Source: Eledone cirrhosa
Taxonomy: Eukaryota
Reading direction: 5' to 3'
DNA: 64,000 bases
NCBI GenBank assembly: GCA_964016885.1
Contig: OZ024754.1
Span: forward strand, 21,328,001-21,392,000
In this document: in pieces, positions 1 through 64,000 of the stretch
How positions within the stretch are numbered: position 1 is the stretch's first letter
Layout: each line of letters opens with the position of its first letter
Notes under the pieces: model-generated
Databases searched by the model: none
What the model was told of the DNA's origin: nothing
Seen by the model: only the letters and a program-made list of their open reading frames with translations
Made by a program: the position numbers and the translations under genes

Positions 1-626
1 CTATATTAACTACAGTTTTAATAAATTGTCTAAATGTTAAGTATATACTATATTAACTACAGTTTAAATAAATTGTCTAGATGTTAAGTATATACTATAT
101 TAACTACAGTTTTAATAAATTGTCTAGATGTTAAGTATATACTATATTAACTCCAGTTTTAATAAATTGTCTAGATGTTAAGTATATACTATATTAACTA
201 CAGTTTTAATAAATTGTCTAGATGTTAAGTATATACTATATTAACTACAGTTTTAATAAATTGTCTTGATGTTAAGTATATACTATATTAACTACAGTTT
301 TAATAAATTGTCTAGATGTTAAGTATATACTATATTAACTACAGTTTTAATAAATTGTCTAGATGTTAAGTATATACTATATTAACTACAGTTTTAATAA
401 ATTGTCTAGATGTTAAGTATATACTATATTAACTACAGTTTTAATAAATTGTCTAGATGTTAAGTATATACTATATTAACTACAGTTTTAATAAATTGTC
501 TTGATGTTAAGTATATACTATATTAACTACAGTTTTAATAAATTGTCTAGATGTTAAGTATATACTATATTAACTAGTTTTAATAAATTGTCTAGATGTT
601 AAGTATATACTATACTAGCAGTAAAG

Positions 627-642
627 CCCGGCGTTGCTCGGG
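627..642 (-). other. Helitron 3' subterminal hairpin (rolling-circle termination signal); present in all copies
   Basis: CCCGGC-GTT-GC(T)CGGG on +, 8 nt from the terminal CTAG at 615-618. Subtype B copies read GCTCAGGG. Confidence 0.85.
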
Positions 643-919
643 GTCGCTCAGTAGCTGTGTTAAAGTTACAATGTTAAGTTTCTTTCTTGGCTTAAAAACT
701 GTAGTGTCTTCTGTGCAGACTTGCATGTGGTGTTTTTGATTAATATTCCCTCAAACAACAATATGCCTTATGAAGTTAAGAAAACATAACAATAACCCGA
801 ATGTTATAACAAAAGAAGATGCTGGGGATAGAAACTGCACTGGTTATTTATTAACAAAGATCGAAAATGTAAACACTGCAACGCAGAGAAAAACATTAAC
901 GTAACCAAATTATCAGTTA

Positions 920-1064
920 TGTCTGTCTGCACGCCTATATCACCTCTCTGCACGACTGTCTGTCTGCACGCCTATATCACCTCTCTGCACGACTGTCTGT
1001 CTGCACGCGTATATCACCTCTCTGCACGACTGTCTGTCTGCACGACTGTCTGTGTCTGCACGCC
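920..1064. repeat. 37-bp minisatellite inside the Helitron (TGTCTGTCTGCACGCCTATATCACCTCTCTGCACGAC) followed by 16-bp sub-units
   Basis: 3 units plus partial 16-mers here, 4 units in copy 27578-28492, and fewer 16-mers in most subtype B copies. Confidence 0.95.
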
Positions 1065-3035
1065 TAACGACGAAGTATTTGCTTGTTTTACGTAGTCTTT
1101 AAATAGACTTGTTTTCAAGTAAAAATATTGTTTTAAAATGCTTTTAAATGGAAATGAAGCAAAACGGAAGCTTAGTGTTCGAACTGATGAATTTTGCAGG
1201 TCAATATTTTGCTGGCTCGACAACTGTTAAAGCCAGCGTAATTTTTTACGTAAGACGCTCAATGTAAACAGAACAAAGGGAAATAACTGATAACTTACGC
1301 TCAAAAATCGATACATTATATTCGATTTCGTCACATAGGGTGGGTGAATTTGAAATATTTTTTTTTCCGATGTCTTCGCTAGGGCTCAATGTACAAGTAT
1401 AGCAATTTCGGTGCAATTCCGTGAGAGATTCTAAGAGGAGATGTGTGCCACAAATCGATAGACAGACAGACAACCACAGTTTTATATATATAGATTAAAC
1501 ACAGTTTTAATAAATTGTCTAGCTGTTAAGTATATACTATATTAACTACAGTTTTAATAAATTGTCTAAATGTTAAGTATATACTATATTAATTACAGTT
1601 TTAATAAATTGTCTAGATGTTAAGTATATACTATATTAACTACATTTTTAATAAATTGTCTAGATGTTAAGTATATACTATATTAACTACAGTTTTAATA
1701 AATTATCTAGATGTTAAGTATATACTATATTAACTAGTTTTAATAAATTGTCTAGATGTTAAGTATATACTATATTAACTACAGTTTTAATAAATTGTCT
1801 CGATGTTAAGTATATACTATATTAACTACAGTTTTAATAAATTGTCTAGATGTTAAGTATATACTATATTAACTACAGTTTTAATAAATTGTCTAGATGT
1901 TAAGTATATACTATATTAACTAGTTTTAATAAATTGTCTAGATGTTAAGTATATACTATATTAACTACAGTTTTAATAAATTGTCTAGATGTTAAGTATA
2001 TACTATATTAACTACAGTTTTAATAAATTGTCTAGATGTTAAGTATATACTATATTAACTACAGTTTTAATAAATTATCTAGATGTTAAGTATATACTAT
2101 ATTAACTACAGTTTTAATAAATTGTCTAGATGTTAAGTATATACTATATTAACTACAGTTTTAATAAATTATCTAGATGTTAAGTATATACTATATTAAC
2201 TACAGTTTTAATAAATTGTCTAGATGTTAAGTATATCCTATATTAACTAGTTTTAATAAATTGTCTAGATGTTAAGTATATACTCTATTAACCACAGTTT
2301 TAATAAATTGTCTAGATGTTAAGTATATACTATATTAACTACAGTTTTAATAAATTGTCTAAATGTTAAGTATATACTATATTAACTACAGTTTAAATAA
2401 ATTGTCTAGATGTTAAGTATATACTATATTAACTACAGTTTTAATAAATTGTCTAGATGTTAAGTATATACTATATTAACTCCAGTTTTAATAAATTGTC
2501 TAGATGTTAAGTATATACTATATTAACTACAGTTTTAATAAATTGTCTAGATGTTAAGTATATACTATATTAACTACAGTTTTAATAAATTGTCTTGATG
2601 TTAAGTATATACTATATTAACTACAGTTTTAATAAATTGTCTAGATGTTAAGTATATACTATATTAACTACAGTTTTAATAAATTGTCTAGATGTTAAGT
2701 ATATACTATATTAACTAGTTTTAATAAATTGTCTAGATGTTAAGTATATACTCTATTAACCACAGTTTTAATAAATTGTCTAGATGTTAAGTATATACTA
2801 TATTAACTACAGTTTTAATAAATTGTCTAGATGTTAAGTATATACTATATTAACTACAGTTTTAATAAATTGTCTTGATGTTAAGTATATACTATATTAA
2901 CTACAGTTTTAATAAATTGTCTAGATGTTAAGTATATACTATATTAACTACAGTTTTAATAAATTGTCTAGATGTTAAGTATATACTATATTAACTAGTT
3001 TTAATAAATTGTCTAGATGTTAAGTATATACTATA

Positions 3036-3915
3036 CTAGCAGTAAAGCCCGGCGTTGCTCGGGGTCGCTCAGTAGCTGTGTTAAAGTTACAATGTTAAGT
3101 TTCTTTCTTGGCTTAAAAACTGTAGTGTCTACTGTGCAGACTTGCATGTGGTGTTTTTGATTAATATTCCCTCAACCAACAATATGCCTTATGAAGTTAA
3201 GAAAACATAACAATAACCCGAATGTTATAACAAAAGAGGATGCTGGGGATAGAAACTGCACTGGTTATTTATTAACAAAGATCGAAAATGTAAACACTGC
3301 AACGCAGAGAAAAACATTAACGTAACCAAATTATCAGTTATGTCTGTCTGCACGCCTATATCACCTCTCTGCACGACTGTCTGTCTGCACGCCTATATCA
3401 CCTCTCTGCACGACTGTCTGTCTGCACGCGTATATCACCTCTCTGCACGACTGTCTGTCTGCACGACTGTCTGTGTCTGCACGCCTAACGACGAAGTATT
3501 TGCTTGTTTTACGTAGTCTTTAAATAGACTTGTTTTCAAGTAAAAATATTGTTTTAAAATGCTTTTAAATGGAAATGAAGCAAAACGGAAGCTTAGTGTT
3601 CGAACTGATGAATTTTGCAGGTCAATATTTTGCTGGCTCGACAACTGTTAAAGCCAGCGTAATTTTTTACGTAAGACGCTCAATGTAAACAGAACAAAGG
3701 GAAATAACTGATAACTTACGCTCAAAAATCGATACATTATATTCGATTTAGTCACATAGGGTGGGTGAATTTGAAATAATTTTTTTTCCGATGTCTTCGC
3801 TAGGGCTCAATGTACAAGTATAGCAATTTCGGTGCAATTCCGTGAGAGATTCTAAGAGGAGATGTGTGCCGAAAATCGATAGACAGACAGACAACCACAG
3901 TTTTATATATATAGA
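3036..3915 (-). mobile_element. Non-autonomous Helitron, copy 2 (subtype A with some B markers)
   Basis: Same termini and insertion site as copy 1. Confidence 0.9.
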
Positions 3916-6856
3916 TTAAACACAGTTTTAATAAATTGTCTAGCTGTTAAGTATATACTATATTAACTACAGTTTTAATAAATTGTCTAAATGTTAAGTA
4001 TATACTATATTAACTACAGTTTTAATAAATTGTCTAGATGTTAAGTATATACTATATTAACTACATTTTTAATAAATTGTCTAGATGTTAAGTATATACT
4101 ATATTAACTACAGTTTTAATAAATTATCTAGATGTTAAGTATATACTATATTAACTAGTTTTAATAAATTTTCTAGATGTTAAGTATATACTATATTAAC
4201 TAGTTTTAATGAATTGTCTAGATATTAAGTATATACTATATTAACTACAGTTTTAATAAATTGTCTAGATGTTAAGTATATACTATATTAACTACAGTTT
4301 TAATAAATTGTCTAGATGTTAAGTATATACTATATTAACTACAGTTTTAATAAATTGTCTAGATGTTAAGTATATACTATATTAACTAGTTTTAATAAAT
4401 TGTCTAGATGTTAAGTATATACTCTATTAACCAGTTTTAATAAATTGTCTAGATGTTAAGTATATACTATATTAACTACAGTTTTAATAAATTGTCTAAA
4501 TGTTAAGTATATACTATATTAACTACAGTTTAAATAAATTGTCTAGATGTTAAGTATATACTATATTAACTACAGTTTTAATAAATTGTCTAGATGTTAA
4601 GTATATAATATATTAACTACAGTTTTAATAAATTGTCTAGATGTTAAGTATATACTATATTAACTACAGTTTTAATAAATTGTCTAATTGTTAAGTATAT
4701 ACTATATTAACTACAGTTTAAATAAATTATCTAGATGTTAAGTATATACTATATTAACTACAGTTTTAATAAATTGTCTAGATGTTAAGTATATACTATA
4801 TTAACTCCAGTTTTAATAAATTGTCTAGATGTTAAGTATATACTATATTAACTACAGTTTTAATAAATTGTCTAGATGTTAAGTATATACTATATTAACT
4901 ACAGTTTTAATAAATTGTCTAGATGTTAAGTATATACTATATTAACTAGTTTTAATAAATTGTCTAGATGTTAAGTATATACTATATTAACCACAGTTTT
5001 AATAAATTGTCTAGATGTTAAGTATATACTATATTAACTACAGTTTTAATAAATTGTCTAAATGTTAAGTATATACTATATTAACTACAGTTTAAATAAA
5101 TTGTCTAGATGTTAAGTATATACTATATTAACTACAGTTTTAATAAATTGTCTAGATGTTAAGTATATACTATATTAACTACAGTTTTAATAAATTGTCT
5201 CGATGTTAAGTATATACTATATTAACTACAGTTTTAATAAATTGTCTAGATGTTAAGTATATACTATATTAACTACAGTTTTAATAAATTGTCTAGATGT
5301 TAAGTATATACTATATTAACTAGTTTTAATAAATTGTCTAGATGTTAAGTATATACTATATTAACTACAGTTTTAATAAATTGTCTAGATGTTAAGTATA
5401 TACTATATTAACTACAGTTTTAATAAATTGTCTAGATGTTAAGTATATACTATATTAACTACAGTTTTAATAAATTATCTAGATGTTAAGTATATACTAT
5501 ATTAACTACAGTTTTAATAAATTGTCTAGATGTTAAGTATATACTATATTAACTACAGTTTTAATAAATTGTCTAGATGTTAAGTATATCCTATATTAAC
5601 TAGTTTTAATAAATTGTCTAGATGTTAAGTATATACTCTATTAACCACAGTTTTAATAAATTGTCTAGATGTTAAGTATATACTATATTAACTACAGTTT
5701 TAATAAATTGTCTCGATGTTAAGTATATACTATATTAACTACAGTTTTAATAAATTGTCTAGATGTTAAGTATATACTATATTAACTACAGTTTTAATAA
5801 ATTGTCTAGATGTTAAGTATATACTATATTAACTAGTTTTAATAAATTGTCTAGATGTTAAGTATATACTATATTAACTACAGTTTTAATAAATTGTCTA
5901 GATGTTAAGTATATACTATATTAACTACAGTTTTAATAAATTGTCTAGATGTTAAGTATATACTATATTAACTACAGTTTTAATAAATTATCTAGATGTT
6001 AAGTATATACTATATTAACTACAGTTTTAATAAATTGTCTAGATGTTAAGTATATACTATATTAACTACAGTTTTAATAAATTATCTAGATGTTAAGTAT
6101 ATACTATATGAACTACAGTTTTAATAAATTGTCTAGATGTTAAGTATATCCTATATTAACTAGTTTTAATAAATTGTCTAGATGTTAAGTATATACTCTA
6201 TTAACCACAGTTTTAATAAATTGTCTAGATGTTAAGTATATACTATATTAACTACAGTTTTAATAAATTGTCTAAATGTTAAGTATATACTATATTAACT
6301 ACAGTTTAAATAAATTGTCTAGATGTTAAGTATATACTATATTAACTACAGTTTTAATAAATTGTCTAGATGTTAAGTATATACTATATTAACTCCAGTT
6401 TTAATAAATTGTCTAGATGTTAAGTATATACTATATTAACTACAGTTTTAATAAATTGTCTAGATGTTAAGTATATACTATATTAACTACAGTTTTAATA
6501 AATTGTCTTGATGTTAAGTATATACTATATTAACTACAGTTTTAATAAATTGTCTAGATGTTAAGTATATACTATATTAACTACAGTTTTAATAAATTGT
6601 CTAGATGTTAAGTATATACTATATTAACTACAGTTTTAATAAATTGTCTAGATGTTAAGTATATACTATATTAACTACAGTTTTAATAAATTGTCTAGAT
6701 GTTAAGTATATACTATATTAACTACAGTTTTAATAAATTGTCTTGATGTTAAGTATATACTATATTAACTACAGTTTTAATAAATTGTCTAGATGTTAAG
6801 TATATACTATATTAACTAGTTTTAATAAATTGTCTAGATGTTAAGTATATACTATA

Positions 6857-7736
6857 CTAGCAGTAAAGCCCGGCGTTGCTCGGGGTCGCTCAGTAGCTGT
6901 GTTAAAGTTACAATGTTAAGTTTCTTTCTTGGCTTAAAAACTGTAGTGTCTTCTGTGCAGACTTGCATGTGGTGTTTTTGATTAATATTCCCTCAAACAA
7001 CAATATGCCTTATGAAGTTAAGAAAACATAACAATAACCCGAATGTTATAACAAAAGAAGATGCTGGGGATAGAAACTGCACTGGTTATTTATTAACAAA
7101 GATCGAAAATGTAAACACTGCAACGCAGAGAAAAACATTAACGTAACCAAATTATCAGTTATGTCTGTCTGCACGCCTATATCACCTCTCTGCACGACTG
7201 TCTGTCTGCACGCCTATATCACCTCTCTGCACGACTGTCTGTCTGCACGCGTATATCACCTCTCTGCACGACTGTCTGTCTGCACGACTGTCTGTGTCTG
7301 CACGCCTAACGACGAAGTATTTACTTGTTTTACGTAGTCTTTAAATAGACTTGTTTTCAAGTAAAAATATTGTTTTAAAATGCTTTTAAATGGAAATGAA
7401 GCAAAACGGAAGCTTAGTGTTCGAACTGATGAATTTTGCAGGTCAATATTTTGCTGGCTCGACAACTGTTAAAGCCAGCGTAATTTTTTACGTAAGACGC
7501 TCAATGTAAACAGAACAAAGGGAAATAACTGATAACTTACGCTCAAAAATCGATACATTATATTCGATTTCGTCACATAGGGTGGGTGAATTTGAAATAT
7601 TTTTTTTTCCGATGTCTTCGCTAGGGCTCAATGTACAAGTATAGCAATTTCGGTGCAATTCCGTGAGAGATTCTAAGAGGAGATGTGTGCCACAAATCGA
7701 TAGACAGACAGACAACCACAGTTTTATATATATAGA
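6857..7736 (-). mobile_element. Non-autonomous Helitron, copy 3 (A)
   Basis: Same termini and site. Confidence 0.9.
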
Positions 7737-9185
7737 TTAAACACAGTTTTAATAAATTGTCTAGCTGTTAAGTATATACTATATTAACTACAGTTTTAAT
7801 AAATTGTCTAAATGTTAAGTATATACTATATTAATTACAGTTTTAATAAATTGTCTAGATGTTAAGTATATACTATATTAACTACATTTTTAATAAATTG
7901 TCTAGATGTTAAGTATATACTATATTAACTACAGTTTTAATAAATTATCTAGATGTTAAGTATATACTATATTAACTAGTTTTAATAAATTGTCTAGATG
8001 TTAAGTATATACTATATTAACTACAGTTTTAATAAATTGTCTCGATGTTAAGTATATACTATATTAACTACAGTTTTAATAAATTGTCTAGATGTTAAGT
8101 ATATACTATATTAACTACAGTTTTAATAAATTGTCTAGATGTTAAGTATATACTATATTAACTAGTTTTAATAAATTGTCTAGATGTTAAGTATATACTA
8201 TATTAACTACAGTTTTAATAAATTGTCTAGATGTTAAGTATATACTATATTAACTACAGTTTTAATAAATTGTCTAGATGTTAAGTATATACTATATTAA
8301 CTACAGTTTTAATAAATTATCTAGATGTTAAGTATATACTATATTAACTACAGTTTTAATAAATTGTCTAGATGTTAAGTATATACTATATTAACTACAG
8401 TTTTAATAAATTATCTAGATGTTAAGTATATACTATATTAACTACAGTTTTAATAAATTGTCTAGATGTTAAGTATATCCTATATTAACTAGTTTTAATA
8501 AATTGTCTAGATGTTAAGTATATACTCTATTAACCACAGTTTTAATAAATTGTCTAGATGTTAAGTATATACTATATTAACTACAGTTTTAATAAATTGT
8601 CTAAATGTTAAGTATATACTATATTAACTACAGTTTAAATAAATTGTCTAGATGTTAAGTATATACTATATTAACTACAGTTTTAATAAATTGTCTAGAT
8701 GTTAAGTATATACTATATTAACTCCAGTTTTAATAAATTGTCTAGATGTTAAGTATATACTATATTAACTACAGTTTTAATAAATTGTCTAGATGTTAAG
8801 TATATACTATATTAACTACAGTTTTAATAAATTGTCTTGATGTTAAGTATATACTATATTAACTACAGTTTTAATAAATTGTCTAGATGTTAAGTATATA
8901 CTATATTAACTACAGTTTTAATAAATTGTCTAGATGTTAAGTATATACTATATTAACTACAGTTTTAATAAATTGTCTAGATGTTAAGTATATACTATAT
9001 TAACTACAGTTTTAATAAATTGTCTAGATGTTAAGTATATACTATATTAACTACAGTTTTAATAAATTGTCTTGATGTTAAGTATATACTATATTAACTA
9101 CAGTTTTAATAAATTGTCTAGATGTTAAGTATATACTATATTAACTAGTTTTAATAAATTGTCTAGATGTTAAGTATATACTATA

Positions 9186-10065
9186 CTAGCAGTAAAGCCC
9201 GGCGTTGCTCGGGGTCGCTCAGTAGCTGTGTTAAAGTTACAATGTTAAGTTTCTTTCTTGGCTTAAAAACTGTAGTGTCTTCTGTGCAGACTTGCATGTG
9301 GTGTTTTTGATTAATATTCCCTCAAACAACAATATGCCTTATGAAGTTAAGAAAACATAACAATAACCCGAATGTTATAACAAAAGAGGATGCTGGGGAT
9401 AGAAACTGCACTGGTTATTTATTAACAAAGATCGAAAATGTAAACACTGCAACGCAGAGAAAAACATTAACGTAACCAAATTATCAGTTATGTCTGTCTG
9501 CACGCCTATATCACCTCTCTGCACGACTGTCTGTCTGCACGCCTATATCACCTCTCTGCACGACTGTCTGTCTGCACGCGTATATCACCTCTCTGCACGA
9601 CTGTCTGTCTGCACGACTGTCTGTGTCTGCACGCCTAACGACGAAGTATTTGCTTGTTTTACGTAGTCTTTAAATAGACTTGTTTTCAAGTAAAAATATT
9701 GTTTTAAAATGCTTTTAAATGGAAATGAAGCAAAACGGAAGCTTAGTGTTCGAACTGATGAATTTTGCAGGTCAATATTTTGCTGGCTCGACAACTGTTA
9801 AAGCCAGCGTAATTTTTTACGTAAGACGCTCAATGTAAACAGAACAAAGGGAAATAACTGATAACTTACGCTCAAAAATCGATACATTATATTCGATTTC
9901 GTCACATAGGGTGGGTGAATTTGAAATATTTTTTTTTCCGATGTCTTCGCTAGGGCTCAATGTACAAGTATAGCAATTTCGGTGCAATTCCGTGAGAGAT
10001 TCTAAGAGGAGATGTGTGCCGAAAATCGATAGACAGACAGACAACCACAGTTTTATATATATAGA
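9186..10065 (-). mobile_element. Non-autonomous Helitron, copy 4 (A)
   Basis: Same termini and site. Confidence 0.9.
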
Positions 10066-12164
10066 TTAAACACAGTTTTAATAAATTGTCTAGCTGTTAA
10101 GTATATACTATATTAACTACAGTTTTAATAAATTGTCTAAATGTTAAGTATATACTATATTAACTACAGTTTTAATAAATTGTCTAGATGTTAAGTATAT
10201 ACTATATTAACTACATTTTTAATAAATTGTCTAGATGTTAAGTATATACTATATTAACTACAGTTTTAATAAATTATCTAGATGTTAAGTATATACTATA
10301 TTAACTAGTTTTAATAAATTGTCTAGATGTTAAGTATATACTATATTAACTAGTTTTAATGAATTGTCTAGATATTAAGTATATACTATATTAACTACAG
10401 TTTTAATAAATTGTCTAGATGTTAAGTATATACTATATTAACTACAGTTTTAATAAATTGTCTAGATGTTAAGTATATACTATATTAACTAGTTTTAATA
10501 AATTGTCTAGATGTTATGTTTATACTCTATTAACCAGTTTTAATAAATTGTCTAGATGTTAAGTATATACTATATTAACTACAGTTTTAATAAATTGTCT
10601 AAATGTTAAGTATATACTATATTAACTACAGTTTAAATAAATTGTCTAAATGTTAAGTATATACTATATTAACTACAGTTTTAATAAATTGTCTAGATGT
10701 TAAGTATATACTATATTAACTACAGTTTTAATAAATTGTCTAGATGTTAAGTATATACTATATTAACTACAGTTTTAATAAATTGTCTAATTGTTAAGTA
10801 TATACTATATTAACTACAGTTTAAATAAATTATCTAGATGTTAAGTATATACTATATTAACTACAGTTTTAATAAATTGTCTAGATGTTAAGTATATACT
10901 ATATTAACTCCAGTTTTAATAAATTGTCTAGATGTTAAGTATATACTATATTAACTACAGTTTTAATAAATTGTCTAGATGTTAAGTATATACTATATTA
11001 ACTACAGTTTTAATAAATTGTCTAGATGTTAAGTATATACTATATTAACTAGTTTTAATAAATTGTCTAGATGTTAAGTATATACTATATTAACCACAGT
11101 TTTAATAAATTGTCTAGATGTTAAGTATATACTATATTAACTACAGTTTTAATAAATTGTCTAAATGTTAAGTATATACTATATTAACTACAGTTTAAAT
11201 AAATTGTCTCGATGTTAAGTATATACTATATTAACTACAGTTTTAATAAATTGTCTAGATGTTGAGTATATACTATATTAACTACAGATTTAATAAATTG
11301 TCTAGATGTTAAGTATATACTATATTAACTAGTTTTAATAAATTGTCTAGATGTTAAGTATATACTATATTAACTACAGTTTTAATAAATTGTCTAGATG
11401 TTAAGTATATACTATATTAACTACAGTTTTAATAAATTGTCTAGATGTTAAGTATATACTATATTAACTACAGTTTTAATAAATTATCTAGATGTTAAGT
11501 ATATACTATATTAACTACAGTTTTAATAAATTGTCTAGATGTTAAGTATATACTATATTAACTACAGTTTTAATAAATTATCTAGATGTTAAGTATATAC
11601 TATATTAACTACAGTTTTAATAAATTGTCTAGATGTTAAGTATATCCTATATTAACTAGTTTTAATAAATTGTCTAGATGTTAAGTATATACTCTATTAA
11701 CCACAGTTTTAATAAATTGTCTAGATGTTAAGTATATACTATATTAACTCCAGTTTTAATAAATTGTCTAGATGTTAAGTATATACTATATTAACTACAG
11801 TTTTAATAAATTGTCTAGATGTTAAGTATATACTATATTAACTACAGTTTTAATAAATTGTCTTGATGTTAAGTATATACTATATTAACTACAGTTTTAA
11901 TAAATTGTCTAGATGTTAAGTATATACTATATTAACTACAGTTTTAATAAATTGTCTAGATGTTAAGTATATACTATATTAACTACAGTTTTAATAAATT
12001 GTCTAGATGTTAAGTATATACTATATTAACTACAGTTTTAATAAATTGTCTAGATGTTAAGTATATACTATATTAACTACAGTTTTAATAAATTGTCTAG
12101 ATGTTAAGTATATACTATATTAACTAGTTTTAATAAATTGTCTAGATGTTAAGTATATACTATA

Positions 12165-13042
12165 CTAGCAGTAAAGCCCGGCGTTGCTCGGGGTCGCTCA
12201 GTAGCTGTGTTAAAGTTACAATGTTAAGTTTCTTTCTTGGCTTAAAAACTGTAGTGTCTTCTGTACAGACTTGCATGTGGTGTTTTTGATTAATATTCCC
12301 TCAAACAACAATATGCCTTATGAAGTTAAGAAAACATAACAATAACCCGAATGTTATAACAAAAGAGGATGCTGGGGATAGAAACTGCACTGGTTATTTA
12401 TTAACAAAGATCGAAAATGTAAACACTGCAACGCAGAGAAAAACATTAACGTAACCAAATTATCAGTTATGTCTGTCTGCACGCCTATATCACCTCTCTG
12501 CACGACTGTCTGTCTGCACGCCTATATCACCTCTCTGCACGACTGTCTGTCTGCACGCGTATATCACCTCTCTGCACGACTGTCTGTCTGCACGACTGTC
12601 TGTCTGCACGCCTAACGACGAAATATTTGCTTGTTTTACGTAGTCTTTAAATAGACTTGTTTTCAAGTAAAAATATTGTTTTAAAATGCTTTTAAATGGA
12701 AATGAAGCAAAACGGAAGCTTAGTGTTCGAACTGATGAATTTTGCAGGTCAATATTTTGCTGGCTCGACAACTGTTAAAGCCAGCGTAATTTTTTACGTA
12801 AGACGCTCAATGTAAACAGAACAAAGGGAAATAACTGATAACTTACGCTCAAAAATCGATACATTATATTCGATTTCGTCACATAGGGTGGGTGAATTTG
12901 AAATATTTTTTTTTCCGATGTCTTCGCTAGGGCTCAATGTACAAGTATAGCAATTTCGGTGCAATTCCGTGAGAGATTCTAAGAGGAGATGTGTGCCACA
13001 AATCGATAGACAGACAGACAACCACAGTTTTATATATATAGA
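12165..13042 (-). mobile_element. Non-autonomous Helitron, copy 5 (A)
   Basis: Same termini and site; 2 bp shorter in the minisatellite. Confidence 0.9.
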
Positions 13043-14444
13043 TTAAACACAGTTTTAATAAATTGTCTAGCTGTTAAGTATATACTATATTAACTACAGT
13101 TTTAATAAATTGTCTAAATGTTAAGTATATACTATATTAACTACAGTTTTAATAAATTGTCTAGATGTTAAGTATATACTGTATTAACTACATTTTTAAT
13201 AAATTGTCTAGATGTTAAGTATATACTATATTAACTAGTTTTAATAAATTGTCTAGATGTTAAGTATATACTATATTAACTACAGTTTTAATAAATTGTC
13301 TCGATGTTAAGTATATACTATATTAACTACAGTTTTAATAAATTGTCTAGATGTTAAGTATATACTATATTAACTACAGTTTTAATAAATTGTCTAGATG
13401 TTAAGTATATACTATATTAACTAGTTTTAATAAATTGTCTAGATGTTAAGTATATACTATATTAACTACAGTTTTAATAAATTGTCTAGATGTTAAGTAT
13501 ATACTATATTAACTACAGTTTTAATAAATTGTCTAGATGTTAAGTATATACTATATTAACTACAGTTTTAATAAATTATCTAGATGTTAAGTATATACTA
13601 TATTAACTACAGTTTTAATAAATTGTCTAGATGTTAAGTATATACTATATTAACTACAGTTTTAATAAATTATCTAGATGTTAAGTATATACTATATTAA
13701 CTACAGTTTTAATAAATTGTCTAGATGTTAAGTATATCCTATATTAACTAGTTTTAATAAATTGTCTAGATGTTAAGTATATACTCTATTAACCACAGTT
13801 TTAATAAATTGTCTAGATGTTAAGTATATACTATATTAACTACAGTTTTAATAAATTGTCTAAATGTTAAGTATATACTATATTAACTACAGTTTAAATA
13901 AATTGTCTAGATGTTAAGTATATACTATATTAACTACAGTTTTAATAAATTGTCTAGATGTTAAGTATATACTATATTAACTCCAGTTTTAATAAATTGT
14001 CTAGATGTTAAGTATATACTATATTAACTACAGTTTTAATAAATTGTCTAGATGTTAAGTATATACTATATTAACTACAGTTTTAATAAATTGTCTTGAT
14101 GTTAAGTATATACTATATTAACTACAGTTTTAATAAATTGTCTAGATGTTAAGTATATACTATATTAACTACAGTTTTAATAAATTGTCTAGATGTTAAG
14201 TATATACTATATTAACTACAGTTTTAATAAATTGTCTAGATGTTAAGTATATACTATATTAACTACAGTTTTAATAAATTGTCTAGATGTTAAGTATATA
14301 CTATATTAACTACAGTTTTAATAAATTGTCTTGATGTTAAGTATATACTATATTAACTACAGTTTTAATAAATTGTCTAGATGTTAAGTATATACTATAT
14401 TAACTAGTTTTAATAAATTGTCTAGATGTTAAGTATATACTATA

Positions 14445-15324
14445 CTAGCAGTAAAGCCCGGCGTTGCTCGGGGTCGCTCAGTAGCTGTGTTAAAGTTACA
14501 ATGTTAAGTTTCTTTCTTGGCTTAAAAACTGTAGTGTCTTCTGTGCAGACTTGCATGTGGTGTTTTTGATTAATATTCCCTCAAACAACAATATGCCTTA
14601 TGAAGTTAAGAAAACATAACGATAACCCGAATGTTATAACAAAAGAGGATGCTGGGGATAGAAACTGCACTGGTTATTTATTAACAAAGATCGAAAATGT
14701 AAACACTGCAACGCAGAGAAAAACATTAACGTAACCAAATTATCAGTTATGTCTGTCTGCACGCCTATATCACCTCTCTGCACGACTGTCTGTCTGCACG
14801 CCTATATCACCTCTCTGCACGACTGTCTGTCTGCACGCGTATATCACCTCTCTGCACGACTGTCTGTCTGCACGACTGTCTGTGTCTGCACGCCTAACGA
14901 CGAAGTATTTGCTTGTTTTACGTAGTCTTTAAATAGACTTGTTTTCAAGTAAAAATATTGTTTTAAAATGCTTTTAAATGGAAATGAAGCAAAACGGAAG
15001 CTTAGTGTTCGAACTGATGAATTTTGCAGGTCAATATTTTGCTGGCTCGACAACTGTTAAAGCCAGCGTAATTTTTTACGTAAGACGCTCAATGTAAACA
15101 GAACAAAGGGAAATAACTGATAACTTACGCTCAAAAATCGATACATTATATTCGATTTCGTCACATAGGGTGGGTGAATTTGAAATATTTTTTTTTCCGA
15201 TGTCTTCGCTAGGGCTCAATGTACAAGTATAGCAATTTCGGTGCAATTCCGTGAGAGATTCTAAGAGGAGATGTGTGCCACAAATCGATAGACAGACAGA
15301 CAACCACAGTTTTATATATATAGA
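14445..15324 (-). mobile_element. Non-autonomous Helitron, copy 6 (A)
   Basis: Same termini and site. Confidence 0.9.
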
Positions 15325-16773
15325 TTAAACACAGTTTTAATAAATTGTCTAGCTGTTAAGTATATACTATATTAACTACAGTTTTAATAAATTGTCTAAA
15401 TGTTAAGTATATACTATATTAATTACAGTTTTAATAAATTGTCTAGATGTTAAGTATATACTATATTAACTACATTTTTAATAAATTGTCTAGATGTTAA
15501 GTATATACTATATTAACTACAGTTTTAATAAATTATCTAGATGTTAAGTATATACTATATTAACTAGTTTTAATAAATTGTCTAGATGTTAAGTATATAC
15601 TATATTAACTACAGTTTTAATAAATTGTCTCGATGTTAAGTATATACTATATTAACTACAGTTTTAATAAATTGTCTAGATGTTAAGTATATACTATATT
15701 AACTACAGTTTTAATAAATTGTCTAGATGTTAAGTATATACTATATTAACTAGTTTTAATAAATTGTCTAGATGTTAAGTATATACTATATTAACTACAG
15801 TTTTAATAAATTGTCTAGATGTTAAGTATATACTATATTAACTACAGTTTTAATAAATTGTCTAGATGTTAAGTATATACTATATTAACTACAGTTTTAA
15901 TAAATTATCTAGATGTTAAGTATATACTATATTAACTACAGTTTTAATAAATTGTCTAGATGTTAAGTATATACTATATTAACTACAGTTTTAATAAATT
16001 ATCTAGATGTTAAGTATATACTATATGAACTACAGTTTTAATAAATTGTCTAGATGTTAAGTATATCCTATATTAACTAGTTTTAATAAATTGTCTAGAT
16101 GTTAAGTATATACTCTATTAACCACAGTTTTAATAAATTGTCTAGATGTTAAGTATATACTATATTAACTACAGTTTTAATAAATTGTCTAAATGTTAAG
16201 TATATACTATATTAACTACAGTTTAAATAAATTGTCTAGATGTTAAGTATATACTATATTAACTACAGTTTTAATAAATTGTCTAGATGTTAAGTATATA
16301 CTATATTAACTCCAGTTTTAATAAATTGTCTAGATGTTAAGTATATACTATATTAACTACAGTTTTAATAAATTGTCTAGATGTTAAGTATATACTATAT
16401 TAACTACAGTTTTAATAAATTGTCTTGATGTTAAGTATATACTATATTAACTACAGTTTTAATAAATTGTCTAGATGTTAAGTATATACTATATTAACTA
16501 CAGTTTTAATAAATTGTCTAGATGTTAAGTATATACTATATTAACTACAGTTTTAATAAATTGTCTAGATGTTAAGTATATACTATATTAACTACAGTTT
16601 TAATAAATTGTCTAGATGTTAAGTATATACTATATTAACTACAGTTTTAATAAATTGTCTTGATGTTAAGTATATACTATATTAACTACAGTTTTAATAA
16701 ATTGTCTAGATGTTAAGTATATACTATATTAACTAGTTTTAATAAATTGTCTAGATGTTAAGTATATACTATA

Positions 16774-17653
16774 CTAGCAGTAAAGCCCGGCGTTGCTCGG
16801 GGTCGCTCAGTAGCTGTGTTAAAGTTACAATGTTAAGTTTCTTTCTTGGCTTAAAAACTGTAGTGTCTTCTGTGCAGACTTGCATGTGGTGTTTTTGATT
16901 AATATTCCCTCAAACAACAATATGCCTTATGAAGTTAAGAAAACATAACAATAACCCGAATGTTATAACAAAAGAAGATGCTGGGGATAGAAACTGCACT
17001 GGTTATTTATTAACAAAGATCGAAAATGTAAACACTGCAACGCAGAGAAAAACATTAACGTAACCAAATTATCAGTTATGTCTGTCTGCACGCCTATATC
17101 ACCTCTCTGCACGACTGTCTGTCTGCACGCCTATATCACCTCTCTGCACGACTGTCTGTCTGCACGCGTATATCACCTCTCTGCACGACTGTCTGTCTGC
17201 ACGACTGTCTGTGTCTGCACGCCTAACGACGAAGTATTTACTTGTTTTACGTAGTCTTTAAATAGACTTGTTTTCAAGTAAAAATATTGTTTTAAAATGC
17301 TTTTAAATGGAAATGAAGCAAAACGGAAGCTTAGTGTTCGAACTGATGAATTTTGCAGGTCAATATTTTGCTGGCTCGACAACTGTTAAAGCCAGCGTAA
17401 TTTTTTACGTAAGACGCTCAATGTAAACAGAACAAAGGGAAATAACTGATAACTTACGCTCAAAAATCGATACATTATATTCGATTTCGTCACATAGGGT
17501 GGGTGAATTTGAAATATTTTTTTTTCCGATGTCTTCGCTAGGGCTCAATGTACAAGTATAGCAATTTCGGTGCAATTCCGTGAGAGATTCTAAGAGGAGA
17601 TGTGTGCCACAAATCGATAGACAGACAGACAACCACAGTTTTATATATATAGA
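16774..17653 (-). mobile_element. Non-autonomous Helitron, copy 7 (A)
   Basis: Same termini and site; shares a private SNP with copy 3. Confidence 0.9.
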
Positions 17654-19102
17654 TTAAACACAGTTTTAATAAATTGTCTAGCTGTTAAGTATATACTATA
17701 TTAACTACAGTTTTAATAAATTGTCTAAATGTTAAGTATATACTATATTAATTACAGTTTTAATAAATTGTCTAGATGTTAAGTATATACTATATTAACT
17801 ACATTTTTAATAAATTGTCTAGATGTTAAGTATATACTATATTAACTACAGTTTTAATAAATTATCTAGATGTTAAGTATATACTATATTAACTAGTTTT
17901 AATAAATTGTCTAGATGTTAAGTATATACTATATTAACTACAGTTTTAATAAATTGTCTCGATGTTAAGTATATACTATATTAACTACAGTTTTAATAAA
18001 TTGTCTAGATGTTAAGTATATACTATATTAACTACAGTTTTAATAAATTGTCTAGATGTTAAGTATATACTATATTAACTAGTTTTAATAAATTGTCTAG
18101 ATGTTAAGTATATACTATATTAACTACAGTTTTAATAAATTGTCTAGATGTTAAGTATATACTATATTAACTACAGTTTTAATAAATTGTCTAGATGTTA
18201 AGTATATACTATATTAACTACAGTTTTAATAAATTATCTAGATGTTAAGTATATACTATATTAACTACAGTTTTAATAAATTGTCTAGATGTTAAGTATA
18301 TACTATATTAACTACAGTTTTAATAAATTATCTAGATGTTAAGTATATACTATATTAACTACAGTTTTAATAAATTGTCTAGATGTTAAGTATATCCTAT
18401 ATTAACTAGTTTTAATAAATTGTCTAGATGTTAAGTATATACTCTATTAACCACAGTTTTAATAAATTGTCTAGATGTTAAGTATATACTATATTAACTA
18501 CAGTTTTAATAAATTGTCTAAATGTTAAGTATATACTATATTAACTACAGTTTAAATAAATTGTCTAGATGTTAAGTATATACTATATTAACTACAGTTT
18601 TAATAAATTGTCTAGATGTTAAGTATATACTATATTAACTCCAGTTTTAATAAATTGTCTAGATGTTAAGTATATACTATATTAACTACAGTTTTAATAA
18701 ATTGTCTAGATGTTAAGTATATACTATATTAACTACAGTTTTAATAAATTGTCTTGATGTTAAGTATATACTATATTAACTACAGTTTTAATAAATTGTC
18801 TAGATGTTAAGTATATACTATATTAACTACAGTTTTAATAAATTGTCTAGATGTTAAGTATATACTATATTAACTACAGTTTTAATAAATTGTCTAGATG
18901 TTAAGTATATACTATATTAACTACAGTTTTAATAAATTGTCTAGATGTTAAGTATATACTATATTAACTACAGTTTTAATAAATTGTCTTGATGTTAAGT
19001 ATATACTATATTAACTACAGTTTTAATAAATTGTCTAGATGTTAAGTATATACTATATTAACTAGTTTTAATAAATTGTCTAGATGTTAAGTATATACTA
19101 TA

Positions 19103-19982
19103 CTAGCAGTAAAGCCCGGCGTTGCTCGGGGTCGCTCAGTAGCTGTGTTAAAGTTACAATGTTAAGTTTCTTTCTTGGCTTAAAAACTGTAGTGTCTTCT
19201 GTGCAGACTTGCATGTGGTGTTTTTGATTAATATTCCCTCAAACAACAATATGCCTTATGAAGTTAAGAAAACATAACAATAACCCGAATGTTATAACAA
19301 AAGAGGATGCTGGGGATAGAAACTGCACTGGTTATTTATTAACAAAGATCGAAAATGTAAACACTGCAACGCAGAGAAAAACATTAACGTAACCAAATTA
19401 TCAGTTATGTCTGTCTGCACGCCTATATCACCTCTCTGCACGACTGTCTGTCTGCACGCCTATATCACCTCTCTGCACGACTGTCTGTCTGCACGCGTAT
19501 ATCACCTCTCTGCACGACTGTCTGTCTGCACGACTGTCTGTGTCTGCACGCCTAACGACGAAGTATTTGCTTGTTTTACGTAGTCTTTAAATAGACTTGT
19601 TTTCAAGTAAAAATATTGTTTTAAAATGCTTTTAAATGGAAATGAAGCAAAACGGAAGCTTAGTGTTCGAACTGATGAATTTTGCAGGTCAATATTTTGC
19701 TGGCTCGACAACTGTTAAAGCCAGCGTAATTTTTTACGTAAGACGCTCAATGTAAACAGAACAAAGGGAAATAACTGATAACTTACGCTCAAAAATCGAT
19801 ACATTATATTCGATTTCGTCACATAGGGTGGGTGAATTTGAAATATTTTTTTTTCCGATGTCTTCGCTAGGGCTCAATGTACAAGTATAGCAATTTCGGT
19901 GCAATTCCGTGAGAGATTCTAAGAGGAGATGTGTGCCGAAAATCGATAGACAGACAGACAACCACAGTTTTATATATATAGA
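19103..19982 (-). mobile_element. Non-autonomous Helitron, copy 8 (A)
   Basis: Same termini and site; matches copy 4. Confidence 0.9.
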
Positions 19983-22175
19983 TTAAACACAGTTTTAATA
20001 AATTGTCTAGCTGTTAAGTATATACTATATTAACTACAGTTTTAATAAATTGTCTAAATGTTAAGTATATACTATATTAACTACAGTTTTAATAAATTGT
20101 CTAGATGTTAAGTATATACTATATTAACTACATTTTTAATAAATTGTCTAGATGTTAAGTATATACTATATTAACTACAGTTTTAATAAATTATCTAGAT
20201 GTTAAGTATATACTATATTAACTAGTTTTAATAAATTGTCTAGATGTTAAGTATATACTATATTAACTAGTTTTAATGAATTGTCTAGATATTAAGTATA
20301 TACTATATTAACTACAGTTTTAATAAATTGTCTAGATGTTAAGTATATACTATATTAACTACAGTTTTAATAAATTGTCTAGATGTTAAGTATATACTAT
20401 ATTAACTAGTTTTAATAAATTGTCTAGATGTTAAGTATATACTCTATTAACCAGTTTTAATAAATTGTCTAGATGTTAAGTATATACTATATTAACTACA
20501 GTTTTAATAAATTGTCTAAATGTTAAGTATATACTATATTAACTACAGTTTAAATAAATTGTCTAAATGTTAAGTATATACTATATTAACTACAGTTTTA
20601 ATAAATTGTCTAGATGTTAAGTATATACTATATTAACTACAGTTTTAATAAATTGTCTAGATGTTAAGTATATACTATATTAACTACAGTTTTAATAAAT
20701 TGTCTAATTGTTAAGTATATACTATATTAACTACAGTTTAAATAAATTATCTAGATGTTAAGTATATACTATATTAACTACAGTTTTAATAAATTGTCTA
20801 GATGTTAAGTATATACTATATTAACTCCAGTTTTAATAAATTGTCTAGATGTTAAGTATATACTATATTAACTACAGTTTTAATAAATTGTCTAGATGTT
20901 AAGTATATACTATATTAACTACAGTTTTAATAAATTGTCTAGATGTTAAGTATATACTATATTAACTAGTTTTAATAAATTGTCTAGATGTTAAGTATAT
21001 ACTATATTAACCACAGTTTTAATAAATTGTCTAGATGTTAAGTATATACTATATTAACTACAGTTTTAATAAATTGTCTAAATGTTAAGTATATACTATA
21101 TTAACTACAGTTTAAATAAATTGTCTAGATGTTAAGTATATACTATATTAACTACAGTTTTAATAAATTGTCTAGATGTTAAGTATATACTATATTAACT
21201 ACAGTTTTAATAAATTGTCTCGATGTTAAGTATATACTATATTAACTACAGTTTTAATAAATTGTCTAGATGTTAAGTATATACTATATTAACTACAGAT
21301 TTAATAAATTGTCTAGATGTTAAGTATATACTATATTAACTAGTTTTAATAAATTGTCTAGATGTTAAGTATATACTATATTAACTACAGTTTTAATAAA
21401 TTGTCTAGATGTTAAGTATATACTATATTAACTACAGTTTTAATAAATTGTCTAGATGTTAAGTATATACTATATTAACTACAGTTTTAATAAATTATCT
21501 AGATGTTAAGTATATACTATATTAACTACAGTTTTAATAAATTGTCTAGATGTTAAGTATATACTATATTAACTACAGTTTTAATAAATTATCTAGATGT
21601 TAAGTATATACTATATTAACTACAGTTTTAATAAATTGTCTAGATGTTAAGTATATCCTATATTAACTAGTTTTAATAAATTGTCTAGATGTTAAGTATA
21701 TACTCTATTAACCACAGTTTTAATAAATTGTCTAGATGTTAAGTATATACTATATTAACTCCAGTTTTAATAAATTGTCTAGATGTTAAGTATATACTAT
21801 ATTAACTACAGTTTTAATAAATTGTCTAGATGTTAAGTATATACTATATTAACTACAGTTTTAATAAATTGTCTTGATGTTAAGTATATACTATATTAAC
21901 TACAGTTTTAATAAATTGTCTAGATGTTAAGTATATACTATATTAACTACAGTTTTAATAAATTGTCTAGATGTTAAGTATATACTATATTAACTACAGT
22001 TTTAATAAATTGTCTAGATGTTAAGTATATACTATATTAACTACAGTTTTAATAAATTGTCTAGATGTTAAGTATATACTATATTAACTACAGTTTTAAT
22101 AAATTGTCTAGATGTTAAGTATATACTATATTAACTAGTTTTAATAAATTGTCTAGATGTTAAGTATATACTATA

Positions 22176-23053
22176 CTAGCAGTAAAGCCCGGCGTTGCTC
22201 GGGGTCGCTCAGTAGCTGTGTTAAAGTTACAATGTTAAGTTTCTTTCTTGGCTTAAAAACTGTAGTGTCTTCTGTACAGACTTGCATGTGGTGTTTTTGA
22301 TTAATATTCCCTCAAACAACAATATGCCTTATGAAGTTAAGAAAACATAACAATAACCCGAATGTTATAACAAAAGAGGATGCTGGGGATAGAAACTGCA
22401 CTGGTTATTTATTAACAAAGATCGAAAATGTAAACACTGCAACGCAGAGAAAAACATTAACGTAACCAAATTATCAGTTATGTCTGTCTGCACGCCTATA
22501 TCACCTCTCTGCACGACTGTCTGTCTGCACGCCTATATCACCTCTCTGCACGACTGTCTGTCTGCACGCGTATATCACCTCTCTGCACGACTGTCTGTCT
22601 GCACGACTGTCTGTCTGCACGCCTAACGACGAAATATTTGCTTGTTTTACGTAGTCTTTAAATAGACTTGTTTTCAAGTAAAAATATTGTTTTAAAATGC
22701 TTTTAAATGGAAATGAAGCAAAACGGAAGCTTAGTGTTCGAACTGATGAATTTTGCAGGTCAATATTTTGCTGGCTCGACAACTGTTAAAGCCAGCGTAA
22801 TTTTTTACGTAAGACGCTCAATGTAAACAGAACAAAGGGAAATAACTGATAACTTACGCTCAAAAATCGATACATTATATTCGATTTCGTCATATAGGGT
22901 GGGTGAATTTGAAATATTTTTTTTTCCGATGTCTTCGCTAGGGCTCAATGTACAAGTATAGCAATTTCGGTGCAATTCCGTGAGAGATTCTAAGAGGAGA
23001 TGTGTGCCACAAATCGATAGACAGACAGACAACCACAGTTTTATATATATAGA
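22176..23053 (-). mobile_element. Non-autonomous Helitron, copy 9 (A)
   Basis: Same termini and site; shares the CTGTACAG variant with copy 5. Confidence 0.9.
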
Positions 23054-24455
23054 TTAAACACAGTTTTAATAAATTGTCTAGCTGTTAAGTATATACTATA
23101 TTAACTACAGTTTTAATAAATTGTCTAAATGTTAAGTATATACTATATTAACTACAGTTTTAATAAATTGTCTAGATGTTAAGTATATACTGTATTAACT
23201 ACATTTTTAATAAATTGTCTAGATGTTAAGTATATACTATATTAACTAGTTTTAATAAATTGTCTAGATGTTAAGTATATACTATATTAACTACAGTTTT
23301 AATAAATTGTCTCGATGTTAAGTATATACTATATTAACTACAGTTTTAATAAATTGTCTAGATGTTAAGTATATACTATATTAACTACAGTTTTAATAAA
23401 TTGTCTAGATGTTAAGTATATACTATATTAACTAGTTTTAATAAATTGTCTAGATGTTAAGTATATACTATATTAACTACAGTTTTAATAAATTGTCTAG
23501 ATGTTAAGTATATACTATATTAACTACAGTTTTAATAAATTGTCTAGATGTTAAGTATATACTATATTAACTACAGTTTTAATAAATTATCTAGATGTTA
23601 AGTATATACTATATTAACTACAGTTTTAATAAATTGTCTAGATGTTAAGTATATACTATATTAACTACAGTTTTAATAAATTATCTAGATGTTAAGTATA
23701 TACTATATTAACTACAGTTTTAATAAATTGTCTAGATGTTAAGTATATCCTATATTAACTAGTTTTAATAAATTGTCTAGATGTTAAGTATATACTCTAT
23801 TAACCACAGTTTTAATAAATTGTCTAGATGTTAAGTATATACTATATTAACTACAGTTTTAATAAATTGTCTAAATGTTAAGTATATACTATATTAACTA
23901 CAGTTTAAATAAATTGTCTAGATGTTAAGTATATACTATATTAACTACAGTTTTAATAAATTGTCTAGATGTTAAGTATATACTATATTAACTCCAGTTT
24001 TAATAAATTGTCTAGATGTTAAGTATATACTATATTAACTACAGTTTTAATAAATTGTCTAGATGTTAAGTATATACTATATTAACTACAGTTTTAATAA
24101 ATTGTCTTGATGTTAAGTATATACTATATTAACTACAGTTTTAATAAATTGTCTAGATGTTAAGTATATACTATATTAACTACAGTTTTAATAAATTGTC
24201 TAGATGTTAAGTATATACTATATTAACTACAGTTTTAATAAATTGTCTAGATGTTAAGTATATACTATATTAACTACAGTTTTAATAAATTGTCTAGATG
24301 TTAAGTATATACTATATTAACTACAGTTTTAATAAATTGTCTTGATGTTAAGTATATACTATATTAACTACAGTTTTAATAAATTGTCTAGATGTTAAGT
24401 ATATACTATATTAACTAGTTTTAATAAATTGTCTAGATGTTAAGTATATACTATA

Positions 24456-25335
24456 CTAGCAGTAAAGCCCGGCGTTGCTCGGGGTCGCTCAGTAGCTGTG
24501 TTAAAGTTACAATGTTAAGTTTCTTTCTTGGCTTAAAAACTGTAGTGTCTTCTGTGCAGACTTGCATGTGGTGTTTTTGATGAATATTCCCTCAAACAAC
24601 AATATGCCTTATGAAGTTAAGAAAACATAACGATAACCCGAATGTTATAACAAAAGAGGATGCTGGGGATAGAAACTGCACTGGTTATTTATTAACAAAG
24701 ATCGAAAATGTAAACACTGCAACGCAGAGAAAAACATTAACGTAACCAAATTATCAGTTATGTCTGTCTGCACGCCTATATCACCTCTCTGCACGACTGT
24801 CTGTCTGCACGCCTATATCACCTCTCTGCACGACTGTCTGTCTGCACGCGTATATCACCTCTCTGCACGACTGTCTGTCTGCACGACTGTCTGTGTCTGC
24901 ACGCCTAACGACGAAGTATTTGCTTGTTTTACGTAGTCTTTAAATAGACTTGTTTTCAAGTAAAAATATTGTTTTAAAATGCTTTTAAATGGAAATGAAG
25001 CAAAACGGAAGCTTAGTGTTCGAACTGATGAATTTTGCAGGTCAATATTTTGCTGGCTCGACAACTGTTAAAGCCAGCGTAATTTTTTACGTAAGACGCT
25101 CAATGTAAACAGAACAAAGGGAAATAACTGATAACTTACGCTCAAAAATCGATACATTATATTCGATTTAGTCACATAGGGTGGGTGAATTTGAAATATT
25201 TTTCTTTCCGATGTCTTCGCTAGGGCTCAATGTACAAGTATAGCAATTTCGGTGCAATTCCGTGAGAGATTCTAAGAGGAGATGTGTGCCGAAAATCGAT
25301 AGACAGACAGACAACCACAGTTTTATATATATAGA
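24456..25335 (-). mobile_element. Non-autonomous Helitron, copy 10 (A)
   Basis: Same termini and site. Confidence 0.9.
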
Positions 25336-27577
25336 TTAAACACAGTTTTAATAAATTGTCTAGCTGTTAAGTATATACTATATTAACTACAGTTTTAATA
25401 AATTGTCTAAATGTTAAGTATATACTATATTAACTACAGTTTTAATAAATTGTCTAGATGTTAAGTATATACTGTATTAACTACATTTTTAATAAATTGT
25501 CTAGATGTTAAGTATATACTATATTAACTACAGTTTTAATAAATTATCTAGATGTTAAGTATATACTATATTAACTAGTTTTAATAAATTGTCTAGATGT
25601 TAAGTATATACTATATTAACTAGTTTTAATGAATTGTCTAGATATTAAGTATATACTATATTAACTACAGTTTTAATAAATTGTCTAGATGTTAAGTATA
25701 TACTATATTAACTACAGTTTTAATAAATTGTCTAGATGTTAAGTATATACTCTATTAACCAGTTTTAATAAATTGTCTAGATGTTAAGTATATACTATAT
25801 TAACTACAGTTTTAATAAATTGTCTAAATGTTAAGTATATACTATATTAACTACAGTTTAAATAAATTGTCTAGATGTTAAGTATATACTATATTAACTA
25901 CAGTTTTAATAAATTGTCTAGATGTTAAGTATATACTATATTAACTACAGTTTTAATAAATTGTCTAGATGTTAAGTATATACTATATTAACTACAGTTT
26001 TAATAAATTGTCTAATTGTTAAGTATATACTATATTAACTACAGTTTAAATAAATTATCTAGATGTTAAGTATATACTATATTAACTACAGTTTTAATAA
26101 ATTGTCTAGATGTTAAGTATATACTATATTAACTCCAGTTTTAATAAATTGTCTAGATGTTAAGTATATACTATATTAACTACAGTTTTAATAAATTGTC
26201 TAGATGTTAAGTATATACTATATTAACTACAGTTTTAATAAATTGTCTAGATGTTAAGTATATACTATATTAACTAGTTTTAATAAATTGTCTAGATGTT
26301 AAGTATATACTATATTAACCACAGTTTTAATAAATTGTCTAGATGTTAAGTATATACTATATTAACTACAGTTTTAATAAATTGTCTAAATGTTAAGTAT
26401 ATACTATATTAACTACAGTTTAAATAAATTGTCTAGATGTTAAGTATATACTATATTAACTACAGTTTTAATAAATTGTCTAGATGTTAAGTATATACTA
26501 TATTAACTACAGTTTTAATAAATTGTCTCGATGTTAAGTATATACTATATTAACTACAGTTTTAATAAATTGTCTACATGTTAAGTATATACTATATTAA
26601 CTACAGTTTTAATAAATTGTCTAGATGTTAAGTATATACTATATTAACTAGTTTTAATAAATTGTCTAGATGTTAAGTATATACTATATTAACTACAGTT
26701 TTAATAAATTGTCTAGATGTTAAGTATATACTATATTAACTACAGTTTTAATAAATTGTCTAGATGTTAAGTATATACTATATTAACTACAGTTTTAATA
26801 AATTATCTAGATGTTAAGTATATACTATATTAACTACAGTTTTAATAAATTGTCTAGATGTTAAGTATATACTATATTAACTACAGTTTTAATAAATTAT
26901 CTAGATGTTAAGTATATACTATATTAACTACAGTTTTAATAAATTGTCTAGATGTTAAGTATATCCTATATTAACTAGTTTTAATAAATTGTCTAGATGT
27001 TAAGTATATACTCTATTAACCACAGTTTTAATAAATTGTCTAGATGTTAAGTATATACTATATTAACTACAGTTTTAATAAATTGTCTAAATGTTAAGTA
27101 TATACTATATTAACTACAGTTTAAATAAATTGTCTAGATGTTAAGTATATACTATATTAACTACAGTTTTAATAAATTGTCTAGATGTTAAGTATATACT
27201 ATATTAACTCCAGTTTTAATAAATTGTCTAGATGTTAAGTATATACTATATTAACTACAGTTTTAATAAATTGTCTAGATGTTAAGTATATACTATATTA
27301 ACTACAGTTTTAATAAATTGTCTTGATGTTAAGTATATACTATATTAACTACAGTTTTAATAAATTGTCTAGATGTTAAGTATATACTATATTAACTACA
27401 GTTTTAATAAATTGTCTAGATGTTAAGTATATACTATATTAACTACAGTTTTAATAAATTGTCTAGATGTTAAGTATATACTATATTAACTACAGTTTTA
27501 ATAAATTGTCTAGATGTTAAGTATATACTATATTAACTAGTTTTAATAAATTGTCTAGATGTTAAGTATATACTATA

Positions 27578-28492
27578 CTAGCAGTAAAGCCCGGCGTTGC
27601 TCGGGGTCGCTCAGTAGCTGTGTTAAAGTTACAATGTTAAGTTTCTTTCTTGGCTTAAAAACTGTAGTGTCTTCTGTGCAGACTTGCATGTGGTGTTTTT
27701 GATTAATATTCCCTCAAACAACAATATGCCTTATGAAGTTAAGAAAACATAACAATAACCCGAATGTTATAACAAAAGAGGATGCTGGGGATAGAAACTG
27801 CACTGGTTATTTATTAACAAAGATCGAAAATGTAAACACTGCAACGCAGAGAAAAACATTAACGTAACCAAATTATCAGTTATGTCTGTCTGCACGCCTA
27901 TATCACCTCTCTGCACGACTGTCTGTCTGCACGCCTATATCACCTCTCTGCACGACTGTCTGTCTGCACGCCTATATCACCTCTCTGCACGACTGTCTGT
28001 CTGCACGCGTATATCACCTCTCTGCACGACTGTCTGTCTGCACGACTGTCTGTCTGCACGCCTAACGACGAAATATTTGCTTGTTTTACGTAGTCTTTAA
28101 ATAGACTTGTTTTCAAGTAAAAATATTGTTTTAAAATGCTTTTAAATGGAAATGAAGCAAAACGGAAGCTTAGTGTTCGAACTGATGAATTTTGCAGGTC
28201 AATATTTTGCTGGCTCGACAACTGTTAAAGCCAGCGTAATTTTTTACGTAAGACGCTCAATGTAAACAGAACAAAGGGAAATAACTGATAACTTACGCTC
28301 AAAAATCGATACATTATATTCGATTTCGTCACATAGGGTGGGTGAATTTGAAATATTTTTTTTTCCGATGTCTTCGCTAGGGCTCAATGTACAAGTATAG
28401 CAATTTCGGTGCAATTCCGTGAGAGATTCTAAGAGGAGATGTGTGCCACAAATCGATAGACAGACAGACAACCACAGTTTTATATATATAGA
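27578..28492 (-). mobile_element. Non-autonomous Helitron, copy 11 (A, 915 bp)
   Basis: Same termini and site; one extra 37-bp unit. Confidence 0.9.
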
Positions 28493-31110
28493 TTAAACAC
28501 AGTTTTAATAAATTGTCTAGCTGTTAAGTATATACTATATTAACTACAGTTTTAATAAATTGTCTAAATGTTAAGTATATACTATATTAATTACAGTTTT
28601 AATAAATTGTCTAGATGTTAAGTATATACTATATTAACTACATTTTTAATAAATTGTCTAGATGTTAAGTATATACTATATTAACTACAGTTTTAATAAA
28701 TTATCTAGATGTTAAGTATATACTATATTAACTAGTTTTAATAAATTGTCTAGATGTTAAGTATATACTATATTAACTACAGTTTTAATAAATTGTCTCG
28801 ATGTTAAGTATATACTATATTAACTACAGTTTTAATAAATTGTCTAGATGTTAAGTATATACTATATTAACTACAGTTTTAATAAATTGTCTAGATGTTA
28901 AGTATATACTATATTAACTAGTTTTAATAAATTGTCTAGATGTTAAGTATATACTATATTAACTACAGTTTTAATAAATTGTCTAGATGTTAAGTATATA
29001 CTATATTAACTACAGTTTTAATAAATTGTCTAGATGTTAAGTATATACTATATTAACTACAGTTTTAATAAATTATCTAGATGTTAAGTATATACTATAT
29101 TAACTACAGTTTTAATAAATTGTCTAGATGTTAAGTATATACTATATTAACTACAGTTTTAATAAATTATCTAGATGTTAAGTATATACTATATTAACTA
29201 CAGTTTTAATAAATTGTCTAGATGTTAAGTATATCCTATATTAACTAGTTTTAATAAATTGTCTAGATGTTAAGTATATACTCTATTAACCACAGTTTTA
29301 ATAAATTGTCTAGATGTTAAGTATATACTATATTAACTACAGTTTTAATAAATTGTCTAAATGTTAAGTATATACTATATTAACTACAGTTTAAATAAAT
29401 TGTCTAGATGTTAAGTATATACTATATTAACTACAGTTTTAATAAATTGTCTAGATGTTAAGTATATACTATATTAACTCCAGTTTTAATAAATTGTCTA
29501 GATGTTAAGTATATACTATATTAACTACAGTTTTAATAAATTGTCTAGATGTTAAGTATATACTATATTAACTACAGTTTTAATAAATTGTCTTGATGTT
29601 AAGTATATACTATATTAACTACAGTTTTAATAAATTGTCTAGATGTTAAGTATATACTATATTAACTACAGTTTTAATAAATTGTCTAGATGTTAAGTAT
29701 ATACTATATTAACTACAGTTTTAATAAATTGTCTTGATGTTAAGTATATACTATATTAACTACAGTTTTAATAAATTGTCTAGATGTTAAGTATATACTA
29801 TATTAACTACAGTTTTAATAAATTGTCTAAATGTTAAGTATATACTATATTAATTACAGTTTTAATAAATTGTCTAGATGTTAAGTATATACTATATTAA
29901 CTACATTTTTAATAAATTGTCTAGATGTTAAGTATATACTATATTAACTACAGTTTTAATAAATTATCTAGATGTTAAGTATATACTATATTAACTAGTT
30001 TTAATAAATTGTCTAGATGTTAAGTATATACTATATTAACTACAGTTTTAATAAATTGTCTCGATGTTAAGTATATACTATATTAACTACAGTTTTAATA
30101 AATTGTCTAGATGTTAAGTATATACTATATTAACTACAGTTTTAATAAATTGTCTAGATGTTAAGTATATACTATATTAACTAGTTTTAATAAATTGTCT
30201 AGATGTTAAGTATATACTATATTAACTACAGTTTTAATAAATTGTCTAGATGTTAAGTATATACTATATTAACTACAGTTTTAATAAATTGTCTAGATGT
30301 TAAGTATATACTATATTAACTACAGTTTTAATAAATTATCTAGATGTTAAGTATATACTATATTAATTACAGTTTTAATAAATTGTCTAGATGTTAAGTA
30401 TATACTATATTAACTACAGTTTTAATAAATTATCTAGATGTTAAGTATATACTATATTAACTACAGTTTTAATAAATTGTCTAGATGTTAAGTATATCCT
30501 ATATTAACTAGTTTTAATAAATTGTCTAGATGTTAAGTATATACTCTATTAACCACAGTTTTAATAAATTGTCTAGATGTTAAGTATATACTATATTAAC
30601 TACAGTTTTAATAAATTGTCTAAATGTTAAGTATATACTATATTAACTACAGTTTAAATAAATTGTCTAGATGTTAAGTATATACTATATTAACTACAGT
30701 TTTAATAAATTGTCTAGATGTTAAGTATATACTATATTAACTCCAGTTTTAATAAATTGTCTAGATGTTAAGTATATACTATATTAACTACAGTTTTAAT
30801 AAATTGTCTAGATGTTAAGTATATACTATATTAACTACAGTTTTAATAAATTGTCTTGATGTTAAGTATATACTATATTAACTACAGTTTTAATAAATTG
30901 TCTAGATGTTAAGTATATACTATATTAACTACAGTTTTAATAAATTGTCTAGATGTTAAGTATATACTATATTAACTACAGTTTTAATAAATTGTCTAGA
31001 TGTTAAGTATATACTATATTAACTACAGTTTTAATAAATTGTCTAGATGTTAAGTATATACTATATTAACTAGTTTTAATAAATTGTCTAGATGTTAAGT
31101 ATATACTATA

Positions 31111-31988
31111 CTAGCAGTAAAGCCCGGCGTTGCTCGGGGTCGCTCAGTAGCTGTGTTAAAGTTACAACGTTAAGTTTCTTTCTTGGCTTAAAAACTGTAG
31201 TGTCTTCTGTGCAGACTTGCATGTGGTGTTTTTGATTAATATTCCCTCAAACAACAATATGCCTTATGAAGTTAAGAAAACATAACAATAACCCGAATGT
31301 TATAACAAAAGAGGATGCTGGGGATAGAAACTGCACTGGTTATTTATTAACAAAGATCGAAAATGTAAACACTGCAACGCAGAGAAAAACATTAACGTAA
31401 CCAAATTATCAGTTATGTCTGTCTGCACGCCTATATCACCTCTCTGCACGACTGTCTGTCTGCACGCCTATATCACCTCTCTGCACGACTGTCTGTCTGC
31501 ACGCGTATATCACCTCTCTGCACGACTGTCTGTCTGCACGACTGTCTGTCTGCACGCCTAACGACGAAATATTTGCTTGTTTTACGTAGTCTTTAAATAG
31601 ACTTGTTTTCAAGTAAAAATATTGTTTTAAAATGCTTTTAAATGGAAATGAAGCAAAACGGAAGCTTAGTGTTCGAACTGATGAATTTTGCAGGTCAATA
31701 TTTTGCTGGCTCGACAACTGTTAAAGCCAGCGTAATTTTTTACGTAAGACGCTCAATGTAAACAGAACAAAGGGAAATAACTGATAACTTACGCTCAAAA
31801 ATCGATACATTATATTCGATTTCGTCACATAGGGTGGGTGAATTTGAAATATTTTTTTTTCCGATGTCTTCGCTAGGGCTCAATGTACAAGTATAGCAAT
31901 TTCGGTGCAATTCCGTGAGAGATTCTAAGAGGAGATGTGTGCCACAAATCGATAGACAGACAGACAACCACAGTTTTATATATATAGA
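31111..31988 (-). mobile_element. Non-autonomous Helitron, copy 12 (A)
   Basis: Same termini and site. Confidence 0.9.
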
Positions 31989-33294
31989 TTAAACACAGTT
32001 TTAATAAATTGTCTAGCTGTTAAGTATATACTATATTAACTACAGTTTTAATAAATTGTCTAAATGTTAAGTATATACTATATTAATTACAGTTTTAATA
32101 AATTGTCTAGATGTTAAGTATATACTATATTAACTACATTTTTAATAAATTGTCTAGATGTTAAGTATATACTATATTAACTACAGTTTTAATAAATTAT
32201 CTAGATGTTAAGTATATACTATATTAACTAGTTTTAATAAATTGTCTAGATGTTAAGTATATACTATATTAACTAGTTTTAATGAATTGTCTAGATATTA
32301 AGTATATACTATATTAACTACAATTTTAATAAATTGTCTAGATGTTAAGTATATACTATATTAACTACAGTTTTAATAAATTGTCTAGATGTTAAGTATA
32401 TACTATATTAACTACAGTTTTAATAAATTGTCTAGATGTTAAGTATATACTATATTAACTAGTTTTAATAAATTGTCTAGATGTTAAGTATATACTATAT
32501 TAACTACAGTTTTAATAAATTGTCTAGATGTTAAGTATATACTATATTAACTACAGTTTTAATAAATTGTCTAATTGTTAAGTATATACTATATTAACTA
32601 CAGTTTAAATAAATTATCTAGATGTTCAGTATATACTATATTAACTACAGTTTTAATAAATTGTCTAGATGTTAAGTATATACTATATTAACTCCAGTTT
32701 TAATAAATTGTCTAGATGTTAAGTATATACTATATTAACTACAGTTTTAATAAATTGTCTAGATGTTAAGTATATACTATATTAACTAGTTTTAATAAAT
32801 TGTCTAGATGTTAAGTATATACTCTATTAACCACAGTTTTAATAAATTGTCTAGATGTTAAGTATATACTATATTAACTACAGTTTTAATAAATTGTCTA
32901 AATGTTAAGTATATACTATATTAACTACAGTTTAAATAAATTGTCTAGATGTTAAGTATATACTATATTAACTACAGTTTTAATAAATTGTCTAGATGTT
33001 AAGTATATACTATATTAACTACAGTTTTAATAAATTGTCTAGATGTTAAGTATATACTATATTAACTACAGTTTTAATAAATTGTCTAGATGTTAAGTAT
33101 ATACTATATTAACTACAGTTTTAATAAATTGTCTAGATGTTAAGTATATACTATATTAACTACAGTTTTAATAAATTGTCTAGATGTTAAGTATATACTA
33201 TATTAACTACAGTTTTAATAAATTGTCTAGATGTTAAGTATATACTATATTAACTAGTTTTAATAAATTGTCTAGATGTTAAGTATATACTATA

Positions 33295-34155
33295 CTAGCA
33301 GTAAAGCCCGGCGTTGCTCAGGGTCGCTCAGTAGCTGTGTTAAAGTTACAATGTTAAGTTTCTTTCTTGGCTTAAAAACTATAGTGTCTACTGTGCAGAC
33401 TTGCAGGTGGTGTTTTTGATTAATATTCCCTCAACCAACAATATGCCTTATGAAGTTAAGAAAACATAACGATAACCCGAATGTTATAACAAAAGAGGAT
33501 GCTGGGGATAGAAACTGCACTGGTTATTTATTAACAAAGATCGAAAATGTAAACACTGCAACGCAGAGAAAAACATTAACGTAACCAAATTATCAGTTAT
33601 GTCTGTCTGCACGCCTATATCACCTCTCTGCACGACTGTCTGTCTGCACGCCTATATCACCTCTCTGCACGACTGTCTGTCTGCACGCGTATATCACCTC
33701 TCTGCACGACTGTCTGTCTGCACGCCTAACGACGAAATATTTGCTTGTTTTACGTAGTCTTTAAATAGACTTGTTTTCAAGTAAAAATATTGTTTTAAGA
33801 TGCTTTTAAATGGAAATGAAGCAAAACGGAAGCTTAGTGTTCGAACTGATGAATTTTGGAGGTCAATATTTTGCTGGCTCGACAACTGTTAAAGCCAGCG
33901 TAATTTTTTACGTAAGACGCTCAATGTAAACAGAACAAAGGGAAATAACTGATAACTTACGCTCAAAAATCGATACATTATATTCGATTTCGTCACATAG
34001 GGTGGGTCAATTTGAAATTTTTTTTTTCCGATTTCTTCGCTAGGGCTCAATGTACAAGTATAGCAATTTCGGTGCAATTCCGTGAGAGATTCTAAGAGGA
34101 GATGTGTGCCAAAAATCGATAGACAGACAGACAACCACAGTTTTATATATATAGA
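33295..34155 (-). mobile_element. Non-autonomous Helitron, copy 13 (subtype B)
   Basis: Same termini. B markers GCTCAGGG, TTAAGATG, TTGGAGG and GGGTCAAT; right flank TTAACTAGTT. Confidence 0.9.
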
Positions 34156-34948
34156 TTAACTAGTTTTAATAAATTGTCTAGATGTTAAGTATATACTATA
34201 TTAACTACAGTTTTAATAAATTGTCTAGATGTTAAGTATATACTATATTAACTACAGTTTTAATAAATTATCTAGACGTTAAGTATATACTATATTAACT
34301 ACAGTTTTAATAAATTGTCTAGATGTTAAGTATATCCTATATTAACTAGTTTTAATAAATTGTCTAGATGTTAAGTATATACTCTATTAACCACAGTTTT
34401 AATAAATTGTCTAGATGTTAAGTATATACTATATTAACTACAGTTTTAATAAATTGTCTAAATGTTAAGTATATACTATATTAACTACAGTTTAAATAAA
34501 TTGTCTAGATGTTAAGTATATACTATATTAACTACAGTTTTAATAAATTGTCTAGATGTTAAGTATATACTATATTAACTCCAGTTTTAATAAATTGTCT
34601 AGATGTTAAGTATATACTATATTAACTACAGTTTTAATAAATTGTCTAGATGTTAAGTATATACTATATTAACTACAGTTTTAATAAATTGTCTTGATGT
34701 TAAGTATATACTATATTAACTACAGTTTTAATAAATTGTCTAGATGTTAAGTATATACTATATTAACTACAGTTTTAATAAATTGTCTAGATGTTAAGTA
34801 TATACTATATTAACTACAGTTTTAATAAATTGTCTAGATGTTAAGTATATACTATATTAACTACAGTTTTAATAAATTGTCTAGATGTTAAGTATATACT
34901 ATATTAACTAGTTTTAATAAATTGTCTAGATGTTAAGTATATACTATA

Positions 34949-35826
34949 CTAGCAGTAAAGCCCGGCGTTGCTCGGGGTCGCTCAGTAGCTGTGTTAAAGT
35001 TACAACGTTAAGTTTCTTTCTTGGCTTAAAAACTGTAGTGTCTTCTGTGCAGACTTGCATGTGGTGTTTTTGATTAATATTCCCTCAAACAACAATATGC
35101 CTTATGAAGTTAAGAAAACATAACAATAACCCGAATGTTATAACAAAAGAGGATGCTGGGGATAGAAACTGCACTGGTTATTTATTAACAAAGATCGAAA
35201 ATGTAAACACTGCAACGCAGAGAAAAACATTAACGTAACCAAATTATCAGTTATGTCTGTCTGCACGCCTATATCACCTCTCTGCACGACTGTCTGTCTG
35301 CACGCCTATATCACCTCTCTGCACGACTGTCTGTCTGCACGCGTATATCACCTCTCTGCACGACTGTCTGTCTGCACGACTGTCTGTCTGCACGCCTAAC
35401 GACGAAATATTTGCTTGTTTTACGTAGTCTTTAAATAGACTTGTTTTCAAGTAAAAATATTGTTTTAAAATGCTTTTAAATGGAAATGAAGCAAAACGGA
35501 AGCTTAGTGTTCGAACTGATGAATTTTGCAGGTCAATATTTTGCTGGCTCGACAACTGTTAAAGCCAGCGTAATTTTTTACGTAAGACGCTCAATGTAAA
35601 CAGAACAAAGGGAAATAACTGATAACTTACGCTCAAAAATCGATACATTATATTCGATTTCGTCACATAGGGTGGGTGAATTTGAAATATTTTTTTTTCC
35701 GATGTCTTCGCTAGGGCTCAATGTACAAGTATAGCAATTTCGGTGCAATTCCGTGAGAGATTCTAAGAGGAGATGTGTGCCACAAATCGATAGACAGACA
35801 GACAACCACAGTTTTATATATATAGA
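34949..35826 (-). mobile_element. Non-autonomous Helitron, copy 14 (A)
   Basis: Same termini; shares the ACAACGT variant with copy 12. Confidence 0.9.
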
Positions 35827-37132
35827 TTAAACACAGTTTTAATAAATTGTCTAGCTGTTAAGTATATACTATATTAACTACAGTTTTAATAAATTGTCTA
35901 AATGTTAAGTATATACTATATTAATTACAGTTTTAATAAATTGTCTAGATGTTAAGTATATACTATATTAACTACATTTTTAATAAATTGTCTAGATGTT
36001 AAGTATATACTATATTAACTACAGTTTTAATAAATTATCTAGATGTTAAGTATATACTATATTAACTAGTTTTAATAAATTGTCTAGATGTTAAGTATAT
36101 ACTATATTAACTAGTTTTAATGAATTGTCTAGATATTAAGTATATACTATATTAACTACAATTTTAATAAATTGTCTAGATGTTAAGTATATACTATATT
36201 AACTACAGTTTTAATAAATTGTCTAGATGTTAAGTATATACTATATTAACTACAGTTTTAATAAATTGTCTAGATGTTAAGTATATACTATATTAACTAG
36301 TTTTAATAAATTGTCTAGATGTTAAGTATATACTATATTAACTACAGTTTTAATAAATTGTCTAGATGTTAAGTATATACTATATTAACTACAGTTTTAA
36401 TAAATTGTCTAATTGTTAAGTATATACTATATTAACTACAGTTTAAATAAATTATCTAGATGTTCAGTATATACTATATTAACTACAGTTTTAATAAATT
36501 GTCTAGATGTTAAGTATATACTATATTAACTCCAGTTTTAATAAATTGTCTAGATGTTAAGTATATACTATATTAACTACAGTTTTAATAAATTGTCTAG
36601 ATGTTAAGTATATACTATATTAACTAGTTTTAATAAATTGTCTAGATGTTAAGTATATACTCTATTAACCACAGTTTTAATAAATTGTCTAGATGTTAAG
36701 TATATACTATATTAACTACAGTTTTAATAAATTGTCTAAATGTTAAGTATATACTATATTAACTACAGTTTAAATAAATTGTCTAGATGTTAAGTATATA
36801 CTATATTAACTACAGTTTTAATAAATTGTCTAGATGTTAAGTATATACTATATTAACTACAGTTTTAATAAATTGTCTAGATGTTAAGTATATACTATAT
36901 TAACTACAGTTTTAATAAATTGTCTAGATGTTAAGTATATACTATATTAACTACAGTTTTAATAAATTGTCTAGATGTTAAGTATATACTATATTAACTA
37001 CAGTTTTAATAAATTGTCTAGATGTTAAGTATATACTATATTAACTACAGTTTTAATAAATTGTCTAGATGTTAAGTATATACTATATTAACTAGTTTTA
37101 ATAAATTGTCTAGATGTTAAGTATATACTATA

Positions 37133-38009
37133 CTAGCAGTAAAGCCCGGCGTTGCTCAGGGTCGCTCAGTAGCTGTGTTAAAGTTACAATGTTAAGTTTC
37201 TTTCTTGGCTTAAAAACTATAGTGTCTACTGTGCAGACTTGCAGGTGGTGTTTTTGATTAATATTCCCTCAACCAACAATATGCCTTATGAAGTTAAGAA
37301 AACATAACGATAACCCGAATGTTATAACAAAAGAGGATGCTGGGGATAGAAACTGCACTGGTTATTTATTAACAAAGATCGAAAATGTAAACACTGCAAC
37401 GCAGAGAAAAGCATTAACGTAACCAAATTATCAGTTATGTCTGTCTGCACGCCTATATCACCTCTCTGCACGACTGTCTGTCTGCACGCCTATATCACCT
37501 CTCTGCACGACTGTCTGTCTGCACGCGTATATCACCTCTCTGCACGACTGTCTGTCTGCACGACTGTCTGTCTGCACGCCTAACGACGAAATATTTGCTT
37601 GTTTTACGTAGTCTTTAAATAGACTTGTTTTCAAGTAAAAATATTGTTTTAAGATGCTTTTAAATGGAAATGAAGCAAAACGGAAGCTTAGTGTTCGAAC
37701 TGATGAATTTTGGAGGTCAATATTTTGCTGGCTCGACAACTGTTAAAGCCAGCGTAATTTTTTACGTAAGACGCTCAATGTAAACAGAACAAAGGGAAAT
37801 AACTGATAACTTACGCTCAAAAATCGATACATTATATTCGATTTCGTCACATAGGGTGGGTCAATTTGAAATTTTTTTTTTCCGATTTCTTCGCTAGGGC
37901 TCAATGTACAAGTATAGCAATTTCGGTGCAATTCCGTGAGAGATTCTAAGAGGAGATGTGTGCCAAAAATCGATAGACAGACAGACAACCACAGTTTTAT
38001 ATATATAGA
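37133..38009 (-). mobile_element. Non-autonomous Helitron, copy 15 (B)
   Basis: Same termini; B markers. Confidence 0.9.
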
Positions 38010-40567
38010 TTAACTAGTTTTAATAAATTGTCTAGATGTTAAGTATATACTATATTAACTACAGTTTTAATAAATTGTCTAGATGTTAAGTATATACTAT
38101 ATTAACTACAGTTTTAATAAATTATCTAGATGTTAAGTATATACTATATTAACTACAGTTTTAATAAATTGTCTAGATGTTAAGTATATCCTATATTAAC
38201 TAGTTTTAATAAATTGTCTAGATGTTAAGTATATACTCTATTAACCACAGTTTTAATAAATTGTCTAGATATTAAGTATATACTATATTAACTACAGTTT
38301 TAATAAATTGTCTAAATGTTAAGTATATACTATATTAACTACAGTTTTAATAAATTGTCTAGATGTTAAGTATATACTATATTAACTACAGTTTTAATAA
38401 ATTGTCTAGATGTTAAGTATATACTATATTAACTACAGTTTTAATAAATTGTCTAGATGTTAAGTATATACTATATTAACTACAGTTTTAATAAATTGTC
38501 TAGATGTTAAGTATATACTATATTAACTAGTTTTAATAAATTGTCTAGATGTTAAGTATATACTCTATTAACCACAGTTTTAATAAATTGTCTAGATGTT
38601 AAGTATATACTATATTAACTACAGTTTTAATAAATTGTCTAAATGTTAAGTATATACTATATTAACTACAGTTTAAATAAATTGTCTAGATGTTAAGTAT
38701 ATACTATATTAACTACAGTTTTAATAAATTGTCTAGATGTTAAGTATATACTATATTAACTACAGTTTTAATAAATTGTCTAGATGTTAAGTATATACTA
38801 TATTAACTACAGTTTTAATAAATTGTCTAAATGTTAAGTATATACTATATTAACTACAGTTTAAATAAATTGTCTAGATGTTAAGTATATACTATATTAA
38901 CTACAGTTTTAATAAATTGTCTAGATGTTAAGTATATACTATATTAACTCCAGTTTTAATAAATTGTCTAGATGTTAAGTATATACTATATTAACTACAG
39001 TTTTAATAAATTGTCTAGATGTTAAGTATATACTATATTAACTTCAGTTTTAATAAATTGTCTAGATGTTAAGTATATACTATATTAACTAGTTTTAATA
39101 AATTGTCTAGATGTTAAGTATATACTATATTAACTACGGTTTTAATAGATTGTCTAGATGTTAAATATATACTATATTAACTACAGTTTTAATAAATTGC
39201 CTAAATGTTAGGTATATACTATATTAACTACAGTTTAAATAAATTGTCTAGATGTTAAGTATATACTATATTAACTACAGTTTTAATAAATTGTCTAGAT
39301 GTTAAGTATATACTATATTAACTACAGTTTTAATAAATTGTCTAGATGTTAAGTATATACTATATTAACTACAGTTTTAATAAATTGTCTAGATGTTCAG
39401 TATATACTATATTAACTACAGTTTTAATAAATTGTCTAGATGTTAAGTATATACTATATTAACTACAGTTTTAATAAATTGTCTAGATGTTAAGTATATA
39501 CTATATTAACTACAGTTTTAATAAATTGTCTAGATGTTAAGTATATACTATATTAACTACAGTTTTAATAAATTGTCTAGATGTTAAGTATATACTATAT
39601 TAACTAGTTTTAATAAATTGTCTAGATGTTGAGTATATACTCTATTAACCACAGTTTTAATAAATTGTCTAGATGTTAAGTATATACTATATTAACTAGT
39701 TTTAATAAATTGTCTAGATGTTAAGTAAATACTATATTAACTACAGTTTTAATAAATTGTCTAGATGTTAAGTATATACTATATTAACTTCAGTTTTAAT
39801 AAATTGTCTAGATGTTAAGTATATACTATATTAACTAGTTTTAATAAATTGTCTAGATGTTAAGTATATACTATATTAACTACGGTTTTAATAGATTGTC
39901 TAGATGTTAAATATATACTATATTAACTACAGTTTTAATAAATTGCCTAAATGTTAGGTATATACTATATTAACTACAGTTTAAATAAATTGTCTAGATG
40001 TTAAGTATATACTATATTAACTACAGTTTTAATAAATTGTCTAGATGTTAAGTATATACTATATTAACTACAGTTTTAATAAATTGTCTAGATGTTAAGT
40101 ATATACTATATTAACTACAGTTTTAATAAATTGTCTAGATGTTCAGTATATACTATATTAACTACAGTTTTAATAAATTGTCTAGATGTTAAGTATATAC
40201 TATATTAACTACAGTTTTAATAAATTGTCTAGATGTTAAGTATATACTATATTAACTACAGTTTTAATAAATTGTCTAGATGTTAAGTATATACTATATT
40301 AACTACAGTTTTAATAAATTGTCTAGATGTTAAGTATATACTATATTAACTAGTTTTAATAAATTGTCTAGATGTTGAGTATATACTCTATTAACCACAG
40401 TTTTAATAAATTGTCTAGATGTTAAGTATATACTATATTAACTAGTTTTAATAAATTGTCTAGATGTTAAGTAAATACTATATTAACTACAGTTTTAATA
40501 AATTGTCTAAATGTTAAGTATATACTATATTAACTACAGTTTAAATAAATTGTCTAGATGTTAAGTA

Positions 40568-40934
40568 TATAGCGGAGATTACTGGTTATATGAATGTAAC
40601 AAAACGAGACAATGTTTGTGTATATAATATTTAATTAACGGTAGATAGAATACTTGACATGTCAAAGATAGATGTTAGAATGAAACAAAGTTAGTAGTTA
40701 CCGTTTTGATTGCCAGGCAAATGCGGCTGGCAGAGGGCGCCTGGCTAAGGCCAGGCGCCTGTTGGCCAAATTAATGGCAGAGCCAAATGAGAAGACTCTT
40801 GACCTGGTGCCGAAAAGGCAAAGAGAGAGAGGAAGCTTAAAGTTGTTAGTTTTATAGGGCTCTCACCGGAAGTTGCAGAAAGGGTTCCACTTCCCGTCTA
40901 GATCCCAATCAAAACAAGGGAGACAACCGCTACA
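40568..40934 (-). repeat. 3' LTR (367 bp)
   Basis: Appears identical by eye to 42196-42562. Confidence 0.95.
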
Positions 40935-40946
40935 TAACCTCCCGCC
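40935..40946 (-). other. Polypurine tract
   Basis: The minus strand reads GGCGGGAGGTTA immediately before TGTAGCGG of the 3' LTR. Confidence 0.8.
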
Positions 40947-41810
40947 AGAATTTTAGTGTATAAAAATCGAAATGAAAATATGTAGCAAGTTGGCGAGAAT
41001 GTTGTAACAGGCATGAAAATTACGACAAAAGAATGTTTGGAAAAATCAATGATAGATATCAAGGTAGCCAACCGCTCTTGGCCAGAGAACGACTGGACAT
41101 CCCTCTATCCATCACCCAAAGATACAATGTAATAAAGTAAAAGTAATAAAAGAGCTCAAAGTTCAAAATATAGTTCACAGGTGTGCAATCACATGACAGC
41201 GGGAAAGAAAGTGTTCCAGAGAATGAATGCAGGTGGTTTCTGTTCTGTGGTATATCGTGAAATTTCCAACCTCCGAATGGATTTTCTCACAGGAAGAGTG
41301 CTGCAAAAATAAATTCTCTGGCTTTGGTGAAGCTGTGTTGATGTATTGCTGTTGCTGTTATATTGCTGTTGCTGCTGCTGTTGTCTCGCTGAGTGAGCGT
41401 ATTCGGTGTTTAAATTCACAGTAAAAAAATTTTTTTTTAGAAAAAAATGAGTTGCGCAAAGTGCTAGAAATAGCAGCCGAAGTTGATGGTCGATGTTGAG
41501 AATGCGTTGACCTGGAAGGGTCAAGAGGCCAGCGACCAGAGAAATAAGCATTCTTAATAAATGCGCGGTTATCAACGGTAAATTTACATTGTAAATTTAT
41601 AAACCGGCAAATAGAAGAATATAGCTTAAGGCTGAAGAATCCCTGGTGATAAATGGCGTGCGGCTGTCTGTGAGAAGAGACATCTCAGTGAATCGAGAAT
41701 TTATGCTGCCTACACGTGCCAATACAAGGTTGAAAAAAAATATTTCTAACGCGCGAGAAAATGATAGTGCAATTTTGAAAGTGACAATGATGAAATGTTT
41801 TTTAAAGAAT

Positions 41811-41816
<6 letters not shown>

Positions 41817-41854
<38 letters not shown>

Positions 41855-41977
41855 GTTTTGAAAGAGTTCGTTGTAAGAAACGAGAAACATATATATATAT
41901 CGTGAAATGTTTTTTTTTTGTTTTGAAAGTGTTCGTTGTAAGAAACGAGAAACATATATATATATATTGGTGAAATG
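41817..41977. repeat. Poly-T tract (~36 nt; poly-A on the element strand) followed by a 2-copy tandem repeat of 65-bp period
   Basis: T run at 41817-41852. GTTCGTTGTAAGAAACGAGAAACATATATATAT starts at 41866 and 41931. Confidence 0.9.
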
Positions 41978-42162
41978 CGACAGTTAATTGATGCGTGAGA
42001 GAAAAAGTATGTCTGTGCGAATTCCACATGTGCGTGTGTGCGTGTCCTTGAGTATTTTCATAGTTTGTCGCTAAATTTGCTGTGTATTCGTAATGTTACT
42101 CACAAAACCAGATGTGCTATTTTTTTCTTTTTTTGGGGGGGTGACCACTTATAGCGATGAAC

Positions 42163-42194
42163 GGCTGCGTGTTCGTATCACGTCGGGGTCACCA
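42163..42194 (-). other. tRNA-Trp primer-binding site, extended to 32 nt
   Basis: The minus strand reads TGGTGACCCCGACGTGAT..., 1 nt after the 5' LTR. The plus strand GGCTGCGTGTTCGTATCACGTCGGGGTCACCA matches the 3' part of metazoan tRNA-Trp as I recall it (GG[C/T]TGCGTGTTCGAATCACGTCGGGGTCA+CCA). Confidence 0.88.
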
Positions 42195-42195
42195 A

Positions 42196-42562
42196 TATAG
42201 CGGAGATTACTGGTTATATGAATGTAACAAAACGAGACAATGTTTGTGTATATAATATTTAATTAACGGTAGATAGAATACTTGACATGTCAAAGATAGA
42301 TGTTAGAATGAAACAAAGTTAGTAGTTACCGTTTTGATTGCCAGGCAAATGCGGCTGGCAGAGGGCGCCTGGCTAAGGCCAGGCGCCTGTTGGCCAAATT
42401 AATGGCAGAGCCAAATGAGAAGACTCTTGACCTGGTGCCGAAAAGGCAAAGAGAGAGAGGAAGCTTAAAGTTGTTAGTTTTATAGGGCTCTCACCGGAAG
42501 TTGCAGAAAGGGTTCCACTTCCCGTCTAGATCCCAATCAAAACAAGGGAGACAACCGCTACA
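42196..42562 (-). repeat. 5' LTR (367 bp)
   Basis: Adjacent to the PBS; direct repeat of 40568-40934. Confidence 0.95.
42478..42484 (-). promoter_or_regulatory. Candidate TATA box in the LTR U3 region
   Basis: The minus strand reads GCCC-TATAAAA ~80 nt into the LTR. A candidate polyA signal ATTAAA lies at 42258-42263 (minus), followed by a GT-rich tract. Confidence 0.55.
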
Positions 42563-43231
42563 AGTATATACTATATTAACTACAGTTTTAATAAATTGTC
42601 TAGATGTTAAGTATATACTCTATTAACCACAGTTTTAATAAATTGTCTAGATGTTAAGTATATACTATATTAACTACAGTTTTAATAAATTGTCTAAATG
42701 TTAAGTATATACTATATTAACTACAGTTTAAATAAATTGTCTAGATGTTAAGTATATACTATATTAACTACAGTTTTAATAAATTGTCTAGATGTTAAGT
42801 ATATACTATATTAACTACAGTTTTAATAAATTGTCTAGATGTTAAGTATATACTATATTAACTACAGTTTTAATAAATTGTTTAAATGTTAAGTATATAC
42901 TATATTAACTACAGTTTAAATAAATTGTCTAGATGTTAAGTATATACTATATTAACTACAGTTTTAATAAATTGTCTAGATGTTAAGTATATACTATATT
43001 AACTCCAGTTTTAATAAATTGTCTAGATGTTAAGTATATACTATATTAACTACAGTTTTAATAAATTGTCTAGATGTTAAGTATATACTATATTAACTAC
43101 AGTTTTAATAAATTGTCTAGATGTTAAGTATATACTATATTAACTACAGTTTTAATAAATTGTCTAGATGTTAAGTATATACTATATTAACTAGTTTTAA
43201 TAAATTGTCTAGATGTTAAGTATATACTATA

Positions 43232-44092
43232 CTAGCAGTAAAGCCCGGCGTTGCTCAGGGTCGCTCAGTAGCTGTGTTAAAGTTACAATGTTAAGTTTCT
43301 TTCTTGGCTTAAAAACTATAGTGTCTACTGTGCAGACTTGCATGTGGTGTTTTTGATTAATATTCCCTCAACCAACAATATGCCTTATGAAGTTAAGAAA
43401 ACATAACGATAACCCGAATGTTATAACAAAAGAGGATGCTGGGGATAGAAACTGCACTGGTTATTTATTAACAAAGATCGAAAATGTAAACACTGCAACG
43501 CAGAGAAAAACATTAACGTAACCAAATTATCAGTTATGTCTGTCTGCACGCCTATATCACCTCTCTGCACGACTGTCTGTCTGCACGCCTATATCACCTC
43601 TCTGCACGACTGTCTGTCTGCACGCGTATATCACCTCTCTGCACGACTGTCTGTCTGCACGCCTAACGACGAAATATTTGCTTGTTTTACGTAGTCTTTA
43701 AATAGACTTGTTTTCAAGTAAAAATATTGTTTTAAGATGCTTTTAAATGGAAATGAAGCAAAACGGAAGCTTAGTGTTCGAACTGATGAATTTTGGAGGT
43801 CAATATTTTGCTGGCTCGACAACTGTTAAAGCCAGCGTAATTTTTCACGTAAGACGCTCAATGTAAACAAAACAAAGGGAAATAACTGATAACTTACGCT
43901 CAAAAATCGATACATTATATTCGATTTCGTCACATAGGGTGGGTCAATTTGAAATTTTTTTTTTCCGATTTCTTCGCTAGGGCTCAATGTACAAGTATAG
44001 CAATTTCTGTGCAATTCCGTGAGAGATTCTAAGAGGAGATGTGTGCCAAAAATCGATAGACAGACAGACAACCACAGTTTTATATATATAGA
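43232..44092 (-). mobile_element. Non-autonomous Helitron, copy 16 (B)
   Basis: Same termini; B markers. Confidence 0.9.
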
Positions 44093-46450
44093 TTAACTAG
44101 TTTTAATAAATTGTCTAGATGTTAAGTATATACTATATTAACTACAGTTTTAATAAATTGTCTAGATGTTAAGTATATACTATATTAACTACAGTTTTAA
44201 TAAATTATCTAGATGTTAAGTATATACTATATTAACTACAGTTTTAATAAATTGTCTAGATGTTAAGTATATCCTATATTAACTAGTTTTAATAAATTGT
44301 CTAGATGTTAAGTATATACTCTATTAACCACAGTTTTAATAAATTGTCTAGATATTAAGTATATACTATATTAACTACAGTTTTAACAAATTATCTAGAT
44401 GTTAAGTATATACTATATTAACTAGGTTTAATAAATTGTCTAGATGTTAAGTATATACTATATTAACTAGTTTTAATAAATTGTCTAGATGTTAAGTATA
44501 TACTCTATTAACCACAGTTTTAATAAATTGTCTAGATATTAAGTATATACTATATTAACTACAGTTTTAACAAATTATCTAGATGTTAAGTATATACTAT
44601 ATTAACTAGGTTTAATAAATTGTCTAGATGTTAAGTATATACTATATTAACTAGTTTTAATAAATTGTCTAGATATTAAGTATATACTATATTAACTACA
44701 GTTTTAATAAATTGTCTAGATGTTAAGTATATACTATATTAACTACAGTTTTAATAAATTGTCTAGATGTTAAGTATATACTATATTAACTACAGTTTTA
44801 ATAAATTGTCTAGATGTTAAGTATATACAATATTAACTACAGTTTTAATAAATTGTCTAGATGTTAAGTATATACTATATTAACTAGTTTTAATAAATTG
44901 TCTAGATGTTGAGTATATACTCTATTAACCACAGTTTTAATAAATTGTCTAGATGTTAAGTATATACTATATTAACTAGTTTTAATAAATTGTCTAGATG
45001 TTAAGTATATACTATATTAACTAGTTTTAATAAATTGTCTAGATGTTAAGTATATACTATATTAACTAGTTTTAATAAATTGTCTAGATGTTAAGTAAAT
45101 ACTATATTAACTACAGTTTTAATAAATTGTCTAAATGTTAAGTATATACTATATTAACTACAGTTTAAATAAATTGTCTAGATGTTAAGTATATACTATA
45201 TTAACTACAGTTTTAATAAATTGTCTAGATGTTAAGTATATACTCTATTAACCACAGTTTTAATAAATTGTCTAGATGTTAAGTATATACTATATTAACT
45301 ACAGTTTTAATAAATTGTCTAAATGTTAAGTATATACTATATTAACTACAGTTTAAATAAATTGTCTAGATGTTAAGTATATACTATATTAACTACAGTT
45401 TTAATAAATTGTCTAGATGTTAAGTATATACTATATTAACTACAGTTTTAATAAATTGTCTAGATGTTAAGTATATACTATATTAACTACAGTTTTAATA
45501 AATTGTTTAAATGTTAAGTATATACTATATTAACTACAGTTTAAATAAATTGTCTAGATGTTAAGTATATACTATATTAACTACAGTTTTAATAAATTGT
45601 CTAGATGTTAAGTATATACTATATTAACTCCAGTTTTAATAAATTGTCTAGATGTTAAGTATATACTATATTAACTACAGTTTTAATAAATTGTCTAGAT
45701 GTTAAGTATATACTATATTAACTACAGTTTTAATAAATTGTCTCGATGTTAAGTATATACTATATTAACTAGTTTTAATAAATTGTCTAGATGTTAAGTA
45801 TATACTATATTAACTGCAGTTTTAATAAATTGTCTAGATGTTAAGTATATACTATATTAACTAGTTTTAATAAATCGTCTAGATATTAAGTATATACTAT
45901 ATTAACTACAGTTTTAATAAATTATCTAGATGTTAAGTATATACTATATTAACTACAGTTTTAATAAATTGTCTAGATGTTAAGTATATACTATATTAAC
46001 TACAGTTTTAATAAATTATCTAGATGTTAAGTATATACTATATTAACTAGTTTTAATAAATTGTCTAGATGTTAAGTATATACTATATTAACTAGTTTTA
46101 ATAAATTGTCTAGATATTAAGTATATACTATATTAACTACAGTTTTAATAAATTGTCTAGATGTTAAGTATATACTATATTAACTACAGTTTTAATAAAT
46201 TGTCTAGATGTTAAGTATATACTATATTAACTAGTTTTAATAAATTGTCTAGATGTTAAGTATATACTCTATTAACCACAGTTTTAATAAATTGTCTAGA
46301 TGTTAAGTATATACTATATTAACTACAGTTTTAATAAATTGTCTAAATGTTAAGTATATACTATATTAACTACAGTTTTAATAAATTGTCTAAATGTTAA
46401 GTATATACTATATTAACTACAGTTTAAATAAATTGTCTAGATGTTAAGTA

Positions 46451-47693
46451 TATAGCGGAGATTACTGGTTATATGAATGTAACAAAACGAGACAATGTTT
46501 GTGTATATAATATTTAATTAACGGTAGATAGAATACTTGACATGTCAAAGATAGATGTTAGAATGAAACAAAGTTAGTAGTTACCGTTTTGATTGCCAGG
46601 CAAATGCGGCTGGCAGAGGGCGCCTGGCTAAGGCCAGGCGCCTGTTGGCCAAATTAATGGCAGAGCCAAATGAGAAGACTCTTGACCTGGTGCCGAAAAG
46701 GCAAAGAGAGAGAGGAAGCTTAAAGTTGTTAGTTTTATAGGGCTCTCACCGGAAGTTGCAGAAAGGGTTCCACTTCCCGTCTAGATCCCAATCAAAACAA
46801 GGGAGACAACCGCTACATAACCTCCCGCCAGAATTTTAGTGTATAAAAATCGAAATGAAAATATGTAGCAAGTTGGCGAGAATGTTGTAACAGGCATGAA
46901 AATTACGACAAAAGAATGTTTGGAAAAATCAATGATAGATATCAAGGTAGCCAACCGCTCTTGGCCAGAGAACGACTGGACATCCATCTATCCATCACCC
47001 AAAGATACAATGTAATAAAGTAAAAGTAATAAAAGAGCTCAAAGTTCAAAATATAGTTCACAGGTGTGCAATCACATGACAGCGGGAAAGAAAGTGTTCC
47101 AGAGAATGAATGCAGGTGGTTTCTGTTCTGTGGTATATCGTGAAATTTCCAACCTCCGAATGGATTTTCTCACAGGAAGAGTGCTGCAAAAATAAATTCT
47201 CTGGCTTTGGTGAAGCTGTGTTGATGTATTGCTGTTGCTGTTATATTGCTGTTGCTGCTGCTGTTGTCTCGCTGAGTGAGCGTATTCGGTGTTTAAATTC
47301 ACAGTAAAAAAATTTTTTTTTAGAAAAAAATTAGTTGCGCAAAGTGCTAGAAATAGCAGCCGAAGTTGATGGTCGATGTTGAGAATGCGTTGACCTGGAA
47401 GGGTCAAGAGGCCAGCGACCAGAGAAATAAGCATTCTTAATAAATGCGCGGTTATCAACGGTAAATTTACATTGTAAATTTATAAACCGGCAAATAGAAG
47501 AATATAGCTTAAGGCTGAAGAATCCCTGGTGATAAATGGCGTGCGGCTGTCTGTGAGAAGAGACATCTCAGTGAATCGAGAATTTATGCTGCCTACACGT
47601 GCCAATACAAGGTTGAAAAAAAATATTTCTAACGCGCGAGAAAATGATAGTGCAATTTTGAAAGTGACAATGATGAAATGTTTTTTAAAGAAT

Positions 47694-47735
<42 letters not shown>

Positions 47736-48443
47736 GTTTTGAAAGAGTTCGTTGTAAGAAACGAGAAACATATATATATATCGTGAGATGTTTTTTTTTT
47801 GTTTTGAAAGTGTTCGTTGTAAGAAACGAGAAACATATATATATATATTGGTGAAATGCGACAGTTAATTGATGCGTGAGAGAAAAAGTATGTCTGTGCG
47901 AATTCCACATGTGCGTGTGTGCGTGTCCTTGAGTATTTTCATAGTTTGTCGCTAAATTTGCTGTGTATTCGTAATGTTACTCACAAAACCAGATGTGCTA
48001 TTTTTTTCTTTTTTGGGGGGGGTGACCACTTATAGCGATGAACGGCTGCGTGTTCGTATCACGTCGGGGTCACCAATATAGCGGAGATTACTGGTTATAT
48101 GAATGTAACAAAACGAGACAATGTTTGTGTATATAATATTTAATTAACGGTAGATAGAATACTTGACATGTCAAAGATAGATGTTAGAATGAAACAAAGT
48201 TAGTAGTTACCGTTTTGATTGCCAGGCAAATGCGGCTGGCAGAGGGCGCCTGGCTAAGGCCAGGCGCCTGTTGGCCAAATTAATGGCAGAGCCAAATGAG
48301 AAGACTCTTGACCTGGTGCCGAAAAGGCAAAGAGAGAGAGGAAGCTTAAAGTTGTTAGTTTTATAGGGCTCTCACCGGAAGTTGCAGAAAGGGTTCCACT
48401 TCCCGTCTAGATCCCAATCAAAACAAGGGAGACAACCGCTACA
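46451..48443 (-). mobile_element. Non-autonomous LTR retrotransposon, copy 2
   Basis: LTRs at 46451-46817 and 48077-48443; same AGTA TSD, PBS and PPT. Confidence 0.95.
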
Positions 48444-49112
48444 AGTATATACTATATTAACTACAGTTTTAATAAATTGTCTAGATGTTAAGTATATACT
48501 CTATTAACCACAGTTTTAATAAATTGTCTAGATGTTAAGTATATACTATATTAACTACAGTTTTAATAAATTGTCTAAATGTTAAGTATATACTATATTA
48601 ACTACAGTTTAAATAAATTGTCTAGATGTTAAGTATATACTATATTAACTACAGTTTTAATAAATTGTCTAGATGTTAAGTATATACTATATTAACTACA
48701 GTTTTAATAAATTGTCTAGATGTTAAGTATATACTATATTAACTACAGTTTTAATAAATTGTTTAAATGTTAAGTATATACTATATTAACTACAGTTTAA
48801 ATAAATTGTCTAGATGTTAAGTATATACTATATTAACTACAGTTTTAATAAATTGTCTAGATGTTAAGTATATACTATATTAACTCCAGTTTTAATAAAT
48901 TGTCTAGATGTTAAGTATATACTATATTAACTACAGTTTTAATAAATTGTCTAGATGTTAAGTATATACTATATTAACTACAGTTTTAATAAATTGTCTA
49001 GATGTTAAGTATATACTATATTAACTACAGTTTTAATAAATTGTCTAGATGTTAAGTATATACTATATTAACTAGTTTTAATAAATTGTCTAGATGTTAA
49101 GTATATACTATA

Positions 49113-49969
49113 CTAGCAGTAAAGCCCGGCGTTGCTCAGGGTCGCTCAGTAGCTGTGTTAAAGTTACAATGTTAAGTTTCTTTCTTGGCTTAAAAACTAT
49201 AGTGTCTACTGTGCAGACTTGCATGTGGTGTTTTTGATTAATATTCCCTCAACCAACAATATGCCTTATGAAGTTAAGAAAACATAACGATAACCCGAAT
49301 GTTATAACAAAAGAGGATGCTGGGGATAGAAACTGCACTGGTTATTTATTAACAAAGATCGAAAATGTAAACACTGCAACGCAGAGAAAAACATTAACGT
49401 AACCAAATTATCAGTTATGTCTGTCTGCACGCCTATATCACCTCTCTGCACGACTGTCTGTCTGCACGCCTATATCACCTCTCTGCACGACTGTCTGTCT
49501 GCACGCGTATATCACCTCTCTGCACGACTGTCTGTACGCCTAACGACGAAATATTTGCTTGTTTTACGTAGTCTTTAAATAGACTTGTTTTCAAGTAAAA
49601 ATATTGTTTTAAGATGCTTTTAAATGGAAATGAAGCAAAACGGAAGCTTAGTGTTCGAACTGATGAATTTTGGAGGTCAATATTTTGCTGGCTCGACAAC
49701 TGTTAAAGCCAGCGTAATTTTTCACGTAAGACGCTCAATGTAAACAAAACAAAGGGAAATAACTGATAACTTACGCTCAAAAATCGATACATTATATTCG
49801 ATTTCGTCACATAGGGTGGGTCAATTTGAAATTTTTTTTTTCCGATTTCTTCGCTAGGGCTCAATGTACAAGTATAGCAATTTCGGTGCAATTCCGTGAG
49901 AGATTCTAAGAGGAGATGTGTGCCAAAAATCGATAGACAGACAGACAACCACAGTTTTATATATATAGA
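49113..49969 (-). mobile_element. Non-autonomous Helitron, copy 17 (B)
   Basis: Same termini; 4-bp deletion in the minisatellite tail. Confidence 0.9.
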
Positions 49970-51311
49970 TTAACTAGTTTTAATAAATTGTCTAGATGTT
50001 AAGTATATACTATATTAACTACAGTTTTAATAAATTGTCTAGATGTTAAGTATATACTATATTAACTAGTTTTAATAAATTGTCTAGATGTTAAGTAAAT
50101 ACTATATTAACTACAGTTTTAATAAATTGTCTAAATGTTAAGTATATACTATATTAACTACAGTTTAAATAAATTGTCTAGATGTTAAGTATATACTATA
50201 TTAACTACAGTTTTAATAAATTGTCTAGATGTTAAGTATATACTCTATTAACCACAGTTTTAATAAATTGTCTAGATGTTAAGTATATACTATATTAACT
50301 ACAGTTTTAATAAATTGTCTAAATGTTAAGTATATACTATATTAACTACAGTTTAAATAAATTGTCTAGATGTTAAGTATATACTATATTAACTACAGTT
50401 TTAATAAATTGTCTAGATGTTAAGTATATACTATATTAACTACAGTTTTAATAAATTGTCTAGATGTTAAGTATATACTATATTAACTACAGTTTTAATA
50501 AATTGTTTAAATGTTAAGTATATACTATATTAACTACAGTTTAAATAAATTGTCTAGATGTTAAGTATATACTATATTAACTACAGTTTTAATAAATTGT
50601 CTAGATGTTAAGTATATACTATATTAACTCCAGTTTTAATAAATTGTCTAGATGTTAAGTATATACTATATTAACTGCAGTTTTAATAAATTGTCTAGAT
50701 GTTAAGTATATACTATATTAACTAGTTTTAATAAATCGTCTAGATATTAAGTATATACTATATTAACTACAGTTTTAATAAATTATCTAGATGTTAAGTA
50801 TATACTATATTAACTACAGTTTTAATAAATTGTCTAGATGTTAAGTATATACTATATTAACTACAGTTTTAATAAATTATCTAGATGTTAAGTATATACT
50901 ATATTAACTAGTTTTAATAAATTGTCTAGATGTTAAGTATATACTATATTAACTAGTTTTAATAAATTGTCTAGATATTAAGTATATACTATATTAACTA
51001 CAGTTTTAATAAATTGTCTAGATGTTAAGTATATACTATATTAACTACAGTTTTAATAAATTGTCTAGATGTTAAGTATATACTATATTAACTAGTTTTA
51101 ATAAATTGTCTAGATGTTAAGTATATACTCTATTAACCACAGTTTTAATAAATTGTCTAGATGTTAAGTATATACTATATTAACTACAGTTTTAATAAAT
51201 TGTCTAAATGTTAAGTATATACTATATTAACTACAGTTTTAATAAATTGTCTAAATGTTAAGTATATACTATATTAACTACAGTTTAAATAAATTGTCTA
51301 GATGTTAAGTA

Positions 51312-52554
51312 TATAGCGGAGATTACTGGTTATATGAATGTAACAAAACGAGACAATGTTTGTGTATATAATATTTAATTAACGGTAGATAGAATACTTG
51401 ACATGTCAAAGATAGATGTTAGAATGAAACAAAGTTAGTAGTTACCGTTTTGATTGCCAGGCAAATGCGGCTGGCAGAGGGTGCCTGGCTAAGGCCAGGC
51501 GCCTGTTGGCCAAATTAATGGCAGAGCCAAATGAGAAGACTCTTGACCTGGTGCCGAAAAGGCAAAGAGAGAGAGGAAGCTTAAAGTTGTTAGTTTTATA
51601 GGGCTCTCACCGGAAGTTGCAGAAAGGGTTCCACTTCCCGTCTAGATCCCAATCAAAACAAGGGAGACAACCGCTACATAACCTCCCGCCAGAATTTTAG
51701 TGTATAAAAATCGAAATGAAAATATGTAGCAAGTTGGCGAGAATGTTGTAACAGGCATGAAAATTACGACAAAAGAATGTTTGGAAAAATCAATGATAGA
51801 TATCAAGGTAGCCAACCGCTCTTGGCCAGAGAACGACTGGACATCCATCTATCCATCACCCAAAGATACAATGTAATAAAGTAAAAGTAATAAAAGAGCT
51901 CAAAGTTCAAAATATAGTTCACAGGTGTGCAATCACATGACAGCGGGAAAGAAAGTGTTCCAGAGAATGAATGCAGGTGGTTTCTGTTCTGTGGTATATC
52001 GTGAAATTTCCAACCTCCGAATGGATTTTCTCACAGGAAGAGTGCTGCAAAAATAAATTCTCTGGCTTTGGTGAAGCTGTGTTGATGTATTGCTGTTGCT
52101 GTTATATTGCTGTTGCTGCTGCTGTTGTCTCGCTGAGTGAGCGTATTCGGTGTTTAAATTCACAGTAAAAAAATTTTTTTTTAGAAAAAAATGAGTTGCG
52201 CAAAGTGCTAGAAATAGCAGCCGAAGTTGATGGTCGATGTTGAGAATGCGTTGACCTGGAAGGGTCAAGAGGCCAGCGACCAGAGAAATAAGCATTCTTA
52301 ATAAATGCGCGGTTATCAACGGTAAATTTACATTGTAAATTTATAAACCGGCAAATAGAAGAATATAGCTTAAGGCTGAAGAATCCCTGGTGATAAATGG
52401 CGTGCGGCTGTCTGTGAGAAGAGACATCTCAGTGAATCGAGAATTTATGCTGCCTACACGTGCCAATACAAGGTTGAAAAAAAATATTTCTAACGCGCGA
52501 GAAAATGATAGTGCAATTTTGAAAGTGACAATGATGAAATGTTTTTTAAAGAAT

Positions 52555-52597
<43 letters not shown>

Positions 52598-53303
52598 GTT
52601 TTGAAAGAGTTCGTTGTAAGAAACGAGAAACATATATATATATCGTGAAATGTTTTTTTTTTGTTTTGAAAGTGTTCGTTGTAAGAAACGAGAAACATAT
52701 ATATATATTGGTGAAATGCGACAGTTAATTGATGCGTGAGAGAAAAAGTATGTCTGTGCGAATTCCACATGTGCGTGTGTGCGTGTCCTTGAGTATTTTC
52801 ATAGTTTGTCGCTAAATTTGCTGTGTATTCGTAATGTTACTCACAAAACCAGATGTGCTATTTTTTTCTTTTTTTGGGGGGGTGACCACTTATAGCGATG
52901 AACGGCTGCGTGTTCGTATCACGTCGGGGTCACCAATATAGCGGAGATTACTGGTTATATGAATGTAACAAAACGAGACAATGTTTGTGTATATAATATT
53001 TAATTAACGGTAGATAGAATACTTGACATGTCAAAGATAGATGTTAGAATGAAACAAAGTTAGTAGTTACCGTTTTGATTGCCAGGCAAATGCGGCTGGC
53101 AGAGGGCGCCTGGCTAAGGCCAGGCGCCTGTTGGCCAAATTAATGGCAGAGCCAAATGAGAAGACTCTTGACCTGGTGCCGAAAAGGCAAAGAGAGAGAG
53201 GAAGCTTAAAGTTGTTAGTTTTATAGGGCTCTCACCGGAAGTTGCAGAAAGGGTTCCACTTCCCGTCTAGATCCCAATCAAAACAAGGGAGACAACCGCT
53301 ACA
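51312..53303 (-). mobile_element. Non-autonomous LTR retrotransposon, copy 3
   Basis: LTRs at 51312-51678 and 52937-53303; same TSD. One C>T at 51482 in the left LTR. Confidence 0.95.
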
Positions 53304-53972
53304 AGTATATACTATATTAACTACAGTTTTAATAAATTGTCTAGATGTTAAGTATATACTCTATTAACCACAGTTTTAATAAATTGTCTAGATGTTAAGT
53401 ATATACTATATTAACTACAGTTTTAATAAATTGTCTAAATGTTAAGTATATACTATATTAACTACAGTTTAAATAAATTGTCTAGATGTTAAGTATATAC
53501 TATATTAACTACAGTTTTAATAAATTGTCTAGATGTTAAGTATATACTATATTAACTACAGTTTTAATAAATTGTCTAGATGTTAAGTATATACTATATT
53601 AACTACAGTTTTAATAAATTGTTTAAATGTTAAGTATATACTATATTAACTACAGTTTAAATAAATTGTCTAGATGTTAAGTATATACTATATTAACTAC
53701 AGTTTTAATAAATTGTCTAGATGTTAAGTATATACTATATTAACTCCAGTTTTAATAAATTGTCTAGATGTTAAGTATATACTATATTAACTACAGTTTT
53801 AATAAATTGTCTAGATGTTAAGTATATACTATATTAACTACAGTTTTAATAAATTGTCTAGATGTTAAGTATATACTATATTAACTACAGTTTTAATAAA
53901 TTGTCTAGATGTTAAGTATATACTATATTAACTAGTTTTAATAAATTGTCTAGATGTTAAGTATATACTATA

Positions 53973-54833
53973 CTAGCAGTAAAGCCCGGCGTTGCTCAGG
54001 GTCGCTCAGTAGCTGTGTTAAAGTTACAATGTTAAGTTTCTTTCTTGGCTTAAAAACTATAGTGTCTACTGTGCAGACTTGCATGTGGTGTTTTTGATTA
54101 ATATTCCCTCAACCAACAATATGCCTTATGAAGTTAAGAAAACATAACGATAACCCGAATGTTATAACAAAAGAGGATGCTGGGGATAGAAACTGCACTG
54201 GTTATTTATTAACAAAGATCGAAAATGTAAACACTGCAACGCAGAGAAAAACATTAACGTAACCAAATTATCAGTTATGTCTGTCTGCACGCCTATATCA
54301 CCTCTCTGCACGACTGTCTGTCTGCACGCCTATATCACCTCTCTGCACGACTGTCTGTCTGCACGCGTATATCACCTCTCTGCACGACTGTCTGTCTGCA
54401 CGCCTAACGACGAAATATTTGCTTGTTTTACGTAGTCTTTAAATAGACTTGTTTTCAAGTAAAAATATTGTTTTAAGATGCTTTTAAATGGAAATGAAGC
54501 AAAACGGAAGCTTAGTGTTCGAACTGATGAATTTTGGAGGTCAATATTTTGCTGGCTCGACAACTGTTAAAGCCAGCGTAATTTTTCACGTAAGACGCTC
54601 AATGTAAACAAAACAAAGGGAAATAACTGATAACTTACGCTCAAAAATCGATACATTATATTCGATTTCGTCACATAGGGTGGGTCAATTTGAAATTTTT
54701 TTTTTCCGATTTCTTCGCTAGGGCTCAATGTACAAGTATAGCAATTTCGGTGCAATTCCGTGAGAGATTCTAAGAGGAGATGTGTGCCAAAAATCGATAG
54801 ACAGACAGACAACCACAGTTTTATATATATAGA
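53973..54833 (-). mobile_element. Non-autonomous Helitron, copy 18 (B)
   Basis: Same termini; B markers. Confidence 0.9.
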
Positions 54834-56960
54834 TTAACTAGTTTTAATAAATTGTCTAGATGTTAAGTATATACTATATTAACTACAGTTTTAATAAATT
54901 GTCTAGATGTTAAGTATATACTATATTAACTACAGTTTTAATAAATTATCTAGATGTTAAGTATATACTATATTAACTACAGTTTTAATAAATTGTCTAG
55001 ATGTTAAGTATATCCTATATTAACTAGTTTTAATAAATTGTCTAGATGTTAAGTATATACTCTATTAACCACAGTTTTAATAAATTGTCTAGATATTAAG
55101 TATATACTATATTAACTACAGTTTTAACAAATTATCTAGATGTTAAGTATATACTATATTAACTAGGTTTAATAAATTGTCTAGATGTTAAGTATATACT
55201 ATATTAACTAGTTTTAATAAATTGTCTAGATATTAAGTATATACTATATTAACTACAGTTTTAATAAATTGTCTAGATGTTAAGTATATACTATATTAAC
55301 TACAGTTTTAATAAATTGTCTAGATGTTAAGTATATACTATATTAACTACAGTTTTAATAAATTGTCTAGATGTTAAGTATATACAATATTAACTACAGT
55401 TTTAATAAATTGTCTAGATGTTAAGTATATACTATATTAACTAGTTTTAATAAATTGTCTAGATGTTGAGTATATACTCTATTAACCACAGTTTTAATAA
55501 ATTGTCTAGATGTTAAGTATATACTATATTAACTAGTTTTAATAAATTGTCTAGATGTTAAGTATATACTATATTAACTAGTTTTAATAAATTGTCTAGA
55601 TGTTAAGTATATACTATATTAACTAGTTTTAATAAATTGTCTAGATGTTAAGTAAATACTATATTAACTACAGTTTTAATAAATTGTCTAAATGTTAAGT
55701 ATATACTATATTAACTACAGTTTAAATAAATTGTCTAGATGTTAAGTATATACTATATTAACCACAGTTTTAATAAATTGTCTAGATGTTAAGTATATAC
55801 TATATTAACTACAGTTTTAATAAATTGTCTAAATGTTAAGTATATACTATATTAACTACAGTTTAAATAAATTGTCTAGATGTTAAGTATATACTATATT
55901 AACTACAGTTTTAATAAATTGTCTAGATGTTAAGTATATACTATATTAACTACAGTTTTAATAAATTGTCTAGATGTTAAGTATATACTATATTAACTAC
56001 AGTTTTAATAAATTGTTTAAATGTTAAGTATATACTATATTAACTACAGTTTAAATAAATTGTCTAGATGTTAAGTATATACTATATTAACTACAGTTTT
56101 AATAAATTGTCTAGATGTTAAGTATATACTATATTAACTCCAGTTTTAATAAATTGTCTAGATGTTAAGTATATACTATATTAACTACAGTTTTAATAAA
56201 TTGTCTAGATGTTAAGTATATACTATATTAACTACAGTTTTAATAAATTGTCTCGATGTTAAGTATATACTATATTAACTAGTTTTAATAAATTGTCTAG
56301 ATGTTAAGTATATACTATATTAACTGCAGTTTTAATAAATTGTCTAGATGTTAAGTATATACTATATTAACTAGTTTTAATAAATCGTCTAGATATTAAG
56401 TATATACTATATTAACTACAGTTTTAATAAATTATCTAGATGTTAAGTATATACTATATTAACTACAGTTTTAATAAATTGTCTAGATGTTAAGTATATA
56501 CTATATTAACTACAGTTTTAATAAATTATCTAGATGTTAAGTATATACTATATTAACTAGTTTTAATAAATTGTCTAGATGTTAAGTATATACTATATTA
56601 ACTAGTTTTAATAAATTGTCTAGATATTAAGTATATACTATATTAACTACAGTTTTAATAAATTGTCTAGATGTTAAGTATATACTATATTAACTACAGT
56701 TTTAATAAATTGTCTAGATGTTAAGTATATACTATATTAACTAGTTTTAATAAATTGTCTAGATGTTAAGTATATACTCTATTAACCACAGTTTTAATAA
56801 ATTGTCTAGATGTTAAGTATATACTATATTAACTACAGTTTTAATAAATTGTCTAAATGTTAAGTATATACTATATTAACTACAGTTTTAATAAATTGTC
56901 TAAATGTTAAGTATATACTATATTAACTACAGTTTAAATAAATTGTCTAGATGTTAAGTA

Positions 56961-58203
56961 TATAGCGGAGATTACTGGTTATATGAATGTAACAAAACGA
57001 GACAATGTTTGTGTATATAATATTTAATTAACGGTAGATAGAATACTTGACATGTCAAAGATAGATGTTAGAATGAAACAAAGTTAGTAGTTACCGTTTT
57101 GATTGCCAGGCAAATGCGGCTGGCAGAGGGCGCCTGGCTAAGGCCAGGCGCCTGTTGGCCAAATTAATGGCAGAGCCAAATGAGAAGACTCTTGACCTGG
57201 TGCCGAAAAGGCAAAGAGAGAGAGGAAGCTTAAAGTTGTTAGTTTTATAGGGCTCTCACCGGAAGTTGCAGAAAGGGTTCCACTTCCCGTCTAGATCCCA
57301 ATCAAAACAAGGGAGACAACCGCTACATAACCTCCCGCCAGAATTTTAGTGTATAAAAATCGAAATGAAAATATGTAGCAAGTTGGCGAGAATGTTGTAA
57401 CAGGCATGAAAATTACGACAAAAGAATGTTTGGAAAAATCAATGATAGATATCAAGGTAGCCAACCGCTCTTGGCCAGAGAACGACTGGACATCCATCTA
57501 TCCATCACCCAAAGATACAATGTAATAAAGTAAAAGTAATAAAAGAGCTCAAAGTTCAAAATATAGTTCACAGGTGTGCAATCACATGACAGCGGGAAAG
57601 AAAGTGTTCCAGAGAATGAATGCAGGTGGTTTCTGTTCTGTGGTATATCGTGAAATTTCCAACCTCCGAATGGATTTTCTCACAGGAAGAGTGCTGCAAA
57701 AATAAATTCTCTGGCTTTGGTGAAGCTGTGTTGATGTATTGCTGTTGCTGTTATATTGCTGTTGCTGCTGCTGTTGTCTCGCTGAGTGAGCGTATTCGGT
57801 GTTTAAATTCACAGTAAAAAAATTTTTTTTTAGAAAAAAATGAGTTGCGCAAAGTGCTAGAAATAGCAGCCGAAGTTGATGGTCGATGTTGAGAATGCGT
57901 TGACCTGGAAGGGTCAAGAGGCCAGCGACCAGAGAAATAAGCATTCTTAATAAATGCGCGGTTATCAACGGTAAATTTACATTGTAAATTTATAAACCGG
58001 CAAATAGAAGAATATAGCTTAAGGCTGAAGAATCCCTGGTGATAAATGGCGTGCGGCTGTCTGTGAGAAGAGACATCTCAGTGAATCAAGAATTTATGCT
58101 GCCTACACGTGCCAATACAAGGTTGAAAAAAAATATTTCTAACGCGCGAGAAAATGATAGTGCAATTTTGAAAGTGACAATGATGAAATGTTTTTTAAAG
58201 AAT

Positions 58204-58246
<43 letters not shown>

Positions 58247-58954
58247 GTTTTGAAAGAGTTCGTTGTAAGAAACGAGAAACATATATATATATCGTGAAAT
58301 GTTTTTTTTTTGTTTTGAAAGTGTTCGTTGTAAGAAACGAGAAACATATATATATATATTGGTGAAATGCGACAGTTAATTGATGCGTGAGAGAAAAAGT
58401 ATGTCTGTGCGAATTCCACATGTGCGTGTGTGCGTGTCCTTGAGTATTTTCATAGTTTGTCGCTAAATTTGCTGTGTATTCGTAATGTTACTCACAAAAC
58501 CAGATGTGCTATTTTTTTCTTTTTTTGGGGGGGTGACCACTTATAGCGATGAACGGCTGCGTGTTCGTATCACGTCGGGGTCACCAATATAGCGGAGATT
58601 ACTGGTTATATGAATGTAACAAAACGAGACAATGTTTGTGTATATAATATTTAATTAACGGTAGATAGAATACTTGACATGTCAAAGATAGATGTTAGAA
58701 TGAAACAAAGTTAGTAGTTACCGTTTTGATTGCCAGGCAAATGCGGCTGGCAGAGGGCGCCTGGCTAAGGCCAGGCGCCTGTTGGCCAAATTAATGGCAG
58801 AGCCAAATGAGAAGACTCTTGACCTGGTGCCGAAAAGGCAAAGAGAGAGAGGAAGCTTAAAGTTGTTAGTTTTATAGGGCTCTCACCGGAAGTTGCAGAA
58901 AGGGTTCCACTTCCCGTCTAGATCCCAATCAAAACAAGGGAGACAACCGCTACA
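56961..58954 (-). mobile_element. Non-autonomous LTR retrotransposon, copy 4
   Basis: LTRs at 56961-57327 and 58588-58954; same TSD. Confidence 0.95.
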
Positions 58955-59623
58955 AGTATATACTATATTAACTACAGTTTTAATAAATTGTCTAGATGTT
59001 AAGTATATACTCTATTAACCACAGTTTTAATAAATTGTCTAGATGTTAAGTATATACTATATTAACTACAGTTTTAATAAATTGTCTAAATGTTAAGTAT
59101 ATACTATATTAACTACAGTTTAAATAAATTGTCTAGATGTTAAGTATATACTATATTAACTACAGTTTTAATAAATTGTCTAGATGTTAAGTATATACTA
59201 TATTAACTACAGTTTTAATAAATTGTCTAGATGTTAAGTATATACTATATTAACTACAGTTTTAATAAATTGTTTAAATGTTAAGTATATACTATATTAA
59301 CTACAGTTTAAATAAATTGTCTAGATGTTAAGTATATACTATATTAACTACAGTTTTAATAAATTGTCTAGATGTTAAGTATATACTATATTAACTCCAG
59401 TTTTAATAAATTGTCTAGATGTTAAGTATATACTATATTAACTACAGTTTTAATAAATTGTCTAGATGTTAAGTATATACTATATTAACTACAGTTTTAA
59501 TAAATTGTCTAGATGTTAAGTATATACTATATTAACTACAGTTTTAATAAATTGTCTAGATGTTAAGTATATACTATATTAACTAGTTTTAATAAATTGT
59601 CTAGATGTTAAGTATATACTATA

Positions 59624-60484
59624 CTAGCAGTAAAGCCCGGCGTTGCTCAGGGTCGCTCAGTAGCTGTGTTAAAGTTACAATGTTAAGTTTCTTTCTTGGC
59701 TTAAAAACTATAGTGTCTACTGTGCAGACTTGCATGTGGTGTTTTTGATTAATATTCCCTCAACCAACAATATGCCTTATGAAGTTAAGAAAACATAACG
59801 ATAACCCGAATGTTATAACAAAAGAGGATGCTGGGGATAGAAACTGCACTGGTTATTTATTAACAAAGATCGAAAATGTAAACACTGCAACGCAGAGAAA
59901 AACATTAACGTAACCAAATTATCAGTTATGTCTGTCTGCACGCCTATATCACCTCTCTGCACGACTGTCTGTCTGCACGCCTATATCACCTCTCTGCACG
60001 ACTGTCTGTCTGCACGCGTATATCACCTCTCTGCACGACTGTCTGTCTGCACGCCTAACGACGAAATATTTGCTTGTTTTACGTAGTCTTTAAATAGACT
60101 TGTTTTCAAGTAAAAATATTGTTTTAAGATGCTTTTAAATGGAAATGAAGCAAAACGGAAGCTTAGTGTTCGAACTGATGAATTTTGGAGGTCAATATTT
60201 TGCTGGCTCGACAACTGTTAAAGCCAGCGTAATTTTTCACGTAAGACGCTCAATGTAAACAAAACAAAGGGAAATAACTGATAACTTACGCTCAAAAATC
60301 GATACATTATATTCGATTTCGTCACATAGGGTGGGTCAATTTGAAATTTTTTTTTTCCGATTTCTTCGCTAGGGCTCAATGTACAAGTATAGCAATTTCG
60401 GTGCAATTCCGTGAGAGATTCTAAGAGGAGATGTGTGCCAAAAATCGATAGACAGACAGACAACCACAGTTTTATATATATAGA
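59624..60484 (-). mobile_element. Non-autonomous Helitron, copy 19 (B)
   Basis: Same termini; B markers. Confidence 0.9.
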
Positions 60485-62611
60485 TTAACTAGTTTTAATA
60501 AATTGTCTAGATGTTAAGTATATACTATATTAACTACAGTTTTAATAAATTGTCTAGATGTTAAGTATATACTATATTAACTACAGTTTTAATAAATTAT
60601 CTAGATGTTAAGTATATACTATATTAACTACAGTTTTAATAAATTGTCTAGATGTTAAGTATATCCTATATTAACTAGTTTTAATAAATTGTCTAGATGT
60701 TAAGTATATACTCTATTAACCACAGTTTTAATAAATTGTCTAGATATTAAGTATATACTATATTAACTACAGTTTTAACAAATTATCTAGATGTTAAGTA
60801 TATACTATATTAACTAGGTTTAATAAATTGTCTAGATGTTAAGTATATACTATATTAACTAGTTTTAATAAATTGTCTAGATATTAAGTATATACTATAT
60901 TAACTACAGTTTTAATAAATTGTCTAGATGTTAAGTATATACTATATTAACTACAGTTTTAATAAATTGTCTAGATGTTAAGTATATACTATATTAACTA
61001 CAGTTTTAATAAATTGTCTAGATGTTAAGTATATACAATATTAACTACAGTTTTAATAAATTGTCTAGATGTTAAGTATATACTATATTAACTAGTTTTA
61101 ATAAATTGTCTAGATGTTGAGTATATACTCTATTAACCACAGTTTTAATAAATTGTCTAGATGTTAAGTATATACTATATTAACTAGTTTTAATAAATTG
61201 TCTAGATGTTAAGTATATACTATATTAACTAGTTTTAATAAATTGTCTAGATGTTAAGTATATACTATATTAACTAGTTTTAATAAATTGTCTAGATGTT
61301 AAGTAAATACTATATTAACTACAGTTTTAATAAATTGTCTAAATGTTAAGTATATACTATATTAACTACAGTTTAAATAAATTGTCTAGATGTTAAGTAT
61401 ATACTATATTAACTACAGTTTTAATAAATTGTCTAGATGTTAAGTATATACTCTATTAACCACAGTTTTAATAAATTGTCTAGATGTTAAGTATATACTA
61501 TATTAACTACAGTTTTAATAAATTGTCTAAATGTTAAGTATATACTATATTAACTACAGTTTAAATAAATTGTCTAGATGTTAAGTATATACTATATTAA
61601 CTACAGTTTTAATAAATTGTCTAGATGTTAAGTATATACTATATTAACTACAGTTTTAATAAATTGTTTAAATGTTAAGTATATACTATATTAACTACAG
61701 TTTAAATAAATTGTCTAGATGTTAAGTATATACTATATTAACTACAGTTTTAATAAATTGTCTAGATGTTAAGTATATACTATATTAACTCCAGTTTTAA
61801 TAAATTGTCTAGATGTTAAGTATATACTATATTAACTACAGTTTTAATAAATTGTCTAGATGTTAAGTATATACTATATTAACTACAGTTTTAATAAATT
61901 GTCTCGATGTTAAGTATATACTATATTAACTAGTTTTAATAAATTGTCTAGATGTTAAGTATATACTATATTAACTGCAGTTTTAATAAATTGTCTAGAT
62001 GTTAAGTATATACTATATTAACTAGTTTTAATAAATCGTCTAGATATTAAGTATATACTATATTAACTACAGTTTTAATAAATTATCTAGATGTTAAGTA
62101 TATACTATATTAACTACAGTTTTAATAAATTGTCTAGATGTTAAGTATATACTATATTAACTACAGTTTTAATAAATTATCTAGATGTTAAGTATATACT
62201 ATATTAACTAGTTTTAATAAATTGTCTAGATGTTAAGTATATACTATATTAACTAGTTTTAATAAATTGTCTAGATATTAAGTATATACTATATTAACTA
62301 CAGTTTTAATAAATTGTCTAGATGTTAAGTATATACTATATTAACTACAGTTTTAATAAATTGTCTAGATGTTAAGTATATACTATATTAACTAGTTTTA
62401 ATAAATTGTCTAGATGTTAAGTATATACTCTATTAACCACAGTTTTAATAAATTGTCTAGATGTTAAGTATATACTATATTAACTACAGTTTTAATAAAT
62501 TGTCTAAATGTTAAGTATATACTATATTAACTACAGTTTTAATAAATTGTCTAAATGTTAAGTATATACTATATTAACTACAGTTTAAATAAATTGTCTA
62601 GATGTTAAGTA

Positions 62612-63854
62612 TATAGCGGAGATTACTGGTTATATGAATGTAACAAAACGAGACAATGTTTGTGTATATAATATTTAATTAACGGTAGATAGAATACTTG
62701 ACATGTCAAAGATAGATGTTAGAATGAAACAAAGTTAGTAGTTACCGTTTTGATTGCCAGGCAAATGCGGCTGGCAGAGGGCGCCTGGCTAAGGCCAGGC
62801 GCCTGTTGGCCAAATTAATGGCAGAGCCAAATGAGAAGACTCTTGACCTGGTGCCGAAAAGGCAAAGAGAGAGAGGAAGCTTAAAGTTGTTAGTTTTATA
62901 GGGCTCTCACCGGAAGTTGCAGAAAGGGTTCCACTTCCCGTCTAGATCCCAATCAAAACAAGGGAGACAACCGCTACATAACCTCCCGCCAGAATTTTAG
63001 TGTATAAAAATCGAAATGAAAATATGTAGCAAGTTGGCGAGAATGTTGTAACAGGCATGAAAATTACGACAAAAGAATGTTTGGAAAAATCAATGATAGA
63101 TATCAAGGTAGCCAACCGCTCTTGGCCAGAGAACGACTGGACATCCATCTATCCATCACCCAAAGATACAATGTAATAAAGTAAAAGTAATAAAAGAGCT
63201 CAAAGTTCAAAATATAGTTCACAGGTGTGCAATCACATGACAGCGGGAAAGAAAGTGTTCCAGAGAATGAATGCAGGTGGTTTCTGTTCTGTGGTATATC
63301 GTGAAATTTCCAACCTCCGAATGGATTTTCTCACAGGAAGAGTGCTGCAAAAATAAATTCTCTGGCTTTGGTGAAGCTGTGTTGATGTATTGCTGTTGCT
63401 GTTATATTGCTGTTGCTGCTGCTGTTGTCTCGCTGAGTGAGCGTATTCGGTGTTTAAATTCACAGTAAAAAAATTTTTTTTTAGAAAAAAATGAGTTGCG
63501 CAAAGTGCTAGAAATAGCAGCCGAAGTTGATGGTCGATGTTGAGAATGCGTTGACCTGGAAGGGTCAAGAGGCCAGCGACCAGAGAAATAAGCATTCTTA
63601 ATAAATGCGCGGTTATCAACGGTAAATTTACATTGTAAATTTATAAACCGGCAAATAGAAGAATATAGCTTAAGGCTGAAGAATCCCTGGTGATAAATGG
63701 CGTGCGGCTGTCTGTGAGAAGAGACATCTCAGTGAATCAAGAATTTATGCTGCCTACACGTGCCAATACAAGGTTGAAAAAAAATATTTCTAACGCGCGA
63801 GAAAATGATAGTGCAATTTTGAAAGTGACAATGATGAAATGTTTTTTAAAGAAT

Positions 63855-63897
<43 letters not shown>

Positions 63898-64000
63898 GTT
63901 TTGAAAGAGTTCGTTGTAAGAAACGAGAAACATATATATATATCGTGAAATGTTTTTTTTTTGTTTTGAAAGTGTTCGTTGTAAGAAACGAGAAACATAT
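62612..64000 (-). mobile_element. Non-autonomous LTR retrotransposon, copy 5 (cut by the window end)
   Basis: 3' LTR at 62612-62978 plus interior; same left junction. Confidence 0.93.

Follow-up and report, generated by a model that had tools for sequence, protein, structure and literature searches.

A satellite array that probably grew in place fills one intron of an octopod sterol-reductase gene and carries transposons as passengers

The stretch of DNA analysed here (the window, 64,000 nucleotides) lies within a tandem array of 260.5 kb that consists, as assembled, of about 4,190 monomers of 47 bp, and the whole of this array fills one GT-AG intron of the octopod LBR/TM7SF2 (ERG4/ERG24) sterol-reductase gene, on the plus strand. 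The reading that we favour, and that we regard as quite probable, is that of an array grown in place until it filled the intron, with transposons as its passengers, in a gene that is apparently spliced across it. Growth probably started from the first 37 bases of an ancestral intron of about 90 bp, multiplied in place; two Helitron insertions into the array would have come next and then one insertion of an LTR element, and these elements would have been copied along with the monomers by unequal exchange or slippage, the former being the mechanism that we infer. This reading implies no function for the array.

The array and its host gene

C14:21,307,908-21,568,473 (assembly G000), plus strand: GT-AG intron of 260,566 bp containing window positions 1..64000, with the donor about 20 kb to the left and the acceptor about 176 kb to the right of the window.
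1..62615, plus strand: satellite of 47-bp monomers, with 45-bp and further variants among them, forming 24 blocks separated by the elements, nearly every monomer carrying AATAAA and TAAGTAT.

The array begins 5 bp past the GTAAG of the donor and stops 58 bp short of the AG of the acceptor. It continues for about 20 kb leftward and 176 kb rightward of the window edges, an extent that the initial annotation had missed, and holds 46 Helitrons and 13 LTR elements, with long stretches free of elements to the right of the window. Exons on both sides of it match PF01222, and the nine exons that we located (the first coding exon is not among them) give 517 codons whose sole stop is the final one, with identity to Octopus bimaculoides TM7SF2 in 415 of 523 aligned columns. 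Judged from its sequence, the host gene is LBR/TM7SF2 (ERG4/ERG24) with PF01222 in an open, spliceable frame, and its enzyme activity is predicted. C14 also carries an intronless paralogue, which is DHCR14-like and has 47% identity to P0004.

The array is AT-rich and homogeneous, its monomers being 1.5% from the commonest monomer, and higher-order units are present. Of the 4194 array monomers, 3977 have AATAAA and 3829 have TAAGTAT on the sense strand, and 830 are 45-bp monomers according to the monomer decomposition. Near-identical units, together with exact duplicates of 6 kb in the intron, might indicate that the assembler inflated the copy number. We regard this as very improbable, given that the decomposition yields 119 monomer types arranged as ordered, mutating higher-order strings, that substitutions are unit-specific, that exact duplicates of 8 kb are absent from the intron, and that in run X1 (possibly the reads from which the assembly was made) the summed monomer depth is of the right order at roughly 4,000-4,500 times the exon depth, depth not being equal to copy number.

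Genome-wide, every exact match of a 33-mer probe (1616 of 1616) and of a 22-mer probe (3167 of 3167) fell inside the array, and none was found on other contigs with these two probes; the searches cover exact matches, diverged relatives of the monomer falling outside them. Other tandem arrays make up 26% of the left flank and 35% of the right, the last intron of the same gene being among the regions that hold them, so that tandem arrays are common hereabouts. The initial annotation had framed the repeats as a possible centromeric or heterochromatic array, and a chromosome-specific centromeric or pericentromeric array that overlaps a gene by chance would fit an AT-rich array of 260 kb with higher-order structure near the middle of a 46.3-Mb chromosome. 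That framing fares poorly against the distribution of the satellite, which occupies one locus, inside the intron of an apparently expressed gene, rather than most chromosomes as a centromeric satellite would. The array is moreover bounded by a splice donor and acceptor, is probably derived from the intron and is absent in a relative, and its flanks abound in other tandem arrays. A centromeric or pericentromeric array is in our judgement very improbable; on its sequence and setting, the locus is probably a swollen intron and not a centromere.

A short intron in a relative

In a relative (organism B, run X5) the orthologous intron is about 87 bp long and contains a single copy of the monomer core. 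It is seen in one 425-nt contig of depth 11.3 with exon 7, intron bases 1-37, the core end, the acceptor and exon 8, this contig being recognised from two partial matches that agree in length, depth and strand and overlap in their coordinates, rather than from an identifier. The monomer matches intron bases 1-37 only, and no copied exon fragments of the exon stuttering or mirage kind occur in it. Its 15-bp linker matches the splice donor region at 12 of 14 bases, a score equalled by 0.1% of shuffles in this post hoc comparison, and appears to be a degenerate copy of the splice donor, broken in the monomer by one inserted base. As a single relative was seen, the polarity from short to long is one that we infer, the short intron presumably being the ancestral state; the opening bases of that intron are the likely source of the array.

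Two lineages of Helitrons

615..1494, minus strand: Helitron of lineage L, with 5' TC, 3' CTAG and a hairpin at about 627-642.
Starts at 3036, 6857, 9186, 12165, 14445, 16774, 19103, 22176, 24456, 27578, 31111 and 34949, minus strand: further lineage L Helitrons, of the same type as 615..1494.
33295..34155, minus strand: Helitron of lineage R, with private alleles and a 45-bp monomer after it, interleaved with L at the domain boundary.
37133..38009, minus strand: Helitron of lineage R, by haplotype.
43232..44092, minus strand: Helitron of the LTR-associated sub-lineage of R, 14.3 monomers to the right of an LTR element.
49113-49969, 53973-54833 and 59624-60484, minus strand: Helitrons of the same LTR-associated R sub-lineage, of the type of 43232..44092.

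Read on the minus strand, these elements start with TCTA and end with CTAG, and carry an imperfect 16-nt hairpin that stops 12 nt from the end, with an unexceptional folding energy (z -0.66). All 46 array copies are inserted between A and T without target duplication, and A stands at -1 in 98% of 32 dispersed flanks. Canonical Helitrons are described as having a 5' TC, a 3' CTRR, a palindrome of 16-20 nt about 11 bp from the 3' end and insertion between A and T (PMC4067079). By these structural hallmarks, and with a longest stop-free frame of at most 87 codons, the element is a canonical non-autonomous Helitron. A Helitron end had also been considered as the source of the satellite (12 of 13 positions matching AACyACAGTTTTA by eye), and this was dropped because the same core is single-copy in the relative's intron.

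The 19 Helitrons of the window all share one orientation and lie between CTATA and TTAA, each after the same 45-bp monomer, exactly as the initial annotation had stated, with start-to-start distances of 1654-3821 bp across 14 left intervals. Such regularity is far beyond chance because the 45-bp type makes up so few of the monomers; in the whole array it precedes 43 of 46 Helitrons. What the initial annotation had missed is that there are two right flanks and two haplotypes, the flank in the window being a TTAAAC-type monomer in 13 of the 19 and a 45-bp monomer in the other 6. Haplotype and right flank co-segregate in all 46 array copies (21 L, 25 R) with zero recombinants, and the congruence of elements and flanks that had been put forward as a check is thus borne out. 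Empty target sites still exist in the array, in agreement with the proposal that the satellite came first.

This congruence already largely refutes repeated site-specific insertion, in which each Helitron and LTR copy would have arrived separately. An abundant Helitron family (2943 exact end matches) that favours this site would be in its favour, but the copies share private alleles and multi-monomer flank haplotypes, an R marker has 24 occurrences within the array and a single one outside it, and dispersed LTR copies have no fixed target, so that we find it barely credible. The single dispersed copy with an R marker is no obvious donor, as it has only one of the three R alleles.

A different possibility, which we consider rather unlikely, is a single Helitron insertion after which L and R diverged and a right flank was swapped by recombination or conversion. 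L and R do share phase, orientation and the 45-bp left monomer, and the tree (two divergent dispersed rows omitted, identical rows collapsed) does not reject this history, since it places L and R in one weakly supported branch (90/76). Their right flanks differ without a recombinant among the 46, however, 65 dispersed copies that form a sub-lineage carry the L marker and no R copy does, and no allele is private to L and R together. The shared phase is itself weak evidence of common origin because the site is the family's best-scoring target: under a profile built from the 32 dispersed flanks it scores top among the 14 sites of the monomer with A followed by T, and two independent insertions would both land there about half the time. 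Two Helitron insertions at the family's preferred site, giving rise to lineages L and R, are the likely history. The initial idea of a Helitron insertion amplified with the satellite stands as regards the copying, and two insertions fit better than the one that it assumed.

One LTR-element insertion

40568..42562, minus strand: LTR element copy 1, classified as non-autonomous Ty3/Gypsy-type, 1995 bp, with 367-bp LTRs at 42196-42562 and 40568-40934 and AGTA at 40564-40567 and 42563-42566.
42177..42194, minus strand: primer-binding site for tRNA-Trp(CCA), the match reaching to about 42163.
46451..48443, minus strand: LTR copy 2, with AGTA duplication.
51312..53303, minus strand: LTR copy 3, with AGTA duplication.
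56961..58954, minus strand: LTR copy 4, with AGTA duplication.
62612..64000, minus strand: LTR copy 5, cut by the window end and complete in G000, where it ends 605 bp beyond.

All five LTR elements of the window have AGTA on both sides and are spaced by 5883, 4861, 5649 and 5651 bp, which reproduces the common site and, with the intervals on the left, the unit spacings given in the initial annotation. The AGTA duplication is present in 13 of 13 array copies. Both element families were found elsewhere in the genome by the search for dispersed copies that had been suggested, and the 8 dispersed LTR copies compared all have different duplications; these come from 12 loci that are best matches and not a random sample, after 4 were dropped (one duplicate, two with a single LTR end and one without a clean start). 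Private to all 13 array copies are 75 alignment columns, and the copies are 1.95 sites apart on average and at least 23 from dispersed copies. Their 367-bp LTR pairs are identical in 10 of the 13 and have one difference in the other 3. The 11 Helitrons that adjoin LTR elements are near-identical (0.18 differences) and nested within one Helitron lineage. On the evidence of these alignments the 13 array copies descend from one insertion, probably later than the Helitrons, in line with the earlier view that the LTR element came last, was amplified with the unit and, like the Helitrons, became a passenger of larger units.

The element has paired LTRs, a primer-binding site and 4-bp target duplications. 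A relative with similar LTRs (about 80% alike), L140, has coding sequence for RT, RNase H and integrase in that order, another (L141) encodes RT and RNase H, and the longest frame of the array element has at most 135 codons; its features identify it as a non-autonomous element of Ty3/Gypsy type. The primer site matches the 3' end of the genome's tRNA-Trp(CCA), found in a separate cluster; ARAGORN reported no tRNA in any of the first six loci, and Rfam gave no match over window positions 39500-45000. A tRNA-Trp primer site and a 4-bp duplication are features reported for the CsRn1 clade (PMC2582038), and both are present in the array element, so that membership of this clade may be taken as a lead.

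Splicing across the array

Run X4, a different sample from X1, is probably an RNA run, read so from its exon junctions alone. Its contigs contain the exon joins 6-7, 7-8 and 8-9, all at the predicted sites, the 7-8 join being in one contig (depth about 5) that reaches 25 letters into exon 8, under the 31-letter bar. A monomer-to-monomer junction is also present in X4, from which it follows that a tandem array of some size exists in that sample too. The host gene appears to be still spliced across the array, and the spliced product would stem from an allele with the long array. None of the X4 contigs listed crosses the exon 7 donor into the intron, which is uninformative about premature polyadenylation because contigs drop rare forms. 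The reduced-representation run X6 gave no coverage of the intron site, and no recursive splice site (AGGTRAG) occurs anywhere in the intron.

The strand bias of AATAAA in the intron (4032 sense vs 46 antisense) speaks for another explanation, under which silencing, or early termination at AATAAA, affects the long allele and the spliced transcript is supplied by a short allele or a different individual, with the intronless paralogue on C14 perhaps compensating. Intronic AATAAA is described as counter-selected across eukaryotes (PMC5499120), which counts in the same direction, as does the fact that X4 is another sample. That sample itself holds tandem monomers, however, the reading frame of the assembled allele is open and its splice sites are intact, and the X1 monomer depth, though not a copy number, does not suggest a half-empty genotype. 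We consider loss of the long allele's transcript distinctly unlikely.

The broken donor copy in the monomer would allow U1 snRNA pairing over 7 contiguous bases. U1 on these copies would suppress the roughly 4,000 AATAAA motifs without creating a usable donor, and the satellite would protect itself; we regard this as a long shot. Scored against the U1 motif, complementarity does not reach significance by itself (8 of 11 bases, matched by 9% of shuffles), and AATAAA arises in 12% of shuffles. If true, U1 pairing would explain a 3,000-fold expansion in a transcribed gene and provide a rule for which repeats survive in introns.

Comparison with known systems

Giant introns filled with satellite DNA are already known, and so are satellite units that contain transposons. 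New here are the nearly complete record of an array's birth and the presence, in one apparently spliced intron, of about 4,000 AATAAA motifs on the sense strand. The origin of such arrays is rarely visible, and here the single-copy precursor is kept in a relative. With a surviving precursor, adjacent empty and filled sites and nested haplotypes that reveal the sequence of events, the locus offers a clean model of roughly 3,000-fold intron growth and of the entry of transposons into higher-order repeats, with no centromere role, and a natural test of the way in which a transcript withstands thousands of sense-strand AATAAA. Octopod genes are long, and arrays private to single introns may have a share in this if they prove common in octopods. 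Our literature search, with most subscription journals outside it, found no paper on satellite-filled cephalopod introns.

The Y-linked kl-3 and kl-5 genes of Drosophila are likewise transcribed and spliced despite a satellite-filled intron that measures hundreds of kb or more, in their case megabases of simple satellites in testis genes (PMC6508621, PMC11207136); here the gene encodes a conserved membrane enzyme, the contig is chromosome-scale, the 47-bp monomer is traceable to the intron and the short orthologous intron is known. Human HSat1B/DYZ2 resembles our array in having a transposon piece in the homogenised unit of an AT-rich array, but that piece is an ancient AluY fragment, 20% diverged (bioRxiv 10.1101/2022.12.01.518724), whereas our array contains complete elements of two classes, all very young, and still shows empty sites and intermediate stages. 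In the oyster, another mollusc, a Helentron/Helitron also pairs a rolling-circle element with a satellite, with the satellite inside the Helitron (PMC7492417, PMC8268682). The arrangement is reversed here, the Helitron being inside the satellite, and it does not spread the satellite, since the monomer is found nowhere else.

Other close parallels are repeats born at exon-intron boundaries or within introns. Amphioxus 'mirages' are minisatellites from the exon-intron boundary that reportedly leave splicing undisturbed; those of the globin genes have 3-6 units (PMC3087553), against about 4,190 here, where the monomer includes no exon sequence and an extra base interrupts the donor copy. In the 'sequence stuttering' of avian dot chromosomes (Hron et al. 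2026, PMC12954441), locally born repeats of tens of bases lie within one intron, the coding exons are intact and a splice site is sometimes copied. Our array too is restricted to a single intron between intact exons and probably arose locally. Large differences in length among individuals are a further mark of stuttering; for the array the length comes from one assembly, the other individuals on record being reduced-representation runs. The avian regions are said to be GC-rich and to lack interspersed repeats, whereas the array reported here is AT-rich, extends over 260 kb, is highly homogeneous with higher-order units and has co-amplified its transposons.

Structure and genomic setting of the array

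The window, which lies at C14:21,328,001-21,392,000 of the 3.0-Gb genome, consists of a 47-bp satellite interrupted by two kinds of insert. Nineteen element copies of 857-915 bp stand in a single orientation at the site CTATA|TTAA, each preceded by the same 45-bp monomer and with start-to-start spacings of 1654-3821 bp on the left, and five copies of a 2-kb LTR element, flanked at both ends by AGTA, are spaced at 5883, 4861, 5649 and 5651 bp. All of this had been described accurately in the initial annotation, as re-measurement confirmed; absent from that description was the right flank of the Helitrons, a TTAAAC-type monomer in 13 of the 19 copies and a 45-bp monomer in the other 6. With neighbouring stretches included, a single array spans C14:21,307,913-21,568,415 and contains 46 Helitrons and 13 LTR elements. 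Its 4194 monomers, most of them 47 bp long (3272) or 45 bp (830), fall into 119 types ordered as long higher-order strings, the 47-mers differing on average by 1.5% from their commonest type. In the right half, from about C14:21,427,000, aberrant monomers of 58, 30 and 21 bp are recurrent fixed parts of higher-order units of several kb.

The array fills an intron of an ERG4/ERG24 gene, beginning 5 bp past the GTAAG donor and stopping 58 bp short of the AG acceptor. The two exons to its left match Pfam ERG4_ERG24, a family search adds exons on both sides, and the closest protein relative is Octopus bimaculoides TM7SF2 (79%), which makes an octopod the likely host. Nine exons, collinear in the alignment (415 of 523 columns identical), give 517 codons whose sole stop is the final one, this frame being counted without the first coding exon, which was not located. 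Intron lengths are 0.4-1.0 kb upstream and then 260,566 bp, 3.6 kb and 19.3 kb, and the longest is composed of satellite (75%), Helitron (15%) and LTR element (10%). Exact matches of two monomer probes across the genome (1616 of 1616 and 3167 of 3167) all fall within the array. The centromeric framing offered earlier thus finds no support, the array being intron-filling and, by these exact matches, single-locus. Monomer depth in sequencing run X1 is roughly 4,000-4,500 times that of the exon, comparable in magnitude to the number of monomers assembled, though X1 may itself be the sample that was assembled and such depth does not measure copy number.

The gene appears to be spliced across this intron. 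Contigs of run X4 (same species label, different sample, library type not recorded), which by its exon junctions is probably RNA, join exon 6 to 7, exon 7 directly to exon 8, and exon 8 to 9. The exon 7-8 junction is carried by one contig at a depth of about 5, whose 25 letters at the start of exon 8 fall short of the 31-letter bridging bar. A monomer-to-monomer junction is also present in X4, so that this sample has a tandem array of some length.

The 19.3-kb last intron holds an unrelated 29-bp array (about 639 copies, 18 kb; C14:21,572,931-21,591,384, fetched stretches L067-L068). Two introns of the gene thus bear private satellites, which argues that the process is common in this genome. 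In the intron before exon 7 (L016:8880-9575), a short 68-bp tandem repeat lies, as judged by eye, inside an apparent solo LTR. Further out, in a 40-bp array (C14:21,263,362-21,273,937; L094, L013), about 220 copies in one orientation give way to about 44 on the other strand, and a 34-bp array extends over at least 14.8 kb (C14:21,168,001-21,182,803; L085-L086); in the flanks examined, tandem repeats make up 26% on the left and 35% on the right. Elsewhere in the genome, two intronless members of the family have long open frames:

C14:33,859,955-33,861,190 (L083): intronless ERG4/ERG24 gene, DHCR14-like, 47% to protein P0004, possibly an old retrocopy
C6:15,129,071-15,130,174 (L084): second intronless ERG4/ERG24 gene, long open frame, looks DHCR7-like

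Probable origin of the repeat from the intron donor

Run X5 comes from a relative (organism B), with 17 exon differences listed from the host gene, 13 of them at third codon positions. A 425-nt contig (depth 11.3) runs without gaps over exon 7 and intron bases 1-37, and a contig of equal length, depth and strand carries the core end, the acceptor and exon 8. The two sets of coordinates overlap, and the overlap is precisely the 22 bases common to both, so that the relative's intron would be about 87 bp with a single 32-bp core; that the short intron is ancestral is judged from this one relative and from the youth of the array. The monomer combines intron bases 6-37 with a 15-bp linker. Once a single inserted base is allowed for, this linker agrees with intron bases 1-14 in 12 of 14 positions, a score equalled by 0.1% of shuffles in a post hoc comparison. 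Since the linker resembles the donor bases of the intron, the repeat likely began when the donor region was duplicated in place, the copied donor being broken.

AATAAA occurs 4032 times in the sense and 46 times in the antisense direction of the intron, and the sense copies are inherited from precursor intron bases 22-27. TAAGTAT, from the copied donor, is found in 3829 of the 4194 monomers and would presumably pair with U1. On the boldest and an unlikely reading, U1 pairing along the array would keep its AATAAA signals suppressed. Neither motif is chance-rare in so AT-rich a unit, and AATAAA by itself need not be a working signal. PMC5499120 reports selection against intronic AATAAA in eukaryotes generally, and its suppression by U1.

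Probable Helitron founders

The array elements begin with 5' TC, finish with 3' CTAG, insert between A and T and have no coding frame; an imperfect hairpin of 16 nt stands 12 nt before the end. By the definition in PMC4067079 they are canonical Helitrons. Exact matches to the ends of their family number 2943 genome-wide. New copies of the family often land beside or within existing ones, and the target it prefers is similar to the family's 5' end (C1: L105-L109, L115-L116, L125-L128).

Two lineages, L (n = 21) and R (n = 25), make up the array copies, and haplotype agrees with right flank in 46 of 46. An allele carried by L recurs in 65 dispersed copies and is absent from every R copy; one allele of R is seen 24 times within the array and a single time outside it. 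Clade support is 95/87 for L and 99/94 for R, and at 90/76 a joint L+R clade is neither shown nor rejected. In a target profile from 32 dispersed flanks the used site ranks first among the 14 A|T sites of the monomer, and two insertions would therefore coincide about half the time. The initial annotation had proposed one Helitron insertion amplified with the satellite. Amplification holds, 46 separate insertions being effectively excluded; a single insertion is less likely, as the complete agreement of haplotype with flank and the absence of that L allele from R make two founders the more probable origin.

A single, probably later LTR insertion

The LTR element is non-coding, with 367-bp LTRs, 4-bp duplications and a primer site matching the tRNA-Trp of this genome. 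At window 42140-42195 this match extends to 29 bases with 2 mismatches, the usual length being 18 bases, and beside the site lie a short inverted repeat and the LTR-end motif in a further copy; the LTRs end in TG...TA, not TG...CA. More than 30 tRNA-Trp-like 3' ends lie in a tandem cluster at C4:353,394,900-353,486,314 (L139), and of these the 3 in the stretch examined all proved to be tRNA-Trp(CCA) genes. In longer relatives of the element RT, RNase H and integrase follow one another as in Gypsy, and the features resemble those of the CsRn1 clade (PMC2582038).

Genome-wide, exact matches to one LTR end number 713. All 13 array copies have AGTA and 75 private columns in common, differ on average by 1.95 sites and stand at least 23 sites from each of 8 dispersed copies, which show 8 different duplications; in 10 of the 13 the two LTRs of the element do not differ at all. 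The Helitrons adjoining them (n = 11) differ by 0.18 sites and are nested inside R, and the empty monomer string, the uninserted target, occurs 28 times. These observations together support one LTR insertion, later than the R Helitron, and bear out the earlier proposal that this element came last and was then amplified.

Proposed history and comparison with known systems

In the likely order of events, duplication of the intron's 5' end would have been followed by expansion of the repeat. Two Helitrons would then have entered at the site they prefer and one LTR element at a distance of 14 monomers from an R Helitron, before multi-kb blocks were duplicated repeatedly. Monomer counts are variable, L and R copies are interleaved at their boundary and L haplotypes are mosaic, and unequal exchange with conversion, an established behaviour of tandem arrays, therefore fits as the way in which blocks may have been copied.

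The locus is real and has an unusually complete history. It works like avian intron stuttering (PMC12954441) and the amphioxus mirages (PMC3087553), its scale is that of Drosophila giant introns (PMC6508621, PMC11207136), and its repeat unit, like that of HSat1B, bears transposons.

What the first reader, a model, noticed from the sequence alone, without database searches (positions are those of the whole stretch)
42163..42194. PBS matches tRNA-Trp for 32 nt, past A58, with its only mismatch at position 58
Established: a PBS is usually up to 18 nt (tRNA positions 59-76) because m1A58 stops plus-strand strong-stop synthesis. Seen: similarity continues through the T-arm (GGCTGCGTGTTCG-T-ATCACGTCGGGGTCACCA), and base 42176, which corresponds to A58, is T. 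The same is true in copies 2-4. Inference: this is either a fixed footprint of reverse transcriptase reading through m1A58 with misincorporation, or extended primer pairing. The tRNA sequence is recalled from memory of metazoan tRNA-Trp(CCA).
Basis: partly seen in the sequence, partly recalled or inferred. Interest (0 to 1): 0.7.

Follow-up and report, generated by a model that had tools for sequence, protein, structure and literature searches.

The report
Fossil tRNA read-through in a retrotransposon
A small jumping gene with over 500 copies carries 14 more letters of its tRNA primer than usual, likely left by one old copying slip past a methylated tRNA base that also changed one letter; similar tRNA pieces beside dozens of other elements likely record tRNA modifications in the genome.

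Summary
Confirmed: 42163-42194 matches host tRNA-Trp positions 45-76 except T58; 18 of 18 host genes examined have A58. It is the primer-binding region of a 2-kb non-coding LTR element (562 anchored hits) with a CsRn1-type Gypsy helper. Window copies 2-4 are tandem duplicates, not independent. The window copy is a minority type: most copies carry two further mismatches (67, 72), and the tRNA-like state arose 14-19 times by primer copying that stops at 59; no copy regained A58. Behind the 32-mer lie a duplicated LTR tip and old short PBS, so the best reading is one founder read-through past m1A58 with a misinserted base and out-of-register strand transfer, inherited since. Support: 38 other CCA-ended tRNA-Trp captures show non-A at 58 in 10 (other A positions 0 of 152) and mostly end near G37; a second Gypsy family fixed its own T58 extension. 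Extended primer pairing is possible but not shown (conservation at the 12th percentile). Closest known: lentiviral primer over-extension sequence; two-mismatch PBS of ETn/MusD. New variant of a known kind; interest 0.45.

The parts
42196..42562 (-). 5' LTR, 367 nt, ends TGT...ATA, identical to the 3' LTR
42177..42194 (-). canonical 18-nt PBS complementary to tRNA-Trp 59-76; this copy is tRNA-like at 67 (42185) and 72 (42190), where most family copies differ
42176..42176 (-). A in element sense opposite tRNA A58 (T58 in tRNA sense); likely misinsertion at m1A58 in the founder
42163..42175 (-). extension complementary to tRNA-Trp 45-57 (T-arm 5' strand and variable loop)
42148..42162 (-). junction and duplicated LTR (U5) tip, about 10-11 nt; an exact 10-nt copy of the LTR tip in the clade of L011/L021
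42138..42147 (-). inner, older short PBS; here with a C-to-G change that makes it complementary to the outer tRNA-like PBS; unchanged in 5 of 109 copies tabulated
41141..41629 (-). stretch shared with the 3' untranslated region of the coding CsRn1-type helper (82-96% identity)
40938..40948 (-). polypurine tract before the 3' LTR
   Evidence: sequence; same tract in helper
40568..40934 (-). 3' LTR
40564..40567 (+). 4-bp target-site duplication (partner at 42563-42566), inside the 47-bp satellite
48044..48075 (-). same 32-mer in tandem duplicate 2 of the insertion
52904..52935 (-). same 32-mer in tandem duplicate 3
58555..58586 (-). same 32-mer in tandem duplicate 4

Best explanation
The 32-nt match is the 18-nt primer-binding site of a non-coding CsRn1-type LTR element plus a 14-nt inherited extension, likely the scar of a single founder event in which reverse transcriptase read past the (presumably methylated) A58 of the tRNA-Trp primer to about G45, likely inserted dA opposite it, and likely landed out of register on the minus-strand U5 overhang, duplicating the LTR tip and the old short PBS. 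Shown: the match and host A58, the duplicated tip and inner PBS, the helper and hybrid junctions with it, fixation of T58, the 18-nt stop in misdirected junctions, repeated tRNA-like reversion at 67/72, and the mismatch hot spot at 58 in other captures. Inferred: that A58 (and G37) are methylated in this host, that T58 arose in the same event as the capture, and the order of events. Since then the extension is passed on like any internal sequence through the RNA, while routine plus-strand synthesis stops at 59 and now and then overwrites the family's two PBS mismatches with the tRNA sequence; the window copy is such an overwritten copy.
For: Host genes: 18 of 18 with A58, no gene-encoded CCA; no A58 sequence with A67 and T72 in the genome (0 of 3 hits). 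Scar: inner PBS plus LTR tip behind the extension, exact in the clade of L011/L021. Fixation: non-T58 in 7 family hits, all C, none A or G; 88 of 89 tRNA-like hits keep T58 and only 2 have the A57 isodecoder mark that 11 of 38 fresh captures carry. Stop at 59: 12 of 21 extension-less junctions hold exactly the 18-mer (plus or minus one T) before a jump, all with C72, 11 with G67. Reversion: 14-19 separate origins of the tRNA-like state among 105 copies; the window's nearest rows are mismatched copies; L010 has a tRNA-like outer and parent-like inner unit. Other captures: A28, T5, G3, C2 at 58 vs 0 of 152 at A59/62/73/76; 23 of 38 end at 35-40, 5 pass 37 and 2 of these are changed at G37. Second family with an inherited T58 extension to G37: 89 of 100 listed rows. 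5' and 3' LTRs differ at 6.9% in the U5 tip vs 0.75% elsewhere, as a separately templated overhang would give. Literature: minor strong-stop products past A58, to 54/55 and 37 (PMC13191261 section 10); m1A misincorporation signature (PMC4787781 passages).
Against: m1A58 was not measured in this host. 28 of 38 captures keep A58, so T58 is a 13% outcome, and one founder event cannot be told from a later point change. The helper's base next to its PBS is also T58-like, a possible alternative source. No family member without the extension but with the ancestral short PBS at the LTR was found among 21 hits, so the ancestral state is inferred from the inner copy. For most of the 38 captures the LTR nature of the flank is inferred from shared end motifs and the lack of poly(A); it was checked by LTR pair and ORFs only for L049. 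The capture search left 58 free but limited other mismatches to 2, and 9 of 109 hits were not listed.
Confidence: 0.72

Rival explanations
1. The extension is kept because it works: it pairs with tRNA 45-57 (extended priming, or a long landing pad for over-extended plus strands), which would let the family carry a two-mismatch PBS and compete with its helper for the primer. Not exclusive of the founder-scar origin.
For: Predicted duplex with the whole tRNA -72 to -82 kcal/mol vs -52 to -54 for the helper leader; net binding -26 to -36 vs -3 to -5. Mismatches pile up at 63-68 and 72 but not at 45-57. The mismatched PBS persists along the tree backbone despite repeated reversion. In the second family 5 copies are corrected towards the tRNA beyond 58, so an extension can catch read-through strands. 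Precedent: primer over-extension sequence, Ty1/Ty3 extended pairing, mismatched PBS favoured in ETn/MusD.
Against: 45-57 has 5 parsimony steps; 12% of internal 13-column windows have as few. Extra D-arm pairing is marginal (shuffle fractions 0.04-0.44). In the second family the extension decays by changes that break pairing. At most about 2 of 89 conversions in this family look like read-through landings. Energies ignore modifications and chaperones.
Confidence: 0.25
2. The tRNA piece was captured with A58 and T58 came later, by an ordinary point change in the master copy or by a short conversion from the helper's PBS, whose next base is T58-like.
For: 28 of 38 captures keep A58; helper leaders have this base; 8 of 19 helper PBS junctions are hybrids with this family, so exchange happens.
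Against: No A58 copy survives among about 562 hits, the divergent clade included; 58 is the main mismatch hot spot of fresh captures; the second family also has T58.
Confidence: 0.13
3. Reverse transcriptase reads through m1A58 to G45 in every cycle and always inserts dA, so the extension is re-copied from the tRNA each time.
For: T58 and 45-57 are nearly invariant; read-through correction exists in the second family.
Against: About 85% of hits keep A67 or T72 against the tRNA; misdirected junctions end at 59; A57 appears in 2 of 89 converted hits vs 11 of 38 captures.
Confidence: 0.04
4. The stretch came from a tRNA gene or pseudogene by DNA recombination, or is an assembly artefact.
For: tRNA-Trp gene clusters exist in the genome.
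Against: The CCA is present though not gene-encoded; hundreds of dispersed copies, 35 of 38 measured with matching 4-bp target duplications; contigs of public runs show no other letter at 42176 and the same 67/72 variants (the best holders may be the source sample).
Confidence: 0.01

Closest known systems
Primer over-extension sequence of lentiviruses and spumaviruses (PMC13191261 section 10, read in full)
   Same: Sequence right after the PBS that is complementary to tRNA beyond position 59 and can accept over-extended plus strands.
   Different: That element serves stops at 54/55; here the match runs to 45 (to 37 in the second family), carries a mismatch at 58, and sits with a duplicated U5 tip and old PBS. 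The review calls products reaching 37 non-functional; here such products appear to have founded families.
ETn/MusD/IAP two-mismatch PBS with scattered tRNA-like revertants (Cullen and Schorn 2020, PMC7472051 section 13, read in full)
   Same: Commonest PBS has two mismatches; perfect PBS copies are scattered over the tree and ascribed to copying of the primer.
   Different: There the mismatches did not fall on modified tRNA positions and no extension is described; that section says Ty1 and Ty3 strictly inherit the PBS, whereas this Gypsy-type family takes the tRNA version in about 14% (67 and 72) to 23% (72) of copies.
CsRn1 clade Ty3/Gypsy elements (PwRn1, AgCR; PMC2582038 section 6 and passages)
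   Same: tRNA-Trp PBS, 4-bp TSD, TGT...ATA/AAA ends, CHCC Gag in the helper.
   Different: The paper gives a PBS of about 12 nt; the element here is non-coding and has a 32-nt match.
Extended primer pairing of Ty1/Ty3 and the ASLV U5-T-arm contact (PMC5371799 passages; PMC13191261 passage)
   Same: Pairing beyond the acceptor stem into the T-arm.
   Different: Those are split or separate boxes shown by experiment; here the match is contiguous, looks like a direct copy of the primer, and pairing is only predicted.

Membership tests
CsRn1-clade Ty3/Gypsy (non-autonomous derivative) | PBS complementary to tRNA-Trp | tested here: met
CsRn1-clade Ty3/Gypsy (non-autonomous derivative) | 4-bp target-site duplication | tested here: met
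   35 of 38 measurable copies, of 60 examined
CsRn1-clade Ty3/Gypsy (non-autonomous derivative) | LTR ends TGT...ATA/AAA | tested here: met
   element TGT...ATA; helper TGT...AAA
CsRn1-clade Ty3/Gypsy (non-autonomous derivative) | Gag with CHCC motif and Gypsy pol order, in the coding helper | tested here: met
   CHCC in L241 and L049; RT-RH-IN order by Pfam; the element itself has only low-complexity ORFs up to 135 aa
CsRn1-clade Ty3/Gypsy (non-autonomous derivative) | RT phylogeny places the helper in the CsRn1 clade | not tested
   no named reference RTs were fetched
Non-autonomous partner of the coding element | shared cis sequence and signs of co-packaging | tested here: met
   shared 3' region in 11 of 12 helper stretches; 8 of 19 helper PBS junctions are hybrids; pol pieces captured in family copies
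Primer over-extension sequence | tRNA-complementary sequence directly after the PBS | tested here: met
Primer over-extension sequence | rescues transfer of over-extended plus strands | tested here: inconclusive
   at most about 2 of 89 conversions in this family; 5 copies in the second family; no biochemistry
Extended or bipartite primer pairing (Ty1/Ty3 type) | extra pairing needed for priming and conserved by selection | tested here: inconclusive
   predicted; conservation at the 12th percentile; D-arm pairing marginal
m1A reverse-transcription footprint | mixed mismatches concentrated at position 58 | tested here: met
   10 of 38 vs 0 of 152
m1A reverse-transcription footprint | A58 of the host tRNA is chemically m1A | not testable with these tools
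   no RNA run was listed

The most novel reading that the evidence does not exclude
Read-through plus strands, held to be dead ends in retroviruses, are a recurrent source of new primer modules in CsRn1-type elements: at least two families fixed a copied tRNA 3' half with the m1A58 error, and the copy now acts as extended pairing or a long landing pad that lets the family keep a mismatched, tRF-evading PBS and outcompete its helper; the scattered captures form a germ-line fossil map of tRNA modifications (58 and 37, with isodecoder-dependent error rates).
Probability: 0.25. Interest if true: 0.7.

Novelty: new variant of a known kind. Interest (0 to 1): 0.45.

Why it matters
It gives in-genome evidence on what a retrotransposon enzyme does at modified primer bases in the germ line: usual stop at 59, occasional read-through with mixed errors at 58, second stop near 37. 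It shows that over-extended plus strands can be integrated and found large families, and that a Gypsy-type element can inherit the primer sequence, unlike what is reported for Ty1/Ty3. It also extends the 'two-mismatch PBS with revertants' pattern beyond mouse ERVs. Each part is a variation on known reverse-transcription biology, so the surprise is moderate.

Tried and rejected
No tRNA gene in the window or in the first 30 loci. A second isodecoder as primer for the majority PBS: rejected, 0 of 3 hits have A58+A67+T72. Relationship of the element to the second family (L049): only the tRNA stretch aligns. D-arm pairing by the inner repeat: marginal. Link between U5-tip differences and PBS type: none (p=0.27). 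A non-templated extra base at 58 in misdirected junctions: mostly explained by microhomology, not claimed. Expression: no RNA holder listed. Two other labelled organisms gave single low-depth contigs (depth 2-5) consistent with T58, too weak to use. Trees: 13 of 118 units left out (rearranged or duplicated loci L003, L007, L010, L020, L025, L030, L076, L082, L193) and 7 long branches dropped for the step counts; the tree sample is enriched for tRNA-like and C58 copies and is not a frequency estimate. Literature searches found no report of a genomic PBS extension with an m1A58 error; two searches returned nothing; five older papers on Ty1 and retroviral strong-stop transfer were not held, so precedent in older virology (recalled: cloned retroviral DNAs with tRNA inserts, dual-PBS HIV mutants) could not be checked. 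No supplements were opened. Our-findings look-ups by words and by sequence were empty.

Full report
Observation. The 32-mer lies at 42163-42194 with T at 42176, and recurs three times in the window; 100 shuffles give no match. A genome search with position 58 free gave 95 hits. Twenty stretches around A- and C-type hits held 18 tRNA-Trp genes; all have A58, and the CCA is not gene-encoded. The window therefore matches mature tRNA-Trp 45-76 with one mismatch, at 58.

The element. On the minus strand the 32-mer follows a 367-nt LTR by one base. The element spans 40568-42562, has identical LTRs with TGT...ATA ends, a polypurine tract, a 4-bp target duplication and only low-complexity ORFs. It sits in a 47-bp satellite and was amplified in tandem with it, so window copies 2-4 are one insertion. 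An anchor upstream of the 32-mer finds 562 hits genome-wide (3 in the reversed control); 30 of 30 loci picked by an internal anchor carry the extension. An integrase piece captured in one copy led to the helper: a coding Gypsy element with CHCC Gag, RT-RH-IN order, TGT...AAA ends and a 3' region 82-96% identical to the element's. These are the CsRn1-clade marks listed in PMC2582038 (section 6 and passages); no RT tree was made. Of 19 helper LTR-PBS junctions, 9 have a plain 18-nt PBS, 8 are hybrids with this family and 2 jump into pol, which points to co-packaging. The helper has no extension; its next base happens to be T58-like.

The window copy is a minority type. Among the first 100 listed hits (tallied by eye) 76 carry A67 and T72, 13 are tRNA-like, 10 are tRNA-like at 72 only and 1 at 67 only. 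Genome-wide 89 hits are tRNA-like, 13 of them the window's array. No A58 gene matches the majority type. On a tree of 105 copies built without the PBS region the tRNA-like state needs 19 changes, 14 forced by well-supported branches, and the window's nearest rows are mismatched copies. L010 holds a tRNA-like outer unit and a parent-like inner unit in one molecule. The primer is thus copied into progeny in a minority of events, more often near the CCA end. This parallels ETn/MusD/IAP (PMC7472051 section 13) and differs from what that section says of Ty1 and Ty3.

Routine copying stops at 59. Non-T58 family hits number 7, all C (an eighth hit is unrelated). Of 89 tRNA-like hits 88 keep T58 and 2 have A57, a mark carried by 11 of 38 fresh captures. 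Of 21 junctions with this LTR but no extension, 12 hold exactly the 18-mer before a jump to internal, helper or inverted sequence, 6 hold 9 nt or less, one is a point mutant and two are unrelated. So the extension and T58 are inherited, not re-copied.

Origin. Behind the extension lie a copy of the LTR tip and a short second PBS; in the clade of L011/L021 the copy is exact over 21 nt of PBS plus tip. That is what an over-long plus strand would leave if it could not pair at the PBS and landed on a U5 overhang of the minus strand (inference). The two LTRs of one copy differ nine times more in the U5 tip than elsewhere, which fits a separately templated overhang, and the same duplication recurs in young copies.

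Is T58 a modification footprint? A search for CCA-ended tRNA-Trp 3' pieces outside the family (109 hits, 100 listed; plus loci) gave 42 rows. I dropped one tRNA gene and one arm of an inverted pair and merged three copies with one junction, leaving 38. Position 58 is A in 28, T in 5, G in 3, C in 2; the four other A positions show 0 of 152 changes (p=4e-8). Ends fall at 41-45 (10), 35-40 (23), 27-29 (5), none at 30-34; 2 of the 5 long ones are changed at G37. None is followed by poly(A); the flanks share LTR-end-like motifs, checked by LTR pair and ORFs only for L049. This fits stops and errors at m1A58 and a modified G37 (PMC13191261 section 10, PMC8599865 and PMC4787781 passages); the modifications were not measured here, and m1G37 in tRNA-Trp is recalled. 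A second, coding family (124 hits) carries its own inherited, decayed copy to G37 with T58 in 89 of 100 listed rows; some copies are corrected to 59 and five past 58, two of them again with T58.

Function. Folding predicts much stronger tRNA binding to the element leader than to the helper leader, and mismatches collect at 63-68 and 72 rather than 45-57. But 12% of internal windows are as conserved as 45-57, extra D-arm pairing is marginal, and the second family's extension decays. Function stays open at about 0.25.

Known and new. Closest are the primer over-extension sequence, the ETn/MusD PBS pattern, and Ty1/Ty3 extended pairing. Nine literature searches found no genomic case of a fixed extension with an m1A58 error, but five older papers were not held. 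Verdict: real feature, new variant of a known kind; founder-scar model 0.72; interest 0.45.

Noticed in passing
window 42196-42255 and loci L173-L232: The U5 tip of the LTR is hypervariable between copies and differs between the two LTRs of one copy (6.9% in the first 16 nt vs 0.75% elsewhere; differences stop after about 60 nt, peak at 9-11).
   Followed up: partly
L148, L149, L157, L159/L160, L250: Fold-back products join an 18-nt strong-stop end, from the element or from its helper, to the same 3-nt site behind the extension; the inner PBS is complementary to the tRNA-like PBS, which may explain the hot spot and may trap helper DNA.
   Followed up: partly
L049:4891-4930; one search hits: Second, coding CsRn1-type family (124 hits) with an old decayed tRNA-Trp copy to G37, T58 and a 3-nt deletion in the PBS; 3 listed copies corrected to 59 and 5 known copies corrected past 58.
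   Followed up: partly
L092, L122, L098: Captures that pass position 37 show G37C or G37T; L098 looks like a 5-nt slip across it: a likely m1G37 footprint.
   Followed up: partly
loci: Error rate at 58 is higher in captures of the A57 isodecoder (6 of 11) than of G57 (4 of 27), p=0.02.
   Followed up: no
L007, L010, L030, L145, L142, L154: Fresh duplications of the PBS plus LTR-tip unit, some with only 9 nt of PBS: the scar-forming step recurs today.
   Followed up: partly
L152:1537-1807, L162:1538-2013, L144: Integrase, RNase H and RT pieces of coding elements captured inside or beside family copies, two in antisense orientation.
   Followed up: partly
window 1-64000: 47/45-bp satellite with a higher-order unit (about 900-bp insert, over 20 times) and the LTR element amplified in tandem with it, 13 copies over about 95 kb of C14.
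   Followed up: no
L035, L036, L039 (G000 C4): Clusters of tRNA-Trp genes with G57 and A57 isodecoders and several degenerate copies.
   Followed up: no
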